DNA of 64,000 nt. It comes from Patescibacteria group bacterium (GTDB lineage Bacteria; Patescibacteriota; Microgenomatia; Curtissbacterales; GWA2-41-24). Positions 1 to 64,000 of this stretch are shown one piece after another. The position numbers were made by a program, and so were the translations under genes. Position 1 is the first letter of the stretch. Every line of letters begins with the position of its first letter. The DNA is taken from contig JBBTUN010000004.1 in the NCBI GenBank assembly GCA_038063735.1, positions 106,646-170,645 of the forward strand, given 5' to 3'. Under the pieces are notes generated by a model, which had not been told where the DNA came from, ran no database searches, and worked only from the letters and a program-made list of their open reading frames with translations.

Positions 1-683
1 TGGGGGAGTTATATTATTTTGAGCTAATTCTCCTACTCGCAGGTACGTATTCCATAGTTAAAAATAAAGAAAAGTATGCGTTTTTAATTTTCGGGTGGTT
101 ACTTATCTCTCCTCTTGGGCCTGCTACAGCCCGAGAAACACCTCATGCGCTTCGAATGGCCCATATTCTGCCAACTTTTCAGGTAATTTCAGCGTACGGC
201 CTTTACTATTTATTGAATAGATTTAAATTCAGGAAACTTATGATTATTTCAACACCGCTGGTGATCGGTCTTTCTGTTTTTGCCTACTTGCACTTTTACC
301 ACGTCCATTACCCTAAAGAATATTCGGGTGAGTGGCAATATGGGTACAAGGAGGCAATTAACGAGGTAGCAGCTCAGCAGAGCAAGGTAGGCAAAGTCGT
401 AATTTCAAACTATATTGGCAGGGCTTACATAAATTTACTTTTTTATACAAAAGTCGACCCGGCAGATTATATAGCCAAAGCAAACGTTACACGAGACGAG
501 CAATTTTTCTATAATGTCAATAGTTTCGACAAATACATTTTTACGGACCATATTGAAGCATTTAACAGTGCAAATACCCTTTATGTATCCTCACCTGGAC
601 ATTTACCATCTTCGGCGCTTAAGCTTAAAACAGTCTATAACTTAAATAATTACCCTGTCTTTGAGGTAGGAATTATCCCATGA
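1..683 (+). CDS. GT-C glycosyltransferase (PMT/ArnT-like), 5'-truncated by the window start. Only the C-terminal TM region and periplasmic domain are present.
   Basis: The reading frame is open from position 3 to the stop at 681-683. The upstream part (…FGWLLISPLGPATARETPHALR) aligns with the last-TM region of paralogs 2191-3873 and 5665-7251. The C-terminal WQYGYK…YTKVDP block is shared with those paralogs. Confidence 0.6.
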   Translation, partial: GELYYFELILLLAGTYSIVKNKEKYAFLIFGWLLISPLGPATARETPHALRMAHILPTFQVISAYGLYYLLNRFKFRKLMIISTPLVIGLSVFAYLHFYHVHYPKEYSGEWQYGYKEAINEVAAQQSKVGKVVISNYIGRAYINLLFYTKVDPADYIAKANVTRDEQFFYNVNSFDKYIFTDHIEAFNSANTLYVSSPGHLPSSALKLKTVYNLNNYPVFEVGIIP

Positions 684-2194
684 TAAAGTTTATACAGATA
701 ATTAAGTCTAATAAATACGAATTAATAACCTGGGCGGTTCTCCTGCCAGCATTTCTATTAACTCGTCTTGTAAATCTTAAAGTAATTCCAATTTTTACGG
801 ATGAGGCAATTTATAGCTACTGGGCTCAAGTTGCTCTTCATGATCCTGCAAACCGATATATTTCCCTGGAAGACGGTAAGCAACCATTGTTTATCTGGAT
901 TGCAGCGGTTTTTCAATTCTTTATTAAAGATCCATTAGTTGCGACAAGACTCGTCTCGGTGCTTTCGGGCTTTTTAGCGCTTATTGGTATTTACCTCCTC
1001 GCTAGAGAGATTTTTAATAAAACTAGTGCCAAAATTGCTGCCCTAATCTACATACTAATTCCGCTGACTCTTCTTTATGACAGAATGGGACTTTTCGATT
1101 CTTTACTGGCAATGCTTGGTATTTGGGCGGTTTTTTTCTCCATAAAGGTGGCAAAAAATGGCCACCTGGATAATGCCCTTCTCAATGGTTTTGCAATTGG
1201 CCTCGCCACAATAACAAAGTCTTCCGGAAACTTTTTCTTGTATCTATTACCATTCTCACTCGTATTCTTCCCCTTTAAAAGTAAAGGTTTTTTGGAAAAA
1301 ATATTCAAATGGATATTTTTTACATTTGTTACGATAGCATTATCGCAAATAATTTATAACTCACTAAGGCTTTCCCCGCTCTTTTACTTAATAGCCAGGA
1401 AAAATCAAGAGTTTATAAGACCACTATCCGAGGTAATCAACGAACCATTTAAATTCTTTGTCTCCAACACTCATGCAATAACTGAATGGCTAGTGTCATA
1501 TGTAGGCATACCCTTATTTCTCATTTTTTTGACGGGTCTAGCAATAGGGGTTGTTACAAAAGATAAGAGAATTTTTTATCTTGGTGTACTCATCTTTGCA
1601 CCCTTTTTTGCAGAAGCTCTTTTCAACAAGGTTTTATATCCCAGATTCGTATTGTTTTACTTTCCGTACATCATCCTTGTAATCGCCTGCGCCTTCGATT
1701 ATTTATTTACAAGATTTTTATCCCAAAAAAATATAATTGCAGTTGTATTAATATTTGCGCTACTTCAACCTGCGATCAAATCGTTTAAGTTGCTAACAGA
1801 CCCTCCCAGTGCCGGACTAGTCGACGCCGATGCAAGCCAATATCTTAATAGCTGGCCAGCGGGATATGGAGTAGATGAAGTGCTTCAATTCATTCGAAGC
1901 AAGTCACAAGACAAAGCAATATTTATAGGAACCGAAGGAACATTCGGTCTTTTCCCGTTCTCATTAAATATTTACAACTTTAATAATCCCAAGGTGCAAA
2001 TACGCGCTTATTGGCCGGTAAACCCAAGCGATTTGCCAAAAGAAGTTACGGAAATATCGAAAAAAATGCCTACCTATTTTGTCTTTAATGAAAACCAACA
2101 CGAAATAAATAATAGCAGCCTCAAGTTGATTCAGAAAATTAAAAAGGGCAGCGGAGAAAGTTATATGAGGCTTTACCAAGTGATCCCTCGATGA
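680..2194 (+). CDS. GT-C family glycosyltransferase (PMT/ArnT-like, GT39/GT83-like), 504 aa polytopic membrane protein
   Basis: N-terminal TM helix followed by an FTDEAIYSYWA loop-1 'DE' motif. At least 10 predicted TM segments. ATGA overlap with the upstream gene. Confidence 0.6.
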   Translation: MIKFIQIIKSNKYELITWAVLLPAFLLTRLVNLKVIPIFTDEAIYSYWAQVALHDPANRYISLEDGKQPLFIWIAAVFQFFIKDPLVATRLVSVLSGFLALIGIYLLAREIFNKTSAKIAALIYILIPLTLLYDRMGLFDSLLAMLGIWAVFFSIKVAKNGHLDNALLNGFAIGLATITKSSGNFFLYLLPFSLVFFPFKSKGFLEKIFKWIFFTFVTIALSQIIYNSLRLSPLFYLIARKNQEFIRPLSEVINEPFKFFVSNTHAITEWLVSYVGIPLFLIFLTGLAIGVVTKDKRIFYLGVLIFAPFFAEALFNKVLYPRFVLFYFPYIILVIACAFDYLFTRFLSQKNIIAVVLIFALLQPAIKSFKLLTDPPSAGLVDADASQYLNSWPAGYGVDEVLQFIRSKSQDKAIFIGTEGTFGLFPFSLNIYNFNNPKVQIRAYWPVNPSDLPKEVTEISKKMPTYFVFNENQHEINNSSLKLIQKIKKGSGESYMRLYQVIPR

Positions 2195-3873
2195 AAAATT
2201 TTTTCACCAAAAACTGGCTTCTTATTTTTACCATTATTTTGGCAGCAATACTCAGATTAACCTATTTGCAGCAAATTCCTGTAGGGTTTAATGACGACGA
2301 AGCTGCTTTCGGCTACAACGCCTATTCAATTTCAAAAACAGCCAGGGACGAATGGGGCACACTCATGCCTTTCCCCGCATTCGAGAGCTTTGGTGACTGG
2401 AAACTGGTAGGTTATCTTTACCTTGTAGTTCCATTTATATACGCTTTTGGACTCACAGAGTTTGCAACACGCTTCCCTTCTGCCATTATTGGAATTTTGG
2501 CCGTTTTTACAACTTACCTTTTAGCAAAGGAAATTTTTAACAAAAAAACTGCAATAATTGCCTCCTTGTTGTTGGCTATCTCGCCTTGGCATATTGCAGC
2601 ATCCAGAAATGCTTTTGAATCAGATATCTTAATTTTTTTTAACACTCTTTTTATTTTCTTTTTCTACAAATCACTTAACAATTTCAAATACTTCAAATTT
2701 TTTATACTGACTGCAACGATAACTTTTTATATATATAGATCGGCTTGGGTTTTTACACCGCTGCTTGTTTTTTGCTTATTTCTAATCTTTGAGAACAATT
2801 TTAAAAAATACAGAAAAGAGGTACTTAAGTATTTTATTATTTCTTTTGTTTTACTTATCCCAATAATTTTAAGTGCGTTTTCTTTTAGAGGGCAATCCAG
2901 GTTCATTCAAGAAAGCTTTATTTATGGTGTTCAAAATTCCGGTATATCTCAATCTCTAAACGAGCGACTTGGTTTTTGCTCACAACGATACTCGCGCGTA
3001 ATTTGTCGTGTAGTCTACAACAAGCCGACGTTTTTTATAAGTCAGTTCACACAAAATTATATAGAAAACTTATCTCCAAACTTGTACTTCATAAATGGAA
3101 CAAGCGGTTATCAGGGTTTTGCTCCTCGTGGTTTTCTCTATTTTTTTGAATTGCCTCTAGCCTTAGCCGGTTTAATTTATCTTTTAAAAAAATGGTCAAA
3201 TACTACAAAAGTTATTCTTGCTTGGCTGCTTATAGTACCCCTAGCGCCTTCACTAACAAGTGTTGGTAACCCAGGCAGGCTTAATATTTTACTTCCGCTC
3301 CCACAAATTCTCGCTAGCGTGGGTGTGATATTTTTATATTCAAGCGTTAGGCAAAAAGCGTTAAGGCAAGCATTTTTGCTAGTGGTCACGGCAATTATTT
3401 TAATTTCCTTTGTGAGGTTTATTATGGACATAAGTACTATATATCCTATATTCACAGCAAGGTCACAACGTTATGGATACAAGGATGTTTTTAACTACGC
3501 ATATTCTCAAAAAAATAATTATGAGCAAATTGCGATATCCCGAAAAACTGATGACGCCAAGCAATATATTCATTTTCTAATGTACACAAAATACGATCCA
3601 AGTACTTATCACCAAAAGCAAATTCACACAAAAGACAATCAGGGCTGGCAAAATGTCCAAGCAATTGGAAAATTTCATTTTTATGGAAGTACACCGGCAA
3701 TTGAAGAGTTACCGTTAAATAGTTTACTTATAGTGGGTGAAAAAGAGGTAGATTACCCACAAGCCGCACTAAAGTATTATATAAACGATCTAAGAGGAGA
3801 CAGGCTTTTTGAGGTTTATGATATGAATGTAGTCAACAAGATAATTACCGATCAAAATAGAAATATCAATTAA
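2191..3873 (+). CDS. GT-C family glycosyltransferase (PMT/ArnT-like), paralog
   Basis: FNDDEAAFGYNAYSISKTARDEWGTLMPFP loop-1 motif, typical of PMT/GT39. Polytopic, with a C-terminal soluble domain carrying a YGYK…YTKYDP block. ATGA overlap. Confidence 0.7.
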   Translation: MKNFFTKNWLLIFTIILAAILRLTYLQQIPVGFNDDEAAFGYNAYSISKTARDEWGTLMPFPAFESFGDWKLVGYLYLVVPFIYAFGLTEFATRFPSAIIGILAVFTTYLLAKEIFNKKTAIIASLLLAISPWHIAASRNAFESDILIFFNTLFIFFFYKSLNNFKYFKFFILTATITFYIYRSAWVFTPLLVFCLFLIFENNFKKYRKEVLKYFIISFVLLIPIILSAFSFRGQSRFIQESFIYGVQNSGISQSLNERLGFCSQRYSRVICRVVYNKPTFFISQFTQNYIENLSPNLYFINGTSGYQGFAPRGFLYFFELPLALAGLIYLLKKWSNTTKVILAWLLIVPLAPSLTSVGNPGRLNILLPLPQILASVGVIFLYSSVRQKALRQAFLLVVTAIILISFVRFIMDISTIYPIFTARSQRYGYKDVFNYAYSQKNNYEQIAISRKTDDAKQYIHFLMYTKYDPSTYHQKQIHTKDNQGWQNVQAIGKFHFYGSTPAIEELPLNSLLIVGEKEVDYPQAALKYYINDLRGDRLFEVYDMNVVNKIITDQNRNIN

Positions 3874-3876
3874 TAA

Positions 3877-5655
3877 ATGGATTTTTACCATTCATTTCAA
3901 TCATCAGTTCGAGAAAAATTAAACATTTGGATAATTCTAATCCTATTATTAGGATCGTTATTGCGCCTTATCGACCTTGGTGGGATTCCTTCAGGTTTTC
4001 AGTACGACGAAATTCAAAGCGCTTACAACGGATTTTTAATTTCAAAACACTTAAAAAACATTCAAGGCGAATTTTTACCCACAGACATAGACTATTTTAG
4101 AGACTTTAGGCCGGCTTTTAATGCTTATCTCTCAAGTGTAACTGTCAAACTACTAGGCAACCATGAAACTTCAGGACGCCTGCCATCCGCTCTTTTAGGA
4201 ATAATCACAATATTGCTTGTATATTTACTAACTTTAAAGTTTTTTCAAAAAAAACAAATCGCAATCCTTGCAGCTCTGCTTATAGCAATTTCACCGTACC
4301 ATGTTATTTTTTCTCGCAGCTCATCCGATAGCATTATCGACGTAACACTTTCAATCTTCGCAATTTTAATTTCACTAAAATATTTAGGCAAGGGAGACAA
4401 AAAGTTGTTGCCATTGATATTAGTAACTTGGATCTTTAGTTTCTATACATATCAAACAGGCAGAATAATGATACCAATTTTATCTTCTGTAATAATTATT
4501 ATAGATTGGTTGAAAACGAAATCATTTAGCAAATCAAAATGGCTAATATTCACTTTAATAATATTTTTAATTTTCCCCCTAGGATACTCGATAGCAACAA
4601 AAAAAGGCTCAAGTAGATTTAATCAAGTAAGCGTTTTTGCAAACCCAGAAATTCAACGGTCACTAAATCAAATAATCACTGAATCCGGCGTCGTAGGTAT
4701 AAACCCTACAATAGTTCGAGTTTTCAATAACAAATTAATTTCTTACTCGATGCAGGCTTCACAGAATTATTTGTATTTTTTCTCTCCCGAAAATATGTTG
4801 TTTGACAAAAATGTGAAACCGCTAAGATACAAAATACCGCAAGTAGGGCTGATAACAATTACGGAATACCTCGGTCTCTTGGCGGCTTGTTACTTCTTCA
4901 TTAAAGGAAAAAACAAAATTAAGTCATCTTTTCCTTTCATAGCTATATTAATTGCTCCACTACCAGCTGCAATAACGTCCGAAGATTTTCAAAGATCCAT
5001 ATATCTAATACCCTACTGGCAAATTCTAGCTAGTTTTGGCTTATATAACATGATCAAATCTATCACCTCCAAAAAATTGTTATTATTTGGTGTGTCAATT
5101 GTTATTGTAGTAGTAACATACCAGGCATTATTCTTTGCCTATCAATATTTTCTGATTTCACCCGTCCATGAACCTTTTTATAGAACATACGAAAGGAAAG
5201 AATTAGCCATTTTCCTGGGCTCTAACGAAAATATGAACAAAAATGTCTTACTGTCAGAGTACGACGGAACATATATTTACTATCTATACTTTAATAAGTT
5301 GGATATATTTTCTCTGAAATATAAAAAACCAACCAAATACTTCGAGGGTGATTTTACTATGGTAAATATGACATTTAAAAAGAACAGATGCCTGGGAGGA
5401 AATGATTATTTGGAAAATCGATACGATATGTCTATTGAATATGAAGATTGCAAAAAATTTCCTTTTTTAGCGCCAGTCAAGGAATTTAGAAGAAAAGATG
5501 GCTCTTTAGTATTAGTTGCATACAATATAAACGGTTATATCTACGACTTACAAAGGCAGTATCAAGAAACCTGCGAGAAGGATTGGGGACCATCAGACGG
5601 TGATTTACTACAAAGTGCTAATTCCATTAGAACCACTATTAATAATTGTAATTAG
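3877..5655 (+). CDS. GT-C family glycosyltransferase (PMT/ArnT-like), paralog
   Basis: QYDEIQSAYNGFLISK loop-1 motif. Polytopic N-terminal half and a large soluble C-terminal domain. Confidence 0.65.
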   Translation: MDFYHSFQSSVREKLNIWIILILLLGSLLRLIDLGGIPSGFQYDEIQSAYNGFLISKHLKNIQGEFLPTDIDYFRDFRPAFNAYLSSVTVKLLGNHETSGRLPSALLGIITILLVYLLTLKFFQKKQIAILAALLIAISPYHVIFSRSSSDSIIDVTLSIFAILISLKYLGKGDKKLLPLILVTWIFSFYTYQTGRIMIPILSSVIIIIDWLKTKSFSKSKWLIFTLIIFLIFPLGYSIATKKGSSRFNQVSVFANPEIQRSLNQIITESGVVGINPTIVRVFNNKLISYSMQASQNYLYFFSPENMLFDKNVKPLRYKIPQVGLITITEYLGLLAACYFFIKGKNKIKSSFPFIAILIAPLPAAITSEDFQRSIYLIPYWQILASFGLYNMIKSITSKKLLLFGVSIVIVVVTYQALFFAYQYFLISPVHEPFYRTYERKELAIFLGSNENMNKNVLLSEYDGTYIYYLYFNKLDIFSLKYKKPTKYFEGDFTMVNMTFKKNRCLGGNDYLENRYDMSIEYEDCKKFPFLAPVKEFRRKDGSLVLVAYNINGYIYDLQRQYQETCEKDWGPSDGDLLQSANSIRTTINNCN

Positions 5656-5664
5656 AATTAACTT

Positions 5665-7251
5665 ATGAAAAATAAAATTTTAATATTAATAATCGTCCTT
5701 TCCTTTATCTTCAGATTTTACAGATTGGGCGAGATACCTTTAAGCCTTAATTGGGATGAAGTAAGTAATTCTTACAACGCATATTCGATATTAAAAACAG
5801 GTCGGGACGAATACGGCAATTTTTTACCCTTAACTAATCGTTCCTTTGACGATTATAAACCGCCCCTTTACATGTACTTGGACATAGTGCCTGTGGCTCT
5901 GGTGGGACTTAACGAAATTGCTGCAAGGCTTCCTTCCGCACTCTTTGGGGTAATGAGCGTATATGCCATTTATTTATTAACAAAAAGGTTGTCAAAAAAC
6001 GAAAAGACATCTCGCCTAAGCGCACTTCTTTTTTCTATCTCACCTTGGAATTTACTTTTTTCCAGAGTGGGGTTTGAAGCAAATATTGGGCTTTTCTTCT
6101 CAATCATAACTCTTATGCTATTTCACTATGCCCTTCGTTATTCAGAAAACAATCCAACCCCAAAAAACAAACTATTTTTAGTGTTAAGCGCTATCTTTGC
6201 AGCACTTTCTTTATACAGTTACCACTCCGTGAGGATTTTCTTGCCGCTAATTCTTTTTGTCTCGGCAGTGATCTACAGAGAGAATCTCTTAAAATTCGAT
6301 AAAAAGATTCTTTCGGTATCAATTTTGCTAGGTATCGCATTAACACTACCACTCGTACTTCTAAACCCCAAAGAAGCTATCACTGGCAGGTACGCAACAA
6401 CAACCCTAAAAGCAAGGTCCCAGGATTTGGAAAAATCAGTAAGTCTTATAAATGAGGATAGTAACGCCCGTCAATTCTTTGGCAACATAATTCATAACCG
6501 CAGATTAGTTATTCTGGAGTCAACACTTCAAAAATACATCTCTCATTTTGATATTAACTATTTATTTACTTCAGGAGACGACAACCCCAGACATCATCTT
6601 AAAACGAATGGCCTTCTATTCTTGGTTATGTTACCTCCAGTATTGTACGGAGTTTTTTCTTCCTTAAAAAAGAACAGCAAAGAAACACTCTTTTTATTTT
6701 CGTGGCTTATTGTCGCGCCTATTCCTGCCGCATTTGGAGACGCCTTCCCTCACGCCATAAGGAGCTACTTAATGGTTGTTCCCTTAACAATCTTTGGGGC
6801 TATCGGTTTAAAAAAAATAGTTACTTTTGAAAAATTCGCAAAATTTACCCTCGCCCTGTCTTCATTGATTCTTTTAGCAACCGTTGTTGCTTTTCTTCAT
6901 AATTATTTTGCTCACTACAATAAAGAAGAATACTCGTCTTGGCAATATGGCTATAAGGGGGCCGTTTTTGAATCAGCGAAACTTAAGGATCAGTTTGAAA
7001 AAGTTATAATTGATCCCGGCATAGAACAGGGGTACGCTTTTTGGCTTTTCTATTTAAAATACGATCCTAAGGCCTACCAGGAAAGTGGCAACGCCAAAAA
7101 CTTTGATAAATTTTATTTCGAAGATAACTTGCCCAAAGATGATAACAGTCTTTTTGTTTCACCATCAGAAAAATTTCCTGAAAGTTTTATTTTAGTTAAA
7201 ACAATTTACAATTCTGAAAACAATATATTGTTGAAATTGGGACACCCCTAA
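5665..7251 (+). CDS. GT-C family glycosyltransferase (PMT/ArnT-like), paralog
   Basis: NWDEVSNSYNAYSILKTGRDEYGNFLPL loop-1 motif. The C-terminal WQYGYK…YLKYDP block is shared with 1-683 and 2191-3873. Confidence 0.7.
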   Translation: MKNKILILIIVLSFIFRFYRLGEIPLSLNWDEVSNSYNAYSILKTGRDEYGNFLPLTNRSFDDYKPPLYMYLDIVPVALVGLNEIAARLPSALFGVMSVYAIYLLTKRLSKNEKTSRLSALLFSISPWNLLFSRVGFEANIGLFFSIITLMLFHYALRYSENNPTPKNKLFLVLSAIFAALSLYSYHSVRIFLPLILFVSAVIYRENLLKFDKKILSVSILLGIALTLPLVLLNPKEAITGRYATTTLKARSQDLEKSVSLINEDSNARQFFGNIIHNRRLVILESTLQKYISHFDINYLFTSGDDNPRHHLKTNGLLFLVMLPPVLYGVFSSLKKNSKETLFLFSWLIVAPIPAAFGDAFPHAIRSYLMVVPLTIFGAIGLKKIVTFEKFAKFTLALSSLILLATVVAFLHNYFAHYNKEEYSSWQYGYKGAVFESAKLKDQFEKVIIDPGIEQGYAFWLFYLKYDPKAYQESGNAKNFDKFYFEDNLPKDDNSLFVSPSEKFPESFILVKTIYNSENNILLKLGHP

Positions 7252-7273
7252 AAATACTCACAAGGGAGCATAA

Positions 7274-8812
7274 TTACTGGTAGTCTGGGTCGAATTTAGA
7301 CATTATCTTTTTAATCAAAAATTTCCAGAAGTCGTTGCCTGGTTTGGGTATATCTTTTTTCCACCATTCAACGGTATCAATATATATGTCCTCAGCATTT
7401 TGTCTGTACCACGTAATATTTGTATTCGCTCTAACCGCACTATTTAAAACTTGCCAGTTCCCTAGGCAGACCCCAATATTTTCCCCAGCATTGTAATTAA
7501 TACTGTGATTAAGCATTATCAAAGCAACCGGGTAGTTGATATTATTAACATCAGTACTGCAAGAGTACAGATCAATATTTCTGTTGGGAAACTCTACTAT
7601 AATTTCGGAGGCAATTTTTCTGGCTAGTAAATAATCCTTAGCTTTGGCACTAACATTATTAGAAGTCAAAAATAGTGTACAAATTGTTATTAGTAAAACT
7701 AAAATCAGGCCTAAATATCTATTTTTTCCTAGTAACCAGACACAAGTCGATGCGGTAATTAAAAATACCATAGGATAGGAAAATACAGAAAGGTATAATG
7801 CACGCCCACCTCGATAATATTTGAAAAGGAAAATTTCAACTAAAAATGACAAGATCAGGTAAAGATAAACAATGTTTTTTCTGAAGTTAACTATCCTTGT
7901 AGCTGTATATAGTCCGGATAAAAATATAATTAGCATAGCCACAATTTTGTTGCCACCAATTATTATTGCCCAAGTATTTGGCCAAAAGTCAAAAACGTAT
8001 GTTAACCATCGATTAGGAACCCAAAGTTTATTTTGGTCGAAAAGGAGGTAAATAAGTATGCTACGAAAATTGTACCAGCCAAACCTGTAGTCAAAATATA
8101 TTAGCGGGGAAAGTGCGAACAAACACCCGGCTGTCACCAATAGGGCACATATTATAAATTTAGAAAAGGGTCTGACAAGCAGTAGGGCAATAAATAACAT
8201 AGGAATTATTAATATGTTTTGAAAATGTACAGTCCAGGCTAAAAAGACAGAGAAACTTAGCAAAAATATATACACTTCCTTTCTAGTTTTGATAAATTTA
8301 ACAAAAAATAATAATGAGGTTAAAACCAGAATTGGAACAACTGATACATTCCAGGTAGTAAGTGAATTAGCCACCTGAGCTGGAGAGATTGATGCGAAGA
8401 ACGCAGACAGCAGTCCAACTTTTCTGCCAGCAGCATCCTTCCCTAATAGAAAAATTAGCATTATAAAAAGTAAATCAATTAGTGTGCTAAAAAACCAAGG
8501 AACTAAAAGGCCTGGTATAAAACTTATCAACACCAAATACCAGTAGTACCATGGTCCATAGAAAAATGGACCTGCGGATGAAAATTGACCTATCTGAGGA
8601 ATGAGGAAGTTTTTTGCAGCAAACTTTCCAATAATTACGTCCCTGGAATTATCAGCATTGAATGCAATTCTATGAGTATAGTTATATGTTCTAAGAAATA
8701 ACGCACATGCAAATATAAAAATGATTGTGACCGCGAATAATTTTTTCGATGTAGCTTGTTTATTGAGCCTTTTAAAGCTCTTTATTTGATTAAAATCATT
8801 GAACGAAATCAC
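7274..8812 (-). CDS. Polytopic membrane protein, probable GT-C glycosyltransferase (ArnT-like)
   Basis: 512 aa with more than 10 hydrophobic segments. Aromatic-rich periplasmic loops. The genomic context is glycosylation genes. Confidence 0.45.
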   Translation of the reverse strand: MISFNDFNQIKSFKRLNKQATSKKLFAVTIIFIFACALFLRTYNYTHRIAFNADNSRDVIIGKFAAKNFLIPQIGQFSSAGPFFYGPWYYWYLVLISFIPGLLVPWFFSTLIDLLFIMLIFLLGKDAAGRKVGLLSAFFASISPAQVANSLTTWNVSVVPILVLTSLLFFVKFIKTRKEVYIFLLSFSVFLAWTVHFQNILIIPMLFIALLLVRPFSKFIICALLVTAGCLFALSPLIYFDYRFGWYNFRSILIYLLFDQNKLWVPNRWLTYVFDFWPNTWAIIIGGNKIVAMLIIFLSGLYTATRIVNFRKNIVYLYLILSFLVEIFLFKYYRGGRALYLSVFSYPMVFLITASTCVWLLGKNRYLGLILVLLITICTLFLTSNNVSAKAKDYLLARKIASEIIVEFPNRNIDLYSCSTDVNNINYPVALIMLNHSINYNAGENIGVCLGNWQVLNSAVRANTNITWYRQNAEDIYIDTVEWWKKDIPKPGNDFWKFLIKKIMSKFDPDYQ

Positions 8813-8832
8813 TTTAGCTGTATACTAGCATA

Positions 8833-9594
8833 GTGAAAAATATTTCTGTAGCGCTAGCCTGTTACAACGAAGAGACCAATATTGTGGACTGCATTGAGGC
8901 TGCAAAACTCTTGGCAGATGAAATTATAGTAGTCGATGGTCACTCCCGGGATAGAACAGCTGAATTAGCACGCCAGCAAGGCGCAATTGTGGTTGAAGTT
9001 CCCAATAAAAAAATGTTTCACATTAATAAAAATATCGCCATTAAAAATTGCACAAATGAGTGGGTATTCGTATTGGATGCAGACGAGAGAATAACTGAAG
9101 ATCTTGCAATAGAAATAAAAAAAACACTAAGAAAAGTATCCAATGAAAAAGGCTTTTGGATAAATAGAAAAAACTGGTTTTTAGGGGGGTACTTAACAAA
9201 AGGTGGTGCCTACCCCGATGCTGTTATCAGATTATTTAAAAATGGATATGGAATTCATCCTGAAAAAGATGTGCACGAGCAAATTGCAATAAAAGGACCC
9301 CTTGGTCATATAACAAGCCCACTATTGCACTTAGCAGACCCCAATTTCGCAAGATACCTGGAAAGAGCGAATAGATACACCGACGAGACAAAGAGGCATT
9401 TCAAAGAGCAAAAACTAGCTAAAAATTTTCCGAACACAATTTATTATGTAATTATAAAACCAGCAATTACGTTCTTTAAGATTTATGTAAGACACAAAGG
9501 TTATGTGGATGGTTTTAGAGGCTTTGTCTGGGCGCTTTTTTCCTCAGCGCATTATTTTTATGCTTATTCTAAATACCTCACAGACAAAAAATAA
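8833..9594 (+). CDS. GT2 family glycosyltransferase (GT-A fold)
   Basis: VALACYNEE…IIVVDGHSRDRT…VLDADE motifs. GTG start. Divergent from 7274-8812. Confidence 0.7.
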   Translation: MKNISVALACYNEETNIVDCIEAAKLLADEIIVVDGHSRDRTAELARQQGAIVVEVPNKKMFHINKNIAIKNCTNEWVFVLDADERITEDLAIEIKKTLRKVSNEKGFWINRKNWFLGGYLTKGGAYPDAVIRLFKNGYGIHPEKDVHEQIAIKGPLGHITSPLLHLADPNFARYLERANRYTDETKRHFKEQKLAKNFPNTIYYVIIKPAITFFKIYVRHKGYVDGFRGFVWALFSSAHYFYAYSKYLTDKK

Positions 9595-9656
9595 TTTTAA
9601 CGCTTGCAATAATTCGTAAAACTTGATAACAATCTTATACAGTAACTTTTTTAAAA

Positions 9657-9666
9657 AAGGAGGTGA
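9657..9666 (+). promoter_or_regulatory. Strong Shine-Dalgarno AAGGAGGTGA, 9 nt upstream of the ATG at 9676
   Basis: Direct sequence match to the anti-SD. Confidence 0.55.
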
Positions 9667-9675
9667 TTAAAAAAC

Positions 9676-9813
9676 ATGCCCGCAAAGAAAAAATCAAAAC
9701 CTAAGAAAAAAGCTGCAAAAAAGACAACTAAGAAAAAAACCGTAAAAAAAGCTTCAAAGAAGAAAGCGGTAAAAAGGTCAACTAAAAGAAAAGCTACAAA
9801 GAAAAAGAGATAA
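9676..9813 (+). CDS. Small lysine-rich basic protein, 45 aa, histone H1-like or nucleoid-associated-like. Not in the ORF track.
   Basis: Translation is MPAKKKSKPKKKAAKKTTKKKTVKKASKKKAVKRSTKRKATKKKR. It is about 60% K/R. A strong RBS lies upstream and a hairpin plus T-run lies downstream. It sits in the only sizable intergenic gap (9595-9922) in the first 20 kb. Confidence 0.5.
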   Translation: MPAKKKSKPKKKAAKKTTKKKTVKKASKKKAVKRSTKRKATKKKR

Positions 9814-9837
9814 GTTGTTTCTATTCAGTTCGAACTG

Positions 9838-9889
9838 CCCACCTCCAAGTTTTAAAGTGAATCTTTAAAAACATGTAGGTGGGTTTTAT
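9838..9889 (+). terminator. Putative intrinsic terminator with a long loop
   Basis: CCCACCT (9838-9844) pairs with AGGTGGG (9877-9883). It is followed by TTTTATT. Confidence 0.3.
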
Positions 9890-9922
9890 TGTATCTACCA
9901 TCTCCTGATATAATTTTGATTA

Positions 9923-10954
9923 GTGAAAGTTGCATTTAACATATCGCCAAATTCAACAAACCACAAATTTCGGGGCATAGGTGTTTACACCTTATCACTC
10001 CAAAGAGCCCTCAAAGAGCATTCGGGTAAAGAGATTGATATTGAGTTCTTCTCAGCTATCAAAGAACCAGCCGGCTTTGATTTAATTCATTACCCATACT
10101 TCGATTTGTTTTTCCACACACTCCCTATGCAAAAAAAAACTTGCCGAGTTGTAACGATTCATGACGTAATACCACTGATCTTTCCGGATAAATTTCCTGT
10201 GGGTATAAAAGGCAAATTTAACCTGCTTTTGCAAAAACGGGCTCTTAAAAACACGGATGCTGTAATATGTGACTCATATCAATCAAAAAAAGATATTCAA
10301 AAATATCTAAACTTCCCGGAAGAGAAAATACATGTGGTCTACTTGGCAGCGGACAAAATATTTACAAATTTTAGGACCATTCCGCCAGCTATCAGGCTAA
10401 AATACAAGCTCCCTTCCAAATTTGTTCTATATGTTGGAGACGTTAATTATAATAAGAACATACTAAATCTTCTGGATGCTGTAAAAATTACAGGTGTCAA
10501 CCTAGTCATGGTTGGATCAGCAATTATTAACGACAAAATACCCCAGGTGCAAGAAATAAATCACAAAATCTCAAAATTAGGCTTACAAGATAAGATTACT
10601 AAAACAGGCTATATCCCAGACTCGGAACTGGTAGCAATTTACAACCTGGCCATTGTAACTCTAGTGCCGTCATTGTACGAAGGTTTTGGACTACCTTTAG
10701 TAGAAAGTATGTCTTGTGGCACCCCCGTCATTGCCGCTAAAAATTCATCACTAACTGAAATCGGTGGCGAAGCGGCTTTCTATTGCAAAGCAGAAGATCC
10801 AACAGACCTCGCCAATAAAATTAAGAAGGTTGTTGGTCTAAACGAGAAGGAACTCTCAAGCATCAGGCAAAAATCCCTTAAAAACGCAAGAAAATATTCT
10901 TGGTCGAAAACTGCTCAGGAAACTATTAATGTATACAAGTCGGCTATCAAGTGA
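9923..10954 (+). CDS. GT4 family glycosyltransferase (GT-B fold)
   Basis: EGFGLPLVESMSCGTPVIA motif, typical of GT4. GTG start. Confidence 0.75.
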   Translation: MKVAFNISPNSTNHKFRGIGVYTLSLQRALKEHSGKEIDIEFFSAIKEPAGFDLIHYPYFDLFFHTLPMQKKTCRVVTIHDVIPLIFPDKFPVGIKGKFNLLLQKRALKNTDAVICDSYQSKKDIQKYLNFPEEKIHVVYLAADKIFTNFRTIPPAIRLKYKLPSKFVLYVGDVNYNKNILNLLDAVKITGVNLVMVGSAIINDKIPQVQEINHKISKLGLQDKITKTGYIPDSELVAIYNLAIVTLVPSLYEGFGLPLVESMSCGTPVIAAKNSSLTEIGGEAAFYCKAEDPTDLANKIKKVVGLNEKELSSIRQKSLKNARKYSWSKTAQETINVYKSAIK

Positions 10955-12060
10955 AACATAAATTTAATGACATCTATCTAGTAATTTTCCTTTTTATAAC
11001 CTGGCGCCTATTTATATTCACAGTGGCTGCCATTGCACCAAAATTTATACCCAACTTCGGTGGAACATTTCCATATTACAATGAGCGATTAATTTCCACA
11101 GGCTTGCCATATTATATTTGGTCCTTTGGGAATTTCGATGGTGTTCACTATTTAGGTATTGCCAGGGACGCCTACGCTTATCAGTTCACACAAGCCTTCT
11201 TCCCACTTTATCCAATATTAATAAAACTAGTCTCAATGATATTATTTAATAAGTATTTAATATCCGCCCTTCTTATATCAAACATCTGTTTCCTTGCCGC
11301 CCTGCTATTATTTTATAATCTGACAAAACGCATATACTCAAAAAGTGTTGCTCTTTGGTCGTGTGTATTTTTAATTTCTTTCCCAACGTCTTTTTACTTT
11401 GGATCAATCTACACAGAAAGCCTATTTTTACTTTTAGTCGTCCTCTCGTTTTATTTTTTTGAACAAAATAAAATAATTCTCGCCTCACTAATAGGAGGTA
11501 TCGCCTCTTTTTCCAGATTGGTAGGAATATTCTTAGCGCCTGCACTTGTTAAAAAAATCACCATAAAAAACTTAATACCAATTTTGATTGTTCCAACGGG
11601 GTTAATTATTTATATGATTTACTTGCAATATAAATTTCATAATGCGCTCTACTTTCTTACCGCACAAAGCGCCTTCGGGCAAGAAAGAGCAACAACAAAA
11701 ATTGTTTTACTCCCGCAGGTAATTTACCGGTGGATAGCTCAAATCACTTCGTCCCACGGACCCCAATTATTTGTATCAACTTTTGAATTAGCCGCTACCT
11801 TATTTGCCCTGCTGACTTTAATAGTAGGCGCCAGGAAAGTGAAAAGAGAGTGGTTAATTTTTAGCTCCCTTGCGCTTATTACACCAACATTAACGGGCAG
11901 CTTGGCATCTATGCCAAGATATATTCTCGTCGCTTTTCCAATTTTTATCATCCTTGCACATATTAAAAATCTTTATATTAAGCTGTTTATTACGGCGACA
12001 TTTATAATTCTTCTAACATACTGCGTATCTATGTTCACACGTGGTTACTGGATAGCGTAA
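10951..12060 (+). CDS. GT-C mannosyltransferase-like membrane protein (PIG-V/GT76-like)
   Basis: FDGVHYLGIARDAY motif resembling the PIG-V family 'W/FDxxHYLxIAexGY' motif. About 8 TM segments. Confidence 0.5.
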   Translation: MKHKFNDIYLVIFLFITWRLFIFTVAAIAPKFIPNFGGTFPYYNERLISTGLPYYIWSFGNFDGVHYLGIARDAYAYQFTQAFFPLYPILIKLVSMILFNKYLISALLISNICFLAALLLFYNLTKRIYSKSVALWSCVFLISFPTSFYFGSIYTESLFLLLVVLSFYFFEQNKIILASLIGGIASFSRLVGIFLAPALVKKITIKNLIPILIVPTGLIIYMIYLQYKFHNALYFLTAQSAFGQERATTKIVLLPQVIYRWIAQITSSHGPQLFVSTFELAATLFALLTLIVGARKVKREWLIFSSLALITPTLTGSLASMPRYILVAFPIFIILAHIKNLYIKLFITATFIILLTYCVSMFTRGYWIA

Positions 12061-12087
12061 CAAATCAAAATTTGATATCATCCAGTC

Positions 12088-12456
12088 ATGGGTTTTTATC
12101 AACTTCTAGTAGTAAGTGTAATTTTTAATGTAACAGCCAACATTTTACTAAAAAAAGGAGTACTCTCCTTTGGCGGAATGAGTGGCGAAAAATCAAAAAT
12201 AATTGTTGAACTGTCCAAAGCAGCCGTAAATCCATTTGTACTTGTAGGCCTGGTACTGTATGGCCTTTCATTTTTAATATGGCTACGCGTATTGTCATTT
12301 AACGATTTATCAAAATCCTATCCAATATTTGCTACATGTGTTTTCCTCCTAACTACTTTAGGATCATTAAAATTCCTGGGGGAACAAATCACGCTAATGA
12401 GAATTGTGGGAATTGCCGTAATGCTTTTTGGTATTTTTATCGTTTCCCGTTCCTAG
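12088..12456 (+). CDS. Small 4-TM EamA/SMR-like membrane protein (ArnE/ArnF-like candidate polyprenyl-P-sugar flippase subunit)
   Basis: 122 aa with four hydrophobic helices. It lies immediately upstream of a DPM1/ArnC-like GT2. Confidence 0.45.
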   Translation: MGFYQLLVVSVIFNVTANILLKKGVLSFGGMSGEKSKIIVELSKAAVNPFVLVGLVLYGLSFLIWLRVLSFNDLSKSYPIFATCVFLLTTLGSLKFLGEQITLMRIVGIAVMLFGIFIVSRS

Positions 12457-12462
12457 TCATAA

Positions 12463-13143
12463 GTGAATGCAGCAATTGTAATACCTGCTTTTAACGAAGC
12501 AGCTGTCATTTATAAAGTAGTAAAGTTTCTTCCGAAAAAGCTAAAAGGTATTAAAGATATCAGAGTTGTCGTTGTAGACGATGGATCAACAGACGACACA
12601 CGCTTACAAGCTAAAAAAGCTGGGGCTATTGTCCTGAGGCATCCTGTAAACAGAGGTGTTGGTGCAGCAACTAAGACAGGAATCGAATGGGCACGCAAGC
12701 AGTCTATCGATTTACTTATTACTTTCGATGCAGACGGCCAGCATAATCCCATAGATATACCAAGGCTCATTAAACCAATAATTAAAAACGAAGCAGATCT
12801 GGTGATAGGCTCACGGTTCAAAAGGCAGCAAAGTATACCCTTAGACCGGCTCATTTTAAATTGGTCTGCAAACTTAATCACCTTCATGCTATTCGGTATT
12901 TTTTCAACAGATTCACAATCAGGATTAAGAGCAATGTCCAAAAGAGCCATCAGAAATCTGAATTTTAAAAACGATAGAATGGAATTTTCAACGGAGGTCT
13001 TAATTGAGGCCAAGCGAAATAAATTAAAAACACGAGAAGTTCCAACGAGTGCCGTTTACACAGTTTACTCCAGAAAAAAAGGACAAAAAAACACGAACGC
13101 ATTTCCAATCTTTATCCGTTTTCTTGTAAAATGGCTTCGATGA
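12463..13143 (+). CDS. GT2 polyprenyl-phosphate sugar synthase (DPM1/ArnC/GtrB-like)
   Basis: IVIPAFNEA…VVVVDDGSTDDT…TFDADGQH motifs. Confidence 0.7.
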   Translation: MNAAIVIPAFNEAAVIYKVVKFLPKKLKGIKDIRVVVVDDGSTDDTRLQAKKAGAIVLRHPVNRGVGAATKTGIEWARKQSIDLLITFDADGQHNPIDIPRLIKPIIKNEADLVIGSRFKRQQSIPLDRLILNWSANLITFMLFGIFSTDSQSGLRAMSKRAIRNLNFKNDRMEFSTEVLIEAKRNKLKTREVPTSAVYTVYSRKKGQKNTNAFPIFIRFLVKWLR

Positions 13144-14030
13144 AAAAAATACTTGTAACTGGCGCTGGAGGATTTGTAGGCACTCATTTAATTGCTTTCC
13201 TTGCTAAAAAAAATTATCAATTAACAGCACTTGTTATGACTAATAGAGAGAAAAAAAGGTTAAAAGGGACAAGAAGTGTACTGGTTGCAGATTTATCAAA
13301 AAAAGGTACATGGCAAAAGAATTTGACGGGTTACGATCTGGTTATACATCTGGCTGCACAAATTTCGGCAAAAACACCTGATCTCTTTATAAAAAATAAC
13401 GTCGTCGCGACCCAAAATCTCATCGATGCCTTAAAAAAAAGTAAAGTTCCGGAAATAATACATTTTTCCTCCGCGGCGGTGACTTCAATTCGCCTCGATG
13501 ATTACGCCAGAACCAAAAAGACTCAAGAAGAAACAGTTAGAAAATCAAAGCTCAAATACACAGTTCTAAGACCATCTATGATATATGGCCCGGGTGATAC
13601 AAAAAATGTCGGCTGGTTAATTAAGATTGTAAAAAGTCTACCAATCATTCCCCTGCCAGGGGGCGGAGGGTTTGGCAGGCAACCTGTTTTTGTTGAAGAT
13701 ATTTGTAGGATAGTTGAAAAAACTATAAAAACAGGGTCCAAAAACAAAATATATGAAATTCATGGTAAAGAATATGTGAGTATGAAAAGAATGATAAACG
13801 TAATAGTAAAAAAGCTAAAAGCAAAGAGGATCCTAATAAATGTTCCCATCGCACTATTATTATTAGCAGTCAAGGCTAATGAATTCCTCTTGCCAAATCC
13901 TAAATTTACAACGGATCAAATAATGTCGCTTATTTCAGGGGAAAAATTTAAAGGTGATAAATGGTGGATTACGTTTGATATAATACCAACCAAGTTTGAA
14001 ACAGGAGTTGCCAAGATGATAAAAGGATAA
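13131..14030 (+). CDS. NAD-dependent epimerase/dehydratase (SDR). The start may be the ATG at 13140 (ATGA overlap).
   Basis: VTGAGGFVGTHL Rossmann motif. YARTK catalytic Y-x3-K. Confidence 0.65.
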   Translation: MASMKKILVTGAGGFVGTHLIAFLAKKNYQLTALVMTNREKKRLKGTRSVLVADLSKKGTWQKNLTGYDLVIHLAAQISAKTPDLFIKNNVVATQNLIDALKKSKVPEIIHFSSAAVTSIRLDDYARTKKTQEETVRKSKLKYTVLRPSMIYGPGDTKNVGWLIKIVKSLPIIPLPGGGGFGRQPVFVEDICRIVEKTIKTGSKNKIYEIHGKEYVSMKRMINVIVKKLKAKRILINVPIALLLLAVKANEFLLPNPKFTTDQIMSLISGEKFKGDKWWITFDIIPTKFETGVAKMIKG

Positions 14031-14384
14031 ATGCTTACATCAATTCAGATAATCCTAATACTATTCATAATCTTTGCTTTATCTAGAGTAATCTTAAGAC
14101 TTAGAGAAAAAGTAATTTCAACCCTTACTGCGGTTTTTTGGAGCGCAATTTGGCTAGCCGCCTTTGCCGGAATACTTCTGCCTAAAACTACGACAAAAAT
14201 TGCAGAATTTTTCGGCGTCGGAAGAGGGGTGGACGTTATTGTTTACTTATCGCTCGCACTACTTTTTTATTTGGTTTTTAGAGTTTACGTAATGATTGAA
14301 GATATACGCCATGAGATTACAGAAATCGTAAGATTAGTCGCACTCAAAAACACTCCAAAAAAGAAAAAATCTTCCAAGAAATGA
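14031..14384 (+). CDS. Small membrane protein (DUF2304-like), commonly paired with GtrB-like GT2 genes
   Basis: 117 aa with 3 TM helices and a K-rich C-terminus. Confidence 0.4.
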   Translation: MLTSIQIILILFIIFALSRVILRLREKVISTLTAVFWSAIWLAAFAGILLPKTTTKIAEFFGVGRGVDVIVYLSLALLFYLVFRVYVMIEDIRHEITEIVRLVALKNTPKKKKSSKK

Positions 14385-15523
14385 AACTTCTCTTTATCTC
14401 GGAATACTTTCCAAGAGGGAAAGAGTTACGTTTTAGTGGAGGTGTCGAGGCCCGAACATTTTACATTGCCAAGTATCTAGCCAAAAAACATGAAGTTCAT
14501 GTGGTAACTTCAAAATTAAGTGACACAAAATCAAACGAAAAGCTGTTTGGAATCAATGTGCATCGAGTAGGGCCAATAAGAGTTTATAAGCCAGGTGCCG
14601 AAACGTCGTCAATAATTGCCATCATAAATTTCACACGAGAAGCAATTAAAGTAGGTCAAAATTTGAAACCAGATATCGTTGACGGAGGAAATTTCATCAG
14701 TCACACAATTGCAAAAGAGATAGGTAATAAGCTAAAAATTCCAACCGTTTTTTGGTATCCTGACGTCTTTTTGGGTAATTGGGTTAAAACATCAGGATAC
14801 ATTGCGGGACTAGGGGGTTGGCTAAATGAAAAATTTAATCTGCTTAGAGGCGCTGACATGTTTATTGCAATATCTAAAGTAACAAGAGATAAGTTAATAA
14901 AAAACGGCGTAAGTTCATCTAAGATAAGAGTGATACCCTGCGGAGTGGATAAAAAAGAATTTGTGGGTACAAGCCATAAATACAATGAAACCACGATAGT
15001 GTGCGTTAGTAGACTTGTTGGCTACAAACGAATTGAGGATTTAATCTGGGCTTTTGCCTTGTTGCTGAAAGAAAATAAAGGTATCCAGCTAGTAATTATA
15101 GGAAGAGGCCCAACTGAAAATAAAATAAATAACATAATAAAAATGCTAAATATCAAAAAACATGTGACGATTAAATTAAATCTGCCTAGAAAAGAATTAA
15201 TAGAAACTTTAAAGTCTTCACACTTATTTTGTCTTCCATCAGAAATCGAGGGTTTCGGAATAAGTGTAGTCGAAGCTATGGCTGCAAAAATACCTTATGT
15301 AATAAGTAACATTCCTGTGTTTAAAGAAATTACGCACAACGGTAAGGGTGGTTCCGTCTTCAAACTTGGTGATCAGCAAGACCTAAAGTCTAAGTTAAGC
15401 AAATTATTAAGCAATAAATCTTTTTACAACAGTAAGATCAAAGAATCTGAAGGCCTACTGAGCATATATAACTGGGAAAAAATAGCCTCACAAACTGAGT
15501 CTGTCTACAAAAGCCTATTATGA
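14381..15523 (+). CDS. GT4 family glycosyltransferase
   Basis: EGFGISVVEAMAAKIPYVIS motif. Confidence 0.75.
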   Translation: MKLLFISEYFPRGKELRFSGGVEARTFYIAKYLAKKHEVHVVTSKLSDTKSNEKLFGINVHRVGPIRVYKPGAETSSIIAIINFTREAIKVGQNLKPDIVDGGNFISHTIAKEIGNKLKIPTVFWYPDVFLGNWVKTSGYIAGLGGWLNEKFNLLRGADMFIAISKVTRDKLIKNGVSSSKIRVIPCGVDKKEFVGTSHKYNETTIVCVSRLVGYKRIEDLIWAFALLLKENKGIQLVIIGRGPTENKINNIIKMLNIKKHVTIKLNLPRKELIETLKSSHLFCLPSEIEGFGISVVEAMAAKIPYVISNIPVFKEITHNGKGGSVFKLGDQQDLKSKLSKLLSNKSFYNSKIKESEGLLSIYNWEKIASQTESVYKSLL

Positions 15524-16602
15524 AAGTTGCCGTAATCATTGACACTTGGTTTCCTTTTGTGGGCGGCGGTCAGATTAACGCTTGGGAGATTTCAAAAAGA
15601 CTTGCTCACAAGGGTCAAGATGTCGAAATAATTACCAGAAACTGCGGAAAAGATAGCCTCCAAAGCATTAAAAATTTAAAAGTTGCCAAACTTGGCCCAA
15701 AATCAAAAACTGGTAACAATTTTTCCAAAATAATATTTATTTTCAGAGCCTTTTTTTATGTACACAAAAGAGATTTCGATTTAGTTCATGCACATGCTTT
15801 TTTCCCGGGTATCACCGCGAGGCTAGTGACTGTGTTTAAAGGAACCCCAAGCATCTTTACCGTCCATGGTACATCGCTTAATACAAAACTCAATGGTCTA
15901 GCGTCTAGATTAGTTGAAAACTTTATACTAACAAAAATACTTTATTCCGCCCAAATCACTGTATCAAGAGATTTTTATAAAATAAAAAATGTTAACAAGA
16001 ATATAATTTTTATTCCGAACGGTGCATATATAAAAAATTACAATAGTAATACACAAAAAGAAAATTTACTGTGTGCAGCTAGACTTCACCCTCAGAAAAA
16101 CTTAGATAACTTAATAAAAGCATTTAAAATAATAGAAAGAAAATATCCTCATATAAAATTACAGATAGCAGGTGATGGTCCCCAAAAAAAATACCTACAA
16201 GAACTTGTAAAAAATCTGAATTTAAACAACAAAGTGAAATTTTTAGGATTATTGGACAAAAAATCACTTAATAAACTTTACTCAACATCAAAATTATTTA
16301 TTTTATCATCAGTTTACGAAGGACAACCCCTGACGGTTCTGGAGGCATTTGCTGCTAAGCTTCCAGTAGTTGTCACTAGAACCGGAGACCTTCCATATAT
16401 TGTAAAGGAAGGTGTAAACGGTTTTTTTATAAGCGATCCTTTAAATCCTCGGAGTATAGCAACAAGTATAATCAAAGCTTTAAATAATAATAATCTTGGC
16501 AAGCTCGGTAATAACGGATTCAATCTAGTTAAAAATAATTACACTTGGGATAAAATTGGCCAGAAAACATATGAACTATACAGGCAAACAATCAAAAACT
16601 GA
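15520..16602 (+). CDS. GT4 family glycosyltransferase
   Basis: YEGQPLTVLEAFAAKLPVVVTRTG motif. Confidence 0.75.
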   Translation: MKVAVIIDTWFPFVGGGQINAWEISKRLAHKGQDVEIITRNCGKDSLQSIKNLKVAKLGPKSKTGNNFSKIIFIFRAFFYVHKRDFDLVHAHAFFPGITARLVTVFKGTPSIFTVHGTSLNTKLNGLASRLVENFILTKILYSAQITVSRDFYKIKNVNKNIIFIPNGAYIKNYNSNTQKENLLCAARLHPQKNLDNLIKAFKIIERKYPHIKLQIAGDGPQKKYLQELVKNLNLNNKVKFLGLLDKKSLNKLYSTSKLFILSSVYEGQPLTVLEAFAAKLPVVVTRTGDLPYIVKEGVNGFFISDPLNPRSIATSIIKALNNNNLGKLGNNGFNLVKNNYTWDKIGQKTYELYRQTIKN

Positions 16603-17389
16603 AGTAAGCGTAATTATGGCAGTTTATAATGGTATGCCATTTTTAAAGCAGGCCGTAAAAAGCATACTGAATCAAACATTTAAAAACTTCGAATTCATTA
16701 TAGTGGACGACGGATCAAGCGATGGAACATGCGAATACCTTAAAAAAATAAATAACAATAGACTTAAGATTATAAAAAACAAAAAAAACTTTGGCCTTGC
16801 AACATCACTCAACAAGGCATTTAAAGTATCAATTGGTAAGTATGTTGCAAGAATGGATGCTGACGATATAAGTTTGCCAAAACGTCTAGAATTGCAATAC
16901 TATTTTATGAAAAATAAACCTGAGGTTGATATTTGTGGAACTTGGGTGGCAATAATTGATGAAAACGGCAGAAAGATAGGCAAAGTTCATTATCCCGTTG
17001 GCGACAAAGACATTAAAAAAACTTTGAGAAAAGTGACACCTCTCATTCACCCCACATGGTTTTTAAGGCGATCAGTATTTAATGAGCTGAAAGGGTATAA
17101 ACCCGTATGGGATATTGTAGAAGACTACGATTTCTTGCTCCGGGCAAAGAACTTCAAAATGGCCAATATTCCAAAAGAATTAGTTTACTGGCGAACACAA
17201 AAAAATCGTCGGTCAACTAAAGACATACAAAAAATGTACAAAAAAAGCCTAATGCTCCGGCTTGAATATTTTAAACAAGGAAAATTAGATATCTCATACC
17301 TACCTTATGTCGTTAGAAGTGTTATTACAACTTACATTATTCCTCCAAAGCTTAAGATATATTTAAATCAAAAAGCACATTTAATATGA
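16556..17389 (+). CDS. GT2 family glycosyltransferase. The start is uncertain; 16556 and 16571 are both candidates.
   Basis: VSVIMAVYNG…FEFIIVDDGSSDGT…RMDADD motifs. Confidence 0.7.
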   Translation: MARKHMNYTGKQSKTEVSVIMAVYNGMPFLKQAVKSILNQTFKNFEFIIVDDGSSDGTCEYLKKINNNRLKIIKNKKNFGLATSLNKAFKVSIGKYVARMDADDISLPKRLELQYYFMKNKPEVDICGTWVAIIDENGRKIGKVHYPVGDKDIKKTLRKVTPLIHPTWFLRRSVFNELKGYKPVWDIVEDYDFLLRAKNFKMANIPKELVYWRTQKNRRSTKDIQKMYKKSLMLRLEYFKQGKLDISYLPYVVRSVITTYIIPPKLKIYLNQKAHLI

Positions 17390-18279
17390 ATTTAAGCAAT
17401 AAAAAAGTTTTAGTAACAGGAAGTTCGGGCTTCATAGGCGAAAATTTAAAAACAAGACTTATTAAAGAGGGGGCGCAAATAACAATATTTGACAAACGAA
17501 ATGGTGATGACGTCAAAGATGAAAAAAAAATGGCTGGGACTCTAAAAAACAATTTTGACATCATATACCATTTAGCAGGAGTTTCGGGAAGCGCAGGTAG
17601 CAACAAAAATGCGATCGAATCTTTTAAAATCAACACACTTGCCACGATAAAAATGCTTGCATTAGTATGCAAAATATCACCAAAAACAAAAATAATACTC
17701 TCTAGCTCGAGACTAGAATACGGAATACCTAGAAAATTACCTGTTGGGGAAAGTCATCCAACAGAGCCGAATTCAATTTACGGTTTATCAAAATTACTCG
17801 CAACTCAATATGCACTTTTACTCGCCAAAACACAAAAACTAAATGTGACCATTTTTAGGACATCGAACACTTATGGTCCACACGAAAAAGAAAAGTTCCA
17901 CGGTTATAATCTCATAAATCATTTTATCGATTTAGCAAAAAGCAACAAAAAAATAGTAATTTTTGGCCATGGCGATCAGCTTAGGGATTATATTTATATC
18001 GATGATTTAATTGATGCATTCATACTAGCAAATCAAAAAATTGCTTCCGGTAAAATTTACAATTTAGGATACGGAAAAGGTGTTTCACTGATGGAAATGG
18101 CCACTTTGATTGTTGAAAAAACCGGTAATGGCAATATCATTTCTCGGCCGTGGCCGCAAGAATATAAAAACGTCGAAACAGGTAGCTATATTAGTGATAT
18201 AAGGGCAATAAATAATGATCTAAATTTTGTACCTAGAACAACTTTTGTAGAGGGCATTATCAAGACAATTAATAATTAA
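17386..18279 (+). CDS. NAD-dependent sugar epimerase/dehydratase (SDR)
   Basis: VTGSSGFIGENL motif and YGLSK Y-x3-K. Confidence 0.7.
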   Translation: MNLSNKKVLVTGSSGFIGENLKTRLIKEGAQITIFDKRNGDDVKDEKKMAGTLKNNFDIIYHLAGVSGSAGSNKNAIESFKINTLATIKMLALVCKISPKTKIILSSSRLEYGIPRKLPVGESHPTEPNSIYGLSKLLATQYALLLAKTQKLNVTIFRTSNTYGPHEKEKFHGYNLINHFIDLAKSNKKIVIFGHGDQLRDYIYIDDLIDAFILANQKIASGKIYNLGYGKGVSLMEMATLIVEKTGNGNIISRPWPQEYKNVETGSYISDIRAINNDLNFVPRTTFVEGIIKTINN

Positions 18280-19388
18280 TGAGAATATGTTCACCTCAAC
18301 TCGGACTTGCCCCAAATTCAGTACTCGGAGGAGAGGTATTTGATAGACAAATATTACTCGGCTTGGCTAAAAAAGGTGTTAAAGTTGAAGTTATTTTGCC
18401 AAAAAATCTGCCTCATGACAAAAAGGTAAAAAATTGGGATATCACATTTCTGCCAGTCGCCCACTTCCCCGCGGTTTTCGGCAATTTACTTTACTTGCCA
18501 TACCTCTTTAAGATTTATAAGAAGAACAAATTTCAAATATTAAGAATTCATCAACCACAATTTTTAGGAATAGGATGCTTGATTTTTAAGATTTTTAAAA
18601 AAGACGTAAAACTGTTTGCAAATTACCATCGATTTAAAGAGACAAATTTTGGGCCTTTTTCTAAATATATAAATAAGAAATGGGATCATATCATCTGCGA
18701 TAGCGAAAATGTAAAGAAGAAAATTAACCAGTCGTATCAGGTTCCAAAGTCTAAAATTACCGTTATCCATAATGGTATCCCAAGTTACTTGAAGCCGACA
18801 AAAAAGGATCCAAAGTTAATAAAAACACTAAAACTGGAGGGTAAATTTGTGATGCTTTTCATGGGACTCTTTATAAAAAGAAAAAATCCACAATTTTTAA
18901 TTGATGTACTAGATGAATTAGTAAAAAGAGACAAAAACTATGCTGTCCTTTTTTGGGGTGAAGGGCCCTTGAAAGAGAGAATAATTAAAAAGGCCCAAGA
19001 ATTGGGGCTGCTTGAGAATATAAAATTTATTAAGCCAGTATTTGGTGCAAAAAAGAATAAAATCCATAATCTTGCAGATATTTTTGTGCACCCGTCCCTA
19101 GATGAAGGCTTAGCTCTAGCCCCTTTAGAGGCAATGGCTTGCGCCAAACCAATTATTATGACTAGCGGTTACTCATCAAAAGAAATAGTTGAAGATGGGA
19201 AAAATGGCTATATTGTTAGGGCTAATGATATTAAAGACTGGTCAAATAAAATCTATGCACTGAGTAGTAATAAATATTTGTCAACAAGAATGTCAATTCA
19301 CACTTTAAAAAAAGTTGTAAATGATTTTAATTGGTTAAAAAGCGTACAGATAAATTTTGAAGTAATTAAAAAATTAACAAGGATATGA
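18279..19388 (+). CDS. GT4 family glycosyltransferase
   Basis: DEGLALAPLEAMACAKPIIMT motif. TAATG overlap. Confidence 0.65.
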   Translation: MRICSPQLGLAPNSVLGGEVFDRQILLGLAKKGVKVEVILPKNLPHDKKVKNWDITFLPVAHFPAVFGNLLYLPYLFKIYKKNKFQILRIHQPQFLGIGCLIFKIFKKDVKLFANYHRFKETNFGPFSKYINKKWDHIICDSENVKKKINQSYQVPKSKITVIHNGIPSYLKPTKKDPKLIKTLKLEGKFVMLFMGLFIKRKNPQFLIDVLDELVKRDKNYAVLFWGEGPLKERIIKKAQELGLLENIKFIKPVFGAKKNKIHNLADIFVHPSLDEGLALAPLEAMACAKPIIMTSGYSSKEIVEDGKNGYIVRANDIKDWSNKIYALSSNKYLSTRMSIHTLKKVVNDFNWLKSVQINFEVIKKLTRI

Positions 19389-20257
19389 AGAGAGTATTAT
19401 TGATTGGAGCCAGCGGACAATTAGGTACTGATATAGCAATAGCTTTTAAAAAAAAGTACGAGGTGGTATCTGCTAACCATAAAGATGTAGACATTCTTGA
19501 CTCAAAAAAATTGAAAAAAGCTGTATTTAATATAAAGCCAGATATTATTATTAATACAGCTGCTTACCATAAGGTGGATGAAATTCAAAAAAACGCCAAA
19601 AAAGCGTTTTTGGTAAACGCACTAGGGCAAAGAAACGTAGCAAACTTATCATTAAAAATAAACGCTACTGTCGTTTTCATGAGTACTGACTATGTATTTG
19701 GTGCCGATGTGGGCAGAAGAAAAGCCTACACAGAGTTAGATTGTCCTCGCGCAATAAACACGTATGGTGTTACAAAAATAGCAGGAGAAGAATTAACAAA
19801 GATTCATACTAATAAATATTTTATTATCAGAACAAGCGGACTTTATGGTACAAAGGGATCGTCAAACAAAGGGGATAACTTTGTAGAAAAGATGATAAAT
19901 ATGGCCAAAATTGGCAAAGAATTAAACGTGGTAAATGATCAATTCTTAAGCCCTACATACACTAAAAATCTTGCTCAAAACTTACTACTGCTTTTAAAAA
20001 CCACGAGGTTTGGCACCTATCACATGGTTTCTCGTGGATCGTGTTCATGGTGGCAATTTACCAAAGAAATATTTAAACTCCTACACATAAGGGTTATATG
20101 CAATCCTGTAGATTCAAATTACTTTAAAACCGAAGCAAAAAGACCATCTTATAGTGTGCTAGCAAACTGTAATCTATCAAAGATTAAGATAAATAAAATG
20201 AAGCACTGGAAAACAAATCTAAAAGATTATCTAGAAGAAGCAAATCATATCAGTTAA
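19385..20257 (+). CDS. rmlD: dTDP-4-dehydrorhamnose reductase (RmlD family)
   Basis: LLIGASGQLG motif, the STDYVFGAD RmlD signature and YGVTK. Convergent 4-bp overlap with rmlC. Confidence 0.65.
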   Translation: MKRVLLIGASGQLGTDIAIAFKKKYEVVSANHKDVDILDSKKLKKAVFNIKPDIIINTAAYHKVDEIQKNAKKAFLVNALGQRNVANLSLKINATVVFMSTDYVFGADVGRRKAYTELDCPRAINTYGVTKIAGEELTKIHTNKYFIIRTSGLYGTKGSSNKGDNFVEKMINMAKIGKELNVVNDQFLSPTYTKNLAQNLLLLLKTTRFGTYHMVSRGSCSWWQFTKEIFKLLHIRVICNPVDSNYFKTEAKRPSYSVLANCNLSKIKINKMKHWKTNLKDYLEEANHIS

Positions 20258-20880
20258 TTTTTATACGCAAACACAGGAAAATTAAGGTCTTTCTTCCAAG
20301 CTGACAGCGAGATTCCATTAATATCTTTATAAGAAACTATTGCGCCTTTGTTTTTAATTTCGTCAAATTTATTCTTTAAATCTTTGTCAGCTAAACTAAA
20401 ATCTATATCACTTGAAAAAGCAGAAATTCCTCTTTCGCACTCAGGATTGTAAGAACCTGTGCAAAAATACTCTATCAACGTGTCTTCGAGGAAAAAATTG
20501 CCATGAGCAAATCCAGGTGGCAGCCATATCCATTGTCCTTCACCGTCTTTTATATTTTGAGGCATGTCATAAAGAATTGCTTTTCCAAAAGTAGGGGAGT
20601 CTTTTCTTATATCCAAAGCAATATCAACCATGTGGCCGGATATTGTTCTAACCAATTTTCCCATCCTAGGGTTCCATTGAAAATGTAGACCTCGAATCAC
20701 GTTCTTTTTCGAATAGCTCTCATTAGACTGCATAAATTCAAAATCTTTAAAACCGTCTATTGTCTTAAAATCAGAAAGTTTAAAGGATTCGCAGAAATAA
20801 CCTCTCTCGTCCTTAAATTTTGCAAACTTAACTACTTGTAAACCATCAAGCGCTAAGTCAACTCTTTCGAAAATTTTCAT
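20254..20880 (-). CDS. rmlC: dTDP-4-dehydrorhamnose 3,5-epimerase (RmlC, cupin). The ORF-track start at 20952 is probably too long; the likely start is the MKIFERV ATG at 20880.
   Basis: FKDERGYFCE and RGLHFQ motifs characteristic of RmlC. A TATAAT lies immediately upstream of the 20880 ATG. Confidence 0.7.
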   Translation of the reverse strand: MKIFERVDLALDGLQVVKFAKFKDERGYFCESFKLSDFKTIDGFKDFEFMQSNESYSKKNVIRGLHFQWNPRMGKLVRTISGHMVDIALDIRKDSPTFGKAILYDMPQNIKDGEGQWIWLPPGFAHGNFFLEDTLIEYFCTGSYNPECERGISAFSSDIDFSLADKDLKNKFDEIKNKGAIVSYKDINGISLSAWKKDLNFPVFAYKN

Positions 20881-20936
20881 TACACTTATTATATAGCACA
20901 AAACATTGCGAAAAAGGTTGCCAGGGAAGCTAAAAA

Positions 20937-22013
20937 TTGCTACATTACACATCTAAAGTGAGAAAAAGAATTAAAATCATCAACAAAGTAATTCTATTAA
21001 CTGGAGCGGGAGGCTATATTGGCGCCGTTACGACCAAGACTCTATTAAATAAAGGATACGAAGTCAGAGCGTTAGATTCTTTCTACTGGGGCCTTAAACC
21101 TCTTCAGGAATTTAAAAACAATATAGAGATAATAAGAGAAGACATTCGTAACGTTAACCCTAAGATCCTCAATGGTGTACACACAGTAATTCATACTGCA
21201 GGACTATCGAATGATCCAATGGCAGACTTTAACCCTAGCGCCAATTTCGAAATCAACACAACCGCAACTGCTCGACTCGCAAAAATTTGTAAAAAGAACG
21301 GTGTAAAAAAGTTTATCTTTGCATCATCAGCGTCAATATATGATCGAGCCCGTGGAGGAAACATTTTGCAGGACGAAAGTTCTAATGTTAGCCCAGTAGC
21401 TGCCTACTCCCTCTCAAAGTTCAAGGCGGAACAGGAAATAATAAAAATTAAAAACAATGATTTTTGCCCTGTCATATTTAGACAGGGAACTGTCTACGGA
21501 TATTCCCCTCGGTTGAGGTACGATTTAGTAGTAAACACGATGGTTAAGGATGCATTAAACTGCCGAAGAATAAATGTGTTCTGTAAAGGCATGCAGTGGA
21601 GACCACTAGTTGATGTCAGAGATGTAGCAGAAGCCTACGTAAGGGCAATTGAGTGCAAAAATTTAATGATAAATGGACAGGTTTTTAACTTACTTTATAA
21701 AAACTATACAATGATCGAGCTGGCAAGAATTGTAAAAAAAATATTAAAAGAAAAATTTAATCTCGATATAAGAATTGTCATAGACAACACTCCAAAAATT
21801 GGCAGAAATTACAAAATCAGTTCAGAAAAATTGAATAGATATTTTAAATGGAAACCAAAATATTCTGTTGAGGATGCGGTTCAAGACTTAGTAAAGCAGA
21901 TTAAAAGGAACACCAACACGGATTTTACTCATCCCCGATATTATAATATTGAATGGATGAAATTATTAGTAGAAACAAGTCAAATACTTTCTTCAACTGA
22001 CAAAATATTTTAA
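20937..22013 (+). CDS. NAD-dependent epimerase/dehydratase (SDR). The start is uncertain: TTG at 20937 or GTG at 20958.
   Basis: LTGAGGYIG motif and YSLSK Y-x3-K. Confidence 0.65.
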   Translation: MLHYTSKVRKRIKIINKVILLTGAGGYIGAVTTKTLLNKGYEVRALDSFYWGLKPLQEFKNNIEIIREDIRNVNPKILNGVHTVIHTAGLSNDPMADFNPSANFEINTTATARLAKICKKNGVKKFIFASSASIYDRARGGNILQDESSNVSPVAAYSLSKFKAEQEIIKIKNNDFCPVIFRQGTVYGYSPRLRYDLVVNTMVKDALNCRRINVFCKGMQWRPLVDVRDVAEAYVRAIECKNLMINGQVFNLLYKNYTMIELARIVKKILKEKFNLDIRIVIDNTPKIGRNYKISSEKLNRYFKWKPKYSVEDAVQDLVKQIKRNTNTDFTHPRYYNIEWMKLLVETSQILSSTDKIF

Positions 22014-22014
22014 A

Positions 22015-22788
22015 GTGTTTTTTTTCTTAAAAAAGTTATATATATCCGCCCTAAAAAAAATTGAGATTTGTAGCGCAATAGCAGTACGGCTTACTAAGTA
22101 CACAGGGAAATCAAAGGTATTCATTCATCCAAAACACTTTTTAAATGAGAGGCCATGGTTTATTAAATTTCTCGCAAAAAATGACATAGTTTTAGATTTA
22201 GGATCAAGTAGCGGCCAGAATGCTATCAAGTCGTCAAACTATGTAAAAAAAATTGTAGGTATTGAAATAGACAAAACTCTTTTAGATATTTCCAGAAGAA
22301 CAATTGAGGAAAAAAAAATTAAAAATGTAAAATTTATAGAAGGAAATTTAGAAAAAAAATTATCTTTTAAAAATAAGTCATTCGATAAGGTAATATTTCT
22401 TGACGTTTTGGAGCACTTAATAAAGAGAGATCAGATTTTAAGCGAAATACATAGAATTTTAAAATCCAAAGGCCTACTAATAATAGGTGTACCCAATAAA
22501 GAAACATCATGGAAAAAAGCCCAAAGATCGGTAAGTATGTTTTCATACTCCGACCCCGATCATAAAATAGAATTTAGTGAGGCTGAGATTAAAAAATTAC
22601 TAACAAAACACAGTTTTCATATAATTCAATTTAATTATGCACCCTACGACACGCCTTTTAGAGGTTTTTACGATATTATTGGTGTTTTCTCTCTTAGTCT
22701 TTATAAGAAGATTCACGAATGGAGAGCAATAAAATCCCAGAAAAATGGAAAAGAAGCTTCTGGCTTTGAAATTGTTGCAGCCAAATGA
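22015..22788 (+). CDS. Class I SAM-dependent methyltransferase
   Basis: VLDLGSSSGQNAIK motif I and FLDVLEHL. Confidence 0.65.
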   Translation: MFFFLKKLYISALKKIEICSAIAVRLTKYTGKSKVFIHPKHFLNERPWFIKFLAKNDIVLDLGSSSGQNAIKSSNYVKKIVGIEIDKTLLDISRRTIEEKKIKNVKFIEGNLEKKLSFKNKSFDKVIFLDVLEHLIKRDQILSEIHRILKSKGLLIIGVPNKETSWKKAQRSVSMFSYSDPDHKIEFSEAEIKKLLTKHSFHIIQFNYAPYDTPFRGFYDIIGVFSLSLYKKIHEWRAIKSQKNGKEASGFEIVAAK

Positions 22789-24032
22789 AAATACTTTTTT
22801 TGCTTAAGTTCTATCAGCCGTTCGATAGGGGAGGATCAGAATGGAGTAGCCATGACCTAGCAAGGCTTCTAATCAAGGAGGGTCATGATGTAACTATTCT
22901 TACTCCAAACTACGGTGCCAAAAGAGAAGAAGTCATAGAGAAAATAAAGATAATTCGCTTTCCTTTTCCTATAAAACTTAGAAACCGTAAGCAAAAAATA
23001 GCACCTTACTGGACATCAAATATATTTTGGTACGTCTACACTTTCATAGTTTGCGTTTATTACAAAATTAGAGGTGACTATGAAATAATTCACGCCCATA
23101 ATAACGAGTTTATACCAGCAGTGGCGTTGACTGGGCTCACAACAAGAATTCCTACCGTAGCAACCTTTCGAGATTATCAGGCTCTTTGTCCGTTAGGATT
23201 TTGTTTGTGGACAAGCAATATCGCTTGCACTTTACATTCTTATTTTAAAAATGACTATAAGTTTTTTTTCAACAATTACGTAGAGAACAAGAACCCCATA
23301 AACTTCTTTGTTTATTTAGGTGCTGCAATTAGAGCAAGGTTATCTTCATATCTTGTGAAATACTTTGCAAAACAAATAAATGAAAAAGTGGCAGTTTCCA
23401 GTAAGGTAAAAAAAATCTTTCAAACCAACAACGTTAAAGGCTTAAAAATTATTTATAATCCAGTGATCATTAAGACGTCATCAGAACATCGAAACAACAC
23501 TGTTTTGTACGTTGGCAAATTTTCCCCAGGTAAAGGAATAAATTTACTCTTAGAAATATTACCTAAACTAGCTATTCAGCTTCCTGAAGTTACTTTTGTA
23601 TTAATAGGGTCTGGAAACCTTGAGGCAATCGTTCAAAATTTTTTAATAGCACATAATTTAATTCACAGGGTTAAAATTACAGGGCAGTTACCCCACGATA
23701 AAACTCTGCAATATGTAAAAAGAGCGCAATTAGTCATGGTGCCGTCTTTGTGGCCAGAGCCTCTTCCTAGAAGCGTAATTGAAGCAATACTTTCTAGGGT
23801 TCCCGCTATTGCAACAAACACGGGAGGTATTAGCGAAATATTAAAAGATGAAAGGTACGGAATAATGTCAGAAGCAAATTCTAAAAGTTTCTACCGAGGT
23901 GTTTTAAAAGCTTATAAAAATCGTTTAAAACTTAGAGCGAATATCCAAAATGATATTGATGACCTAAAATATTTATATTCTACTCAAACAGTAAATTCCT
24001 ACACCAGTATATATAAAAGTTTACTAAAATGA
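22785..24032 (+). CDS. GT4 family glycosyltransferase
   Basis: GT-B architecture with PEPLPRSVIEAILSRVPAIATNTGG. Confidence 0.7.
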   Translation: MKILFLLKFYQPFDRGGSEWSSHDLARLLIKEGHDVTILTPNYGAKREEVIEKIKIIRFPFPIKLRNRKQKIAPYWTSNIFWYVYTFIVCVYYKIRGDYEIIHAHNNEFIPAVALTGLTTRIPTVATFRDYQALCPLGFCLWTSNIACTLHSYFKNDYKFFFNNYVENKNPINFFVYLGAAIRARLSSYLVKYFAKQINEKVAVSSKVKKIFQTNNVKGLKIIYNPVIIKTSSEHRNNTVLYVGKFSPGKGINLLLEILPKLAIQLPEVTFVLIGSGNLEAIVQNFLIAHNLIHRVKITGQLPHDKTLQYVKRAQLVMVPSLWPEPLPRSVIEAILSRVPAIATNTGGISEILKDERYGIMSEANSKSFYRGVLKAYKNRLKLRANIQNDIDDLKYLYSTQTVNSYTSIYKSLLK

Positions 24033-25117
24033 ATTTAGGTTTAATTTTGGCTATAGGAGAAAGCTTCAGAGATCTTGAAAAAAAAGGTCAGCTGAAGAGG
24101 TTGATAAACTATAACATCAAAAGTTACGCTAGACACTTTGATAAGGTATACATCTTTTCATACAAGAATGACAGGAACTTTAAAATACCAAAAAACTGTG
24201 TGTTAGTAACTAACAAAAGAGGAGTGAATCGTTTCTTTTATAGCTTACTCCTACCTTTTTTAAAAAATAGTGAATTTAAAAACTGTGATGTAATTCGCGG
24301 TCTACAAATAACTGGAGGAATTCCAGCAGTTGTAGCCAAAATATTTCTTGGCAAAAAGTTTGTGATTAATTATGGCTATGATTACGCGAAATTTGCGAGT
24401 ATTGAAAACAAAAAACTGCAGAGCCTCCTTTTCAAAGTAATAGAAATGCCTATATTGAAAACTGCCGAAAGAGTAATAATAACATCAAGTGAAATCTACA
24501 ACAAACTTTCTAAAAAAATAAATAGAAAGAAATTGTTACTAATTCCAAACGGAGTAGATAATAAATTATTTAAGCCCGCTTACAACAAAAAGTCTAATCA
24601 ATTTACTGTAATGTTTATCGGCAGGATAGAGAAACAGAAAAACCTGGAAAATCTTATTATCGCTGCACAAAAATTACCTAAAATCAAAATCATCTTAATA
24701 GGAAATGGGTCCTTGAAAGGACAACTAAAACTTCTGTCAAAAAGAAAAAAAGTAACGATTAAAATCGTTCCACCCGTAGACTATGAGGAAATACCAAAAA
24801 ATTTGGCAAGAGCAGATGTTTTTGCTTTACCATCACTCGTAGAAGGAAATCCTAAAATCCTTCTTGAAGCTATGGCATGCCAAAAAGCCGTAATTGGCAC
24901 CAACGTAGAGGGTATTAGAGAACTAATAATAAACAAATATAATGGTATTTTGACGGATACAGATCACGATAGTATAAGATCAGGCTTAATAGAGCTGTTA
25001 GATGATAAGTTAAGACAAAAACTAGGGAAGCAAGCCAGAAAATTCATAATAGAGAATTATGACATTGAAAAACTTTTAGAAAAAGAAAATCGAATTTTAT
25101 TAAAGCTAGCAAAGTGA
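24029..25117 (+). CDS. GT4 family glycosyltransferase
   Basis: EGNPKILLEAMACQKAVIGTN motif. Confidence 0.7.
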   Translation: MNLGLILAIGESFRDLEKKGQLKRLINYNIKSYARHFDKVYIFSYKNDRNFKIPKNCVLVTNKRGVNRFFYSLLLPFLKNSEFKNCDVIRGLQITGGIPAVVAKIFLGKKFVINYGYDYAKFASIENKKLQSLLFKVIEMPILKTAERVIITSSEIYNKLSKKINRKKLLLIPNGVDNKLFKPAYNKKSNQFTVMFIGRIEKQKNLENLIIAAQKLPKIKIILIGNGSLKGQLKLLSKRKKVTIKIVPPVDYEEIPKNLARADVFALPSLVEGNPKILLEAMACQKAVIGTNVEGIRELIINKYNGILTDTDHDSIRSGLIELLDDKLRQKLGKQARKFIIENYDIEKLLEKENRILLKLAK

Positions 25118-26193
25118 AAAAAGTATTATTTGTTTACAGAACTCCAAGAGGGCAAGTGCTTGAAAATTGGAAAAAAGGAAAAGGTCCAGACAGCCTGCTT
25201 TTTGGGGCCAATCATCTTAAAAGGTTAGGGTACAAAGTTGATTTTTTTGATATCGCATATTCACCTTTGAATATATTTCACCCCCTCTTCTACTTATTTG
25301 AGCACTCGATTATTAATGTCACAAAAATGGGCTTTAAGCTTGATCAGGCAACATTCTTATATTCAAAGTTTTCTAAATACGACGTCATTGTTGCAACGGG
25401 TGATTCGGTGGGTTTACCAATTCTGCTTCTAAAATATATGAAGCTAATTAATAAACCTGTGGTTTTTATGACAGCCGGCCTTGCTGGTGCTCTTAAGGAC
25501 AAGACAAACACTTGGGTTGGAAAATTTTATAAAAAAATTTTACCTAGTGCCGATATATTTACTGCATATTCACAAGTAGAAATTGATTTTTTTGAAAAAG
25601 AGATGAGAATAAAAAACAAAATAAGATACATTCCGCTTGCAACCGATTACGAATACTTTTCTCAAAAGTCATCTTCAGAAAGAACAGTAATTTGTGCAGT
25701 CGGAACTGAGATAGGAAGAGACTACAAAACATTTTTTGAGGCGATAAAGAAATTGCAAATACCTGTAGAAATAGCATGTCACACGGATAACATCAAAGGT
25801 TTAAAAATCCCAAAAAACGTCAAGGTACATATAAACATACCCGAAAGTGAAGTATTAGAACTATATCAAAGATCTTTGCTCTCTGTAATCCCATGCAAAG
25901 AAAGATATAGATCGTCTGGCCAAATGGTTGTTTTAGAATCTGCAGCAGCAGGTCTGCCTATCGTTGCAAGTGGCATCTCTGGGATCACATCTGCTTTTTC
26001 ATTTGAAAATAAAAAGCATATTATTTTCTCAAAACCGCATGATCCGATTGATCTTAAAAATAAAATATCATTTTTGTTAAATAACGGATCAATGGCAAGC
26101 AATCTTGGAAAAAATGCATCAATAAAAGTAAAAGAAGAATACACAACCATGCATTTTGCGAAAACTCTTGCAAAAATGATAGATCATCTATGA
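25114..26193 (+). CDS. GT-B fold glycosyltransferase (GT4-like, divergent)
   Basis: SGQMVVLESAAAGLPIVAS C-terminal motif. Confidence 0.6.
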   Translation: MKKVLFVYRTPRGQVLENWKKGKGPDSLLFGANHLKRLGYKVDFFDIAYSPLNIFHPLFYLFEHSIINVTKMGFKLDQATFLYSKFSKYDVIVATGDSVGLPILLLKYMKLINKPVVFMTAGLAGALKDKTNTWVGKFYKKILPSADIFTAYSQVEIDFFEKEMRIKNKIRYIPLATDYEYFSQKSSSERTVICAVGTEIGRDYKTFFEAIKKLQIPVEIACHTDNIKGLKIPKNVKVHINIPESEVLELYQRSLLSVIPCKERYRSSGQMVVLESAAAGLPIVASGISGITSAFSFENKKHIIFSKPHDPIDLKNKISFLLNNGSMASNLGKNASIKVKEEYTTMHFAKTLAKMIDHL

Positions 26194-27893
26194 AACTGTT
26201 GCTACCATTTTTAGTAATCCTGGTATCGGTCATCTACGGAATGCCTAACGTGATACTCTACTCTAGGTTTAAAAATGAATACACTCCTTTTACACTCTCC
26301 TCAACATCCCCAATCGGTAGAGATGAATCATTCGCTTATGGGCCAGAAGTGAATTATATTTTGTCTGAGAGGAGTTTACTAAAAGAAATTTATATAAAAG
26401 AGTATAGTACAATGCCAACACCCTTCCTTGGAGAGTCAGCCTCAGCAGCAACCCTTTCATTTTTTGCTTTTTTGACAAGTTCAGTACCAAAGGCATTTAT
26501 TATTGCTGATTTTATATTCCCTCCAGTGATATTCATGGGGTTATATTATTTTTCATGTAAATTTATTAACAACCGCGTTTTTGCAGCTTCTGCTGCCTTC
26601 GCAACTGTTATATCCAGAGACTTTATAGCAGTCATACCGTATCCGTTAGAAACTGCAAAATATCTTTTAAATCAAGAAAATCAAAACTACCTACTATATT
26701 TTTCAAGAGCGTTTCAACCACAAATAAGTTTTCTATACTTTTTGTTAGCGTTAATTGCAACATTAAAAATAATAAATGCACCTAAAAAGATAAGCAACAC
26801 AGTATTTCTCGGGATTACTTACGGATTGTTATTTTACACGTACGTTTTTAATTGGAGCCTATTTTCTATTTTCTATTTATGTATCCTCATAATATTTATT
26901 GCTAGAGAAGAGTTAGCAATAGTAAAATCAATGATATTCGCCGGCATAATAGCGTTATGTATCTCAGGCTATTATTTATTTGAAATCTATCAATTTTATA
27001 AGTTACCCAGCATAAACGACTTTGTTGCTAAAAATTCTCTACAAAATGTCCCAATACCGGCAACTTTAATAAGATACAGTTTTCTGGCAATCGCTTTTCT
27101 TCTAACAACCAAAAAAAAAGGTTTGCATGTTTACACACTATTTATTTTACTTGCTACTGGGGTACTAGTAACTCCGATCTCAAAGACATTAATTGGTCAA
27201 GACCTTGAAACATTCCATTATTTAAGAAGAATTATAATGCCTTTTGCCACGATAGCAATGTTCGCGATTATTTACAATTTACAAGCTAAGAAGAAATATC
27301 TGCAAAATGTAACAGCAATTATTTTTATTTTTATTTTTGTAACGTATGGATTTAGAACACAGTTAATTGCAACGGACAAAATTGCTGCTAGTCACAAAAA
27401 GGACACTGACCTGGAAAGTGTATTTTATTGGATAAATCATAATACGCCAAAAAACTCCGTCGTAGCCTCTCTGAATCCAAATTTTTCTTCATTGATCCCA
27501 TTGCATACAAGAAATTATACTTACTTTCCCCCAACCGACAGAACAATAATGCCTACTTATGAAGGAGTAGAGAGGTATAAAATTCTAAACCAGATTTTAG
27601 GTACAGATGAAAATTGGCAGAAAAAGAACATTGATACATTAGTTTCATACATGTTTGTGTATCAATCGTATGACGATATGAGAAACTTACATTTAGACTC
27701 AGAACGGCGACATGAAGCGGAAAGGCAAATGGATATCTTAAATGAAAATGATAACTGGAAAATGAAGGTAAATAAATACCAAATTGACTATATTATTACT
27801 ACCCCTGATGAACTGATTAATATAAATCCTGACCCAAAATATTTGAAATTCATAACGTCAATCAATCAGTATCTGATTTTTAAAAAGATATGA
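26190..27893 (+). CDS. Polytopic membrane protein with a soluble C-terminal domain, GT-C-like
   Basis: PIGRDESFAYGPE loop resembles the DE motif of the PMT-like paralogs. At least 9 TM segments and a roughly 180-aa soluble C-terminal domain. Confidence 0.45.
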   Translation: MKLLLPFLVILVSVIYGMPNVILYSRFKNEYTPFTLSSTSPIGRDESFAYGPEVNYILSERSLLKEIYIKEYSTMPTPFLGESASAATLSFFAFLTSSVPKAFIIADFIFPPVIFMGLYYFSCKFINNRVFAASAAFATVISRDFIAVIPYPLETAKYLLNQENQNYLLYFSRAFQPQISFLYFLLALIATLKIINAPKKISNTVFLGITYGLLFYTYVFNWSLFSIFYLCILIIFIAREELAIVKSMIFAGIIALCISGYYLFEIYQFYKLPSINDFVAKNSLQNVPIPATLIRYSFLAIAFLLTTKKKGLHVYTLFILLATGVLVTPISKTLIGQDLETFHYLRRIIMPFATIAMFAIIYNLQAKKKYLQNVTAIIFIFIFVTYGFRTQLIATDKIAASHKKDTDLESVFYWINHNTPKNSVVASLNPNFSSLIPLHTRNYTYFPPTDRTIMPTYEGVERYKILNQILGTDENWQKKNIDTLVSYMFVYQSYDDMRNLHLDSERRHEAERQMDILNENDNWKMKVNKYQIDYIITTPDELININPDPKYLKFITSINQYLIFKKI

Positions 27894-28624
27894 AGCCAAT
27901 TGCATATAAGGAAATGTACGAGAATGAGCTAAGTCATCCTTGGTACACATATACAAGAAAAAGACTACTGAGAACGTTCAAGACACTTATTAAAACAGAA
28001 GCAAAAATCTTAGATCTAGGGTGCGGTACTGGGGGCACACTCATAAAGTTAAAAGACGCTGGTTTTAAAAACATTTATGGTTTAGATAAAAGCAATGCGG
28101 CGATCGAATATTGTAAAAAAAGAAAACTAGAAAACCTGGTGATAGGGAACATAAATACTTTGCCATATAAGGCAAAGTCATTCGATGCGATAGTTTGTTT
28201 AGACGTCCTATATCACGAAGGAGTGAACTTAGAATTAGCTTTAAATGAAATTTATAGAGTATTAAAAAGAGGTGGCATTTGCTATTTACAAGAACCAGCA
28301 CTAGATTGGCTAAAATCACAACATGACTTAGCGGTCGAAACCAAGACACGGTTTACTAAAACAATTTTAACCAGCGCGTTAAGAAGAAAAAGATTTCGAA
28401 TAATTTACTCAACTTACTATAATACGTTTTTATTGCCGTTTATTATCTTAAAAAGACTGATAGATAAAACAAGAAAAAAAGACCAGGTTTCTTCAGATGT
28501 TTATCAATTACCTCCTGTTATATCAGCAGTTTTTTCATTCGTTCTTAATTTTGAAAATATTATTACCCTGAATTCAGGAAGTTTACCCTTTGGGCTCTCA
28601 ATTATTATAGTTTCTAAAAAATGA
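27890..28624 (+). CDS. Class I SAM-dependent methyltransferase
   Basis: ILDLGCGTGG motif I. Confidence 0.65.
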   Translation: MKPIAYKEMYENELSHPWYTYTRKRLLRTFKTLIKTEAKILDLGCGTGGTLIKLKDAGFKNIYGLDKSNAAIEYCKKRKLENLVIGNINTLPYKAKSFDAIVCLDVLYHEGVNLELALNEIYRVLKRGGICYLQEPALDWLKSQHDLAVETKTRFTKTILTSALRRKRFRIIYSTYYNTFLLPFIILKRLIDKTRKKDQVSSDVYQLPPVISAVFSFVLNFENIITLNSGSLPFGLSIIIVSKK

Positions 28625-30144
28625 AGCATGCACTAATAATAGCCGCTGCCTCATTAGCTGCAATATTTATTCATGGCTACCAGTTCGCCGTGTCAGACCA
28701 AGAGATTTTTATTCCTTACATTCTAAAATGGCAGAACCCTTCACTATTCCCGACAGACTTACTTTTTAACCAGTTTTCTGCAAAAGCCTCCATATTTTAT
28801 CCCATATACGGTTATGTCATAAGATTTGTAGGCATACAGACAGCCTTTTTCATAAGTTATTTATTATTTCAACTTTTTTTCTTCCATGCTATTTACAAAT
28901 TGTCATTCACTCTTTTACGAGATAAAAATCTTGCCTATGTCTCTCTTCTACTCTTTTTGCTACCGAAATTTATCGGAGGAACCGCAACACTGACCTTTGA
29001 TAATTTTTTTGGATACAGATCACTAGGACAAATTTTTTTAATATATTACTTATCTTACTTGATAGAAAAGAAATTCAAAAAAGCAGCCGGCTTTGCTTTA
29101 TTAAGTTTAATCTTTCACCCTCTATCTATTTTGCCAAGTCTTGTCCTGATGCCAGTTTTTCATGAAAGATTTAAATTACTAAACTTTTTTATAAAATACA
29201 AAACCTTTATTTCCATACTTCTCATTATTATTTTTATATTGTTTTTGAATACAAGAGATTACTCGTGGCTTTCAATAATTAAATCTAGAGATGACTACCT
29301 GTTTCCCTCTCAATGGGGAATAAGGGGTTGGCTTTCACTTTTTATGTACTATTCAATAGTTTTAATCTTGACGATGCAATTAACGATAAAATACAAAAAA
29401 ATAGTAACTATTTTAATTTTAATCCTAACCTCATTGTTTATTTTTAACTTCATAGGGCTTGAGGTTTTTCAAAATCCTGCCCTTGCAAGACTACAATTAG
29501 TGAGATCCATCTCGCCAATTGCATATATCGCCTTAGCCATCTCACCACTCTTTTTGGGGGGCAAGAATGCTTTACAAACAATTCTAGGTACATTGTCTAT
29601 TGTTTTTCTTGCCCTGAACCAATTTGAGGTATTCACCCTAGTTCTCATACTTTTTTTACTTTGCCACGCTCTAAGACGCGGAGAACACATAAAGCTAATG
29701 AAACCGTTACCCGTATACTTACTTATTTGTACGGTTATTGGCGTGTCCTTATTTGTGGCTTACCTAAATAATAAAAATTCACTATCTACTATTAATTACC
29801 CAAAGCCCCAAGACGAGTGGGTTGAAGTACAAATATGGGCAAAAAATAATACAAACCAATTTCAATTATTTCTCATTGACCCAAGCTTAACAGGGTTTAG
29901 AATCTTCTCTGAAAGACAAATATCAGGAGACATAAAAGATGGGGCAGTAGTAATTTATGACAGGAGTTATGCAAGATATTGGCAAAACTTAATAAACTCC
30001 ACAAAAGATTTTGATAGTCTCACAGAAGACCAACTCATGAGAATAAATAAAGATGAAAAGTACCAATTTATAGTCACAAAAAAAAATAACCTTACTTTTT
30101 CTAAAACCTTTGAAAACCAGAAATACACAATATATAAGTTTTAA
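28621..30144 (+). CDS. Polytopic membrane protein, possibly a glycan polymerase/ligase or GT-C. Function unclear.
   Basis: 507 aa with about 10 TM segments and a roughly 140-aa soluble C-terminal domain. Glycosylation context. Confidence 0.4.
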   Translation: MKHALIIAAASLAAIFIHGYQFAVSDQEIFIPYILKWQNPSLFPTDLLFNQFSAKASIFYPIYGYVIRFVGIQTAFFISYLLFQLFFFHAIYKLSFTLLRDKNLAYVSLLLFLLPKFIGGTATLTFDNFFGYRSLGQIFLIYYLSYLIEKKFKKAAGFALLSLIFHPLSILPSLVLMPVFHERFKLLNFFIKYKTFISILLIIIFILFLNTRDYSWLSIIKSRDDYLFPSQWGIRGWLSLFMYYSIVLILTMQLTIKYKKIVTILILILTSLFIFNFIGLEVFQNPALARLQLVRSISPIAYIALAISPLFLGGKNALQTILGTLSIVFLALNQFEVFTLVLILFLLCHALRRGEHIKLMKPLPVYLLICTVIGVSLFVAYLNNKNSLSTINYPKPQDEWVEVQIWAKNNTNQFQLFLIDPSLTGFRIFSERQISGDIKDGAVVIYDRSYARYWQNLINSTKDFDSLTEDQLMRINKDEKYQFIVTKKNNLTFSKTFENQKYTIYKF

Positions 30145-30179
30145 CACCATGTGATTAATAGCGTGCTAAAATAAGCACC

Positions 30180-31151
30180 ATGAAAAAAACTACAACAATA
30201 GGCATCACCGGCGTGTGCGGATTTGTCGGGAGTAACCTTGCAGAAAGGCTCGTAAGTATGAACTATCACGTCATTGGAATTGATGATCTTTCCAAAGGGA
30301 ACAGACGAAATATAAATTCTTTAATAGGAAAAAAGAACTTTGAATTTAGAAAGCTCAAAACACAAAATCACAAACAACTAAAAAAGGTTTTTAAAAAAGC
30401 CGAAGTAATTTTTCATCTATCATCTGCAAAAATTCCCCGATACGGGGACCGGCTTCTAACTCTTATAGAAAATTCCAAAGGCATGGAATCAGTTTTAGAA
30501 ACGGCAAGAGTCAATAAGTCTAAAGTAATTTTTACTTCAACTTCAGATGTATACGGTAAAAACACCCAACTTCCCTTTACAGAGGACTCGAACTTAGTCC
30601 TCGGATCCTCTGAGGTAGCTAGGTGGGCTTACGCGGCTACCAAAATATTCGATGAGCATTTATGCTTCGCGTATCAAGAGCAATATAAAACAAAAATAGT
30701 AATTCTTAGATTATTTGGAGTTTACGGCCCAAAACAACATTTAACTTGGTGGGGAGGCCCGCAAGCACTTTTTATAGATAATATTTCAAAAGGGCGTAAT
30801 GTGGAAATACATGGTGACGGTTCTCAAACAAGAACCTTCGTTTACATTGATGATGTCATTGATGCTCTAGTAAAATTAATATCTAATCCTTCCGCAATTG
30901 GCCAAATCATAAACATAGGCACAACTCAAGAAATAACAATAGTTAATTTGGCCAGAATGATTGCAAAAATTCTCAAGAAAAAATTAATCGTAAAACGAGT
31001 CCCCTATAAAAGCTTTACTGGAAAAAAGTACGAAGATGTATTAAAAAGGAAGCCTTCTATAACAAAAGCGAACAAGCTTCTCAATTGGAGTCCTAAAACT
31101 GAACTAAAAAGCGGACTTGAAAAAACTATACAATGGCAACTTGATCAATGA
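30180..31151 (+). CDS. NAD-dependent epimerase/dehydratase (SDR)
   Basis: GVCGFVGSNL motif and YAATK Y-x3-K. Confidence 0.7.
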   Translation: MKKTTTIGITGVCGFVGSNLAERLVSMNYHVIGIDDLSKGNRRNINSLIGKKNFEFRKLKTQNHKQLKKVFKKAEVIFHLSSAKIPRYGDRLLTLIENSKGMESVLETARVNKSKVIFTSTSDVYGKNTQLPFTEDSNLVLGSSEVARWAYAATKIFDEHLCFAYQEQYKTKIVILRLFGVYGPKQHLTWWGGPQALFIDNISKGRNVEIHGDGSQTRTFVYIDDVIDALVKLISNPSAIGQIINIGTTQEITIVNLARMIAKILKKKLIVKRVPYKSFTGKKYEDVLKRKPSITKANKLLNWSPKTELKSGLEKTIQWQLDQ

Positions 31152-31882
31152 TTTATTTTTTAATACCTTCCTACAACGATTCCCACAACTTCCCAAAATT
31201 ATTGTCCAACATTAATAAATCAACACGAAAGGCTAAAAAGGTAATCATCGTGAGCGACGGCTCTACTGATAACACAAAAGAAGTTTTAAAAGGCCTAAGC
31301 TATAAATTCTTAGTAAAACTACTAAGCTATAAGCCCAATAGAGGACCCGGTTTCGCATTTAATCATGGTTTTGAGTACATACTGAATAAAGCTAATTCAA
31401 ATGACGTAATAATTACCATGGAGGCAGATAACACGTCGGACCATAAATTAGTAGAGAAACTTATTAAAGGTCTAGAAAAATCCGAGGTAGTTCTAGCATC
31501 ACCATATGCAAAAAAGGGTGGAGGGATTGTTGGTATAAGTATATTGAGAAAGTTGTTGAGCGTCGTGTCCAACAATTTGGACAAGCTTTTATTCCGAATC
31601 CCCAACGTTAACACGTACACCTCTTTTTTCAGGGCGTATAAGGTTTCCGCTCTATTAAAACTCAAAAAAGGAAATAGAAAAAATTTAATAGATGAAAATG
31701 GTTTTCCGTCGGTAGTAGAAATTTTAATAAGACTTCATAATTCTGGAGCAAATATAACTGAAATACCGTCAACGGTTGATTGGACAAATAAATCTGGTAA
31801 AAGTCACATGAACGTTACGAGAACTATAACCAGACATCTTGTAGTGTATAAAAATTATCTTCAGGGCAATTACAGCAAATGA
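31148..31882 (+). CDS. GT2 glycosyltransferase, likely a polyprenyl-phosphate sugar synthase (DPM1-like)
   Basis: LIPSYNDS…IIVSDGSTDNT…MEADNTSD motifs. Confidence 0.6.
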   Translation: MIYFLIPSYNDSHNFPKLLSNINKSTRKAKKVIIVSDGSTDNTKEVLKGLSYKFLVKLLSYKPNRGPGFAFNHGFEYILNKANSNDVIITMEADNTSDHKLVEKLIKGLEKSEVVLASPYAKKGGGIVGISILRKLLSVVSNNLDKLLFRIPNVNTYTSFFRAYKVSALLKLKKGNRKNLIDENGFPSVVEILIRLHNSGANITEIPSTVDWTNKSGKSHMNVTRTITRHLVVYKNYLQGNYSK

Positions 31883-32913
31883 AAAAAATAATTTCTATAG
31901 TGGGTACTAGGCCAAACTTCATAAAACTAGCGCCAGTAGCAGATAGCTTATTATCGACATATAAACACATCATTGTAAATACAGGTCAACATTACAACAA
32001 AGAACTCTCAAAAAACTTTTTTGATGAGCTAAAACTTCCCGAACCCAAATACAACCTGAAAGTAGGATCCAAAGAAAGCAAATTACAAATAACCAGCATG
32101 TTTATTAAGCTTTGTCCAATTCTAGAGAAAGAAAAACCATCTTTAGTTTTAATTTATGGAGATACAAATAGTAGCTTGGCTGGTAGTCTTGCTTCTGCAT
32201 ATAATCGGATTCCGATTGCTCATATTGAAGCCGGGATTAGATGCTTCGATAATTCTGTGCCTGAAGAGGTTAACAGAGTAATAATTGATCAAATTTCTGC
32301 CCTTTTATTCTGCCCCACTCAAACAGCTGTTGAAAACCTTAAAAAAGAAAGTATTCATAAAAATATACATTTCACTGGAGATGTCATGTATGACATATTC
32401 TTAAAAACAAAACCTCAGCCTATAAAACTTAAGTCGCCCAAGAAGTATTTCCTAGCAACTATCCACAGGCAGGAAAACACAAATAACAATACAAGACTTT
32501 TAAGTATTTTTAAATTCTTAAACAACCAAAGGATAAAAGTAATAATGCCTCTACATCCCAGAACCAAAAAAGTCATAGGAAAATTAACCAAAAATTATAA
32601 AAATATTGCCTTCGTAAAACCAATTTCTCACACTAATTTACTTTCTCTTATAAAAAAATCTTGCGGAGTTATTACGGATTCTGGAGGCATACAAAAAGAG
32701 GCGTACTGGCTGGGGGTACAATGTTATGTAATACGCAAATCAACCGAATGGCCAGAAACATTAAACAATAACAAATTAATAAAAAACATTGATACTGATT
32801 TTAAACTTAGGATAGAAAAAAGGCATCCCATCAATAAAAATTATTTTGGTGACGGAAAAGCAACCAAAAAAATAACATCTATTATTGCAGCTTATTTAAA
32901 CGACCCTGAGTGA
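31879..32913 (+). CDS. wecB: UDP-N-acetylglucosamine 2-epimerase (non-hydrolysing, WecB family)
   Basis: IVGTRPNFIKLAPV N-terminus and the HIEAG…TDSGGIQKEA motif. Confidence 0.75.
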   Translation: MKKIISIVGTRPNFIKLAPVADSLLSTYKHIIVNTGQHYNKELSKNFFDELKLPEPKYNLKVGSKESKLQITSMFIKLCPILEKEKPSLVLIYGDTNSSLAGSLASAYNRIPIAHIEAGIRCFDNSVPEEVNRVIIDQISALLFCPTQTAVENLKKESIHKNIHFTGDVMYDIFLKTKPQPIKLKSPKKYFLATIHRQENTNNNTRLLSIFKFLNNQRIKVIMPLHPRTKKVIGKLTKNYKNIAFVKPISHTNLLSLIKKSCGVITDSGGIQKEAYWLGVQCYVIRKSTEWPETLNNNKLIKNIDTDFKLRIEKRHPINKNYFGDGKATKKITSIIAAYLNDPE

Positions 32914-33658
32914 CTAAGAATATCTGTTTATCGCCTACAGAGATATATGCTGGCTCGAAGGGAGGAAAATCAAGTGCTCGAACAAAGTTATAAAATTTCT
33001 TCGGACTCCATTTTATATTAGCTTTTTTGTCTCTTAACGAGTTACGCGTATAATACCTAGCAATCTTTTCATTTTGAATTCGTGCTTTCACTGTTTTTCC
33101 TTGTTTGGCCTTTTCAATTATTATTGGTAGGTTTTTTGTAAAAACTCCAAGCGCAACTTTTTGTGCTCGCAGGTAGAGGCTGTAGCCCGTATCTTCAATT
33201 GAAATCGGTAAAGTTCCTTGAGCAATTATGGGCCCTGTATCAATACCAGTTTCAATATAATGCATAGTGACCCTATACTCCTTATCTCCATTCATGATCG
33301 CGTGTGCATAGCTATTACAACCTCTATATTCAGGAAGAGGCGCCGGATGTAAATTTATAGCTCCTAACGAACAATTTTCAAGATGTTGCGCTCCAAATAT
33401 ACCGCCATGCAATACACTAAAGGTAATATCAAACATAATATTATTCCACTTGCCCCAAGGAACAGTTTTAAATCCAAGTCTTTTAATTTCGTCCTCATCC
33501 ACCACATCTTTCCACCAAACCTTCTCAGTTTTTTTAGGAAAGCAGACTGCTTTGATTTCAACATCATCTCGTTTGGCAAGAAGCTTAAAACACTCAATGC
33601 CAAGCCATCTCGATCCTGCAAAACCCACAACTATTTTGTTGTTTTTCACAAATGCCAT
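32882..33658 (-). CDS. Formyltransferase (Fmt/ArnA-N/PurN-like), probable sugar N-formyltransferase
   Basis: INLHPAPLPEYRGCNSYAHAIMNG matches the formyl_transf N-domain HxSLLPxxRG-type motif. Convergent overlap with wecB. Confidence 0.7.
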   Translation of the reverse strand: MAFVKNNKIVVGFAGSRWLGIECFKLLAKRDDVEIKAVCFPKKTEKVWWKDVVDEDEIKRLGFKTVPWGKWNNIMFDITFSVLHGGIFGAQHLENCSLGAINLHPAPLPEYRGCNSYAHAIMNGDKEYRVTMHYIETGIDTGPIIAQGTLPISIEDTGYSLYLRAQKVALGVFTKNLPIIIEKAKQGKTVKARIQNEKIARYYTRNSLRDKKANIKWSPKKFYNFVRALDFPPFEPAYISVGDKQIFLVTQGRLNKLQ

Positions 33659-33731
33659 TTTAAAGTATAAACTTCAGATTAAGCAATACAAGTTGAATAG
33701 ATACTAAAAATATTAGACAATACTCGAAATT

Positions 33732-34712
33732 ATGAAGGTCGCAGTCATTGGCTTGGGATACATGGGCCAAAATCATGCTAGAGTACTTTCTCAATTAGAG
33801 GATGTCGAACTTGTTGCAGTGTGTGACATTGATGATTCAAAATCTGAATCATTAGCAAAAAAGTACAAGGTAAACGGATACTCAGATTATAAAAAAATGT
33901 TTAAAAACGAAATGCTTGACGCAGTTTTCATTTGCTTGCCAACGACACGTCATTACCAATCTGCTATTTTTGCTTTAAATTTAAAAATCCCTACATTCAT
34001 TGAAAAACCAATAGCGGCTACTATTACTCAAGCAAAAAAACTAGTTAAAATTTCAAAAACAAAAAAAGTACCTTTAATGATTGGACACATCGAAAGATTC
34101 AATCCTGTAGTTACTGAGATAAAGAATAGAATTAAATCAGGAGAACTAGGAAAAATAATACATATTCACACACAAAGATTTTCTCCACCGCCAACAAGAG
34201 CACAGGATGTCTCTGCCATAGTAGACCTTGGAACCCATGATGTTGATATAGTTAATTTTATAGCAGGTGAACAGCCAATTAGGATATTTGCAGAAACTGA
34301 TACCAAATACCACAAAAAAGAAGATCTTATGTCTGCAATACTCAGATACAAATCAGGAATCATAGGCTTAATAGAAGTAAGCTGGCTTCATCCGACAAAA
34401 ATAAGAAATTTAACAGTTTTGGGTGAAAACGGTATGTATATTGCAAATTACTTAACTCAAGAATTATTTTTTTATAAACAGAATGAATTAATCGTCAAAA
34501 AAACGACAATTCCATCGCCAATTCAAACCTGGGCGGACGTAATAAAAGTAGCTTTTGAAGCTAAAGAACCGCTTCAAATTGAGATAAGATCCTTTGTAAC
34601 TGCACTAAAAAATAAAACTGAAATGCCTGTGACCCCAGCAGAAGGATTGGCAGCATTAGTACTTATTGAAAAAATAACAAAATCAGGTGCTAGATGTAAA
34701 ATTGTAAAATGA
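33732..34712 (+). CDS. Gfo/Idh/MocA family NAD-dependent oxidoreductase (WbpB-like sugar dehydrogenase)
   Basis: MKVAVIGLGYMGQNHARV Rossmann N-terminus and EKP motif. Confidence 0.7.
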   Translation: MKVAVIGLGYMGQNHARVLSQLEDVELVAVCDIDDSKSESLAKKYKVNGYSDYKKMFKNEMLDAVFICLPTTRHYQSAIFALNLKIPTFIEKPIAATITQAKKLVKISKTKKVPLMIGHIERFNPVVTEIKNRIKSGELGKIIHIHTQRFSPPPTRAQDVSAIVDLGTHDVDIVNFIAGEQPIRIFAETDTKYHKKEDLMSAILRYKSGIIGLIEVSWLHPTKIRNLTVLGENGMYIANYLTQELFFYKQNELIVKKTTIPSPIQTWADVIKVAFEAKEPLQIEIRSFVTALKNKTEMPVTPAEGLAALVLIEKITKSGARCKIVK

Positions 34713-35980
34713 AAGTCGCGGTTATTGGCTTAGGTTACGTAGGACTCCCTCTAACGTTGCTATTATCGTCTAAAAATTATAGCGTAGTAGCAATAGACAA
34801 AAGCATAGAAAAAATAGAAAAGCTTTCAAAGGGAGTTCTGCCTTTTTCTCGCAAGGAGCCAGGCATAGTTGATTTTTTTAATAAATCTAAAATTAAACGA
34901 AACATTGTTTACTCAAACTCTTTCGAAAAGCTAAGAGAGGTCAACACTATTCTCGTTTCTGTGGACACTCCCACGCGAGGCAAAAACCCTGATTACAAAT
35001 CATTAAAAAGAGCTCTTCAATCTATAGCAAAAAATTTAAATAAAAAAACAACAATTATTATTGAGTCTACGCTTGCGCCAAAAACCACTAATAATTTAGT
35101 AATACCAATTATTGAGAAATACTCAAGCTACAAAATAAACGAGGAATTTTATGTAGCAGTAGCTCCAGAAAGAATAAGGCCAAACTATATATTTAAGCAG
35201 CTAACTACGTTATCAAGGGTTATAGGAATATCTAGTCCAACAATCAAAAACGCAATCAAAAAACTATATAAGGACATAACAATAGGAGATTTAGATTTTG
35301 TCGATCCCACAACGGCAGAAACTGTCAAAACGGTGGAAAATACTTTTAGAGACGTAAATATAGCGTTTGCCAATCAAGTTGCTATCGCCTGTGAAGAACT
35401 AGGTGTCAACGTGTGGAAAGTAAGAGACCTTGTCAATAAGTCACCTTTCCATAATTTGCATAGACCAGGATCCGGTGTTGGAGGTCATTGTATACCGAAA
35501 GATCCTTGGCTGCTCTCTTCCAGTGTTAGTAACAATAAACTTTCTATGATTAAGGATGCACGGAGAACTAACGATAATATGCCCATGCATTTATTTGAGC
35601 TTTTTCAGCAGGCACTCAAGGAAGAAAATATCGATCCTAAAAAAGCAAAAGTTTGTATTCTTGGTTATTCTTACGTTGAGGACTCTGATGATACAAGAAA
35701 CTCTCCCACAATATTACTGATAGATATTTTAAAAACTAAAAAAATCAATTTTACTCTTCATGACCCAAACGTGGATGGATTAAACGCAAATATTTTGAAT
35801 GCATTAAAAGGAGCTACCTGTTTAATCTTAACTGTTGGACACAAGGAATACAAAGATCTCACTCTTAAGAAGCTAGACAGTCTCCTCAAAAATAAAATAA
35901 TAATAGACGGAAGAAATTTTTTTGATAAAGAATTATTACAAAAATCCGGATTTACCTATAAAGGCATTGGCAATGTTTAG
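34709..35980 (+). CDS. UDP-sugar 6-dehydrogenase (UDP-GlcNAc/ManNAc dehydrogenase, WecC/WbpA-like)
   Basis: MKVAVIGLGYVGLP N-terminus and the catalytic GGHCIPKDP motif. Confidence 0.8.
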   Translation: MKVAVIGLGYVGLPLTLLLSSKNYSVVAIDKSIEKIEKLSKGVLPFSRKEPGIVDFFNKSKIKRNIVYSNSFEKLREVNTILVSVDTPTRGKNPDYKSLKRALQSIAKNLNKKTTIIIESTLAPKTTNNLVIPIIEKYSSYKINEEFYVAVAPERIRPNYIFKQLTTLSRVIGISSPTIKNAIKKLYKDITIGDLDFVDPTTAETVKTVENTFRDVNIAFANQVAIACEELGVNVWKVRDLVNKSPFHNLHRPGSGVGGHCIPKDPWLLSSSVSNNKLSMIKDARRTNDNMPMHLFELFQQALKEENIDPKKAKVCILGYSYVEDSDDTRNSPTILLIDILKTKKINFTLHDPNVDGLNANILNALKGATCLILTVGHKEYKDLTLKKLDSLLKNKIIIDGRNFFDKELLQKSGFTYKGIGNV

Positions 35981-37298
35981 TGCCCTGATAATTTTGGCCT
36001 TTGTTGTTCGATTAGCTTTAATGCCAATATCTGTTCACTCTGATTTATTCTTTATAAATTATTTTCCTAACTTAATTTACACTAAAAATGTTTTTGACAT
36101 ATTTTCCTTTACTCATAATGATTTATCAAAATTAAACGTATCCTACTACCCACCGATTACGTTTTACTTTTTTGGGTTATTTCAGTATTTCTATCATTTT
36201 TTGTCTCAAAGTTTTTCACCATGGATGACCCAGATTTATAACCTTAGGATGAGCGGTGTAAATGGACAATCTTATGATTACCTATCTAAAGCTCCAAATG
36301 AGCACATTTATAAGGATATATTTTTAGCAAAATTTCCATACCTCTTATTTGACCTATCTTCAATTTACGTGATAATGATATATGCAAAAAAACATCTTCT
36401 TAGAAAAAACGCTATTCTAGTTTGGCTCTTTAATCCTGTTATTTTGTATGGTGTTTACTTAATGGGGCAATATGACGTAATTCCAGCATTTTTTGTCCTT
36501 TTAAGTTTTCTGTTAATAAGAAAAAATGTTTATCTTGGAATCATTGTGCTTGGGGTTGCCGCAGCGTTCAAGAATTTTGCCTTTATTTTTATTCTTCCGA
36601 CTATTCTAATTTATATGAAAAGCCCCATCGAGCGCCTCAAGCTTGCAATTGTATCCTTTCTGCCATATTTTGTTTTCCTCTGTCCTACGCTCATTCATGA
36701 CCCAACAGCGGCAATATTTTCGTTCCTTCCTAAAGTTTATTTATCATACCGCAAGCCACTTGAAGACTGGGCACTTTACTCTCAATACATTAAGTATGGG
36801 TTGTTCATGTTAGGGTATGGAGTATTTTTGACTATGTCTTTTTCATTAAAAAGCAGAGATAAGTGGAGACTTGCTGTTGGACTTTGTTTGGCTTCCATTT
36901 TGCTCTTTTTTTCCTTTGCACCAAGAATCTCATTTCATTATCTTCTTTGGGGTGTTCCATTAATAATTATTTGGTATAAAAATTCAAAGACATCATTTTT
37001 AATAATATTAATCCAATCAATAAGCTTAGCCTCTTACAAATTATTGGCGATACAACTGCAACTAGGACTATTTGCTCCAATAAACCTCGCTTTTTCAGTA
37101 TCAACAACGTTTAATGGTTACGTAAATAATTTTTTCCCTTATCGGATAATTAGTACAATGGGATATTTTATTTTTCTTTTTACAAATCTATTTTTAATTA
37201 CTCAAATTATTTTAAACCTATTATTTAGCGAGCCTGCTCTCGTTAAAAATATTGAGAAGAAAAGAGAAAGAAAACAACTTATTTTTCAATCAAGTTAA
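35973..37298 (+). CDS. Polytopic membrane protein (GT-C-like, paralog of 51957-53333). The start is moved to the ATG at 35973, which overlaps the stop of the upstream gene.
   Basis: At least 10 TM segments. It shares a …YYPP… block with 51957-53333 (TTDYPPFAF). Confidence 0.45.
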   Translation: MFSALIILAFVVRLALMPISVHSDLFFINYFPNLIYTKNVFDIFSFTHNDLSKLNVSYYPPITFYFFGLFQYFYHFLSQSFSPWMTQIYNLRMSGVNGQSYDYLSKAPNEHIYKDIFLAKFPYLLFDLSSIYVIMIYAKKHLLRKNAILVWLFNPVILYGVYLMGQYDVIPAFFVLLSFLLIRKNVYLGIIVLGVAAAFKNFAFIFILPTILIYMKSPIERLKLAIVSFLPYFVFLCPTLIHDPTAAIFSFLPKVYLSYRKPLEDWALYSQYIKYGLFMLGYGVFLTMSFSLKSRDKWRLAVGLCLASILLFFSFAPRISFHYLLWGVPLIIIWYKNSKTSFLIILIQSISLASYKLLAIQLQLGLFAPINLAFSVSTTFNGYVNNFFPYRIISTMGYFIFLFTNLFLITQIILNLLFSEPALVKNIEKKRERKQLIFQSS

Positions 37299-38787
37299 AA
37301 ACTACGTAGTTATCATTATCAGCTATTGTTGTGTACTTCTTGTACATATAGTCACTAAAATTTTTATTTAAAAGAAGTTGGTTTTTGTATGAGCTAGCAA
37401 ATATTACCGCCCCCTGGCTCCTTAGCTTTTCTACTTCATCGATAGCATCAGAGACAACCATGTTACTAACTCCATAGAAACTAAAGTTCTCTAAGATCTT
37501 ATTCCTCTGCACATCGAATCCCCATCCCCTTCGTTGTGAATAAAAGACTAACGCTGGGCCTGCATCCATAGATCCAATAACAAGGTCATTCGGCCCTGTA
37601 TTCTTATTAATTACATCAGCAGTCTCTATTACGTAATTAAATCTATCTATTGGCTTATAAGCACGTTGATAAGTTGGTGCAAGCATTGTGATCAAAGTAA
37701 AAGCTACCAAAACAAAAATTATCAAACTCGGTTTAACACTTATTCTCCTTATTAAAGAAGACCACATATTTTCGCATGCAATTCCAATAAAAAGACATGC
37801 AATAGGCAACATTGGCAAGTGATAATACTCATGTGTCATATTGTGTTTGTTAAAAATTATAAAATAAGCAAATACACCGAACAACCAAAAATAAAGGAAT
37901 CTCTGATCAGGTTTCAGTTTTTGAAAAATGCCAACTATAAAGAGCAAAATGCCTGTAGGTAAAAGAACTAAATGATATTCAAACCCGAATACATTATAAT
38001 AATATTGGCGATTCCAAAATAAATTAATGCCGAACCAATTCCCAACAGAGAAGGCACTATGAGAAACCCCACTAAAATCTTTTAGCAAAAATCCATAAGC
38101 CGTCCACACTCCAACAGGTAGGCACGCAACAAAAAAGTATAAAAAAAAGAGCCTACCGATTTTGAGTTTAGTGGTTAAGATTAATAATAGTAATGGGAAA
38201 AGTAAGAAAATAATTGCTGGCAACTTTGTAAGTATTGCCAAAGATGCAAATATTGAACTAATTACAAAGTAAACTACTTTCTTGTTTTTGGTCCATTTCA
38301 AAAGCGTAAAAATCGCCGCCAAAGAAAAAGTGATCATCCATTGATCTGGCTGAAAACTTTTACTAATTAGAACAGATAAAGGAGAAAAAGTATAAAAATA
38401 TAAAGCAGTCAACGAACCGATATTTTTGGTAAACATTCTCGAAATTGAATATATAAGAAAAGCGGCAATCAACCACGCCCATACAGACACAGCTCGCCCA
38501 AGTGTTTCGTTTACACCGCCAAAAATTTTATATGTTAACACTACAATTGAGTTATAGATAGGCGCCTCCAAAAGAAAAATTTTTTTCTCAGGACCTAAAT
38601 AACTCACTTTTGGTTTTAGAAATTCACTATCATAAAAAAGATTTTTGGTAATTTCTGCTGTCTGAATTTGTCTTGAAGGATAAAATTCAAGAAGAGGAAT
38701 ATCTATTTTATAAAGTCTAACTGATAAACCGAAAAGCAAGATTATTAGAAATAATTTCTGATACGAGGTACTTTTAATTAAGTTCAT
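37279..38787 (-). CDS. GT-C family glycosyltransferase (ArnT/PMT-like). Last gene of the nonulosonic-acid operon.
   Basis: 502 aa with about 11 TM segments and a roughly 130-aa soluble C-terminal domain. Overlaps the upstream gene by 14 bp. Confidence 0.55.
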   Translation of the reverse strand: MNLIKSTSYQKLFLIILLFGLSVRLYKIDIPLLEFYPSRQIQTAEITKNLFYDSEFLKPKVSYLGPEKKIFLLEAPIYNSIVVLTYKIFGGVNETLGRAVSVWAWLIAAFLIYSISRMFTKNIGSLTALYFYTFSPLSVLISKSFQPDQWMITFSLAAIFTLLKWTKNKKVVYFVISSIFASLAILTKLPAIIFLLFPLLLLILTTKLKIGRLFFLYFFVACLPVGVWTAYGFLLKDFSGVSHSAFSVGNWFGINLFWNRQYYYNVFGFEYHLVLLPTGILLFIVGIFQKLKPDQRFLYFWLFGVFAYFIIFNKHNMTHEYYHLPMLPIACLFIGIACENMWSSLIRRISVKPSLIIFVLVAFTLITMLAPTYQRAYKPIDRFNYVIETADVINKNTGPNDLVIGSMDAGPALVFYSQRRGWGFDVQRNKILENFSFYGVSNMVVSDAIDEVEKLRSQGAVIFASSYKNQLLLNKNFSDYMYKKYTTIADNDNYVVFNLIEK

Positions 38788-40489
38788 ACTCTGTTCGTTT
38801 CAACATATTAAATATTTTGTCCGATGAGTTAGTTCCAAAAGAACAATAATCCAACAAAAACTTAGCTATCTTACTGTTTTTAGTCGCACTTCTACTCCTT
38901 AGTATTGTCTCTAGACAATGGTTAAGCTCTGATTTATTCTTTGCGACAGATACACCACTGTTTTCTAAGAACTTCTTGGGAAAAATCATTGAAGGAAAGT
39001 AGATAACAGGTTTGCCCATCAAAAGTGCGTATAAAGTTGCTGTGGTTGTCTGCCCGATGATTACATCTGAGCCTCCCAGTAAGTTTACCAAATCCGAATT
39101 TTCATCAAAGTATATTTTTAGTTTTTCTTTTTTTGCAATCGCCTTTAAGACTTTATCGGAAGTTCTCGGATGCAATCGAACAATAATGTTCGCGTTAATT
39201 GCAGTATCTCTCAAAGAGGCTAAAATGATTTTAAAAGTTTTCTCGGTGTTATTGAATTTGTACTGAGAAGAAAAGCCTTCAGCTTGGTGGTGTAAATACA
39301 ATATTTCTAGTCTAGATGACTTGAAGTCTCTTTTTGAATTAAATTTATTTAATTTATCAAAATTTGGCCAACCGCCAACGATTAATCTTTTTGCATCAAT
39401 CCCAAATTTCCCACACAACTTTTTAGTACTTTCTCCCCATACTTCAAAAATGTTAGCCACTAAGTATTTACTATCAATCCCGACATGAAGTCCGTGCTGA
39501 ATCTCAAGAGTTGGAATTTTATTTTTGTTAGCTTCTCTCAGCATTATTTGATTTGTCGAGTCGTTTGTAACTGCCACAACTTGTTTAACATTTATATTGC
39601 GCAGAAGATAGGAAAAAAAAGATTTGTAATTTTCAAGATTAAGCGCATCAACAATTACAACTGAAATTAATTTATCACTAAAAATTGGGTACAAGTCAAA
39701 ATTTTTGTACTTATAGATAGATCTAGATATTGACCGAAGCAAAATGAAATACCTAAACTTTAAAACCAAGTTAAAAATTAATGAAGATAAGTTAACTTCG
39801 CCGGTGTAGTTTAAAAACCTAATGCCACTTTTTACTAGCTCTGGTTCAGCCTGGCCAACTCTGCCTACAACTAAAAGAGAATTTTTCTCAAACTTTTTAA
39901 TTAGTGGAAAGCACCCTAGGATGTGGTAATGGTGAGCCAAAAAAAGCGTAACATCTTCATCTCCAAACACCGCAAAACTATTAAGTGATTTAATTTTTGG
40001 AGGCTTAAAAAGTTGTATCAGATGCTTGATTAAATTGATTTCTACAGTTTTGTTTTTTTTTACTCTTATTCCTTTTTCTTTACAAAGAAACTCGATAAGT
40101 GGTGATAGTGTTTCATGATCAAAGACAAAAAAACTTTTTACACCTTTCTTTTCTCTATCTATATAAACTGTAGTAGGCCGTTCTTTATCTAGTAGTGAAT
40201 TCAAACTTTCAAGTAAATATAAACGTTTGGCAAAAAAATGATGCAGACTGAGATTCAGAGAGCGCAAAACGTCACTTTCTTCACTAACCCAATCTCTGGC
40301 CCAGATCTCTGAGTGTTTACTGATAACATCTTTATTCGCTCGGTCGTAAAAGTCTTCAAAGTTCAAATATCTGATATTTTTATTTATCAAGTAAGTCTTG
40401 ACATCGTCATTTAGCGGTACTAGATGGTTTTTGTCATCGAAGTTAGACAAACTACTAATGTTTGACACGAAGGTAATGTTTTTTGCCAT
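38774..40489 (-). CDS. Soluble GT-B-like protein of the capsule-biosynthesis / TagF / sialyltransferase superfamily. Candidate CMP-nonulosonate transferase.
   Basis: 571 aa. An LHPR 'HP' motif followed by DVIIGQTTTATLYALLMGKPVIYFP. Co-operonic with the CMP-sugar synthetase. Confidence 0.35.
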   Translation of the reverse strand: MAKNITFVSNISSLSNFDDKNHLVPLNDDVKTYLINKNIRYLNFEDFYDRANKDVISKHSEIWARDWVSEESDVLRSLNLSLHHFFAKRLYLLESLNSLLDKERPTTVYIDREKKGVKSFFVFDHETLSPLIEFLCKEKGIRVKKNKTVEINLIKHLIQLFKPPKIKSLNSFAVFGDEDVTLFLAHHYHILGCFPLIKKFEKNSLLVVGRVGQAEPELVKSGIRFLNYTGEVNLSSLIFNLVLKFRYFILLRSISRSIYKYKNFDLYPIFSDKLISVVIVDALNLENYKSFFSYLLRNINVKQVVAVTNDSTNQIMLREANKNKIPTLEIQHGLHVGIDSKYLVANIFEVWGESTKKLCGKFGIDAKRLIVGGWPNFDKLNKFNSKRDFKSSRLEILYLHHQAEGFSSQYKFNNTEKTFKIILASLRDTAINANIIVRLHPRTSDKVLKAIAKKEKLKIYFDENSDLVNLLGGSDVIIGQTTTATLYALLMGKPVIYFPSMIFPKKFLENSGVSVAKNKSELNHCLETILRSRSATKNSKIAKFLLDYCSFGTNSSDKIFNMLKRTEYELN

Positions 40490-40490
40490 C

Positions 40491-41918
40491 TTACTGAAGC
40501 GAGCTTAAAAGGCCTGGGGAGTTGAAAGCCATTTTTTTTAAATTATTAATATCGCTCTTCTTAATATTTCTATTCATTTCAAGTATTCCTTCTTCAATTC
40601 CGATTTCTGTGTGGAAATCCAAAACTCTGTTGATTTTAGAAAAAGAAACTCTATAATTTCTTTTGTCTCCGACTGAATTTAAATTTTTAATAACGACATC
40701 TTTAGATAGTTTTTTTATCGTTTCGGCAATCTCGTTGATCGTGAAATTTGAATTATTTGAGCCTACATTAAAAATCTCGCCACTAATACTTTTAATCGGA
40801 GATTGCAAAACCATTTCTATTGCTCTTGCTGCATCCCTTACATGCAAGAACGGTCGCCATTGGTCACCTCCGTTAACCGGAATACCCTTACCTTGGCTAG
40901 CCAGTAATGTAAAAAAATTAACTACGAGATCAAACCTCGGCCTATGTGACCAACCAAACAAAGTTGAAAGTCTCAAAACGGTTGGTGAAAAATTCTGATC
41001 ACTTAATCTCAAGAGTTCAATTTCACTTTCAATCTTTGATTGAGCATACAGAGATACAGGTATAAGAGGAGATGTCTCTGCTAACAAATTTTCTGATTCG
41101 CTTGCTCCGTATACAGAACAGGTTGAAGTGAAAACTAACCTATTGATTTGAAACTTTTTACAAGTATGAGCAAGATTGATTGTGGCAAGGGTGTTGTCCG
41201 ATATAGCCAAAGTCGGATTAGCACTTGAAGCTTCATCTCCCACTATTGCTGCTAAGTGAACCACCGCATCAACATCCTTTGCAGCTTCTACCACTTCGTC
41301 AATATGCAAAACATCCCCCACAACTAAGTCAAATCCCTTATGCGCCCAAATTTTACTTAACGATTCCTTCCCAAAGCTTAAATTGTCCAAAACCTTAACT
41401 TTATACCCACTGTTTAAAAGCTTGCGAACTAAAACTGATCCTAAGTAGCCGGCACCACCAGTAACAAGAATTTTTTCAACTCGTTTTTCTGTCGATTTAG
41501 CCAAGGTAGTAAGATAGCTGAGTTTTCCGTCTGTATCAATTATTGCTACATCGATTGGTCTTCGGTGCTTATCGAGGATAGGCACCTGAATTATTCCGCC
41601 CGTTGTAGATAGCTTTGAAAGTGAAAGTGCTTTAATCCTTCTATCATTATCGCCCTTGTTTGCTGTAATTGGCCTCCTATTATATATATCCTTTATTTTG
41701 TCACTGTCGGCATGCCCCTCAAGAAGAGACCTTCTTAAGTCCCCAAAAGAAAGGACTCCCTCAAGCTTACCGCTGGATGAACACACAAGGACAATCTTTG
41801 CCCCCGCCTCGTCCATCATTCTTGCAGCTTTCTTAATAGTAGTAGATTCTTTTAGTAATATCTTCTTAAAATTTTTAATCACGTTATTTTTGAATTTTAA
41901 TAGGCACTCCAAACGCAA
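40491..41918 (-). CDS. CBS-domain pair fused to an NAD-dependent sugar epimerase/dehydratase (SDR)
   Basis: The N-terminal roughly 130 aa have CBS-like features (VLSFGDLRR, VAIIDTD). The C-terminal part has KILVTGGAGYLGS and YAQSK. Confidence 0.65.
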   Translation of the reverse strand: MRLECLLKFKNNVIKNFKKILLKESTTIKKAARMMDEAGAKIVLVCSSSGKLEGVLSFGDLRRSLLEGHADSDKIKDIYNRRPITANKGDNDRRIKALSLSKLSTTGGIIQVPILDKHRRPIDVAIIDTDGKLSYLTTLAKSTEKRVEKILVTGGAGYLGSVLVRKLLNSGYKVKVLDNLSFGKESLSKIWAHKGFDLVVGDVLHIDEVVEAAKDVDAVVHLAAIVGDEASSANPTLAISDNTLATINLAHTCKKFQINRLVFTSTCSVYGASESENLLAETSPLIPVSLYAQSKIESEIELLRLSDQNFSPTVLRLSTLFGWSHRPRFDLVVNFFTLLASQGKGIPVNGGDQWRPFLHVRDAARAIEMVLQSPIKSISGEIFNVGSNNSNFTINEIAETIKKLSKDVVIKNLNSVGDKRNYRVSFSKINRVLDFHTEIGIEEGILEMNRNIKKSDINNLKKMAFNSPGLLSSLQ

Positions 41919-42279
41919 TTTTTCCGGCTGGTATGTTTTTGTTTACAAAACTGTGGGCGCCAATTATTGCGTTTTTGCCAATAGTTATGTTGGGCATAAT
42001 CGTGGTGTGGCTTCCTATTCTAGCACCACTCTCAATTTTTACCGGCCCTCTTTTATTATCTATTGTAGACTCGGAGTATATAGAACAATGCGAACCAATC
42101 TGTACATCTTCTCCTATAAAAACTCCGTGTTTTGCATTGATATATGTGAAAGCGCCTATATCTGCACCACTATCAATTGTTAAATTCTTTCTGTTTTGGC
42201 ACATCCACTGCCATTTAGTCATACCTAATCTATTAAACTTGGGTTGTTTCCAGTGAACAAAACGCTGTGAGTTCTTCAT
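41884..42279 (-). CDS. Hexapeptide-repeat (left-handed beta-helix) sugar N-acetyltransferase (PglD/LegH/NeuD-like)
   Basis: Repeated [LIV]G-x4 hexapeptides: IGEDVQIGSHCSI…IGSHTTI…IGKNAIIGAHSFV. Confidence 0.7.
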   Translation of the reverse strand: MKNSQRFVHWKQPKFNRLGMTKWQWMCQNRKNLTIDSGADIGAFTYINAKHGVFIGEDVQIGSHCSIYSESTIDNKRGPVKIESGARIGSHTTIMPNITIGKNAIIGAHSFVNKNIPAGKIAFGVPIKIQK

Positions 42280-43418
42280 CTTCTTGCTCGTTCAACAGCT
42301 TTCTCAAGCGACAGGCAAACTTTTTCAATATCCGATTGCTTCATGTCTGTATAAAGCGGTAATGCTAAGCTGGATGCGCTTGTCGACTCACTGACAGGAA
42401 ATCTACCAGCAGAAGCATTAATTTTTTTCCAATAAGGTTGCAAATGAATTGATGGAAGATACGGCTTTGACTGGATTTTATTCTTTTTTAGTATAGCCAT
42501 TGTCTTGTTCCTATCAATGCTCTTGTCTAATAATACAATAAATGCCTGCCAGCTTCTGCTATAAACAGTATCGTCATCACGTAAAGTTTTAATTAAATTA
42601 TTCTTTTTAAGAATTCTCTTGTAGTAAAGTGCAGCCTTTTTTCTTGATGAAAGTATATATTTGATTTTTTTCATCTGCATCAAACCTACAGCAGCGCTCA
42701 TTTCATCCATTCTGTAGTTGAAGCCAAGTTTATCATGAGAAAGCCATTGTCCCGAATCACCCCTTCCCTGATTAATCAGGCTCTTCAAAAGAGTATAGTC
42801 CTCTTTGTTATTAGTCACAATCATACCCCCTTCTCCTGTTGTAATTTGTTTATTCGGGTAAAAAGCAAAAACTGCCAAATTGCCAAAATTGCCAACTTTT
42901 TTCCCTTTATATGTTGCTCCCAACGATTCACATGCATCCTCCACAATTTTCAATTTGTATTTTTCTGCAAGCTTTTTTATTTTTGCATAATTAATAGGGT
43001 AGCCAAATATATGAACGGGCAATATGGCCTTTGTGCTTTTTGTAATAGCCGACTCGATATTTTCGGGGTTAATATTCAAAGTTTCAGGATCTATATCGAC
43101 AAAGACTGGTTTAGCTTGGCAATATAAAATTGCATTTGCAGAAGAAACAAACGAAAATGGAGATGTAATAACTTCATCGCCAGGCTTAAGCCCTAAGGTA
43201 ACAACTGAGGCATGAAGGCCGGCTGTTCCCGAAGAGACAGCAATGGCATATTTTGTTCCGACAAAATCGGCAATACTTTTTTCAAATGCCTCCAGGTATT
43301 TTCCAAGTCCAAGAATTCCGGATCGTAAAACTTTCTGTACAGCTTTCTCCTCGTCAGTTGTAATAAATGGTGGACTCAATGGAATTAACTCTTGTGGTAA
43401 TTTATTAATTCTTTTCAT
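42276..43418 (-). CDS. DegT/DnrJ/EryC1/StrS family PLP-dependent sugar aminotransferase (LegC/PglE-like)
   Basis: 380 aa. AVSSGTAGLH motif and the family-typical length and composition. Confidence 0.8.
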   Translation of the reverse strand: MKRINKLPQELIPLSPPFITTDEEKAVQKVLRSGILGLGKYLEAFEKSIADFVGTKYAIAVSSGTAGLHASVVTLGLKPGDEVITSPFSFVSSANAILYCQAKPVFVDIDPETLNINPENIESAITKSTKAILPVHIFGYPINYAKIKKLAEKYKLKIVEDACESLGATYKGKKVGNFGNLAVFAFYPNKQITTGEGGMIVTNNKEDYTLLKSLINQGRGDSGQWLSHDKLGFNYRMDEMSAAVGLMQMKKIKYILSSRKKAALYYKRILKKNNLIKTLRDDDTVYSRSWQAFIVLLDKSIDRNKTMAILKKNKIQSKPYLPSIHLQPYWKKINASAGRFPVSESTSASSLALPLYTDMKQSDIEKVCLSLEKAVERARR

Positions 43419-44553
43419 AAAAATGTTTTTGAATTAAATTAAGATGTAAATTAATTTTTTCCAGTATTTTTGCGATTTTCTTACCGCTATGCCCATTGCC
43501 GTAAATATTGTCCTTTTTAAACCTTTTTTTGCCCTTGATTATTTTACTTATAGCAGTCTCTATTCTTAAAGCATCGTAGTCAATATCCACCACGTTACTG
43601 TTTCTTTCTCTGCCTTCCTGTCTAGTACCGACATTAACAACTGGCAACCCAAAGGATGAAGCTTCAATTATTCCGCTGGATGAGTTACCAACAAGAACAT
43701 TCGCAATTCTCAGAGTGTTAGCATAAATTCTTCTGTCCATATTTCTTAAGACTAGGTAGTCTTTTTTCGAACTGAATTTTTCAAGCTCATTGGCAATAGC
43801 GTTAGAACCAGGATCTCCATTAGGATAAATCAAAATTCTCGTGCACTTGATGTTTGATACAGCTTTTAATGTTTCTCTTATCTCTCGCCTTGCTGTAGTC
43901 GGAGATGTTGAAACAGGGTGTTGTAACAGAATTATTAAAGTGTTACCAATTTTGACACCCAACTTCTTAGAGAGTTCACCCTTGCTAATTACAGGTTCGC
44001 TCATAAGTTCATCAAGCCCGGGTGCGCCCACTAAAAATACATTTTTTGGATTTTCTCCCATCCTTAAAATCCTATTCATACTTTTTTTTGTCGCGGGAAA
44101 GTGGAAATGGGCAAGTTTTGTAATAGCGTGTCTTATAGACTCATCAAACCCGGCTTTAGAAAGATCCCCACCGTGGATATGAGCAATTGGGATTGGAATA
44201 AAAGCTGCAGAAACTGCGCAAGCAAGCGCTTCACTCCTGTCGCCACTTAAAACGACTAAATCTGGCTTAAGCCTTAAAAGAATTTTGGTAAATTCTAGTA
44301 TCCCGTTGCCTATCTCGAGACTAACCTTCCCCTCAATCTCTTCGTCTATAACAATGTTTACCTTAGCATCTATTGAAAAACCATCTCTATTAATCAGCTC
44401 GATTGTGGAGCCATATTTCTTAAGAAGATGAACTCCGGAGACAATAAGTTGTAAATCAAGACTTTTAGATTCGCTAATCGCGGTAACTACAGGCCTAAGA
44501 ATTCCATACTCAGATCTTCCGCCAGTAAAAACTGCAATACGTTTCCTTTTCAT
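43405..44553 (-). CDS. UDP-N-acetylglucosamine 2-epimerase, hydrolysing type (NeuC/LegG-like)
   Basis: IAVFTGGRSEYGILRPV N-terminus and GDRSEALACAVSAAFIPIPIAHIHGGD. Confidence 0.7.
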   Translation of the reverse strand: MKRKRIAVFTGGRSEYGILRPVVTAISESKSLDLQLIVSGVHLLKKYGSTIELINRDGFSIDAKVNIVIDEEIEGKVSLEIGNGILEFTKILLRLKPDLVVLSGDRSEALACAVSAAFIPIPIAHIHGGDLSKAGFDESIRHAITKLAHFHFPATKKSMNRILRMGENPKNVFLVGAPGLDELMSEPVISKGELSKKLGVKIGNTLIILLQHPVSTSPTTARREIRETLKAVSNIKCTRILIYPNGDPGSNAIANELEKFSSKKDYLVLRNMDRRIYANTLRIANVLVGNSSSGIIEASSFGLPVVNVGTRQEGRERNSNVVDIDYDALRIETAISKIIKGKKRFKKDNIYGNGHSGKKIAKILEKINLHLNLIQKHFYEKN

Positions 44554-45434
44554 AAGAGCCTATCGCCAATTTTAATTTTTCTTGGCTGCCACTTAGTAAC
44601 ATAAATCGCACCATCTCGGCATTTAACGATAAAACCACCCTTTTTCTTTTTTACAACCTCGCCATTTGCTCCTGGAAAGGTTTCATGCATTTTTCTTGCT
44701 TGCCATATTATTAACTTTTTTTCGCCAAACGTACAAAATGCGCCCGGATACGGCCGGGTTGTTGCTCTTATTAGCTTATCAATTCGGTCTAAACTCCAGG
44801 ACCATTTTATTTTTCCGTCCATTGGTTCTCTAGCTGGCCAATAATTACTCCTAGCCGGCTGCATAATTATTTTTATTGTTCCGTTTTCAATTTGGGGTAA
44901 AACTTTGTTAACCATTATTTTTCCAACAGCAATCATTTTTTTGTAAATACTAGCAGCGTCATCCTTAGAAGTAATCTTCCATTTCATTTGATATACAACG
45001 TCTCCGGTGTCTGCGCCTTCATCCAAATACATAAATGTCAGTCCGGAGACTTTTAATCCTTTTATTATCGACCAGGGTATTGGTGATCTACCCCGATTTT
45101 TTGGAAGAAGAGCCGGGTGAGTTCCAAGAACACCGATTGATGGTAACGTCAGTAATGTTTTTTTAACAATTTGTGAGAGGCCAAAAACCAACATCAAATC
45201 TGGTTTTAGTTTTCTTATCAAACTCACATTTTTATTTTCATTAATGTTTTTAAACCAAAAGTGCGGAATCTTATATTTTTTAGCAAGGTCAGATTGATCT
45301 CTGTAATCAGAGATGTTTTTTGAAAAATCTGGATGGACGTTGAAAACGCCAACTACATCGGCAAGTTTTTTTTCTAAAATCTCGTTCAGGCAGTACCAAG
45401 AGAACTCAATGCTGCCTATATAAACGACTCTCAT
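44550..45434 (-). CDS. Formyltransferase (Fmt-like), probable sugar N-formyltransferase
   Basis: GVLGTHPALLPKNRGRSPIPWSIIKG (HxxLLPxxRG motif). The C-terminal domain is Fmt-like. Confidence 0.7.
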   Translation of the reverse strand: MRVVYIGSIEFSWYCLNEILEKKLADVVGVFNVHPDFSKNISDYRDQSDLAKKYKIPHFWFKNINENKNVSLIRKLKPDLMLVFGLSQIVKKTLLTLPSIGVLGTHPALLPKNRGRSPIPWSIIKGLKVSGLTFMYLDEGADTGDVVYQMKWKITSKDDAASIYKKMIAVGKIMVNKVLPQIENGTIKIIMQPARSNYWPAREPMDGKIKWSWSLDRIDKLIRATTRPYPGAFCTFGEKKLIIWQARKMHETFPGANGEVVKKKKGGFIVKCRDGAIYVTKWQPRKIKIGDRLL

Positions 45435-45436
45435 AA

Positions 45437-46099
45437 TTAATCATTTCTGGCGTATAAAATTGAAAAAACTTCTGCATATTTATACCCGGATCTTAGACCT
45501 CTTTCCGAGGCAAGTATCGTTAACCCTTTTAAGGATCTGGGATGAGGGTATTCTTTTAATTCTGATTTGTAAAAACTCATAACCTCCAGCTTATTTTTAA
45601 AATTTAAAGAAATGTTCTCGAAGTAATTAAAAACCTGCTTGTTACTTTTTATTTCCGAAAAATTTGTTGTGACTGGAATCTCATAGCTAATAATCTGTTT
45701 AACTTCACTTCCATTCCATGGTCTAACAACGGAAAGAACATTACCGGTCACAATTTCATGGTCCAAATGGCAATCGAAAAGCGGTGGCGTGTAAATAACC
45801 TCGGCCCTTGTTGACTTGACTGCATTTGAAATTGTATCGGCTATCTCAAGTTGAGGATAACTGGAAAGAGAAGCTGCTTTGAACTTAGCATTAATAACTT
45901 TCCGAAATCCATAATAACTCCCAACTTTTTTTATCTCCTTTTTTTTTGCAGTTATATAACGGGCATCCCATTTCGGAGTAAAAGCGCGAGTCACAATGAG
46001 CCAGGACAAGCTATGGCCGCGAGATGAAAGTTTTGAGAGAGTTCCCCCCATTCCTATTGTCTCATCATCTGGATGAGCAGAAATTATAAGAATATTCAT
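45437..46099 (-). CDS. PIG-L/LmbE family N-acetyl-sugar deacetylase
   Basis: LIISAHPDDETIGMGGT signature. Confidence 0.7.
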   Translation of the reverse strand: MNILIISAHPDDETIGMGGTLSKLSSRGHSLSWLIVTRAFTPKWDARYITAKKKEIKKVGSYYGFRKVINAKFKAASLSSYPQLEIADTISNAVKSTRAEVIYTPPLFDCHLDHEIVTGNVLSVVRPWNGSEVKQIISYEIPVTTNFSEIKSNKQVFNYFENISLNFKNKLEVMSFYKSELKEYPHPRSLKGLTILASERGLRSGYKYAEVFSILYARND

Positions 46100-47208
46100 T
46101 CGACCATTTCTGAAGTAATTTCTTGGTCGGCGACAACAGAAGTTTTCAAATTCTTGTCCAGTAACTGTTCAAAGTCCATCGGTGATTGTCTGCCACGAGT
46201 TCTTTTAGGAATAAGCAAGTCAATAGTGACCTTGTCTCCTTCGGCCATATCATTCCTTGCCCTGACAGCTTTTCTAAAAAACTCTATATTATTTACCTCA
46301 GATGGTTGTACTTTTTTTACTCCATCGCCAAGTGCTTCGGGGTGTTTTATTTCTTTTGAAGGGGATGATTCGGCTTCTCTTATTAAATTAACCATTTCAC
46401 GAAACTCTTCTGTATTAAGAGAAGCTCTATGGTCGGGACCGTCCATTTTCTTGTCGAGTGTCATATGTTTTTCAATAGAAACCGCTCCAAGTCTGACTGC
46501 ATCTGCCGGTACAATCATGTCGTCGCCGTTATCGGAAAATCCCACCAATACACCATATTTTTGAGAAAGCTTTTCTTTAAATGTTTTAATAACATCGAGG
46601 TTTTGTTCTCGTGTAGGAGTAGGATAAGAAGATGTACAGTGGTAAACAAGGATCGTGCCTTCAAAACCATGTTCTTGTAAAAATACTAGGGATCTCTCAA
46701 CGTCTTCAAGTGTTCCACCCCCTGTTGAAAGGAACAATGGCTTAGATTTTAAATCAGGATGTTTTGCGATCTTATATAATAAAAGTCCGTTATTTAAATC
46801 CGGAGACGCAATTTTAATTACAGGTAAGTTTAATCTGGCTAATATATCTACACTTGTCAGATCGTGGGGTGTAGCATAGAAAATTATCCCCTTCTGCCAA
46901 GAATATTGCTGTAGTTGGACAAGTTGGTCTTCTGAAAGTGAAAGTTTTTTTAACATCTCGCGTTGGCTTTCGCCTTCGCCAGTGGTCTCTTTTTGGTAAT
47001 TCCCTTTGGATGCATCCTTAGTTGCAATCTCATCCGGGATAAAAATCTGAAATTTGACAGCGTCTGCGCCGACAGCTTTTGCTTGATCAATAAGTTTTCT
47101 TGCCAAATCCACTTGTCCATTGTGATTGACACCTGCTTCTGCAACGATAAAGCATGGTTGGCCAATTCCTACAGACTTATCCCCAATGCTTATATTTTGT
47201 CTTTTCAT
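46096..47208 (-). CDS. Nonulosonic acid synthase (NeuB/LegI/PseI family) with a C-terminal SAF domain
   Basis: GQPCFIVAEAGVNHNGQ and AVKFQ motifs. About 370 aa. Confidence 0.8.
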   Translation of the reverse strand: MKRQNISIGDKSVGIGQPCFIVAEAGVNHNGQVDLARKLIDQAKAVGADAVKFQIFIPDEIATKDASKGNYQKETTGEGESQREMLKKLSLSEDQLVQLQQYSWQKGIIFYATPHDLTSVDILARLNLPVIKIASPDLNNGLLLYKIAKHPDLKSKPLFLSTGGGTLEDVERSLVFLQEHGFEGTILVYHCTSSYPTPTREQNLDVIKTFKEKLSQKYGVLVGFSDNGDDMIVPADAVRLGAVSIEKHMTLDKKMDGPDHRASLNTEEFREMVNLIREAESSPSKEIKHPEALGDGVKKVQPSEVNNIEFFRKAVRARNDMAEGDKVTIDLLIPKRTRGRQSPMDFEQLLDKNLKTSVVADQEITSEMVE

Positions 47209-47246
47209 ATCGACGACATTGTAATTAATTGTTTAGTCAAATACAA

Positions 47247-47954
47247 TCAACCCTTTTTATATGCAAATAAAGCTCTGGCTATGTTTAGGTCTTCCATATC
47301 ATCTACGTCAATTGATTCTAACTTACTAGTAAGAATGTAACCAGACCGATTTTTAGCAAAAGGATACCTAAGCGCTTTTTTAATAAAATCCTTCTTATAA
47401 ACGTACAAAACGCCATCTATTTCATAATTCTTATCAAAATCTTGTCCACGGATTTTTGAAAAATCATTTGCATAGATAAACTCCAATAGTTCTTTGTTTA
47501 TTTTAAGAATCCAGTTAGAAGGGAATTTAGTTTGTTTTACAGAAAATATTGCGTCAAGCTTATCCCAATTCCCCCAAAGCTTTTTAATGCCAGAGATGAT
47601 GGTAGTTGCTGATCTAAAAGGGGAAGTGGGTTGTAACAAGACTACCGTGTCGAATCGCACCCCTTCCTCTTCCAGTGCCTCAACAGAATGTTTCAAAACG
47701 GACAAGGTCGAAGATTTGTCTTTAGCATGTTGGTTAGGTCTTTTTATAATCTTTGCTTCATACCTGGTAGCAGTTTGAGCAATTTCTGCATCATCTGTAG
47801 AAACATAAATCCGACTAGGGAAGTACTTAGAGATTTTGGCAGATAAAATAGTGTATGCAATTAACGGTTTACCATCGATATCTACGACATTTTTTTTAGG
47901 AATTCTCTTCGATCCACCCCGCGCAGGAATAATTGCAATGGCACGGTGTTTCAT
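47247..47954 (-). CDS. CMP-nonulosonic acid synthetase (acylneuraminate cytidylyltransferase, NeuA/LegF family)
   Basis: AIIPARGGSKRIPKKN N-terminal signature. Confidence 0.8.
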   Translation of the reverse strand: MKHRAIAIIPARGGSKRIPKKNVVDIDGKPLIAYTILSAKISKYFPSRIYVSTDDAEIAQTATRYEAKIIKRPNQHAKDKSSTLSVLKHSVEALEEEGVRFDTVVLLQPTSPFRSATTIISGIKKLWGNWDKLDAIFSVKQTKFPSNWILKINKELLEFIYANDFSKIRGQDFDKNYEIDGVLYVYKKDFIKKALRYPFAKNRSGYILTSKLESIDVDDMEDLNIARALFAYKKG

Positions 47955-47960
47955 AAGTAA

Positions 47961-49244
47961 TTATTCTTCAATATCTTTGCTCTTCAATATTCTAGGGATG
48001 GGAAGAGGAATTATAAAATCACCTCGGAAACCATTTTTTTTAATTTTAGGAGCCAACTCATCTGCAATATGCCATGATAAAAGAAGTGCATAATCCGGTT
48101 GGTCGCTATAAAGCCTATCTTCATCAAGAACGGGAATTACAGTACCAGGGACGTACTTACCAATCTTATGTGAACCTTTTATTTCTAAAACACAATCCAA
48201 AATACCATCATCAATTCCAACGTAATTTATTAGTGTACTGGCTCGTGACGGGGCCCCGATTCCATAAATAACCTTATTTTGTATTTTTAATTTTTCCAAA
48301 AGGGACATGATCTTAAGTTTTGATAAAGTCACTTCTTTTTGGAATCTAATTAAATTTGCTTTATTAGTAACCGCAGCTTTCTCTTTCTTAAGCATATCCC
48401 CAACACTCTTCCCAATTTTTCGAGTGTCTTTCTTGGCAGCGTATACTCTGATTGAGCCACCGTGAGACGGAATGTTTTTTGCATGAAATACCTCAAGCCC
48501 ATGCATAGCAAGGAGATACTTTAAACTGTGGAGTGAATAATATCTCATATGTTCATGATAAATAGTATCATATTGTAAAGTTTTAATTAACGAATAAAGA
48601 TAATGAGACTCAGATATAAATACACCGCCTGGTTTTATGAGTCGAATAATATTTTTCAAAGCTTCATGAATATTTTCCATATGTGCAAAAACATTTGTGG
48701 CAGTGACGACTGTCGCTTTTCCTCTAGTTTTGATAATTTTATCAACAACTTTTGCAGTAAAATAATCTATTATAGTATCAATCCCTTTTTTAACCGCGAG
48801 TTTCCCAATTTCTTCGGGTGTTACCCCGAGAACTTTATGCTCATTAACAAAGTTAGAAAGAAGATTTCCATCATTTGATCCAATGTCTACAATCAAATCC
48901 TCACTTTTAAGTGATAGTAATTTTGAAGATTCGCGATATAATTCCTCAAAATTTTCTCTTAAAACCCTCGTGGTGCTACTCGTGTAAGGGTATTCTGGAG
49001 GGAATAAAATTTTTGGATCAACGATAAGTCCAAGCTGGACTAGATGACATTTTCGACAGTACAACCATTGAGCAGGGTAGCTGGGTTCCTCAGACGGTCT
49101 AGTGCCAATCTTTGGCATCGTGTTGACAGGGGGCAAGTATCCTAGAAAAAGGATAGAGGATAGTTTAGGGTTTTCACATATTTGACATTTTTTTACCACC
49201 ACGCTGGAACCGGTACCAAAAGCAAAGGAAGAATTCTTAGTCAT
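47961..49244 (-). CDS. Putative sugar C-methyltransferase (Zn-ribbon Methyltransf_13 N-domain + SAM MTase, TylCIII/NovU-like)
   Basis: CQIC…CRKC zinc ribbon, a DIGSNDGNLL SAM motif and a C-terminal Methyltransf_14-like region. Confidence 0.55.
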   Translation of the reverse strand: MTKNSSFAFGTGSSVVVKKCQICENPKLSSILFLGYLPPVNTMPKIGTRPSEEPSYPAQWLYCRKCHLVQLGLIVDPKILFPPEYPYTSSTTRVLRENFEELYRESSKLLSLKSEDLIVDIGSNDGNLLSNFVNEHKVLGVTPEEIGKLAVKKGIDTIIDYFTAKVVDKIIKTRGKATVVTATNVFAHMENIHEALKNIIRLIKPGGVFISESHYLYSLIKTLQYDTIYHEHMRYYSLHSLKYLLAMHGLEVFHAKNIPSHGGSIRVYAAKKDTRKIGKSVGDMLKKEKAAVTNKANLIRFQKEVTLSKLKIMSLLEKLKIQNKVIYGIGAPSRASTLINYVGIDDGILDCVLEIKGSHKIGKYVPGTVIPVLDEDRLYSDQPDYALLLSWHIADELAPKIKKNGFRGDFIIPLPIPRILKSKDIEE

Positions 49245-49271
49245 TAGATAATATTCGCTTCTCCATACATC

Positions 49272-49322
49272 ATTTATTCTAAATTATATTCACTTCGCTT
49301 ATGTAATTTATTCTAAATTATA
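49272..49322. repeat. 17-bp perfect direct repeat ATTTATTCTAAATTATA, two copies at 49272-49288 and 49306-49322
   Basis: Seen directly in the sequence. The second copy overlaps the stop codon of 49313-50302. Confidence 0.8.
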
Positions 49323-50302
49323 AGGGCAGGGGGTTTTAAATGAGCGTTATTATTATACCAATCGGCAGTAATTTGTAAACCTTCGTAAAAACTAAATTTC
49401 GGCTGATAGCCAAGTTTTCTAATCTTCGAAATATCTGGAAGACGTCGATTAGTACCGCCTTTTTGTATCTTTCCGGGAATTATTTTTATTTTTTGTCCAA
49501 AAAAATCCGCCACCCCCTGTGCCACCTCATTAATAGCAATTTCCTGATCCGTGCCGATGTTATATATCTCTAAATGTTTGCCATGCTTAATTATAGTTTC
49601 CAGCCCTTTCACAAAATCATCAATGTACACAAATGCTCTCGTCTCCTTGCCGGAACCCTGAATATGAAATTTTACAAGTCCATGATCCTTTTTAGATAAC
49701 TCTCTCATTCTGATAACGAATTGTGGGATTACATGTTCCCACCCCATCTCTGGGCCGAATACATTATGGGGACGGAAAATCATTGCACGTCTAAAATATT
49801 TTCTACCATAATTCGCGACAAAAAGTTCACTTATTATTTTCCCTCCCCCGTAAGAATAGCGGGGGTTTAACAAATCAGGAACAATTAAACGAACATTTTC
49901 CGGCGTCGGCACAACTGGGGGAGTTTGATAAACTTCAGAACTTGAAGCGAAATAAATTTCATCTACACCGTTCCATAAACATGAATCAATTACATTAATA
50001 ATTCCACGCGTGGACACATCTAATACAACTTCTGGCATCGAATAAAAAAACTTAGTGCCGTTTACAGCGGCAAGATGAATTACTCCATCAACACCCTTGC
50101 ATGCGATATTGACAATTTTTGGATCCCTAACGTCGCCGGAAATAAATTCAAAATCATTTACGATATCCTTTAAGCTCTCTAAATTACCTCTCGAATTGTT
50201 ATCTAAAACTCTGGTAGTATAGCCGTTTCTTACCATAGCCCTCGTGACATTCCTACCGATAAACCCGGTGCCTCCAGTCACTAAATATTTTTTTGCAAAC
50301 AT
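49313..50302 (-). CDS. NAD-dependent epimerase/dehydratase (SDR). First gene of the minus-strand nonulosonic-acid operon.
   Basis: VTGGTGFIGRNV motif and YSYGGGK. Confidence 0.7.
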   Translation of the reverse strand: MFAKKYLVTGGTGFIGRNVTRAMVRNGYTTRVLDNNSRGNLESLKDIVNDFEFISGDVRDPKIVNIACKGVDGVIHLAAVNGTKFFYSMPEVVLDVSTRGIINVIDSCLWNGVDEIYFASSSEVYQTPPVVPTPENVRLIVPDLLNPRYSYGGGKIISELFVANYGRKYFRRAMIFRPHNVFGPEMGWEHVIPQFVIRMRELSKKDHGLVKFHIQGSGKETRAFVYIDDFVKGLETIIKHGKHLEIYNIGTDQEIAINEVAQGVADFFGQKIKIIPGKIQKGGTNRRLPDISKIRKLGYQPKFSFYEGLQITADWYNNNAHLKPPALII

Positions 50303-50323
50303 TTTGCTTATCGGCAGTCTTTC

Positions 50324-51241
50324 ATGTATATTCTATGCGATATGTCAAGGCAAAAAATACTCGTTTACGGAATTACAGGGATGACAGGCACAAGATTTGC
50401 CGAACTGGTCAGAGATAAATTTAAAATTATTGGCCCTCCTCGTTTCATTGTCGACCTCACAAATAAGAAACAAGTGAAAAAAAATATCCGAGATGTTAGT
50501 CCAGATCAGATACTTTATTTAGCAGGAATCACTAAAGTAGATGAGGCACAGCAAAATCCTAAAAACGCATATTTACTTAATTCGGAAGCTGTAAAATATG
50601 CTGCGAAAGAGTCAGCTCTCCTAAACATCCCTTTTCATTATGTTTCTACTGATGCTGTGTTTGACGGCAAACTAAAAAACAGACTGTATAAAGAAAATGA
50701 TAAAACTAATCCGATTTCCATTTATGGTAAAAGTAAATTAGCTGGGGAAAAAGTTGTATTAGAATTTTCAAATAAGAATTCTGTCATCAGGACAATAATG
50801 ATATATTCTCCAAATTATCCGCATAAAAAAGATTTTGCCAAGTTTGCTTACGAATCACTAAAATACAAAAAACCAATAACTGGAATAATCGATCAATTTA
50901 TAAATCCAACCTATGTGGACGATTTGGTAAATGGCATCTGCAAAATATTGCAAAAAAGAGAAAGTGGCATTTACCATGTTGCAGCAACAGACAGTACCAC
51001 TAACTTTGAATTTCTAAAAAAAATAGAGAAAACTTTCAAATTCAATAAAAATCTTATTACAGAAACAACATTTAATGAATTTTTCAAAGATAAAACCGCG
51101 CCTAGACAGCAATACAGTAGACTTTCAACCGAAAAATTTAGAAAAAAATTTGGAAACGGAATCCTTCACAAAATAGATCAAGGAATCAATGAATTTAAAA
51201 AACAGATGTCAAAACTAGAAACGCAACCTATTGACGTTTAG
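50324..51241 (+). CDS. RmlD-like NAD(P)H sugar reductase (dTDP-4-dehydrorhamnose reductase family). The start is possibly the ATG at 50342.
   Basis: ILVYGITGMTG motif, a VSTDAVFDG signature and YGKSK. Confidence 0.6.
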   Translation: MYILCDMSRQKILVYGITGMTGTRFAELVRDKFKIIGPPRFIVDLTNKKQVKKNIRDVSPDQILYLAGITKVDEAQQNPKNAYLLNSEAVKYAAKESALLNIPFHYVSTDAVFDGKLKNRLYKENDKTNPISIYGKSKLAGEKVVLEFSNKNSVIRTIMIYSPNYPHKKDFAKFAYESLKYKKPITGIIDQFINPTYVDDLVNGICKILQKRESGIYHVAATDSTTNFEFLKKIEKTFKFNKNLITETTFNEFFKDKTAPRQQYSRLSTEKFRKKFGNGILHKIDQGINEFKKQMSKLETQPIDV

Positions 51242-51994
51242 TCTCACTAAGATCCCGTATAAATACCATCGTACATACTTGGGCAGCCACTTCAATAGTT
51301 TAAATTTAGATTTTCCCACTGTTCTATCTCTCCAAACTGTTGGCACATCTCCGATTTTAAAACCGGCATGATACGCTTTTATTATTATCTCGCAAGAGTA
51401 TTCCCAGCCACCTGTTGACTCGATTTTTATCTTGTCGAAAATATTTCTTTTATACATCTTAAAACCGTTTGATATATCTGTTGTTGGAATTCCCAGTAGA
51501 AAAGGACTAAGCTGGCCAGCAAATCTGGAAAGCAAAGTTTTTAAAAAACCTCCACCAATCTTTTTACCACCTTTTCCATATCTGGATGCACATACAATAT
51601 CAAAGCCATCCTCCATTTTCGTGTACATCTTATTCACTGTTTTCGGTTCATCAGCTAAATCCGCAGGCATGATCACAACCACTTTCCCTTTTGCATTCTT
51701 AATTCCGGTTTTAACTGCGTTTATCACCCCTTTTCCAAAATTGTTTTTCACCAAAATTACGCTTTTAAATTTGCGTTGAAGTTTTCTTGCATATGGAATA
51801 GTATTATCTTCATCAAAATCATAAACGATTAAGATTTCATGAGGGTTTATTACATCTTTTTCTAAAGCAATTATTTGTGTTGTAATGTTCTCACCTTCGT
51901 TATAAACAGGCAAGACAATACTTAAATCAAAATGCTTATTCGAAGAAAAGCTTTGCTTATTCACTTCCAGCCAAATACTTTCTAAGATAAACAA
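51215..51994 (-). CDS. GT2 polyprenyl-phosphate sugar synthase (DPM1-like)
   Basis: LSIVLPVYNEGENI…VIMPADLAD motifs. Confidence 0.7.
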   Translation of the reverse strand: MFILESIWLEVNKQSFSSNKHFDLSIVLPVYNEGENITTQIIALEKDVINPHEILIVYDFDEDNTIPYARKLQRKFKSVILVKNNFGKGVINAVKTGIKNAKGKVVVIMPADLADEPKTVNKMYTKMEDGFDIVCASRYGKGGKKIGGGFLKTLLSRFAGQLSPFLLGIPTTDISNGFKMYKRNIFDKIKIESTGGWEYSCEIIIKAYHAGFKIGDVPTVWRDRTVGKSKFKLLKWLPKYVRWYLYGILVRLNVNRLRF

Positions 51995-53333
51995 GATAAA
52001 TCAAAACGTGGATAGCAGCCAGTAGTGTCAGAAGCCAGTAATGCAAGAGATTTTCAGGAAATGCGACAAAACCACCCCTGACGGGAAATCCGTGAGTTAA
52101 GACTGGGCTTAAGCCAAAAAATATCAGTATTAAATACAGCCTAATATTACTCTTATTAGTGTTGATTATGGCCAAACATAAAGCGGCTAATATCGTGATG
52201 AATAAGTGGTTCGCGTGCACGCCGGTTCTCAAGATAAAATAACTCCAACTTATCATCAAGCTCGCCTGCAACAAACTGCCAACGTCTTTCTTTTTTATTA
52301 AGAAACTCTTCAAGATTGCTATATCAACTAACAGAAAAATCACTCCAGTAATTAATGAAAAAATATGGAGATTATTTTTAATAACCATTACGTACGTCTC
52401 TGGGTAAAATGGTATAAGGACACCATATTGAATAAGATACACGAAATTTAAAGACCCTATTTCAAAATACCAAACGCCATGACTGAAAGCTTTTCTTAAG
52501 GATTCAGCTAAAGAAAATAAAGATAAATGATTTACCAAAAAAACAATAATTAACAAGACAAATACTGACGTAAAGGCCACCAAGAATTTGAATATTGGCA
52601 TGTCAATTTTATATTCGCTCGCAGAATGCCCTAGGCTATTAATCCACGGATGAATGCGAGAGAATACATACTTTCGAGGACTGCTGTGTATTTTTGCTCG
52701 CTCATGTAAACTTAAAGAATAATACCGATGACTTTCAGTCTTCGGAAGTTTATACCGCTGCCCATTTTTTATTATGAAATAAAACAGAAACACTGGTAGC
52801 ATCATAATAGCAATCCATTTCACCAATACCGCCAAAGCAAAACAAATTCCGGAAGGAAGATACTTCCGTCGAGCGAATAAGGCCAAAGAGAAAATTACAT
52901 ATGGCGCAAAGGTAATATCTAAAGTGGTGAATGCCTGCGAAATAATGGCAAAATACAATCCCCCCAAATAAAGTCCAGAGACAACAGCAATGCTTGTCCA
53001 AATTGATTTTCGCCTCAAAATAGTAGATAAGTAAATTAAAGAAACCCATGTTGCTAAATAATAGACCAGCAACATTAGTTTTATCCCTATCATCCAGCTG
53101 ACGCCAAAAACTGCAGCTGCTTTCATTGCAAGCCAGAGATTAATGAAAGCGAAAGGCGGGTAATCAGTAGTCCAATAATTGTAGTTGGCATTAATACTGT
53201 TACTAATAATAGTGTCACTAACACTGGTATTGATAATAGAATAAGCATTCAGGGGACCCCATCTATCAATATGAGCTGTCCATTCCAGCCAAACGTCCAT
53301 ATTCCCCAGTACCATAATTTGGGAAAAAGACAA
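51957..53333 (-). CDS. Polytopic membrane protein (GT-C-like). The N-terminus is probably incomplete or frameshifted; see the 53266-53448 ORF.
   Basis: At least 11 TM segments. The annotated start is TTG, and the nearest ATG is at 53315. An upstream out-of-frame ORF encodes a TM helix. Confidence 0.4.
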   Translation of the reverse strand: MSFSQIMVLGNMDVWLEWTAHIDRWGPLNAYSIINTSVSDTIISNSINANYNYWTTDYPPFAFINLWLAMKAAAVFGVSWMIGIKLMLLVYYLATWVSLIYLSTILRRKSIWTSIAVVSGLYLGGLYFAIISQAFTTLDITFAPYVIFSLALFARRKYLPSGICFALAVLVKWIAIMMLPVFLFYFIIKNGQRYKLPKTESHRYYSLSLHERAKIHSSPRKYVFSRIHPWINSLGHSASEYKIDMPIFKFLVAFTSVFVLLIIVFLVNHLSLFSLAESLRKAFSHGVWYFEIGSLNFVYLIQYGVLIPFYPETYVMVIKNNLHIFSLITGVIFLLVDIAILKSFLIKKKDVGSLLQASLMISWSYFILRTGVHANHLFITILAALCLAIINTNKSNIRLYLILIFFGLSPVLTHGFPVRGGFVAFPENLLHYWLLTLLAAIHVLIYLVYLRKYLAGSE

Positions 53334-53584
53334 TTATGGGCAAAGACAAAAATATGAGAGCAAAAACAATTAATAATCTCTTAATTTGAACCATAATAGA
53401 TGAAAATAGTTTGAGTATTACATTGTTTGAAGAAAAAAATATTTTCAAATCTCTTGTAGCAAGTTACTTTACATCCATGCAATATCAATACCAAATTCAC
53501 TTCCTCAAACAAACTCTCTTGATTTTTTAATACCACCTATTTGGTATTATTTCTCTCATTAAAACCGATAAAGTAATAGATAAC

Positions 53585-54319
53585 TTAACTTTTTTTCATC
53601 CCAAAACCAACCACCCACGCACCAAAAAACCGAGCAAAAGGAGTTTTTCCTAAAATGCCGTCTATAACATTGTAACATTTAAGCAAAGGTTTAGTTTTCC
53701 CCGCGATATAACAAAAGGCTATACCTGATTTTATTTGAATTTTTGTATCAAACCCTGCTTTTGAAAAAGTTTCCCCAATTTCTTTTGCTGTCAACAACCT
53801 TTCGTTAGATGTTATTCCTATATTCGAATGCAAAGGGGATGATTTAGAACGATAAATCCAAAATGCCGGGTTAAAATAATGAGGATCGTAAGAAAAGAAT
53901 GTTCCTCTAGGTCTTAAAATACGATGACCCTCTTTTGCAACTAGTTCGAAATTGGGAAAATGGTGTAATATACCAGAATAACAGGCAACGTCTACAGAAG
54001 AAGATTTTATTCTTAAATTTTCTATGTCTCCAACCATAAAATCAATTTTGGGAAAGTCCTTTTGTGCTCTTTTGATGCAACCACGCGAAATATCAACCCC
54101 GATAATCTTGCAGTTAGGATATGCTTGATATAAGTGGCTGGTGAACGCCCCGCTTCCGCAACCCAAATCGTAAATAATTTTATTTTTTCGTGGTGGGATA
54201 AGATCAGTCATCCACGATATCATTTCTAAATATCCGTCTTTATCAAAAACGTCATATCCACCTTGCTTGTCAAAGTGGTCAAAAAATTTTATTTCTGCCT
54301 TTTTATTTTGCAATATCAT
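53585..54319 (-). CDS. Class I SAM-dependent methyltransferase
   Basis: IIYDLGCGSGAFT motif I. Confidence 0.65.
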   Translation of the reverse strand: MILQNKKAEIKFFDHFDKQGGYDVFDKDGYLEMISWMTDLIPPRKNKIIYDLGCGSGAFTSHLYQAYPNCKIIGVDISRGCIKRAQKDFPKIDFMVGDIENLRIKSSSVDVACYSGILHHFPNFELVAKEGHRILRPRGTFFSYDPHYFNPAFWIYRSKSSPLHSNIGITSNERLLTAKEIGETFSKAGFDTKIQIKSGIAFCYIAGKTKPLLKCYNVIDGILGKTPFARFFGAWVVGFGMKKS

Positions 54320-54377
54320 TAGGTAATAATTCGTTAATTTTACATATTTTCTGACTCTGGATGATAGAGATCAGCTT

Positions 54378-54386
54378 TGTTATCAT
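54378..54386 (+). promoter_or_regulatory. Candidate extended -10 promoter element TGtTATCAT upstream of 54411
   Basis: TGnTATcAT lies about 25 nt upstream of the ATG, in a divergent intergenic region. Confidence 0.2.
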
Positions 54387-54410
54387 ATTGGGCACAACTT
54401 TCAAAGGACA

Positions 54411-56090
54411 ATGAATTTTTCTAAAAGGATACCTTTCGTATTTATTATTTCGACACTTTTTGTTAGTTTTGCCTTAAGGTTTTATGCATTAGGTCAAGTG
54501 CCGAATGGTTTGTCGCCAGATGAAGTTGATGTCGGCTACAACGCTTTTTCTATAATCAAAACTCACAAAGATGTCTACGGGAGAGCCTTCCCGCTATTTT
54601 TCCAATCACTTGACGACTATAAAGCTGGGCTTCCGATATACCTTTCGGTAATCGGTATAAAATTGTTTGGATTATCAGATTATTCAATAAGAGCGATCCC
54701 GGCACTTTTTGGCGCACTTACCCCGATTCTATTTTTCTTTTTTGCCAAATTGCTTTATCCAGAGAAGAAAAAATTTCCTTTTGTCATAATGATTTTAGCC
54801 ACATTTGAACCTTGGGGTATAGCAATTTCAAGAGCCATGATTTTTTACTCGGAATATGTCTTTTTGTGTTTACTAGTTTTAATTACATTTTTAATAGGTA
54901 TGAAAAAAAATATGAAGAATGTTTTATATGTCTCAGGAGCACTTTTGGGCCTTACGCCTTACGTTTATTATTCGTCATTTATTTATATGCCGCTTCTCTT
55001 TGTAGCAGTAAGTTTAATTTATAAGGATTTTATATTTAAAAATTTAAAGACTTGCACTATTAGCTTATTGTTTGTTCTTGTTGTTTCTTTTCCGGCCATA
55101 TCTCTTTACTTAAATCCTCAAAACAGAAACCGTTTTAACGCAATTTCTCTCTTTAATCCAGATACCACTTTGACGCTTTCCATAAAAGAGCAGACGAGCG
55201 ACATTGAAGAAAAGTTACCTTTTTCCGGCTATGTTCATAATCGCAGAATTATTTATGCAAGCGCATTCCTTGATAATTACTTCGATTACTTCAATTTAGA
55301 TTATCTTTTTGTTAATGCAAAAAACATACGTTATTTTTATACAAACTATGTCGGTCTTTTTTACCTTTTTGCTATACCCTTCTTTTTGTTTGGTCTATTT
55401 AAAATAATCACAAGAAGGAAAAAAGATGACTTATTCATTTTAGCTTTAATTATAATCGGACCTATTTCAGCAGCTGTCACACTTGGCTCACCCTTTCCCC
55501 ATCGTGGACTGCTTTTTTTGATAGGAGTTCAAGTCGTTTGTGCGCTTGGACTAACTGCTTTTTTTGATAATTTCTTAAAAAGAAAGCAATGGCAATATAA
55601 AGCCGCAATCATTCTTATAATTTTTGCTTATTTTTTAAATGTGTACTTTTTCATTCACCAATACTTTATTCATTCACCACAAGAATTTAACGCTGAAAGT
55701 AATAACGGAGCTTGGTTTGCAACTGTTAGGGACGTTATGCCATTTGTAAGAAAGAATAAATCCAATTACGAAACTATCATATTTTCGTGGTCTTACAGAA
55801 AATTAGTCCCGGGAGTTTATTACGCATTTTATAACAAGACATCACCTTTTGTTTTTCAATCCAAGTCTGCTCTTTGGACTAACGAACCACCATCATATAG
55901 GCAAATATACGATAAGATCGAAAACATTGAATTCAGACCAATAGATTGGGAAAACGACAAAAGCAGAATTAAAACACTTTTGATCGGATACCCGGAAGAG
56001 TTTCCTCCTGACGTAAAAAATGTGGTTAACAAAACATACTTACCCAATGGTCAAATACATCTCCTTTTTGTTGAAGTGAAAAAAGACTAG
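54411..56090 (+). CDS. GT-C family glycosyltransferase (PMT/ArnT-like)
   Basis: LSPDEVDVGYNAFSIIKTHKDVYGRAFPLFF loop-1 motif, highly similar to the 2191/5665 paralogs. Confidence 0.65.
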   Translation: MNFSKRIPFVFIISTLFVSFALRFYALGQVPNGLSPDEVDVGYNAFSIIKTHKDVYGRAFPLFFQSLDDYKAGLPIYLSVIGIKLFGLSDYSIRAIPALFGALTPILFFFFAKLLYPEKKKFPFVIMILATFEPWGIAISRAMIFYSEYVFLCLLVLITFLIGMKKNMKNVLYVSGALLGLTPYVYYSSFIYMPLLFVAVSLIYKDFIFKNLKTCTISLLFVLVVSFPAISLYLNPQNRNRFNAISLFNPDTTLTLSIKEQTSDIEEKLPFSGYVHNRRIIYASAFLDNYFDYFNLDYLFVNAKNIRYFYTNYVGLFYLFAIPFFLFGLFKIITRRKKDDLFILALIIIGPISAAVTLGSPFPHRGLLFLIGVQVVCALGLTAFFDNFLKRKQWQYKAAIILIIFAYFLNVYFFIHQYFIHSPQEFNAESNNGAWFATVRDVMPFVRKNKSNYETIIFSWSYRKLVPGVYYAFYNKTSPFVFQSKSALWTNEPPSYRQIYDKIENIEFRPIDWENDKSRIKTLLIGYPEEFPPDVKNVVNKTYLPNGQIHLLFVEVKKD

Positions 56091-56091
56091 A

Positions 56092-57768
56092 TCAGTCTAT
56101 TACCCCCAGTACATCAATATAGGGACCTGGTCTTATGAGTCTAAAATATGGGAATATTGCTGTTGTGTCAAAAAGAGCCTCGGGGATATCGGTATCGTAG
56201 ATCTTGCTCCCAGTAGGACTAAAATGTGCAACCAGCCTGTAACGTTTCGGATCAAGCTCTAATAATCTGTCCGAAGATGAATTGTAATTGTCAATAACAA
56301 TTCTTGAGTTGCTTATTAACAAAGCTTTATTTGTATAATTTACCTTGCTATCGCCTGCTGTAGAAATTGCGTTAGCATACATTATATCTCTAACGTTGTC
56401 GGCATATGTATTCCCACTAAGTTTTGCAGCTCTTCCATAATATCCCGGGTTCATCTCCTGCACTTTTTTTATAACAAGCGCATTCGGAACATACCCATAA
56501 TACCTGTGAGACGTAGCTACGAGCGGGGTGCTCTTTTCTATATTCTGGTCCAACCATTGTCTTATAAGATCATAGGTCGATGTTTGAACAAGAACCAAGT
56601 TAAAATAAACAGAATTAAAAAAAGTTAAAATCATAACAATCACAAAAAACAAGTGTCTATATCTGACTCGTAGTACAAATTCATAAAAAACATATCCGGC
56701 CAACACTGGTAAAAAACAAAAAGAAATCAATAAATAGCGACTAAGGGGGGGAAAAAAAAGAACCCATATTAAAATATTTATAACAAAAAAAAGTATAAAA
56801 GCCCGATGTATCCCGTGCTTTTTGTATTTTGTAAGTGCAAAAATCACAAAAAAAAGAATGATAATTGGATCTGTAAAAAAAACATTAAGAATCGACTTGC
56901 CAGCGTTTAAAAAAGAATTTAGGTCCGTTATATTTAACTTAACCAATTCAACGCTGTCCGACCGGTTTGTCGGATCCAAAATTCGAAATACTTTTGACCC
57001 TAAACTAACTAAATTTAGAACGAATACAATCATGGTATAAAAAGTTAGCCCGGCAAGTAATCCTCTAATATATTTTTTAATTTTAAGTTCAGAAAAAAAA
57101 ATGATTAGGCAAATAAGTAATGCGCTCATCGCCCCAAACTGATGGAAACCAAAGGAAACAGCGCTAAAAAAAAATGAAACTAACACATACTTTGGGAACT
57201 TGTTTTTGGTTTTTACGGCTTTTACTGCCCAGTAAACAGCAACTATTGAGAAGAAAACTGCTTCTGACCAAGGTCTTGCTTGATGTGAAATTAAGACAAG
57301 ATTATATGAGGCAGCTGTAAGTAGAGAGCTAAATAATGCGACTTCCTTTTTATAAAACAGTAGTCTAGCAAGTTTATAACTAACCAATATTGCCAAAACA
57401 CCAAATAATGCCGAAATAACCCTAGGTATAAATAGAAAATATCCTTCGTGAGTTACTATCAGAAATTCTAAATCAGAAATAGAATGAATCTTGCCAGTGA
57501 TAAATAAAACAAATGATGCAAGAGCTATGAATGGAATTTGAAGATAGGCACCTAAAGGACCGTAGTTTCCTAAGGTAAATAGTGTTTTGCTAGCAAGCAT
57601 ATTAAGAGCGCTAAGGTGGTAAACAGCTTCATCACCCGAAGCATATAATATTGGAAAACCAATAGTTAAATTAATTGTTCTTAACAATAAACCAATTGCA
57701 ATGATAAAAAGAAGCAAATATTTATCTGGAATATTGGTAACAATACTCTTCAAACTTTGAAACAACAT
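56092..57768 (-). CDS. GT-C family glycosyltransferase (ArnT/PMT-like). Contains a G7A8 homopolymeric tract.
   Basis: ILYASGDEAVYHLSALNML loop-1 DE motif. About 12 TM segments and a roughly 170-aa C-terminal soluble domain. Confidence 0.6.
   Translation of the reverse strand: MLFQSLKSIVTNIPDKYLLLFIIAIGLLLRTINLTIGFPILYASGDEAVYHLSALNMLASKTLFTLGNYGPLGAYLQIPFIALASFVLFITGKIHSISDLEFLIVTHEGYFLFIPRVISALFGVLAILVSYKLARLLFYKKEVALFSSLLTAASYNLVLISHQARPWSEAVFFSIVAVYWAVKAVKTKNKFPKYVLVSFFFSAVSFGFHQFGAMSALLICLIIFFSELKIKKYIRGLLAGLTFYTMIVFVLNLVSLGSKVFRILDPTNRSDSVELVKLNITDLNSFLNAGKSILNVFFTDPIIILFFVIFALTKYKKHGIHRAFILFFVINILIWVLFFPPLSRYLLISFCFLPVLAGYVFYEFVLRVRYRHLFFVIVMILTFFNSVYFNLVLVQTSTYDLIRQWLDQNIEKSTPLVATSHRYYGYVPNALVIKKVQEMNPGYYGRAAKLSGNTYADNVRDIMYANAISTAGDSKVNYTNKALLISNSRIVIDNYNSSSDRLLELDPKRYRLVAHFSPTGSKIYDTDIPEALFDTTAIFPYFRLIRPGPYIDVLGVID
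56745..56759. repeat. Homopolymeric tract GGGGGGGAAAAAAAA (G7 then A8) inside the CDS 56092-57768. It encodes FFPP on the minus strand.
   Basis: Seen directly. It is the longest G/C run in the 64-kb window, and the genome is about 30% GC. Confidence 0.8.
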
Positions 57769-59023
57769 ATTTTAATTCAACTTTTCCGATTCCAGGATAA
57801 ACGCCCATCCAAAAACCATTGCTCATAATCTTATCACTAAATTTTAGATTTCCAACCACCCTATGTTTTATTTTGCAATATGCTGGATGACGCAATAAAT
57901 TTCCTGCAAAAAGACTTCTAGTTTCTATTTTGTTACTTTGCAAATAATTAACTATCGCTAGCCTATTAAATGGTGCGTTGTCTCGAATCGCCAACATAAA
58001 TCCAAACCAACATGGATCAGATTTAATATCCCACTTCGGCAGAACAAAAAAGTTATCAAATTTCTTAAGTTCCTCGTATAGAAACTGGTGGTTTTCTTGT
58101 CTTGCTTTGATAAAACCGGGGAGCTTATCAAGCTGTGCGACTCCTATTGCAGCCTGAATGTCTGTAGCCTTTAAATTAAATCCAATATGTGAATATGTAT
58201 ACTTATGGTCATATCCATAAGGTAACTTGCCAAGTTTGAAAGAAAACCGTCTACCACACCTGTTATCCTGACCTGTCCTGCACCAGCAGTCTCGTCCCCA
58301 CTCGCAAAAGGAATTTACAAGAACATGTAAATCGGGGTTACTGGTAACAACAGCTCCGCCTTCCCCCATTGTTATTTGATGGGCAGGGTAAAAGGAAAAA
58401 GTGCCTATGTCCCCAAACGTAGATACATAACGGCCGGCAAACTTTGAACCCAATGCGTCACAGCAATCTTCAATAAGCCAGAGTCCGTGCTTCTTGGCAA
58501 TTTTAGCTACTTTCTCAGCGTCAAATGGATTCCCGAGGGTATGGGCAAGTATTATAGCCTTCGTTTTGTTTGTGATCGCTTTTTCGATCATTTCAACTTC
58601 AGCGTTTCTTGTTTCAAGGTTAACGTCAACAAAAACAGGTACAGCGCCAAATTGAATGATTGGGTTTACTGTTGTAGGGAAAGAGCAAGCTGCCGTGATA
58701 ACCTCGTCCCCGGGTAAAATTCTCCTTTTGCCAAGTTTTGGAGAAGTCAACGCATAAAAAGCGGCTAAGTTGGCGCTTGAACCGGAATTTGTTATAGTCA
58801 CTAACTTTACGCCCAAAAAATTTCCTAATTTTTTGCAAAACTCTTCAGCATAATGACCTTCAGTTAACCAAAATTCCAATGATGCCTCGACAGCCTTTTC
58901 AATTTCATTATGATCAAAGACACGTCCTGCAACTTTTACAGGAGTGACCCTAGGAATAAATATCTGTTTTTTATGATTTTCGGTATAATACCTACGAATA
59001 AATGCCTGAAGCTGTTTGTCCAT
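57722..59023 (-). CDS. CDP-4-keto-6-deoxyhexose 3-dehydrase (E1; RfbH/DdhC/AscC family of the DegT superfamily)
   Basis: The N-terminus resembles RfbH (…ASLEFWLTEGHYAEEF…NSGSSANL). The exact E1 [2Fe-2S] spacing C-X57-C-X1-C-X7-C is present: DCC…(57)…CWCRTGQDNRC. Confidence 0.7.
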   Translation of the reverse strand: MDKQLQAFIRRYYTENHKKQIFIPRVTPVKVAGRVFDHNEIEKAVEASLEFWLTEGHYAEEFCKKLGNFLGVKLVTITNSGSSANLAAFYALTSPKLGKRRILPGDEVITAACSFPTTVNPIIQFGAVPVFVDVNLETRNAEVEMIEKAITNKTKAIILAHTLGNPFDAEKVAKIAKKHGLWLIEDCCDALGSKFAGRYVSTFGDIGTFSFYPAHQITMGEGGAVVTSNPDLHVLVNSFCEWGRDCWCRTGQDNRCGRRFSFKLGKLPYGYDHKYTYSHIGFNLKATDIQAAIGVAQLDKLPGFIKARQENHQFLYEELKKFDNFFVLPKWDIKSDPCWFGFMLAIRDNAPFNRLAIVNYLQSNKIETRSLFAGNLLRHPAYCKIKHRVVGNLKFSDKIMSNGFWMGVYPGIGKVELKYVVSKFEEYCYQYSR

Positions 59024-59064
59024 ACGCTATATATTAGCTGCCAAACAAAAACAAGTAAATATTA

Positions 59065-59997
59065 ATGAAAAAAATAAGTATTGTTACCCCCCTCTTTAAC
59101 GAAGAAGAAAATGTCAAAGAGCTTTATAAACAAATAAGCGATTTGATGGCAAAAGAAAAAAACTATCAATTCGAAATTATAGCGGTTGAACACGGTTCAA
59201 GCGATTCTACGTTCAAAATCTTAAAATCCATACGCAAAAAAGATCCAAGGCTGAAAATTATTCAACTTTCTAGAAATTTCGGTAATGTTGATGCAGCAAT
59301 TAGCGCCGGACTCAATTTTTCAAGCGGGGATGCAGCTGTGATTTTAATGGGAGACCTACAAGAACCACCCGCACTCATTTCGAGTTTCTTAAGAAAGTGG
59401 GAAGAAGGTTACGAGATTGTATACGGAACGATTAAAAAAAGAGCAGATAATTCACTTATTCGTAAATTTAACTCCCTACTGTTCTATAAAATATTAAGGT
59501 TTGCAACCGGAAAAATGTTTCCTGAAAATGCGTCAGATTATAGGCTTGTCGATAAAAAAGTATACGAGGTGATAAATAGCATGGGGGAAAGAAACAAATT
59601 CCTTAAAGGACTAACATTCTGGACTGGCTTTACTCAAATTGGTATCCCATACAATAGATCGCCGAGATTTGCTGGCGAGTCTAAAGCAGATTTCATTACT
59701 GTGCTTAAGGTAGCCGTAAATGGGATATTATCATTTTCCTACATACCGCTAAGGCTAGTGACAATATTGGGGTTTGTACTTGCAATAGCTTCTTTCTTCA
59801 TACTGTCTTTAGAAATCATTTTATTTTTAGCCTTGGGTAGAGAAGCAAAAGGAGTTCTAACAATTGTAGTTTTAATTAGCTTTTTGTTTGGCATGTTATT
59901 TGTGATCCTTGGTGTTATTGGAGAATATATTGCCAGAATTTACGACGAAGTTAAGCAAAGACCAATTTATATAGTCAAGAAAAAAATTGGTATCTAA
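59065..59997 (+). CDS. GT2 polyprenyl-phosphate sugar synthase with C-terminal TM helices (ArnC/GtrB-like)
   Basis: SIVTPLFNEEENV…IIAVEHGSSDST…DLQEPP motifs. Two hydrophobic helices at the C-terminus. Confidence 0.7.
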   Translation: MKKISIVTPLFNEEENVKELYKQISDLMAKEKNYQFEIIAVEHGSSDSTFKILKSIRKKDPRLKIIQLSRNFGNVDAAISAGLNFSSGDAAVILMGDLQEPPALISSFLRKWEEGYEIVYGTIKKRADNSLIRKFNSLLFYKILRFATGKMFPENASDYRLVDKKVYEVINSMGERNKFLKGLTFWTGFTQIGIPYNRSPRFAGESKADFITVLKVAVNGILSFSYIPLRLVTILGFVLAIASFFILSLEIILFLALGREAKGVLTIVVLISFLFGMLFVILGVIGEYIARIYDEVKQRPIYIVKKKIGI

Positions 59998-60635
59998 GAA
60001 GACAAGTGCCCAATGTTCACCATTCTGACATAGGATCTATCGGCAACACCATTAGCACTTTTAGGAAGCTTCACCCACTTAACATCTCCGTTTACAACTG
60101 TCTCCATAAGAGGTATTTTCCTCACAGTTTTAAATCCGCAACGTTTATAAAGATTCACTGCTCTTACATTATCATTAAATGTTATTAAATAGAGCCTGTC
60201 TATATTTAAATTTTTAAAACCCCAACTGACTAAGGTGGTAACACATGTAGTCATCAGCCCAGGAATATTTTTTAAACCTCTCACGACATTATCTAACTCG
60301 CATGAGTTATCCCTTCGTCTGTACCTATAAAAACCTAGATGCCCATAAAACCTACCGTACTCATCCTCAATTGCGAACAAAATCCTGTCCTGATTATCAA
60401 TGACTAAATCCTTTAACCATTTTTTTGTCCTTTTGACAGTAACTTTAAACGTGTCACCAAACCAGAAAGCCTCCCTCCTTCTCCACAAAGCTATATTCTT
60501 TATAAGAATTTTATTTTCAACATCTGCATTGTTTATTACGCGAAGAAAAATTATTATTGAGTGAATTTTGCCAACTTTAATAACAAATTTAGGCCTCTTC
60601 TTCAGAGCGTTTATTTTACTTGAATAATGAGACAT
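59994..60635 (-). CDS. GNAT-family N-acetyltransferase-like protein
   Basis: 213 aa. The C-terminal NVRAVNLYKRCGFK is a GNAT motif A/B-like region. Confidence 0.5.
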   Translation of the reverse strand: MSHYSSKINALKKRPKFVIKVGKIHSIIIFLRVINNADVENKILIKNIALWRRREAFWFGDTFKVTVKRTKKWLKDLVIDNQDRILFAIEDEYGRFYGHLGFYRYRRRDNSCELDNVVRGLKNIPGLMTTCVTTLVSWGFKNLNIDRLYLITFNDNVRAVNLYKRCGFKTVRKIPLMETVVNGDVKWVKLPKSANGVADRSYVRMVNIGHLSS

Positions 60636-60646
60636 TAATTTAGAGC

Positions 60647-61756
60647 TTATTTAGTTAGCTTGCGGACTAAACAGTCTGAAATATAATTTACTTGTTCTTC
60701 CGTAAGATTCACACCACTTGGAAGATTAATACCATTTAGGCCAAGATGATGGGCGACAGGTGTGTTAATTTCCTTATACATAGGAAACATGCTAACCGGA
60801 TAGAAAAATGGCCTTGTGTCAACGAGCTGTTTAGCCATTGCCCTCATTAATTGATCGCGGGTATATTCAAATTTTTTGTCTAAAACAATAGATGACATCC
60901 ATTTATTTGACCTAGTATTTGTTTTGTCAGGATTCATGGATATTCCTCCTAATTTGCCAAGTTTGCGAGCATACCATTTAAATATTTTATTCTTTCTTCT
61001 GACAAACTCCTCAATACGCTCAATTTGAGCCAGTGCGAGGGCTGCTTGGATATTGGACATGTGATAGCTATATCCCACCCGTATTTGCCAAAATTTTCGC
61101 TTCGGATCTTTTCCATGCTCGTTTAGCATTCTTGCTTTGTCCAAATTCTTTTTGCTATTTGTAACGAGCATCCCACCAATTCCAGAAATAGCTATTTTTG
61201 CCCCCTGAAAGCTATATGCTCCAAAATCTCCGAATGTGCCAGGCTTTTTCCCCTTATATATAGAGCCTAATGCTGGAGCAGCATCCTCAACTACATAAAG
61301 TCCATGCTTTTTCGCTATGTTCATAATCTCATCCATCTCACAAAGATTTCCGTACATGTAAACAGGCATAATAGCTTTAGTACGGCTACTGATAGCCTTT
61401 TTAATTTTATCTGGGTCAATGCACCATGTGTCTGGCAAAACATCTATAAAAATTGGTTTTGCTCCAAGACGCATAACTACATCGGAAGCTGCGTAAAAAG
61501 CTAAATCAGGCAAAATAACTTCATCCCCCGGCTTGATATCCAAGCAGGCAAGTGCAAGTTGCATAGCGCCGGTCGCCCCAGACACAGCCATTACGTATTT
61601 GGAACCAATATAATTTGCAAATTTTCTTTCAAGTTTTTCTTTGTAATCAAACATATGATAATTCCACCCGTTAGTGACTGCATCATTTACATAATTAATT
61701 TCTTTTTGAGTAATAGAAGGGCCAGCCGTTAATATCATCCCGTGTGGTCTATACAT
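60647..61756 (-). CDS. DegT/DnrJ/EryC1/StrS family PLP-dependent sugar aminotransferase
   Basis: 369 aa with family-typical organisation: GDEVILPD…AIMPVYMYG…GGMLVTN. Confidence 0.8.
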   Translation of the reverse strand: MYRPHGMILTAGPSITQKEINYVNDAVTNGWNYHMFDYKEKLERKFANYIGSKYVMAVSGATGAMQLALACLDIKPGDEVILPDLAFYAASDVVMRLGAKPIFIDVLPDTWCIDPDKIKKAISSRTKAIMPVYMYGNLCEMDEIMNIAKKHGLYVVEDAAPALGSIYKGKKPGTFGDFGAYSFQGAKIAISGIGGMLVTNSKKNLDKARMLNEHGKDPKRKFWQIRVGYSYHMSNIQAALALAQIERIEEFVRRKNKIFKWYARKLGKLGGISMNPDKTNTRSNKWMSSIVLDKKFEYTRDQLMRAMAKQLVDTRPFFYPVSMFPMYKEINTPVAHHLGLNGINLPSGVNLTEEQVNYISDCLVRKLTK

Positions 61757-61778
61757 GATAAGTAATAAATGTTACAAG

Positions 61779-63581
61779 CTATAAGTTATTTTCAGCAGTT
61801 GATTTTACAATCATATTGGATTCTAGCTCCTTGGGCAATAGCAAAGGAAAAAGATCCTCATATGGTCTGGATACCATAGAACCGTCCGCCCGTTTCACCG
61901 AATGAATTCTAGGCACAACCAATTGCCAATGCCCTGACCTAACGTCACACAATACTGGGCCAGGATAAGAGAGTACTTGTTTTATCTTTTTGTCGATTTC
62001 TCGAGTGTTGTTAATTCTTATTCCACGAATTCCATAAGAGCTAGCTATTTTCAAAATATCTGGAAACCACAATCCCGTTTTTGGGCTCTCACCCATGAGT
62101 CGACCGGCCATATGTGTTTTTTGAGTATGTCTAATTAGCAAATAGCCATTATTGTTAATGACAAAAATTTTAATAGGCAAATTGTTTTGCTTTACTGTAG
62201 CCAGTTCTTGAATATTCATTTGTAAACAGCCATCCCCCGTTACAACAATCGTTCTTTTACCTCCAGAAGCTATACATGCTCCTACGCTACTTGGCCAGTA
62301 TCCCATTGTTGAAATTCCTCCTGTCGTGATAAACCTTTGACCCTTTTTTAAATTCCACGTTTGGCAAACAACATGAAATGGGGAGCTGGTATCAACAACT
62401 ATGGTGTCACGATCGGATGCAAATTTAGATAACCGTTCTGTAAAGTAATACGAATTTACTAGAGCCTCTCTTTTGTAATGGGGCAAAACCATAGGATATT
62501 TTTTTCTCCAGGAAGCACATACACGAGTCCAATTATCAAAGCCTGGAAGCCTCTTTCTATTGATAGATTTTAGTAGTTTTTCAAGAAATACTTTTACGTC
62601 TTTATTTATTTTAAAGTCGATATTGATACCTGGTTTATTTAATTCGAAAACATCTATGTCGACTACAATTTTTTTTGCATGTCTACCCCAATCCTTAGCA
62701 TCATAACCAATAATACCTGTATCAAGCCTTGTTCCCAGGCAGATAATTAAATCGGCATTTTGAATAGCAAAATTTGCAGCTCGCTCTGGGTATAGTCCCG
62801 GCCTGCCAACAAAAAGTGGGTTAGTGCTTTCAATAAGGTCAATGCCAAGTCTTGTTGTTTCAACTGGAATTTTTAAAGTTGAGACTACTTCTTTAAAAAG
62901 TTTCTCGGCCATTCCTGTTCTAATGCCCTGACCAGCCAAGATAAGTGGTCGGCGTGATTTATAGATTATTTCCAAAACTCTGTTTATCTCCTCACTGGAA
63001 ATTTCAGCTATTTTAGGAAATTTTGGTTCAACAAATTTTTGTAAAAGCTTTTCGGGAACTTCCATCCTTTGAATGTCCAGTGGTACCTCTATCCATACAG
63101 GACCGCGCCTTCCAGACATCGCCCAAAAATAAGCCTCCTCCATGTAATGCTTAACACTTGCAGGGTCATCTATTGTTTTAAAGTACTTGGTTACAGATTT
63201 GGCAATTGGTGCGATGTTAATCCCTTGAAGGCCGAACTGCCTAATTTTTGTTTCCTGCATATAAGAAACCGTAGAGTGTGATGATTGCCCGGAAATGACC
63301 AGCATAGGGGCAGAATCTACATACGCGCCAACAACCCCATTTAAGACATTTATTGCTCCCGGGCCTGCCGTTACCATAGCCACACCCATTTTCCCACTAA
63401 TTCTGCCATATGCTTCAGCCGCCATTCCGGTCGCTTGTTCATGATGATTGAATACAGGTTTAATTTTTTTATTTCGAAAGACCGCATCATTTAAAAACAT
63501 TGCCTGTCCGCCAGTAACCATAAACACAGTGTCAACTCCTCTGCTTTCCAAGAATTTCACAATGTAGTCAGATACAGTCAT
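61779..63581 (-). CDS. Thiamine-diphosphate-dependent enzyme of the acetolactate synthase/YerE family
   Basis: 600 aa. N-terminal TPP_enzyme_N (GVDTVFMVTGGQAM…HHEQATGMAAEAYGR), a central domain and a C-terminal TPP-binding domain (GDGCLQMNIQELAT). Confidence 0.75.
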   Translation of the reverse strand: MTVSDYIVKFLESRGVDTVFMVTGGQAMFLNDAVFRNKKIKPVFNHHEQATGMAAEAYGRISGKMGVAMVTAGPGAINVLNGVVGAYVDSAPMLVISGQSSHSTVSYMQETKIRQFGLQGINIAPIAKSVTKYFKTIDDPASVKHYMEEAYFWAMSGRRGPVWIEVPLDIQRMEVPEKLLQKFVEPKFPKIAEISSEEINRVLEIIYKSRRPLILAGQGIRTGMAEKLFKEVVSTLKIPVETTRLGIDLIESTNPLFVGRPGLYPERAANFAIQNADLIICLGTRLDTGIIGYDAKDWGRHAKKIVVDIDVFELNKPGINIDFKINKDVKVFLEKLLKSINRKRLPGFDNWTRVCASWRKKYPMVLPHYKREALVNSYYFTERLSKFASDRDTIVVDTSSPFHVVCQTWNLKKGQRFITTGGISTMGYWPSSVGACIASGGKRTIVVTGDGCLQMNIQELATVKQNNLPIKIFVINNNGYLLIRHTQKTHMAGRLMGESPKTGLWFPDILKIASSYGIRGIRINNTREIDKKIKQVLSYPGPVLCDVRSGHWQLVVPRIHSVKRADGSMVSRPYEDLFPLLLPKELESNMIVKSTAENNL

Positions 63582-63586
63582 CTAAT

Positions 63587-64000
63587 TTATATTAATGCTT
63601 CAATTGGGTTTTCTCTCTCTATGGCGCTTTTTTTCTGTTTTAGGTTTGCCGCAATATCCACAATTATATCTTCTTGGCCAGCCACTATCTTCCTTCGCCC
63701 CAGTTCAACAAGTATGTCTCGGGCATCCACACCAAATCTTTTCGCAGCCATTCTAGCATGTGGAGCAAATCCACTAAAAACTCCGGCAAGTCCACTCGTA
63801 AGGCTGATGGCACTTATTTCCTGCGGTTTTTTCATAATCTTTGCGGTTATCTTTTCGCTATTGTCCATAAGTTTAAAAAGATCAAGATCTAATTTGTAGC
63901 CCTTCCTCATTAGAACGGCAACGATTACTTCAAGCTGACAATTACCTGCGCCTGCCCCCAACCCCCTAGATGTAGTGTCGATTATCTTAGCACCAGCCTC
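63587..64000 (-). CDS. 4-hydroxy-2-oxovalerate aldolase (DmpG/MhpE/BphI family), C-terminal part. The gene continues beyond the window end.
   Basis: The frame is open to position 64000. It has GLGAGAGNCQLE and DARDILVELGRRKIVAGQEDIIVDIA, matching the DmpG catalytic-domain end and the DmpG_comm domain. Confidence 0.65.
   Translation of the reverse strand, partial: EAGAKIIDTTSRGLGAGAGNCQLEVIVAVLMRKGYKLDLDLFKLMDNSEKITAKIMKKPQEISAISLTSGLAGVFSGFAPHARMAAKRFGVDARDILVELGRRKIVAGQEDIIVDIAANLKQKKSAIERENPIEALI

Follow-up and report, generated by a model that had tools for sequence, protein, structure and literature searches.

A probable two-stage cell-envelope glycan locus with sixteen membrane GT-C glycosyltransferases in a Curtissbacteria-type CPR bacterium

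The window (i.e. the whole 64,000-nt stretch of DNA analysed) is ~99% coding, with 59 genes and a GC content of ~35%. The host is an ultra-small groundwater CPR bacterium of the Microgenomates, nearest to the Curtissbacteria. The window belongs to a surface-glycan locus of at least 78 kb, extending in window-equivalent positions from approximately -4.5 kb to beyond +73.6 kb and encoding 16 membrane GT-Cs, of which 14 are in the window and two are complete genes just to its left. The GT-C genes of the window, with a conserved methyltransferase gene between two of them, are as follows.

1-683, forward: C-terminal part of a GT-C, PMT/PMT_2, core paralog family; full protein of 531 aa, gene start 912 bp left of the window
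680-2194, forward: GT-C, PMT_2 56 bits; best-conserved GT-C across Curtissbacteria (52-58% identity)
2191-3873, forward: GT-C, core paralog family; PMT_2 43 bits, STT3 and PMT matches; DE motif after TM1
3877-5655, forward: GT-C, core paralog family; PMT_2 55 bits
5665-7251, forward: GT-C, core paralog family; PMT_2 43 bits, PMT 27 bits
7274-8812, reverse: divergent GT-C, 9 TM; 20 bits alone, family profile against core family 98.4% hhalign probability
10951-12060, forward: probable GT-C, PIG-V/GT87-like class, 9 TM; PIG-V 22.9 bits (cut-off 22.4), 80% hhalign probability to the 51957 family
26190-27893, forward: GT-C, family without Pfam match; invariant Asp45 in first outer loop
27890-28624, forward: SAM methyltransferase between the two orphan GT-Cs, conserved
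28621-30144, forward: DUF6798 protein with GT-C fold; invariant Asp26 after TM1
35973-37298, forward: GT-C, GT87/DUF2029-like class, 441 aa from the database start; homologues match GT87 or PIG-U
37279-38787, reverse: GT-C, PMT_2 49 bits
51957-53333, reverse: GT-C, GT87/ALG6-like class, DYPP motif; 21 of 61 homologues match GT87 and 13 of 61 ALG6/8
54411-56090, forward: GT-C, core paralog family; PMT_2 24 bits (sub-threshold), BLASTP E 2e-72
56092-57768, reverse: GT-C, PMT_2 29.6 bits; hhalign 97.6% to core family

All 13 GT-Cs of the original prediction were upheld by Pfam, hhalign, BLASTP and homologue profiles, the weakest being 10951-12060, whose profile matches place it only marginally among the GT-Cs. 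This list was incomplete, lacking the DUF6798 protein. Three unassigned membrane proteins of the window were found to be GT-Cs. Membership of PMT_2 was judged by the Pfam gathering score, which was passed by six proteins (680-2194, 2191-3873, 3877-5655, 5665-7251, 37279-38787 and 56092-57768). Residues D31/E32 in the loop after TM1 were invariant across seven core paralogs, and the best solved relative of this family by sequence was ArnT, a lipid glycosyltransferase. The 51957 family profile matched solved PIG-M and ALG6, whilst the 26190 family was confined to Curtissbacteria-like genomes; 26190 and 28621 both end in a domain resembling the globular domain of AglB. Seven or eight GT-C paralogs form a tandem run with no intervening GT2. 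Paralogs within a genome were 25-39% identical as compared to 45-58% for orthologs between genomes, with gene order kept, indicating old duplications of which each copy was retained and thus arguing for distinct roles. An array of this kind had been thought very unusual. At least four GT-Cs were present within 21 kb in 56 of 76 related loci, and tandem GT-C arrays are therefore the rule in Microgenomates; apparently, no earlier description exists in the literature searched. The window was syntenic from position 1 to ~40 kb in Curtissbacteria relatives, the locus core was conserved on a 677-kb contig of a relative, and linkage of the GT-Cs to GT4 and rml genes was tight, operon-like and conserved.

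Candidate donor-synthesis and flipping functions were assigned to the following genes, which are listed with a neighbouring soluble GT2.

8833-9594, forward: soluble GT2; best solved relatives GmaR and SunS (protein/peptide glycosyltransferases); 55-64% identical in relatives
12088-12456, forward: 4-TM SMR-family protein, ArnF/ArnE-like; ArnF 50 bits, ArnE 26 bits, both below cut-offs
12463-13143, forward: GT2, candidate polyprenyl-P-sugar synthase; PpgS 161 bits, AglJ 102 bits, DPMS 5mlz E 6e-14
13131-14384, forward: SDR epimerase/reductase, then 3-TM DUF2304 protein
30180-31882, forward: SDR, then TM-less GT2 (31148); best solved relative of the GT2 DPMS, E 3e-12
51215-51994, reverse: GT2, candidate polyprenyl-P-sugar synthase, overlapping the upstream GT-C gene; DPMS E 6e-22, GtrB 8e-16, ArnC
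59065-59997, forward: GtrB/ArnC/PgfS-type GT2, two C-terminal TM helices; PgfS 243 bits, ArnC 172 bits, both full length

DPMS, GtrB, ArnC, PpgS or PgfS were the best matches of 12463, 31148, 51215 and 59065, as had been proposed, whereas the suggestion that 8833-9594 is a DPM1-like synthase was rejected on its best matches, GmaR and SunS. A fifth polyprenyl-P-type GT2 lies outside the window. As three of the GT2s have no TM helices, their lipid-phosphate acceptor is assigned by homology only; the DUF2304 protein is a possible membrane partner of a TM-less GT2. The predicted ArnE/F-like 4-TM protein was identified as 12088-12456 and, at 50 bits against an NCBIfam cut-off of 99, is a candidate polyprenyl-P-sugar flippase by homology. 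The anticipated arrangement of GT2 synthases, a small flippase and GT-Cs acting on an extracytoplasmic acceptor is reflected in the gene layout: GT-C 10951, SMR protein 12088 and PpgS-like GT2 12463 stand in a row (10951-13143), the genes for GT2 51215 and GT-C 51957 overlap (51215-53333), and GT2 59065 adjoins GT-Cs 54411 and 56092.

The remaining genes listed encode soluble glycosyltransferases, sugar-pathway enzymes and a methyltransferase.

9923-10954, forward: GT4 (GT-B), cytoplasmic glycosyltransferase
14381-19388, forward: GT4, GT4, EpsE-like GT2, SDR, GT4 (cytoplasmic glycan assembly block)
19385-20952, mixed: RmlD (forward) and RmlC (reverse), last dTDP-rhamnose steps
20937-26193, forward: SDR, SAM methyltransferase, three GT4s
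31879-35980, mixed: WecB (262 bits, above cut-off), formyltransferase-like protein (reverse), GFO oxidoreductase, UDP-ManNAc dehydrogenase-type enzyme
38774-40489, reverse: soluble 571-aa protein; weak matches to BFO_1060, TIGR04396 and Capsule_synth
40491-50302, reverse: CBS-SDR, hexapeptide acyltransferase, DegT, NeuC (415 bits), formyltransferase, PIG-L deacetylase, NeuB, PseF-like cytidylyltransferase, C-methyltransferase, SDR
50324-51241, forward: RmlD-like reductase
53585-54319, reverse: SAM methyltransferase
57722-59023, reverse: DegT-type sugar aminotransferase
59994-64000, reverse: GNAT, DegT, acetolactate-synthase-like TPP enzyme, DmpG-type aldolase C-terminus (sugar tailoring); the locus runs past the window end

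By homology, the genes at 31879-35980 together specify a predicted UDP-ManNAcA-type pathway and those at 40491-50302 a predicted nonulosonic-acid and amino-sugar pathway, with the 38774-40489 protein a candidate nonulosonic acid transferase. Seven GT4s and an EpsE-like GT2 (16556-17389) constitute the cytoplasmic glycosyltransferases of the window. No match to the Wzx, Wzy, Wzz or PGT families was obtained inside the 64-kb window, and the reported absence of an ABC exporter likewise holds there, but a TagH/Wzt-like ATPase and a Wzm/KpsM-like permease are located at window-equivalent 67,998-69,541, 4-5.5 kb past the right end, on a contig 100% identical to the window over a 6.6-kb overlap. RmlA and RmlB lie in the same flank alongside this Wzm/Wzt/TagGH-type ABC-2 exporter. 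The original prediction had named flanking assembly genes as evidence against its non-canonical, exporter-free route; the exporter is of this kind, and the overlooked GT4s and EpsE-like GT2 can build a lipid-linked glycan ordinarily in the cytoplasm. Such a route is therefore not supported. The interval from -9.3 to +73.6 kb yielded no Wzx, no LCP-type ligase and no phosphoglycosyltransferase for initiation. Initiating PGTs are often absent from glycan loci, with TagO, RgpG and GacO encoded elsewhere in Gram-positive genomes, so the missing PGT is no evidence for a non-canonical route. No ABC transporter was present within 10 kb of the core in one relative (L084), indicating that the link between GT4 block and exporter is not positionally conserved.

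The locus is probably the principal source of cell-envelope glycan in this Curtissbacteria-type CPR bacterium. It would be a composite with two assembly stages, and its parts are of known types in a lineage where such arrays are normal. Beyond the observed gene identities, folds, synteny and flanking exporter, we infer the order of steps, the sharing of donors and the acceptor. On balance, a cytoplasmic lipid-linked glycan would be exported by the ABC system and elaborated outside the membrane by GT-Cs. In the first stage, the locus would supply dTDP-rhamnose, a UDP-ManNAcA-type sugar, CMP-nonulosonic acid, amino, formyl and methyl sugars and possibly branched sugars; the seven GT4s and EpsE-like GT2 would build a polyprenyl-linked glycan in the cytoplasm for export by the ABC-2 transporter. 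In the second stage, about five DPMS/GtrB/ArnC/PpgS-like GT2s would charge polyprenyl phosphate with single sugars, the ArnE/F-like SMR protein, possibly with further proteins, would flip these donors, and the sixteen GT-Cs would move the sugars onto the exported glycan or another envelope acceptor. A wall-linked polysaccharide is the favoured acceptor, with proteins or lipids as alternatives. As there are about three GT-Cs per donor synthase and the tandem paralogs have no GT2 between them, several GT-Cs probably share one donor while forming different linkages or using different acceptor positions. In mycobacteria, Emb, Aft and Mpt enzymes behave likewise with the donors DPA and PPM.

Alternatively, most enzymes of the PMT_2-type array could O-glycosylate proteins, as do actinobacterial Pmt and the streptococcal Pgf and GtrB/PgtC systems, with each paralog serving different surface proteins (e.g. 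S-layer, pili, adhesins) and the GT4/ABC genes making a separate polymer. Two paralogs also exceed the Pfam PMT (GT39) cut-off, 59065 is nearest to PgfS, which in S. mutans belongs to a protein-glycosylation system, the GmaR/SunS-like GT2 8833 directly follows the array, and the AglB-like domains of 26190 and 28621 fit this reading. It is nevertheless unlikely: the NCBIfam Pmt equivalog scored only 15 bits where 800 are required, MIR domains had no match, the core family's best solved relative, ArnT, acts on lipid, the locus contains no candidate Ser/Thr-rich acceptor gene, and the tight association with GT4 and rml genes is kept in relatives. Modification mainly of membrane lipids or lipoglycans, as by ArnT, YfhO and PimE, appears more doubtful still. 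CPR bacteria are generally unable to make their own lipids, so that lipids scavenged from a host cell could, for example, be decorated. The ArnT relationship, the ArnE/F-like flippase candidate and the GT87/PIG-type members (35973, 51957 and 10951), of classes acting on lipid-anchored glycans, agree with such a role, but the ArnT equivalog reached only 20-22 of the 567 bits required, lipid-anchor synthesis genes were absent from the locus, and so large a set of nucleotide sugars suggests a complex polymer. Assembly of the entire glycan sugar by sugar outside the membrane from polyprenyl-P-monosaccharides, without cytoplasmic assembly or exporter, is very improbable despite 16 GT-Cs with five donor synthases, the absence of Wzx, Wzy and PGT from 83 kb and the arrangement in L084, given the conserved, interleaved GT4s and EpsE-like GT2, the glycan-type exporter in the immediate flank, and CMP-nonulosonic acid and dTDP-rhamnose pathways that feed Leloir enzymes rather than GT-Cs.

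The favoured two-stage scheme was compared with known systems. The three-component systems of extracytoplasmic glycosylation (GtrA/GtrB/GtrC, ArnC/ArnEF/ArnT, CsbB/GtcA/YfhO, GacI-L and C. youngae GT136; PMC11127046, PMC5836110, PMC7389260) share three parts with the locus: a polyprenyl-P-sugar synthase of the GT2 type, a small flippase, and a GT-C whose outer domain is C-terminal. In the locus, these parts are adjacent at 10951-13143 and 51215-53333. These systems have one GT-C per synthase for side-chain decoration, whereas the locus has ~16 GT-Cs, ~5 synthases and a single flippase candidate. GT39 Pmt and the S. mutans Pgf system (PMC8698208, PMC12041528) have in common with it the PMT/PMT_2 membrane core, the acidic loop 1 motif and, for Pgf, a PgfS-like enzyme (59065), but the locus lacks MIR domains, its equivalog scores fall far below cut-off and proteins are only a possible acceptor. 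Monoderm-type rhamnose-rich wall polysaccharide loci of streptococci and lactococci (GAC, SCC and Rha-CWPS; PMC11754754, PMC10821137) similarly unite rmlA-D with assembly enzymes of the GT4 and GT2 types, an ABC-2 exporter, and side-chain modules made up of a GtrB-type enzyme and a GT-C; an LCP ligase and GacO/TagO-type initiator were not seen in the locus region, which is far richer in GT-Cs and adds nonulosonic-acid and extensive amino-sugar pathways. The mycobacterial arabinogalactan/LAM machinery (EmbA/B/C, AftA-D, PimE and Mpt enzymes with DPA and PPM; PpgS-Rv3632-Rv3779; PMC3485146) employs Emb/Aft families instead of PMT_2-type GT-Cs and a DPPR/UbiA-type donor synthase that is absent from the locus, which belongs to another phylum and a tiny genome and has a denser tandem array. 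The proposed scheme thus resembles the logic of mycobacterial arabinogalactan/LAM combined with that of streptococcal rhamnan-type loci.

All 13 of the large polytopic proteins put forward as GT-C glycosyltransferases by the original prediction were borne out by Pfam, profile comparison, homologues and fold, and the window contains a total of 14 GT-C candidates. A hydropathy scan identified 6–10 TM segments in all 13 complete candidates. Six genes passed the gathering score of PMT_2 and one that of PIG-V, with the rest being linked to GT-C families by profile comparison or by the Pfam matches of their homologues. The proposed proteins and their individual assignments are as follows (window positions).

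1–683: C-terminus of a 531-aa PMT/PMT_2 gene that starts left of the window
680–2194: GT-C above the PMT_2 gathering score
2191–3873: GT-C above the PMT_2 gathering score
3877–5655: GT-C above the PMT_2 gathering score
5665–7251: GT-C above the PMT_2 gathering score
7274–8812: weak alone; a family profile built from relatives matched the core family with a 98.4% hhalign probability
10951–12060: PIG-V score right at threshold, hhalign 80% to the 51957 family; the weakest, marginal GT-C assignment from sequence comparison
26190–27893: GT-C of a family without a Pfam model
35973–37298: GT87 or PIG-U matches in some homologues
37279–38787: GT-C above the PMT_2 gathering score, with only 6 TM segments at the hydropathy threshold used
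51957–53333: among 61 distant homologues, GT87 in 21 and ALG6/8 in 13; the family profile matches solved PIG-M and ALG6
54411–56090: slightly under the Pfam threshold, yet an obvious member of the core paralog family
56092–57768: GT-C above the PMT_2 gathering score

Members of the core paralog family share a 'DE...YNAYS' motif after TM1 in which D31/E32 are invariant. The first loop after TM1 also has an invariant acidic residue in the 26190 family (D45) and the DUF6798 family (D26), and a DYPP-type motif shows almost no variation among members of the 51957 family. Judging from topology, the first extracytoplasmic loop would carry the acidic residue. Resemblance to solved GT-C enzymes extended to the fold. 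The 28621 (DUF6798) family reached 35% in an hhalign comparison with the core family, and its GT-C assignment was settled by structure prediction, while searches of PDB profiles with the 26190 and 28621 families returned nothing useful. DUF6798 is here predicted to adopt a GT-C fold; it and the 26190 family are two newly recognised families of GT-C enzymes. Identities of 26190, 28621 and 35973 as Wzy or Wzx were ruled out by fold and homologues.

The small GT2 enzymes of the locus were related by homology to polyprenyl-phosphate sugar synthases of the DPMS/GtrB/ArnC type. The matches, which all scored under the equivalog cut-offs and do not specify the sugar, were full-length for 59065–59997 against PgfS (243 bits) and ArnC (172 bits), and were obtained also for 12463 (PpgS, 161 bits), 51215 (DPMS, E 6e-22; GtrB, 8e-16), 31148 (DPMS, E 3e-12) and a 240-aa GT2 encoded in the flank outside the window (ArnC, E 2e-17). 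The 59065–59997 product has two C-terminal TM helices, as is typical of GtrB and ArnC; the 51215–51994, 12463–13143 and 31148–31882 products, whose best relatives are DPMS, GtrB, ArnC and PpgS, are all devoid of TM helices. A further gene, 16556–17389, encodes a chain-extending GT2 of the EpsE type. Two arrangements of synthase and GT-C genes are apparent. The synthase, SMR and GT-C genes of 10951–13143 are contiguous and are kept together in relatives, the 4-TM SMR protein (12088–12456) scoring 50 bits against ArnF (cut-off 99) and 26 bits against ArnE (cut-off 92), whilst the GT2 gene at 51215 overlaps the GT-C gene at 51957. No flippase candidates of the GtrA, SMR, MATE or Wzx-like types were found for the other modules. 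A 3-TM DUF2304 protein, a family to which Rv3632 of M. tuberculosis presumably belongs, is encoded two genes after the PpgS-like GT2 (12463). The partners of PpgS in M. tuberculosis are Rv3632, a small membrane protein, and Rv3779, a GT-C (PMC3485146).

The window is ~99% coding with a GC content of ~35%, and its 59 genes lie in a few long co-directional runs. In a Pfam scan of every gene, about one quarter encoded membrane proteins that were either polytopic and PMT_2-type or had no family, and the remainder encoded non-GT-C classes of glycosyltransferase, nucleotide-sugar enzymes and methyltransferases. Rfam and tRNA scans of the window detected no Rfam families or tRNAs. The largest non-coding gap (9595–9922), which spans 328 bp and separates the GmaR-like GT2 gene from the first GT4 gene, is matched in position in relatives (e.g. 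L009 and L011) and may be a promoter or regulatory region. An unusual fusion was observed at 40491–41918, where a CBS domain forms part of an extra ~145 aa at the N-terminus of an SDR sugar dehydratase/epimerase.

Contigs that were 100% identical to the window across overlaps of 12.2 and 6.6 kb extended the locus in both directions; identical proteins occur on contigs from Hainich groundwater (well H41, 0.1 µm fraction). The left flank encodes two further complete GT-Cs followed by housekeeping genes, and the locus is bounded on this side at about -4.5 kb; DUF359/PPAT and PolB-exo genes also occur in this flank. Rightward, the locus runs on for at least 9.6 kb beyond the end of the window, with the following content.

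Right flank, up to the exporter: DmpG aldolase, acetaldehyde dehydrogenase, RmlB-like, RmlA-like, methyltransferase, ABC-2 exporter pair (window-equivalent 67,998–69,541)
Right flank, beyond the exporter: DegT, SDR, fifth ArnC/GtrB-like GT2, another SDR, GNAT

Three features of the left-flank contig (L001) were observed in addition. A 148-aa ORF (L001:7966–8412, + strand; window-equivalent -1355 to -909) lies within the tandem GT-C array, overlaps its neighbour on either side by 4 bp and had no family match. A 464-aa protein with ~9 TM segments (L001:1093–2487, + strand; window-equivalent ~ -8228 to -6834) had no Pfam match even at E 1, is unrelated to the GT-C families and is probably a transporter of unknown type. 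Two housekeeping genes lie between the GT-C array and the gene of a 188-aa, 6-TM protein (L001:2491–3057, - strand; window-equivalent ~ -6830 to -6264) with a weak match to the VTT/DedA domain (20 bits, E 0.001, under the cut-off). DedA-family proteins are linked to undecaprenyl phosphate recycling, a role that would suit a locus using much lipid carrier. At the opposite end, an acetolactate-synthase-like TPP enzyme, the DmpG-type aldolase and acetaldehyde dehydrogenase (window 61779–64000 and right-flank contig L005:8077–9995) are situated amid sugar-tailoring genes and may supply a two-carbon branch for a branched-chain sugar.

The ATPase of the exporter matched TagH (217 bits) and Wzt (190 bits), whose partner permease matched Wzm (55 bits) and KpsM (46 bits), in each case under the equivalog cut-offs. 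The original prediction of no ABC exporter holds within the window, but a pair of the Wzm/Wzt or TagG/TagH type is present in the right flank. The proposed absence of Wzx and Wzy was upheld, with no family matches in the window and with the three candidate polytopic proteins being GT-Cs. Across the window plus 19 kb of flanking sequence, no match was detected to PF00953 or PF02397, indicative of an initiating phosphoglycosyltransferase; the initiator may be encoded elsewhere in the genome. By gene content, the locus appears to hold all of the parts for ordinary cytoplasmic assembly and export of a lipid-linked glycan.

Conservation was examined by scanning GTDB genomes with an alignment of the core family, which yielded at least 579 confirmed relatives. 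The best matches were in Curtissbacteria (46–48% identity), followed by Gottesmanbacteria, Levybacteria and Woesebacteria. These relatives, together with the NCBI assignment of an identical 26190 protein to a Patescibacteria group bacterium, place the host in the Microgenomates group of the CPR. On the same grounds an archaeal origin was rejected, to which the DUF359/PPAT and PolB-exo genes of the left flank and the 0.1 µm sample had first pointed. At least two core-family members were present in 74 of 76 related loci and at least four in 56, with a maximum of eight; these counts are approximate as split genes were counted twice, and each locus spans at most 21.6 kb and has at least one member by construction. 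The array, originally considered very unusual, is therefore not so within this lineage, and such arrays appear from these comparisons to be a hallmark of the Microgenomates. The gene order of window 1–19.4 kb is kept in Curtissbacteria genomes at 46–65% identity. On the 677-kb contig of one relative, this order extends via the GT4 block, a 26190-like gene, a methyltransferase, the DUF6798 gene and a GT2 to orthologues of 35973 and (weakly) 38774, after which the genes are unrelated. By this shared order, window 1 to ~40 kb, minus the rml and ManNAcA inserts, is a core conserved in the lineage, whereas the half with the nonulosonic-acid and amino-sugar genes, which also encodes three GT-Cs and two GT2s, is accessory. 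Orthologues were 45–58% identical as compared to 25–39% for paralogs (BLASTP E down to 1e-116), indicating that the duplications are old and that every copy has been maintained.

Some database records carry unexpected labels. Arrays of the Microgenomates type that are syntenic with Curtissbacteria occur in L010, L015, L017, L019 and others, whose titles are 'uncultured Gammaproteobacteria bacterium isolate binchicken...' or 'SRP..._co...'; many such records exist in GenBank and the Gammaproteobacteria label looks like a placeholder or error. One contig whose bin is labelled Candidatus Pacearchaeota, within the DPANN archaea (L078, JAWAAV010000043.1), encodes a core-family GT-C of 35% identity, reflecting either mis-binning or CPR-DPANN transfer.

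A two-stage process with extensive extracytoplasmic elaboration is favoured as the probable mode of action of the locus. A lipid-linked glycan would be assembled in the cytoplasm by seven GT4s, the EpsE-like GT2 and many nucleotide-sugar pathways, would be exported by the ABC-2 transporter and would then receive sugars outside the membrane from several three-component modules. Protein O-glycosylation is an unlikely alternative. The 8833–9594 product, suggested originally as a possible fifth DPM1-like GT2, proved instead to resemble the protein- or peptide-glycosylating enzymes GmaR and SunS; its gene directly follows the GT-C array and is among the best conserved of the locus (55–64% identity in relatives), and this conservation and likeness hint at a protein or peptide target. 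The GT39 Pmt equivalog was matched at 15 bits against a cut-off of 800 and no MIR domain was found in any Pfam scan of window genes. Modification of a lipid or lipoglycan is less probable again. Among solved enzymes, ArnT is closest in sequence to the core family (E 8e-7), and scores against the ArnT equivalog (GT83, lipid A aminoarabinose transferase) were 20–22 bits with a cut-off of 567. The fully non-canonical route, for which the lack of Wzx, Wzy, Wzz, an ABC exporter and an initiating phosphoglycosyltransferase in 64 kb was originally taken as support, is very improbable given the ABC-2 pair in the right flank.

A more far-reaching extension is tentatively advanced, namely that Microgenomates make a large part of the glycopolymer of their envelope on the outer side of the membrane via an anciently diverged GT-C battery that includes two new families, in what may, by analogy, amount to an assembly line of the mycobacterial kind in ~1 Mb genomes. 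Under such a scheme, the 26190–27893 family and DUF6798, both with AglB-like C-terminal domains, might be oligosaccharyltransferase- or ligase-like and replace Wzy, WaaL or LCP, and the glycopolymer could be the surface layer at which these episymbionts come into contact with their hosts. CPR/Patescibacteria live attached to other cells, and yet their cell surface is almost unstudied. A recent perspective on their biology contained none of the terms glycosyl, glycan, polysaccharide, S-layer or teichoic, and no account of GT-C arrays in these bacteria was found in the literature searched. A conserved locus with 16 GT-Cs, occupying a sizeable share of a tiny genome, points to a complex surface glycan of importance to the lineage. 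Heterologous assays, probes based on antibodies or lectins, and comparative genomics aimed at host specificity could all make use of DUF6798, the orphan GT-C families and the paired GT2 and GT-C enzymes as targets.

Neither the families of any of the components nor the kind of mechanism is new. Known three-component systems add one decoration per module (PMC11127046, PMC5836110), whereas this locus has ~16 GT-Cs to ~5 donor synthases and a tandem GT-C array without interleaved GT2 genes. Both the ratio and the array recall mycobacteria, in which several GT-Cs share DPA or PPM as donor, and it is on this resemblance that the preference for the two-stage process is based. What is new, besides the GT-C identity of DUF6798 and of the family without a Pfam model and the status of such arrays as a Microgenomates hallmark, is the size of the locus and its layout in a tiny genome from a lineage that is little understood.

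Follow-up and report, generated by a model that had tools for sequence, protein, structure and literature searches.

Several systems of integral-membrane glycosyltransferases have been described that bear on the locus reported here. ArnT (CAZy GT83; PDB codes: 5EZM and 5F15), the undecaprenyl-phosphate-L-Ara4N:lipid A transferase, is the product of one gene and acts on lipid A. The PMTs (CAZy GT39), such as yeast Pmt1, Pmt2 and Pmt4 and M. tuberculosis Rv1002c, are marked by a PMT_4TMC module and, in eukaryotes only, by MIR domains. The multi-component systems by which Gram-positive bacteria glycosylate across the membrane (GacI/GacJ/GacK/GacL; CsdAB/CD/EF with CflA; GtlA/GtcA/GtlB) and the mycobacterial PpgS/Rv3632/Rv3779 have one GT2 enzyme per GT-C enzyme and GtrA or Wzx as flippase. 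GacJ and Rv3632, both of the DUF2304 family, are activators of GacI and PpgS (bioRxiv 10.1101/180810). The characterised Gram-positive PMT_2 enzymes (GtlB, GttB, GtcC, CsdD, CsdF, GtsC and GacL) all act on LTA, WTA, rhamnan or other wall polysaccharide (PMC8035078). Sets of extracytoplasmic GT-C enzymes are also present in mycobacteria, namely the EmbA/B/C tandem, AftA-D, MptA-C and PimE.

The array described here lies in a 64,000-nucleotide stretch of DNA (the window). Its genes encode integral-membrane GT-C (class A) glycosyltransferases of the PMT/ArnT clan, ArnT/PMT/STT3-like, and are further members of an already known enzyme kind. Identity of the family to ArnT is 13%; in contrast to ArnT, the array has seven to nine paralogs and no ArnA/B/C/D operon, and its host is a Patescibacterium, in which lipid A is not expected. 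A Pfam profile search found neither PMT_4TMC (PF16192) nor MIR in any paralog, and their C-terminal soluble domain is unlike that of the PMTs. The likeness to the Gac, Csd, Gtl and PpgS systems lies in gene content: GT-C enzymes of the PMT_2 type adjoin a PpgS-like GT2, a DUF2304 activator and a small candidate flippase here, inside a rhamnose-containing glycan island. For GacL, CsdD and Rv3779, the resemblance shown is one of parts list and not of sequence-level orthology. Unlike those systems, the locus has one recognisable donor module per seven to nine GT-C enzymes, and the flippase candidate is SMR/ArnEF-like. The mycobacterial GT-C sets, to which the array may be likened by analogy, are structurally much less similar to it than ArnT, STT3 or PMT; their C-terminal domains differ, and the array paralogs lack CBM-like domains.

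Layout of the array

The sequence-only reading had described a tandem array of five consecutive same-strand genes, the first truncated. All five ORFs are as described (Table 1), but the whole array is larger. The window matches the source contig (L004) with 0 mismatches, and full-length G0 (531 aa) was read from that contig at 8409-10004. The contig continues upstream of the window start with two further paralogs, of 550 and 494 aa, and an ORF of 148 aa, so that the whole-contig array consists of seven same-strand paralogs, this ORF and one convergent paralog. The G0/G1 and G1/G2 junctions are ATGA stop/start overlaps, and the G2/G3 and G3/G4 spacers are 3 and 9 nt; the five genes are part of a co-directional operon and are probably co-translated. 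The source contig comes from Hainich groundwater, from Patescibacteria near Curtissbacteria, which are bacteria of tiny size.

Table 1. Array genes, donor-module genes and other GT-C genes of the window (scores in bits unless given as E)
Feature	Coordinates	Strand	Profile match or state	Motifs and domains
G0 (C-terminal 226 codons; 531-aa GT-C paralog)	1..683, ORF from nt 3	+	5'-truncated by window edge	PHALR nt 141-155; WQYGYK 333-350; YTKVDP 444-461
G1 (504-aa GT-C, divergent subfamily)	680..2194	+	PMT_2 56.2	DEAIYSYWA at aa 41 (DE aa 41-42, nt 800-805); KQPL aa 67-70
G2 (560-aa GT-C)	2191..3873	+	PMT_2 43.4, STT3 25.3, PMT 24.0	DDEAAFGYNAYS at aa 35; DDE aa 35-37 (DE nt 2296-2301); QRYGYK; YTKYDP nt 3583-3600
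G3 (592-aa GT-C)	3877..5655	+	PMT_2 55.1	DEIQSAYNGF at aa 44 (DE aa 44-45, nt 4006-4011)
G4 (528-aa GT-C)	5665..7251	+		DEVSNSYNAYS at aa 31 (D31-E32 nt 5755-5760); K65-P-P-L 5857-5868; HNRR 6493-6504; PHAIR 6748-6762; WQYGYK 6940-6957; YLKYDP 7051-7068; alpha/beta domain aa 421-528
G5r (512-aa GT-C-like, convergent)	7274..8812	-	PMT_2 20.4, below cut-off	
GT2 glycosyltransferase, 253 aa	8833..9594	+	PF00535 65.6	
GT-C-like membrane protein (PIG-V/Mannosyl_trans2-like)	10951..12060	+	PF04188 22.9 (cut-off 22.4)	
SMR-type ArnF/ArnE-like membrane protein, 122 aa	12088..12456	+	PF00893 25.6	
GT2, PpgS/GacI-like, 226 aa	12463..13143	+	NCBIfam PpgS E 3.2e-47	
NAD-dependent sugar epimerase/dehydratase family protein	13131..14030	+	PF01370 96.6	
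DUF2304 protein, 117 aa	14031..14384	+	PF10066 80	
G37k (502-aa PMT_2 GT-C, another subfamily)	37279..38787	-	PMT_2 48.7	
G54k (559 aa, array subfamily, unlinked)	54411..56090	+		DEVD aa 37; HNRR aa 276
G56k (558-aa more distant PMT_2 GT-C)	56092..57768	-	PMT_2 29.6	GDEAVY

Fold, motifs and family placement

PMT_2 (PF13231; gathering score 26.1 bits) passes its cut-off in all four of the five genes that are complete in the window, with 43-56 bits, and in full-length G0 as well (52 bits). G0, G2, G3 and G4 are mutually homologous over nearly their full length (BLASTP E 1e-8 to 4e-52), with identities of 30% across 508 aa between G2 and G4 and of 27-28% between G3 and either of these. G1 aligns to G2 and G4 over its N-terminal ~100-140 residues only (E ~9e-8). 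Both the mutual homology and the placement in the PMT/ArnT clan had been proposed from the letters of the window, as had the loop-1 Asp-Glu strings, all of which are exact in the translations.

The Asp-Glu after TM1 is kept by every full-length copy of the five. The 23- and the 12-sequence alignments both show D31, E32, R88, S133-R134 and the PHAxR Arg without variation, whereas K65 (K66 in G0 numbering), E138 and the PHAxR His are either without variation or conserved to at least 90%. In the AF2 model, which is confident (pLDDT 89.4, pTM 0.89), the Asp-Glu directly follows TM1 (helix 4-18) and stands at the start of the first external helix (30-45); a K-P-P motif lies downstream of it. The KPPL of the family aligns to the KPPF motif of ArnT (HMMER), at what we take to be the position of the ArnT Lys that binds polyprenyl phosphate. 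The pair is placed where PMT and ArnT have their loop-1 catalytic Asp, and the Asp-Glu of this first external loop is predicted to be catalytic. Its earlier interpretation as the signature of PMTs (GT39) does not hold, because most GT-C enzymes have a DE or DxD ahead of their first external helix (PMC12331936).

The paralogs have ~12-13 transmembrane helices and an extracytoplasmic alpha/beta C-terminal domain of ~110 aa. As had been noticed before, most of their divergence falls in two parts, the central external loop and the C-terminal domain, which are expected to be the acceptor-reading ones. The C-terminal block said to be common to three of the genes is nearly so: G0 and G4 carry an exact WQYGYK and G2 and G4 an exact Y[TL]KYDP, but G2 has QRYGYK and G0 has YTKVDP. 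The block is degenerate in G3 (RTYERK...NKLD), whose C-terminal domain is longer, Cys-containing and degenerate, and it is barely recognisable in G1, where the domain resembles those of the other paralogs only faintly.

By structure and profile searches, the family is about as close to ArnT as to STT3/AglB, Pmt4 and ALG12. In the comparison with known structures suggested earlier, the family profile matched the PDB entries of ArnT (E 3e-9) and AglB (E 3e-8), but that of Pmt1 with no better than E 0.6. The AglB match, together with an STT3 score marginally over cut-off in G2 (25.3 vs 24.5 bits), is consistent with OST-like enzymes (STT3/AglB/PglB), which would transfer a pre-assembled glycan en bloc from polyprenyl diphosphate to protein. 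The many cytoplasmic GT4 and GT2 enzymes of the island could build such an oligosaccharide, and W-Q-Y-G-Y, which immediately follows the last TM helix, would then be a degenerate form of the W-W-D-Y-G that OSTs presumably carry directly after theirs. We nevertheless regard this as highly improbable. A Gln replaces the Asp of WWDYG, the C-terminal domain is much smaller than in OSTs and its profile has no PDB match at E<=10, and archaeo_STT3 (NCBIfam) scores 14-26 bits against a cut-off of 450. In addition, neither an initiating phosphoglycosyl transferase nor Wzx was recognised in the window, and the module beside the array, with its PpgS-like, GacJ-like and ArnF-like proteins, belongs to the monophosphate-sugar type.

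Age and distribution of the paralogs

Nucleotide similarity among the paralogs is absent except for a 46-nt patch at the motif. Paralogs are 26-39% identical to one another and 45-71% identical to their 1:1 orthologs in related genomes; orthologs of G1 in Curtissbacteria are 52-64% identical, and those of G2 in L006, G3 in L005 and G5r in L006 are 47%, 47% and 42% identical, respectively. The paralog clades span several Microgenomates lineages or candidate phyla, and the G0 and A types are found throughout Microgenomates. These observations indicate that the duplications are ancient, in agreement with the sequence-only reading. Microgenomates genomes contain at least 558 relatives; a 21-kb locus has 2-8 copies, and arrays of this size are the norm in the group.

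It has also been considered that the array is recent or decaying, made of redundant copies without diversified function, some of them pseudo-enzymes. G5r has D-N at the DE position, G37k has no DE at the homologous place in its N-terminal sequence, and the G2/G3 slot differs from genome to genome. However, the five array genes are intact ORFs with an invariant DE, and this scarcely tenable idea is contradicted by the nucleotide divergence, by 1:1 orthologs that are each far closer than any paralog, and by clades common to candidate phyla.

Donor module and acceptor

The genes for the ArnF-like, PpgS-like, epimerase and DUF2304 proteins lie 5-7 kb downstream of the array on the same strand, and this module also follows the array in two relatives. 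The 253-aa GT2 adjoins the array, in a position conserved in relatives. The 226-aa GT2 is a candidate polyprenyl-phosphate-sugar synthase (AglJ E 2.8e-29), and the 122-aa SMR-type protein is a candidate polyprenyl-phosphate-sugar flippase (ArnF E 2.5e-13; ArnE E 8e-6). It should be mentioned that the PpgS and ArnF matches fall short of the equivalog cut-offs (160.8 vs 370 and 50.5 vs 99 bits). The window as a whole forms a large glycan island, which contains Rml genes, numerous GT4 and GT2 genes, methyltransferases and a nonulosonic-acid pathway.

We propose that the paralogs are probably extracytoplasmic glycosyltransferases that depend on polyprenyl-phosphate-sugars and differ from one another in acceptor or linkage, an envelope glycan being the likeliest acceptor. 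The homology, fold, motif conservation, synteny and orthology are shown by the data above; from genomic context and analogy, we infer the donor type, the flipping step, the inversion and the acceptor class. The PpgS/GacI-like GT2, with its GacJ-type DUF2304 helper, would take a sugar from its nucleotide-sugar form and load it onto polyprenyl phosphate at the inner membrane face; the ArnE/F-like SMR protein would flip the lipid-linked sugar to the outer face; and each GT-C paralog would transfer this one sugar, by an inverting reaction, to a separate acceptor or position outside the membrane. A cell-envelope (surface) glycan as the most likely acceptor would fit two models: the enzymes may decorate a wall polymer, like GacL, CsdD or GtlB, or they may assemble a glycan step by step outside the cytoplasm, like the mycobacterial Emb, Aft and Mpt enzymes. 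One donor is assumed to feed all array enzymes, and the single clear synthase/flippase module for seven to nine of them is a counterpoint. The presumed glycan acceptor pathway is incomplete in the window, where neither a phosphoglycosyl transferase nor Wzx, Wzy, an ABC exporter or an LCP ligase could be recognised.

The ArnF/ArnE-like protein near the array could also point to ArnT-like lipid modifiers, which would change surface charge or resistance by attaching a sugar to a glycolipid of the membrane or to a molecule with a lipid anchor (lipid A equivalent, lipoteichoic-acid anchor or lipoglycan). This is improbable, considering that the NCBIfam ArnT equivalog scores ~20 bits against a cut-off of 567, that no Ara4N pathway of ArnA/ArnB/ArnD architecture was identified beside the array, and that seven to nine conserved paralogs fit poorly with one lipid target. 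Patescibacteria are also commonly considered to lack lipid A.

Surface proteins, for example pili or S-layer, are a real alternative acceptor. The paralogs would then be bacterial protein O-glycosyl (O-mannosyl) transferases that modify Ser/Thr, each in another class of secreted or surface protein (such as pilins, S-layer proteins or lipoproteins), in parallel with eukaryotic PMT1/2/4, TMTC1-4 and TMEM260. PF02366 (PMT) passes its cut-off in G0, G4 (27.2 bits), G2 and the two upstream paralogs, and there is a slight lean towards PMT because it outscores PMT_2 in full-length G0 (66.8 vs 52.3 bits). The N-terminal pattern [LI]R[FL][YH].L....P.S..[WF]DEV..G appears to align to residues 49-82 of Pmt1, including D77-E78; the Pmt1 sequence used agrees with the PDB alignment over its residues 137-286. 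The nonulosonic-acid pathway in the same island also counts against the glycan reading, as pilins, flagellins and S-layers are the classic proteins to which nonulosonic acids are linked. The protein O-glycosylation role put forward earlier is thus possible, but other roles are possible too and it does not have the best support, because the DE is generic, PMT_4TMC is absent, the NCBIfam PMT equivalog NF058602 fails (15.3 vs 800 bits) and the Gram-positive PMT_2 enzymes glycosylate wall polymers rather than proteins; nothing specific points to O-mannosylation. Actinobacteria, moreover, are known to have a single Pmt and are not known for arrays of seven to nine. Taken together, we consider protein targets rather unlikely and favour the envelope glycan.

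Further GT-C genes lie outside the array at 37, 52, 54 and 56 kb, and the core of the convergent G5r aligns to family profile positions 90-196. Of the two genes proposed earlier for alignment with the array, G54k belongs to its subfamily (28% identity to G4 over 492 aa, BLASTP E 1e-51), and G56k is more distant, matching the family profile in the core only (22.5 bits).

Layout and ancestry of the array

The five same-strand GT-C paralogs that the sequence-only reading had placed at window nt 1-7251 are present as the forward-strand ORFs G0 to G4 (see the table), and the Asp-Glu (DE) strings that it quoted match the sequence exactly. ATGA overlaps at the G0/G1 and G1/G2 junctions, together with gaps of 3 nt (G2/G3) and 9 nt (G3/G4), indicate that G0-G4 form a tight operon. 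Upstream of the window on the source contig, dihydroorotase-like and PolB-exonuclease-like genes precede paralog A, paralog B, a 148-aa ORF and the full-length G0, the last four being on the strand of the array. Given these upstream paralogs and the convergent GT-C-like gene G5r, the unit consists of seven co-directional paralogs and one convergent gene. The ENA contig Hain_H41_01um (Hainich groundwater, 112.5 kb) shows 0 mismatches to the window in a 12.2-kb overlap. A scan of nt 1-10000 found no excess of promoters or terminators compared to shuffled sequences; where G4 and G5r converge, no terminator stands out.

Coordinates and properties of the features (window nt unless a locus is named; identity is to the counterpart in related genomes; bits are followed by the cut-off)
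Feature	Position	Strand	Length (aa)	Identity (%)	Remarks
Paralog A	upstream of window	+	550	71	
Paralog B	upstream of window	+	494		
G0	3-683	+	531	61-64	open at window edge; length of full gene on source contig
WQYGYK of G0	333-350				directly after last transmembrane helix
G1	680-2194	+	504	52-57	
G2	2191-3873	+	560	47	
ORF within G2	3177-3455	-	92		antisense; unsupported, most likely spurious
G3	3877-5655	+	592	47	
G4	5665-7251	+	528	45-51	
WQYGYK of G4	6940-6957				directly after last transmembrane helix
G5r, GT-C-like	7274-8812		512	42	convergent
GT2	8833-9594	+			
GT4		+			within 7 kb downstream of array
PIG-V-like GT-C	10951-12060	+			
ArnF/ArnE-like SMR protein	12088-12456	+			flippase candidate; ArnF E 2.5e-13, 50.5 bits (99); Pfam SMR 25.6 bits (23.7)
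PpgS-like GT2	12463-13143	+			candidate polyprenyl-phosphate-sugar synthase; PpgS E 3.2e-47, AglJ E 2.8e-29, below equivalog cut-off; synteny conserved
Epimerase	between PpgS-like GT2 and DUF2304 genes	+			
DUF2304 protein	14031-14384	+			PF10066 80 bits (25.5)
dTDP-rhamnose genes	19385-22013				RmlD-like, RmlC, RmlB-like
Polytopic membrane proteins	26190-27893; 28621-30144; 35922-37298; 51957-53333		440-570		last one also GT-C-type
Other GT-C-type genes	37279-38787; 54411-56090; 56092-57768				
KpsS/TagF-like protein	38774-40489		571		faint matches
Nonulosonic-acid pathway	42276-49244	-			
TPP enzyme	61779-63961	-			acetolactate-synthase family, below equivalog cut-offs
Small ORF after B-type GT-C	L004 7966-8412 (upstream of window); L005 4622-5068; L006 4809-5222, 2799-3296		137-165		
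B-like GT-C with N-terminal repeats	L006 950-2734		594		

The paralogs are homologous to each other. In BLASTP comparisons, G0, G2, G3 and G4 form one subfamily with the unlinked gene at 54411-56090, at 24-32% identity across most of each protein (E 1e-8 to 4e-52). G1 can be aligned to the other paralogs only over ~100-140 N-terminal residues, and the gene at 56092-57768 is more distant from the subfamily than G1. At the DNA level, the paralogs have only a 46-nt stretch at the motif in common. A 1.08-Mb JGI contig and the Curtissbacteria MAG GCA_030647775 have these genes in an identical order; identity to the respective counterparts is 42-71%, compared to just 26-39% from paralog to paralog.

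A scan with one genome per GTDB species yielded at least 558 relatives, and all titled matches are of Microgenomates type (Curtiss-, Chisholm-, Gottesman-, Levy-, Roizman- and Woesebacteria). The 80 loci that were analysed generally have 2-8 family members per 21 kb. Typing by best hit and by a neighbor-joining tree without bootstrap, which agree, shows G0-type and A-type clades that span all the Microgenomates-type lineages found, while G4, B, G2 and G3 represent mainly Curtissbacteria-level clades with sister sequences elsewhere; the other lineages have extra paralogs of their own. The one-to-one counterparts, closer to each other than the paralogs are, and the clades that cross lineages imply that the duplications are ancient, as had been suggested from the sequence, and that the copies have been individually maintained. 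A recent duplication or a set of pseudogenes was rejected in view of the DNA divergence, the one-to-one counterparts and the spread of the clades. A horizontally acquired island was also rejected, the GC content of the 1-8 kb region (0.335-0.377) being inside the window range of 0.32-0.40.

The G2/G3 position (equivalent to window 2191-5655) differs among close relatives at loci L005, L006, L009 and L010: one genome has a G3-type gene only, one a G2-type only, and others two G2-types and one G3-type. It looks like a diversifying slot in an otherwise fixed array. It is noted that numerous array-bearing GTDB representative MAGs from 'binchicken' co-assemblies, including L010, L013, L018 and L019, carry the title 'uncultured Gammaproteobacteria bacterium', probably a mislabelling or a placeholder in the records.

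Fold and active site of the family

PMT_2 (PF13231) is matched by G1 (56.2 bits), G2 (43.4), G3 (55.1), G4 (43.3) and full-length G0 (52.3) above the cut-off of 26.1, with no match for the window fragment of G0 alone. The AlphaFold2 model of G4, built from 23 sequences (pLDDT 89.4, pTM 0.89), predicts a multi-helix membrane fold that can be superimposed on solved GT-C enzymes; the figures listed for this comparison, which carry no label, are ArnT 24.8, STT3B 23.3, Pmt4 23.0, ALG12 21.7, Pmt2 20.9, AglB 20.5 and PglB 18.0. The family profile matches ArnT (E 3e-9), AglB (3e-8) and Pmt1 (0.6). We assign the family to the class-A GT-C enzymes, at a roughly equal distance from GT83, GT66 and GT39.

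D31-E32 (G4 numbering) is invariant in both alignments, of 23 and 12 sequences. Other invariant or nearly invariant residues are Y37-N-A-Y-S41, K44, D48, K65-P-P, R88, S133-R134, E138, R309, P362-H-x-x-R366, W426 and G429. K65/66-P-P-L is aligned to K-P-P-F of ArnT (chain residue 88) in three HMMER alignments; in the ArnT structure, the lysine of the (E)KPP motif reportedly binds the polyprenyl phosphate. R88 is aligned to R138 of Pmt1 in the profile alignment, and the model places D31-E32 between TM1 (helix 4-18) and the first external helix (30-45). We accept that the DE motif is positionally homologous to loop 1 of PMT and ArnT, as the sequence-only reading had it. A phmmer search of the PDB with G4 and the G0 N-terminus found ArnT only, and the alignments stop short of the DE motif; they therefore do not show the loop-1 homology against a solved structure. 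With a presumed Pmt1 sequence, the family HMM puts DE on D77-E78 at a negligible score (-1.2 bits), a lead only; its residues 137-286 are consistent with the output of the profile search against the PDB. With the presumed N-terminus of E. coli ArnT, the alignment did not reach DE. In most GT-C enzymes the catalytic DE/DxD lies just upstream of the first external helix (PMC12331936). The motif is thus a GT-C feature and not the catalytic signature of PMTs (GT39) for which it had been taken.

The C-terminal block, which we would describe as a family-specific extracytoplasmic tail domain in the style of ArnT, is indeed present in three genes, but not with a uniform sequence: G4 has WQYGYK and YLKYDP, G0 has WQYGYK and YTKVDP, and G2 has QRYGYK and YTKYDP. 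G3 and G1 are the most diverged in this block. W-Q-Y-G-Y-K resembles the oligosaccharyltransferase W-W-D-Y-G-Y motif in sequence and position, which would suit transfer of a glycan en bloc in the manner of these enzymes. However, HMM and fold comparisons gave no support for such a motif, and the combination of WWDYG with the large C-terminal domain of STT3/AglB/PglB (GT66) was not found in the paralogs; we consider en bloc transfer extremely unlikely.

Candidate donor module and probable acceptor

Within 7 kb downstream of the array, on the same strand and in an arrangement kept in relatives, lie the genes from the GT2 at 8833-9594 to the DUF2304 gene (see the table), among them a module of putative donor-supply genes. 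[quoted passage not shown] DUF2304 proteins include GacJ and Rv3632, activators of the polyprenyl-phosphate-HexNAc synthases GacI and PpgS (bioRxiv 10.1101/180810). In the three-component logic of such systems, the polyprenyl-phosphate sugar produced by a GT2 is flipped by a small transporter, after which a GT-C enzyme carries out the transfer on the outside (PMC8035078; PMC11127046). The acceptors of the characterised Gram-positive PMT_2 enzymes reviewed in PMC8035078 are all LTA, WTA, rhamnan or other wall polysaccharides. A single donor module next to so many conserved and non-redundant GT-C paralogs is also reminiscent of the Emb/Aft/Mpt sets of mycobacteria. Because of this logic, these acceptors and this likeness, we favor polyprenyl-phosphate-sugar-dependent transfer to a cell-envelope glycan, in which each paralog would serve its own position or linkage.

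The sequence-only reading had instead proposed protein O-glycosylation. PF02366, the PMT N-terminal domain, is strong in G0 (66.8 bits), exceeds its cut-off of 22.7 in G4 (27.2) and G2 (24.0) as well, and is absent in G1 and G3; nonulosonic acids, for which the window has a pathway, are often protein-linked. However, NF058602, the NCBIfam equivalog for bacterial Pmt, gives 15.3 bits against a cut-off of 800, in G4 only. No MIR beta-trefoil domain was matched in the paralogs, and the central loop of the G4 model is predicted to be helical; among PMTs, this domain is known from the eukaryotic ones only. PMT_4TMC (PF16192), the defining C-terminal four-TM module that is named as part of the PMT architecture (PMC12331936), has no match in any paralog at E<=0.01. 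Protein O-glycosylation is therefore an unlikely function. We regard lipid modification of the ArnT type as very unlikely; it would fit the ArnF/ArnE-like protein beside the array, but NF009784, the lipid IVA Ara4N transferase model, scores 18-23 bits against a cut-off of 567. The Agl23-like TIGR03663 is the best NCBIfam match of most paralogs, but at 27-49 bits against a cut-off of 126.

Beyond the favored transfer to an envelope glycan, two bolder readings, taken jointly, are unlikely: a surface glycan built or heavily remodelled outside the membrane by the ordered, conserved GT-C set fed by one polyprenyl-phosphate sugar, or a new class of protein glycosyltransferases that have multiple specificities and, in WxYGY, an acceptor motif like that of OSTs. 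The first would be the counterpart, in monoderm cells with ultra-small genomes, of arabinan/mannan assembly in mycobacteria; its core would be the ancient G0/A pair, and the lineage-specific G2, G3, G4 and B, the last with its small partner ORF, would diversify the product.

The genes already carry domain-level annotation as GT39 family or ArnT-like, and neither their fold nor their chemistry is of a new kind. The new element is descriptive: a Microgenomates-specific family with an ancient G0/A core and lineage-specific paralogs in ordered tandem arrays that adjoin a PpgS/GacJ/ArnF-type donor module. Literature searches turned up no publication that deals with arrays of GT-C, PMT_2 or GT39 genes in Patescibacteria or Microgenomates. 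Patescibacteria have genomes of ~1 Mb and miss many biosynthetic pathways. The source contig, by contrast, has twelve or more GT-C-type genes within some 70 kb. This number, a gene order kept in Curtissbacteria-like genomes and G0/A-based arrays across Microgenomates point to an extracytoplasmic glycosylation program that these cells cannot do without. The program is probably linked to the cell surface, and may have a part in attachment or phage evasion. One-to-one orthology of the paralogs offers a clean framework for studying acceptor specificity in a GT-C family without a characterised member. The relevance is mainly to patescibacterial cell-surface biology and to annotation: NCBI labels G4 and G1 'MAG: glycosyltransferase family 39 protein [Patescibacteria group bacterium]', and 'GT39 / protein O-mannosyltransferase' should not be transferred to these genes.

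Possible partner ORF and surrounding glycan genes

A conserved small membrane ORF follows each B-type GT-C gene. Its 'RFFHNK..IY....Y...F.P.F' aligns weakly (6-8 bits) to the central 'IIHNRR...NYLSHF.PNFLF' of the GT-C family, exactly the segment that is absent from B-type enzymes, and the ORF may be a split-off or complementing piece of them. The B-like ORF of L006 opens with seven tandem 'RRKALLI' (a 21-nt repeat) before its normal N-terminus, which could reflect a start called wrongly or a 5' region in which the repeat length varies.

The remainder of the window forms a glycan island: besides Rml genes and methyltransferases, it has numerous GT4 and GT2 genes and a nonulosonic-acid pathway. 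Neither a phosphoglycosyl transferase nor a Wzx or ABC exporter was recognised in the window. The dTDP-rhamnose genes, lying among GT4/GT2 genes and methyltransferases, suggest a rhamnose-containing, methylated surface polysaccharide. The complete-looking nonulosonic-acid pathway (legionaminic/pseudaminic-type) includes NeuB, a CMP-transferase, UDP-GlcNAc 2-epimerase, DegT aminotransferase, hexapeptide acetyltransferase, formyltransferase, PIG-L deacetylase and C-methyltransferase, and the KpsS/TagF-like protein may be the transferase for its product. The four polytopic membrane proteins, with no family match or a weak one (DUF6798; PMT_2 17 bits), may represent additional GT-C enzymes or else polymerases or ligases. 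At the island edge, the TPP enzyme adjoins a DmpG-like aldolase fragment, and the two may serve not branched-chain amino-acid synthesis but a pathway for sugar side chains or keto acids.

Follow-up and report, generated by a model that had tools for sequence, protein, structure and literature searches.

Two characterised systems come closest to the bacterial gene cassette described here. GacI/GacJ/GacK/GacL of S. pyogenes account for the GlcNAc side chain of the group A carbohydrate (bioRxiv 10.1101/180810), and PpgS (Rv3631)/Rv3632/Rv3634c/Rv3779 of M. tuberculosis, with their C. glutamicum counterparts, for the GalN decoration of arabinogalactan (PMC9671496). In the cassette, as in the streptococcal system, a soluble GT2 glycosyltransferase of ~230 aa makes sugar-P-undecaprenol (a prediction in the case of the cassette), a gene for a three-TM DUF2304 activator of ~113 aa accompanies it, directly beside the GT2 gene in Gac and with a predicted role here, and a dedicated flippase gene (a candidate in the cassette) shares the cluster with a GT-C glycosyltransferase gene. 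The cassette differs in its candidate flippase, which is of the 4-TM SMR type where GacK is of the Wzx type (Wzx fills the same slot in some Woesebacteria loci), in a GT-C of the PIG-V family, and in an SDR gene inserted between GT2 and DUF2304. The mycobacterial system likewise has a PpgS-type GT2 with a DUF2304 partner, and with these go an SDR and a GT-C that makes the final transfer. Its SDR is an epimerase, whereas that of the cassette is not GalE-like; its GT-C is encoded elsewhere and its flippase is yet to be found (PMC9671496), while the parts of the cassette are contiguous and include a candidate flippase.

The same logic governs the ArnC/ArnE-ArnF/ArnT pathway of lipid A aminoarabinose modification, in which a GT2 loads undecaprenyl phosphate, an SMR-type transporter flips the product and a GT-C transfers the sugar. 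The preliminary description of the locus called it Arn-like, and as a statement of mechanism this is supported. ArnF is also the best NCBIfam match of the small membrane protein of the cassette, and both share the replacement of Glu by Asn seen in lipid SMRs. GtrA/GtrB/GtrX and CsbB/GtcA/YfhO follow the same three-component scheme of extracytoplasmic glycosylation, but, unlike the cassette, they rely on GtrA-family flippases, their GtrB-type GT2 carries TM helices of its own, and a DUF2304 partner is absent. Among eukaryotic enzymes, PIG-V/Gpi18 (GPI mannosyltransferase II, CAZy GT76) is homologous to the cassette GT-C from TM1 to about TM6 and shares its catalytic Asp, yet is longer (~490 against 369 aa), with the C-terminal half unaligned and DxE changed to DxV in the bacterial protein. 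Dol-P-Man synthase also has a TM-less GT2, DPM1, that relies on a small membrane subunit, DPM3 in this analogy; DPM2 and DPM3 have no known homology to DUF2304.

While the glycosylation logic is well known, the present combination of parts has not been described previously. Quite probably the cassette amounts to a complete three-component system by which a surface molecule receives a single sugar from a lipid carrier. This reading is based on gene order, family and fold assignments, conserved motifs and synteny.

Gene organisation

The window, that is, the whole 64-kb stretch of DNA analysed, belongs to an uncultivated groundwater CPR bacterium. Five tightly packed plus-strand ORFs fill exactly positions 10951-14384, where the preliminary description had placed a five-gene module, and the family names it proposed (PIG-V-like GT-C, small 4-TM protein, GT2, SDR, DUF2304) all hold in profile searches (Table 1). 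The five proteins are exact matches of NCBI entries MEK7580989-MEK7580993 from a Patescibacteria MAG. In NCBI/ENA the SDR starts at the ATG at 13140; the protein is then 296 aa long, and its start codon overlaps the GT2 stop as ATGA. The arrangement is operon-like, as judged from spacings of -4 nt between the upstream GT4 and the GT-C (the GT4 overlaps the GT-C start), +27 nt between GT-C and SMR, +6 nt between SMR and GT2, -13 (or -4) nt between GT2 and SDR, 0 nt between SDR and DUF2304 and -4 nt between DUF2304 and a downstream GT4.

Table 1. Genes of the cassette and its conserved upstream neighbours (positions in the window)
Product	Length (aa)	Position	Strand	Family model	Features
Upstream GT2 glycosyltransferase	253	8833..9594	+	PF00535 (65.6 bits)	
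GT4 glycosyltransferase	343	9923..10954	+	PF00534 (103.3 bits)	cytoplasmic
PIG-V-like GT-C glycosyltransferase	369	10951..12060	+	PF04188	~10-11 TM helices
SMR-fold protein, ArnE/ArnF-like lipid-transport type	122	12088..12456	+	PF00893, NCBIfam ArnF	4 TM
GT2, PpgS/GacI/DPM1 type	226	12463..13143	+	PF00535	soluble, no TM
Extended SDR, HpnA/NDUFA9-like	299	13131..14030	+	PF01370	
DUF2304 protein	117	14031..14384	+	PF10066	3 TM, charged C-terminal helix

The limits given earlier are correct for the five genes, but the conserved unit also takes in the upstream GT4 and GT2, which had been omitted. An orthologue of the GT4 lies directly upstream of the GT-C in 14/15 close and 57/65 other loci, and the upstream GT2 is found ~1 kb upstream of the GT-C in 12/15 and 53/65. 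These two enzymes probably build the acceptor of the GT-C on the cytoplasmic side.

Conservation across related genomes

We compared the locus across 80 related genomes, 72 of which provide informative species-level loci for the linkage of the core genes. In 56 of these 72 loci the GT-C, the PpgS-like GT2 and DUF2304 share a strand and lie no more than 3.5 kb apart, spanning Curtiss-, Davies-, Gottesman-, Woese- and Chisholmbacteria and WWE3. The arrangement is not due to chance, since it recurs in other CPR genomes in spite of the divergence of the GT-C to 37-61% identity.

The window holds six further GT-C genes, five tandem PMT_2 genes at 680-8812 and one more at 37279-38787, all of whose products need polyprenyl-linked donors, and just one clearly PpgS-like synthase. 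It is solely adjacency that pairs this synthase with the PIG-V-like GT-C, because the six other GT-Cs could use the same donor. The genes of the cassette might thus be mere neighbours in a very large glycan island, the donor made by GT2 and DUF2304 being used by the PMT_2 enzymes instead of, or besides, the PIG-V-like GT-C; a PMT_2 gene is indeed syntenic upstream in 49/80 loci. We consider this unlikely. The three core genes are immediately adjacent, often overlapping, in the same 56/72 loci while the downstream flanks vary, and in Gottesman- and Daviesbacteria the GT2 starts no further than ~4-15 nt from the GT-C stop. A donor shared with the PMT_2 enzymes is compatible with the three-component system, and only its exclusive use by them is a true rival.

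The polyprenyl-phosphate sugar synthase and its partner

The GT2 of the cassette is predicted to be a polyprenyl-phosphate sugar synthase. It matches PF00535 with 103.9 bits, has no predicted TM segment and carries the motifs DD39-40, DAD89-91 (DxD) and TDSQSGLR. Its best NCBIfam model by a wide margin is PpgS (160.8 bits, E 3.2e-47, residues 4-218 against profile positions 3-217 of 226), ahead of AglJ (102.4 bits) and ArnC (40.3 bits), and its best PDB match is the P. furiosus Dol-P-Man synthase 5mlz (E 5.8e-14). The PpgS match falls well short of the 370 bits set as equivalog cutoff for that model; the enzyme is a relative of PpgS rather than an orthologue, and the sugar specificity of PpgS is therefore not transferable to it.

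The small protein at the end of the cassette belongs to the DUF2304 family, as first proposed, with 80 bits against PF10066 (gathering score 25.5, E 1.8e-22) over essentially the full model (residues 5-107, profile 2-104 of 106) and three hydrophobic segments. Its gene lies 888 nt downstream of the GT2 with the single SDR gene between them; in most relatives the two are directly adjacent. Both GacJ (bioRxiv 10.1101/180810) and Rv3632 (PMC9671496) are DUF2304 proteins that bind and stimulate their synthases, GacI and PpgS. By analogy, the cassette protein is predicted to be their counterpart, a membrane partner and activator of the GT2, a role that was not part of the earlier proposal.

The PIG-V-like glycosyltransferase

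The GT-C is a polytopic membrane protein with the GT-C fold. Its PF04188 (PIG-V) match is marginal in the window protein (22.9 bits, gathering score 22.4), is confined to residues 48-181 in the N-terminal half, and is found in 35/35 members of the family (best E 1.1e-11). An hhalign comparison of the GT-C (A1) with 14 vertebrate PIGV sequences gives 97.2% probability and E 4.5e-11 over 182 columns, spanning residues 12-194 against PIGV 14-211 and leaving the C-terminal half outside the alignment. The motif FDGVHYLGIARDAY occupies residues 62-75 (nt 11134-11175). Asp63, within NFDGVHY (nt 11131-11151) in the first external loop, is invariant in 35/35 sequences and is the putative catalytic residue. 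In the structural model it falls between the helices at 7-32 and 86-97, in the loop after TM1, where the catalytic acids of GT-Cs sit.

In the PIG-V signature (PMC6056205), which lies in the first luminal loop, an aromatic residue comes after D/ExE. Half of this motif is kept: D63, H66 and Y67 correspond to PIGV D67, H70 and F71, but an invariant Val65 takes the place of E69. The degenerate DxE might mean that the protein has no catalytic role and, like PIG-U, binds lipid or serves as a scaffold. This is very unlikely, as invariant D63 aligns with invariant PIGV D67, and Y154-x-E156 and R189 with the invariant Y168-S-E170 and R203, while PIG-U is without any conserved acidic motif. Several active GT-Cs, PimE among them, depend on a single Asp. 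The GT-C is predicted to transfer a sugar from polyprenyl phosphate to an acceptor outside the cytoplasm. PIG-V itself moves mannose in alpha-1,6 linkage from Dol-P-Man to a GPI intermediate; at least the acceptor of the bacterial protein must be another, because bacteria are without GPI.

A candidate flippase

The 122-aa protein, earlier described as flippase-like and compared with ArnE, scores 25.6 bits against PF00893 (SMR; gathering score 23.7), a model matched by 35/35 of its family. NCBIfam ArnF is its best NCBIfam match by far (50.5 bits, E 2.5e-13, full length), while the QacC and EbrB models give 16-18 bits. The equivalog cutoffs of ArnF (99 bits) and ArnE (92 bits) are missed, with 50.5 and 26 bits, which makes the protein ArnE/F-like rather than an orthologue of either. 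Among Pfam models, TMEM234 alone covers it from end to end; this is a eukaryotic family of the DMT clan without known function. By our own reading of the motif, Asn14 is presumably the exact counterpart of EmrE Glu14; across 121 SMR-like homologues this Asn never varies, and TM1 is free of Asp and Glu. In lipid-transport SMRs the central TM1 Glu of drug exporters is replaced, often by Asn (PMC9574504).

Having passed the Pfam SMR gathering score, the protein could be taken for an ordinary SMR exporter of guanidinium, quaternary cations or polyamines whose place in the cluster is a coincidence. Among solved structures, Gdx-Clo and EmrE come nearest to it (the top 9 Foldseek matches are all Gdx or EmrE, with probability 0.85-1.0 and TM 0.42-0.70), and JGI labels its relatives 'EmrE-like cation transporter'. 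Such a role is highly improbable for a protein in which the central Glu that proton and cation coupling requires is replaced by Asn in 121/121 homologues, which scores so much higher with ArnF than with the QacC and EbrB models, and whose gene keeps its position between GT-C and GT2 in 15/15 members of the clade. Elsewhere in Microgenomates this slot is either empty or occupied by an EamA or Wzx transporter: loci L068 and L040 have a 2xEamA DMT protein (111 bits) there, and L050 and L031 one of the Wzx/Polysacc_synt type. Both SMR and Wzx/MOP count among the families recognised as flipping lipid-linked sugars. Family, hallmark residue and replacement in the gene slot point to the SMR-fold protein as a candidate polyprenyl-phosphate sugar flippase.

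Only one clade has the SMR gene (15/15 loci, against 0/65 in the others), and it is missing from 42 of the 56 loci that retain GT-C, GT2 and DUF2304. Flipping is therefore not strictly SMR-dependent, or another protein serves there. ArnE and ArnF of E. coli and Salmonella are encoded by two adjacent paralogous genes and form a heterodimer, whereas the cassette has a single SMR gene: no second, paralogous copy was found in the 64 kb, which contain one SMR-like ORF, or in 15 relatives with one per locus. Paired genes do not define the lipid SMR subtype, since lipid SMRs are mostly singletons (PMC9574504). The Arg/Lys bias of the protein is about -4, a value typical of one fixed-topology half of a heterodimer, yet the protein is a singleton.

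The variable SDR

The SDR is a variable, non-orthologous accessory of the cassette. It matches PF01370 with 96.6 bits and HpnA with 68.9 bits and has intact GAGGFVG and YARTK motifs. An SDR of this HpnA/NDUFA9-like type is present in 6/15 close relatives; other lineages have GalE/RmlB-like or (GDP-)fucose-synthase-like SDRs at other positions, and the cassette SDR of locus L001 shares 25% identity with that of the window. The enzyme probably sets the identity of the sugar.

The level at which it does so might be the membrane, with the SDR oxidising, reducing or epimerising the polyprenyl-P-sugar before flipping. DprE2, which acts on decaprenyl-P-ribose, and ArnD, which acts after ArnC, provide precedents. 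The SDR gene lies between the GT2 and its membrane partner DUF2304 and is coupled to both, and its only full-length PDB matches are membrane-peripheral SDRs of the NDUFA9/NUEM type (E ~1e-10, which is weak), GalE-type enzymes aligning over the Rossmann half only. GT2s from loci with and without the NDUFA9-like SDR are equally similar to that of the window (278-320 bits), a hint that the donor of the GT2 stays constant whether or not the SDR is there. On the other hand, the cassette SDRs of sister lineages are classical nucleotide-sugar enzymes, UDP-sugar epimerases serve in the analogous systems of M. tuberculosis, C. glutamicum and S. mutans, and on the simplest reading the slot supplies the right nucleotide sugar. 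Action on the lipid-linked sugar is accordingly possible but doubtful, and action on the nucleotide sugar is preferred.

Proposed mechanism and implications

Under the three-component reading, the GT2, held at the membrane and activated by DUF2304, would load a sugar, most likely HexNAc or hexose, from a nucleotide sugar onto polyprenyl phosphate at the cytoplasmic face, as homology suggests. The SDR may adjust which sugar is used, with a nucleotide sugar as its most likely substrate; this is the weakest of the assignments. Through the SMR-fold protein the polyprenyl-phosphate sugar would reach the outer face, and proton coupling is probably not involved, given that the central Glu is Asn. The PIG-V-like GT-C, with Asp63 as the catalytic residue proposed from homology and fold, would then move the sugar to the outside acceptor.

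In a broader and quite improbable extension, the cassette would match, in compact bacterial form, the eukaryotic Dol-P-sugar and GPI/PIM-type pathway: the GT4 would start a glycolipid in the cytoplasm, the DPM1-like GT2 and its small partner would make the donor, and the GT-C, as a true PIG-V homologue, would extend the glycolipid outside. To our knowledge, no flippase has been assigned for eukaryotic Dol-P-Man. Were this extension true, the gene in the flippase slot would name a family that flips polyprenyl-phosphate monosaccharides, and TMEM234-like proteins would become testable flippase candidates.

Gene organization and conservation

All five genes of the cassette lie on the forward strand, at exactly the coordinates given in the preliminary description (see table). 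From the upstream GT4 gene to the downstream GT4 gene, the successive gaps are -4, +27, +6, -13, 0 and -4 nt. In the NCBI/ENA record the start codon of the SDR is the ATG at 13140, in an ATGA overlap with the stop of the GT2. The window lies on a 112.5-kb contig of a groundwater (Hainich) assembly. Identical proteins are deposited as MEK7580989-MEK7580993 (Patescibacteria MAG) under the generic names 'mannosyltransferase family protein' (GT-C), 'hypothetical protein' (122 aa), 'glycosyltransferase family 2 protein', 'NAD(P)-dependent oxidoreductase' (SDR) and 'DUF2304 family protein'. Consensus scans of 8700-20400 returned promoters and terminators at chance level (42 found against 41.5 expected, and 8 against 8.8) and thus gave no usable operon boundaries. 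The window contains no tRNA genes.

Coordinates of the cassette, of the surrounding glycan genes and of the alternative architecture in related loci
Feature	Coordinates	Strand	Length	Remarks
PMT_2-type GT-Cs, five tandem	680-8812	+ (four), - (one)	504, 560, 592, 528 aa (+); 512 aa (-)
GT2, upstream	8833-9594
GT4, upstream	9923-10954
PIG-V-like GT-C	10951-12060	+	369 aa	cassette
Small membrane protein (SMR-like)	12088-12456	+	122 aa	cassette
GT2	12463-13143	+	226 aa	cassette
SDR	13131-14030	+	299 aa	cassette
DUF2304 protein	14031-14384	+	117 aa	cassette
dTDP-rhamnose-related genes	19385-22013			just downstream of the cassette's GT4/GT2 block
RmlC-like dTDP-sugar isomerase	20254-20952	-		flanked by RmlB/RmlD-like SDRs
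Large ORF without Pfam hit on record	26190-27893		567 aa	inside glycan island
WbpA/WbpB/WbpI-like genes	31879-35980			Epimerase_2, GFO_IDH_MocA oxidoreductase, UDP-sugar dehydrogenase
Large ORF without Pfam hit on record	35922-37298		458 aa	inside glycan island
Further PMT_2-type GT-C	37279-38787	-
Large ORF without Pfam hit on record	38774-40489		571 aa	inside glycan island
Apparent nonulosonic-acid (legionaminic or pseudaminic-like) pathway	40491-49244	-		
PIG-L deacetylase	45437-46099	-		inside nonulosonic-acid genes
Alternative architecture, L050	7110-9971
Alternative architecture, L031	7158-9207
Alternative architecture, L063	7165-9229			Wzx-type protein split into two ORFs

The GT-C family is present in 312 species-level genomes, of which the best 80 loci (L-numbers below) were kept for comparison. 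Those with credible titles all belong to the Microgenomates group of CPR and cover Curtiss-, Davies-, Gottesman-, Woese-, Chisholm-, Shapiro- and Cerribacteria and WWE3. Many GTDB species-representative MAGs titled 'uncultured Gammaproteobacteria' or 'Pseudomonadales' (TPA_asm) carry the CPR cassette at 40-60% identity and with the same synteny (L008, L010, L012, L015, L017, L022, L023 and many others); these titles look like taxonomic mislabels.

Downstream sequence sufficed for a count of the core in 72 of the 80 loci. The GT-C, a PpgS-like GT2 and DUF2304 lie on one strand within 3.5 kb in 56 of them (78%). The other 16 display an alternative architecture lacking DUF2304, in which a Wzx-type protein and a different GT2 of ~270-306 aa, weakly PgfS- or PpgS-like, come after the PIG-V-like GT-C.

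Conservation extends upstream of the cassette. An orthologue of the upstream GT4, which overlaps the GT-C start by 4 nt, directly precedes the GT-C in 71/80 loci; the preceding GT2 has an upstream orthologue in 65/80, and a PMT_2-type GT-C in 49/80, where the 6-kb flanks limit the count. Downstream, conservation of the two GT4 genes is seen chiefly within the close clade. These results define the conserved block as PMT_2 ... GT2 - GT4 - GT-C - [transporter] - [SDR] - GT2 - DUF2304, and the module originally delimited at 10951-14384 captures its 3' part but omits the upstream GT4, GT2 and PMT_2 genes. A link of the upstream GT4 to PIG-A was dropped, as Pfam gave no PIGA-domain hit.

The membrane glycosyltransferase

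The GT-C family profile matched no PDB sequence even at E≤10, and classification therefore needed fold comparison. Vertebrate 'GPI mannosyltransferase 2' (PIGV) proteins were retrieved with a human PIGV sequence as bait; only database proteins returned by the search were used, and 14 of them were aligned for profile-profile comparison by hhalign. The two profiles align over 182 columns (97.2% probability, E 4.5e-11; GT-C residues 12-194 against PIGV 14-211). Residues invariant in both families fall opposite each other: D63 and D67, H66 and H70, I70-A71 and I74-A75, Y75 and Y79, the shared AFFP, Y154-x-E156 and Y168-S-E170, and R189 and R203.

PIG-V proteins are marked by D/ExE in the first luminal loop, with an aromatic residue after it (PMC6056205), and an acidic motif just after TM1 is a general trait of GT-C enzymes (PMC6801728). 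The PIG-V catalytic motif expected from the preliminary description is partly present: the first acid is kept, but the second is replaced by an invariant Val. The window GT-C is also shorter than PIGV (369 against ~490 aa), and the C-terminal half is unaligned. We conclude that the GT-C genuinely belongs to the PIG-V family, as a divergent and compact member in which a single catalytic Asp is plausible.

The predicted GT2 synthase and its DUF2304 partner

The cassette GT2 has no TM segment and carries the motifs DD39-40, DAD89-91 and TDSQSGLR. Among curated families its closest match is the mycobacterial polyprenyl-phospho-GalNAc synthase PpgS (160.8 bits, E 3.2e-47, over the entire 226-position model), at a score far below the equivalog cutoff of 370; AglJ follows with 102.4 bits, and ArnC reaches only 40.3. 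The best solved relative is the Dol-P-Man synthase of P. furiosus; ArnC matches the catalytic core only.

The last gene, earlier called DUF2304-like, indeed encodes a full-length DUF2304 protein (80 bits). The function of such proteins, to which the preliminary description assigned none, is known from the literature. In S. pyogenes the 113-aa, 3-TM DUF2304 protein GacJ co-purifies with GacI, the GT2, whose Km for undecaprenyl phosphate it brings down from 18.7 to 1.1 uM and whose Vmax it increases from 54 pmol to 18.5 nmol per min per mg (bioRxiv 10.1101/180810). Rv3632, the GacJ homologue of M. tuberculosis, is co-transcribed with PpgS and stimulates it (PMC9671496). Extracytoplasmic sugar transfer in both organisms is carried out by a GT-C, GacL and Rv3779, respectively (bioRxiv 10.1101/180810; PMC9671496).

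The small membrane protein and the transporter slot

The 122-aa protein matches Pfam SMR (25.6 bits against a gathering score of 23.7), with EamA and TMEM234 below threshold; all three families belong to the DMT clan. Among 35 aligned relatives, SMR and EamA match in all and TMEM234 in 34, and the one match outside these families is weak (DUF2160, E 0.0078, in a single relative). The SMR/EamA-like assignment made from the sequence thus stands, with no unrelated family emerging for the protein. TMEM234 (PF10639), a eukaryotic family with no assigned function, is the only Pfam model to align at full length (residues 6-119 against profile positions 1-112 of 113; 21.5 bits, below the gathering score of 30.1; best E among relatives 9.1e-7).

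Among NCBIfam models, ArnF scores highest (50.5 bits, E 2.5e-13, over the full length), ahead of ArnE (26 bits) and of EbrB and QacC, both drug exporters (16-18 bits). The top nine Foldseek hits of the predicted structure (pLDDT 82) are solely Gdx-Clo and EmrE. Across 121 homologues, TM1 is free of acidic residues and residue 14 is always Asn. The protein agrees with the functional subtype of ArnE/ArnF while being an orthologue of neither. No second SMR-like gene of the kind that would complete an ArnE/ArnF-style pair was found in the window (phmmer, E≤1) or in the 80 loci (HMM, E≤10). The Arg/Lys bias of this singleton is ~-4 (3 charges in the termini and loop 2, 7 in loops 1 and 3); the bias of singleton SMRs centres on 0, with 3% beyond +/-2, and +/-4 is typical for one protomer of a heterodimer (PMC9574504). 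The protein has an unusually long loop 1 and, at residues 35-46, an additional amphipathic helix that bears three of these charges, and the charge-bias rule may therefore not apply cleanly.

Within the closest clade, where GT-C identity is ≥52%, every one of the 15 loci has an SMR-like gene, against none of the other 65 (family HMM, E≤10). It is missing from 42 of the 56 core loci, and so is not universally required in cis. The slot it occupies, between the GT-C and the GT2, is empty in Gottesman- and Daviesbacteria, and holds a 294-aa 2xEamA DMT protein in L068 and L040 (111 and 102 bits), a classical SDR in L029 and L055, and a Wzx/Polysacc_synt protein in L050 and L031, both of the alternative architecture. 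BLASTP between the 122-aa protein and the L068 EamA protein was not significant (E 0.45); the two are related at clan level only, and no descent of one from the other is proposed. Recognised flippase classes for lipid-linked sugars are SMR (ArnE/F), Wzx/MOP and GtrA (PMC7389260). That one transporter family replaces another in this slot is the strongest evidence in this analysis for movement of the lipid-linked sugar by the 122-aa protein.

The SDR

Both the Rossmann motif GAGGFVG and the YARTK motif of the cassette SDR are intact. Its best family matches are HpnA-like and OleD-like; in the PDB, only membrane-peripheral SDRs of the NDUFA9/NUEM type match at full length, and GalE-type enzymes cover the N-terminal half only. 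Six of the 15 closest loci have this type of SDR. The cassettes of WWE3 and several Curtissbacteria lack an SDR, those of L001 and L020 carry instead one of GalE/RmlB-like type, placed between the SMR gene and the GT2, and the SDRs of more distant lineages are GalE/RmlB-like or GDP-fucose-synthase-like. Between the window and L001 the cassette SDRs are 25% identical, against 57% for the GT-Cs. This patchy, varied and divergent occurrence makes the SDR a replaceable accessory, which probably tunes the sugar. The preferred reading is that it acts on a nucleotide sugar; action on the lipid-linked sugar instead is the less likely alternative.

Glycan genes around the cassette

Glycan synthesis occupies more than 40 kb of this genome. 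The tandem PMT_2 array is also syntenic in L001 and L003. PMT_2-type GT-Cs need polyprenyl-linked donors, and the window holds one clear PpgS-like synthase, whose product they may therefore share. The apparent nonulosonic-acid pathway comprises a 475-aa SDR, a hexapeptide acetyltransferase, a DegT aminotransferase, a hydrolysing 2-epimerase (Epimerase_2), a formyltransferase (N and C domains), a PIG-L family deacetylase, NeuB, a CMP-transferase (CTP_transf_3) and a Methyltransf_13/14 protein. The Wbp-like genes, accompanied by a second formyltransferase on the opposite strand, suggest synthesis of a 2,3-diamino uronic acid sugar that may bear formyl groups. The three large ORFs without a Pfam hit may be membrane polymerases, ligases or further GT-Cs.

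Proposed pathway and significance

Homology, motifs and synteny, from which every step is inferred, best support a three-component glycosylation pathway. The GT2, together with DUF2304, would form a polyprenyl-P-sugar at the cytoplasmic face; the SMR-type protein would flip it, and the PIG-V-like GT-C would hand the sugar on to an extracytoplasmic acceptor. The identity of the sugar would depend on the SDR, and the acceptor itself is probably made by the upstream GT4 and GT2. The name PIG-V had suggested mannosyl transfer; HexNAc is somewhat more likely, because PpgS, the characterised family that the GT2 matches best, and the functional analogue GacI make HexNAc-P-polyprenol. The PIG-L deacetylase was considered because the M. 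tuberculosis pathway lacks an identified deacetylase, but is not assigned to the cassette, as it lies among the nonulosonic-acid genes ~31 kb away on the other strand.

The scheme is already well known from Arn, Gtr, CsbB/GtcA/YfhO, GacIJKL and PpgS/Rv3632/Rv3779, and nothing in the cassette is surprising in principle. We found no description in the searchable literature of a PIG-V-family GT-C combined with a GacI/PpgS-type synthase with DUF2304 and an SMR-type lipid flippase in a contiguous arrangement that is conserved in CPR, with the transporter and the SDR swapped by lineage. The GT2-DUF2304 pairing of streptococci and mycobacteria extends to CPR and is linked there to a family that, to our knowledge, has otherwise been studied only in eukaryotic GPI synthesis. 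SMR, EamA/DMT and Wzx proteins sharing one slot provide comparative evidence on the flippases of polyprenyl-phosphate monosaccharides, which bears on the flippase question of the related mycobacterial pathway. The cassette offers a compact, fully contiguous three-component glycosylation system open to heterologous expression. The CPR bacteria, uncultivated and with tiny genomes, are believed to attach to host cells, and their surface glycans are therefore probably important for this lifestyle.
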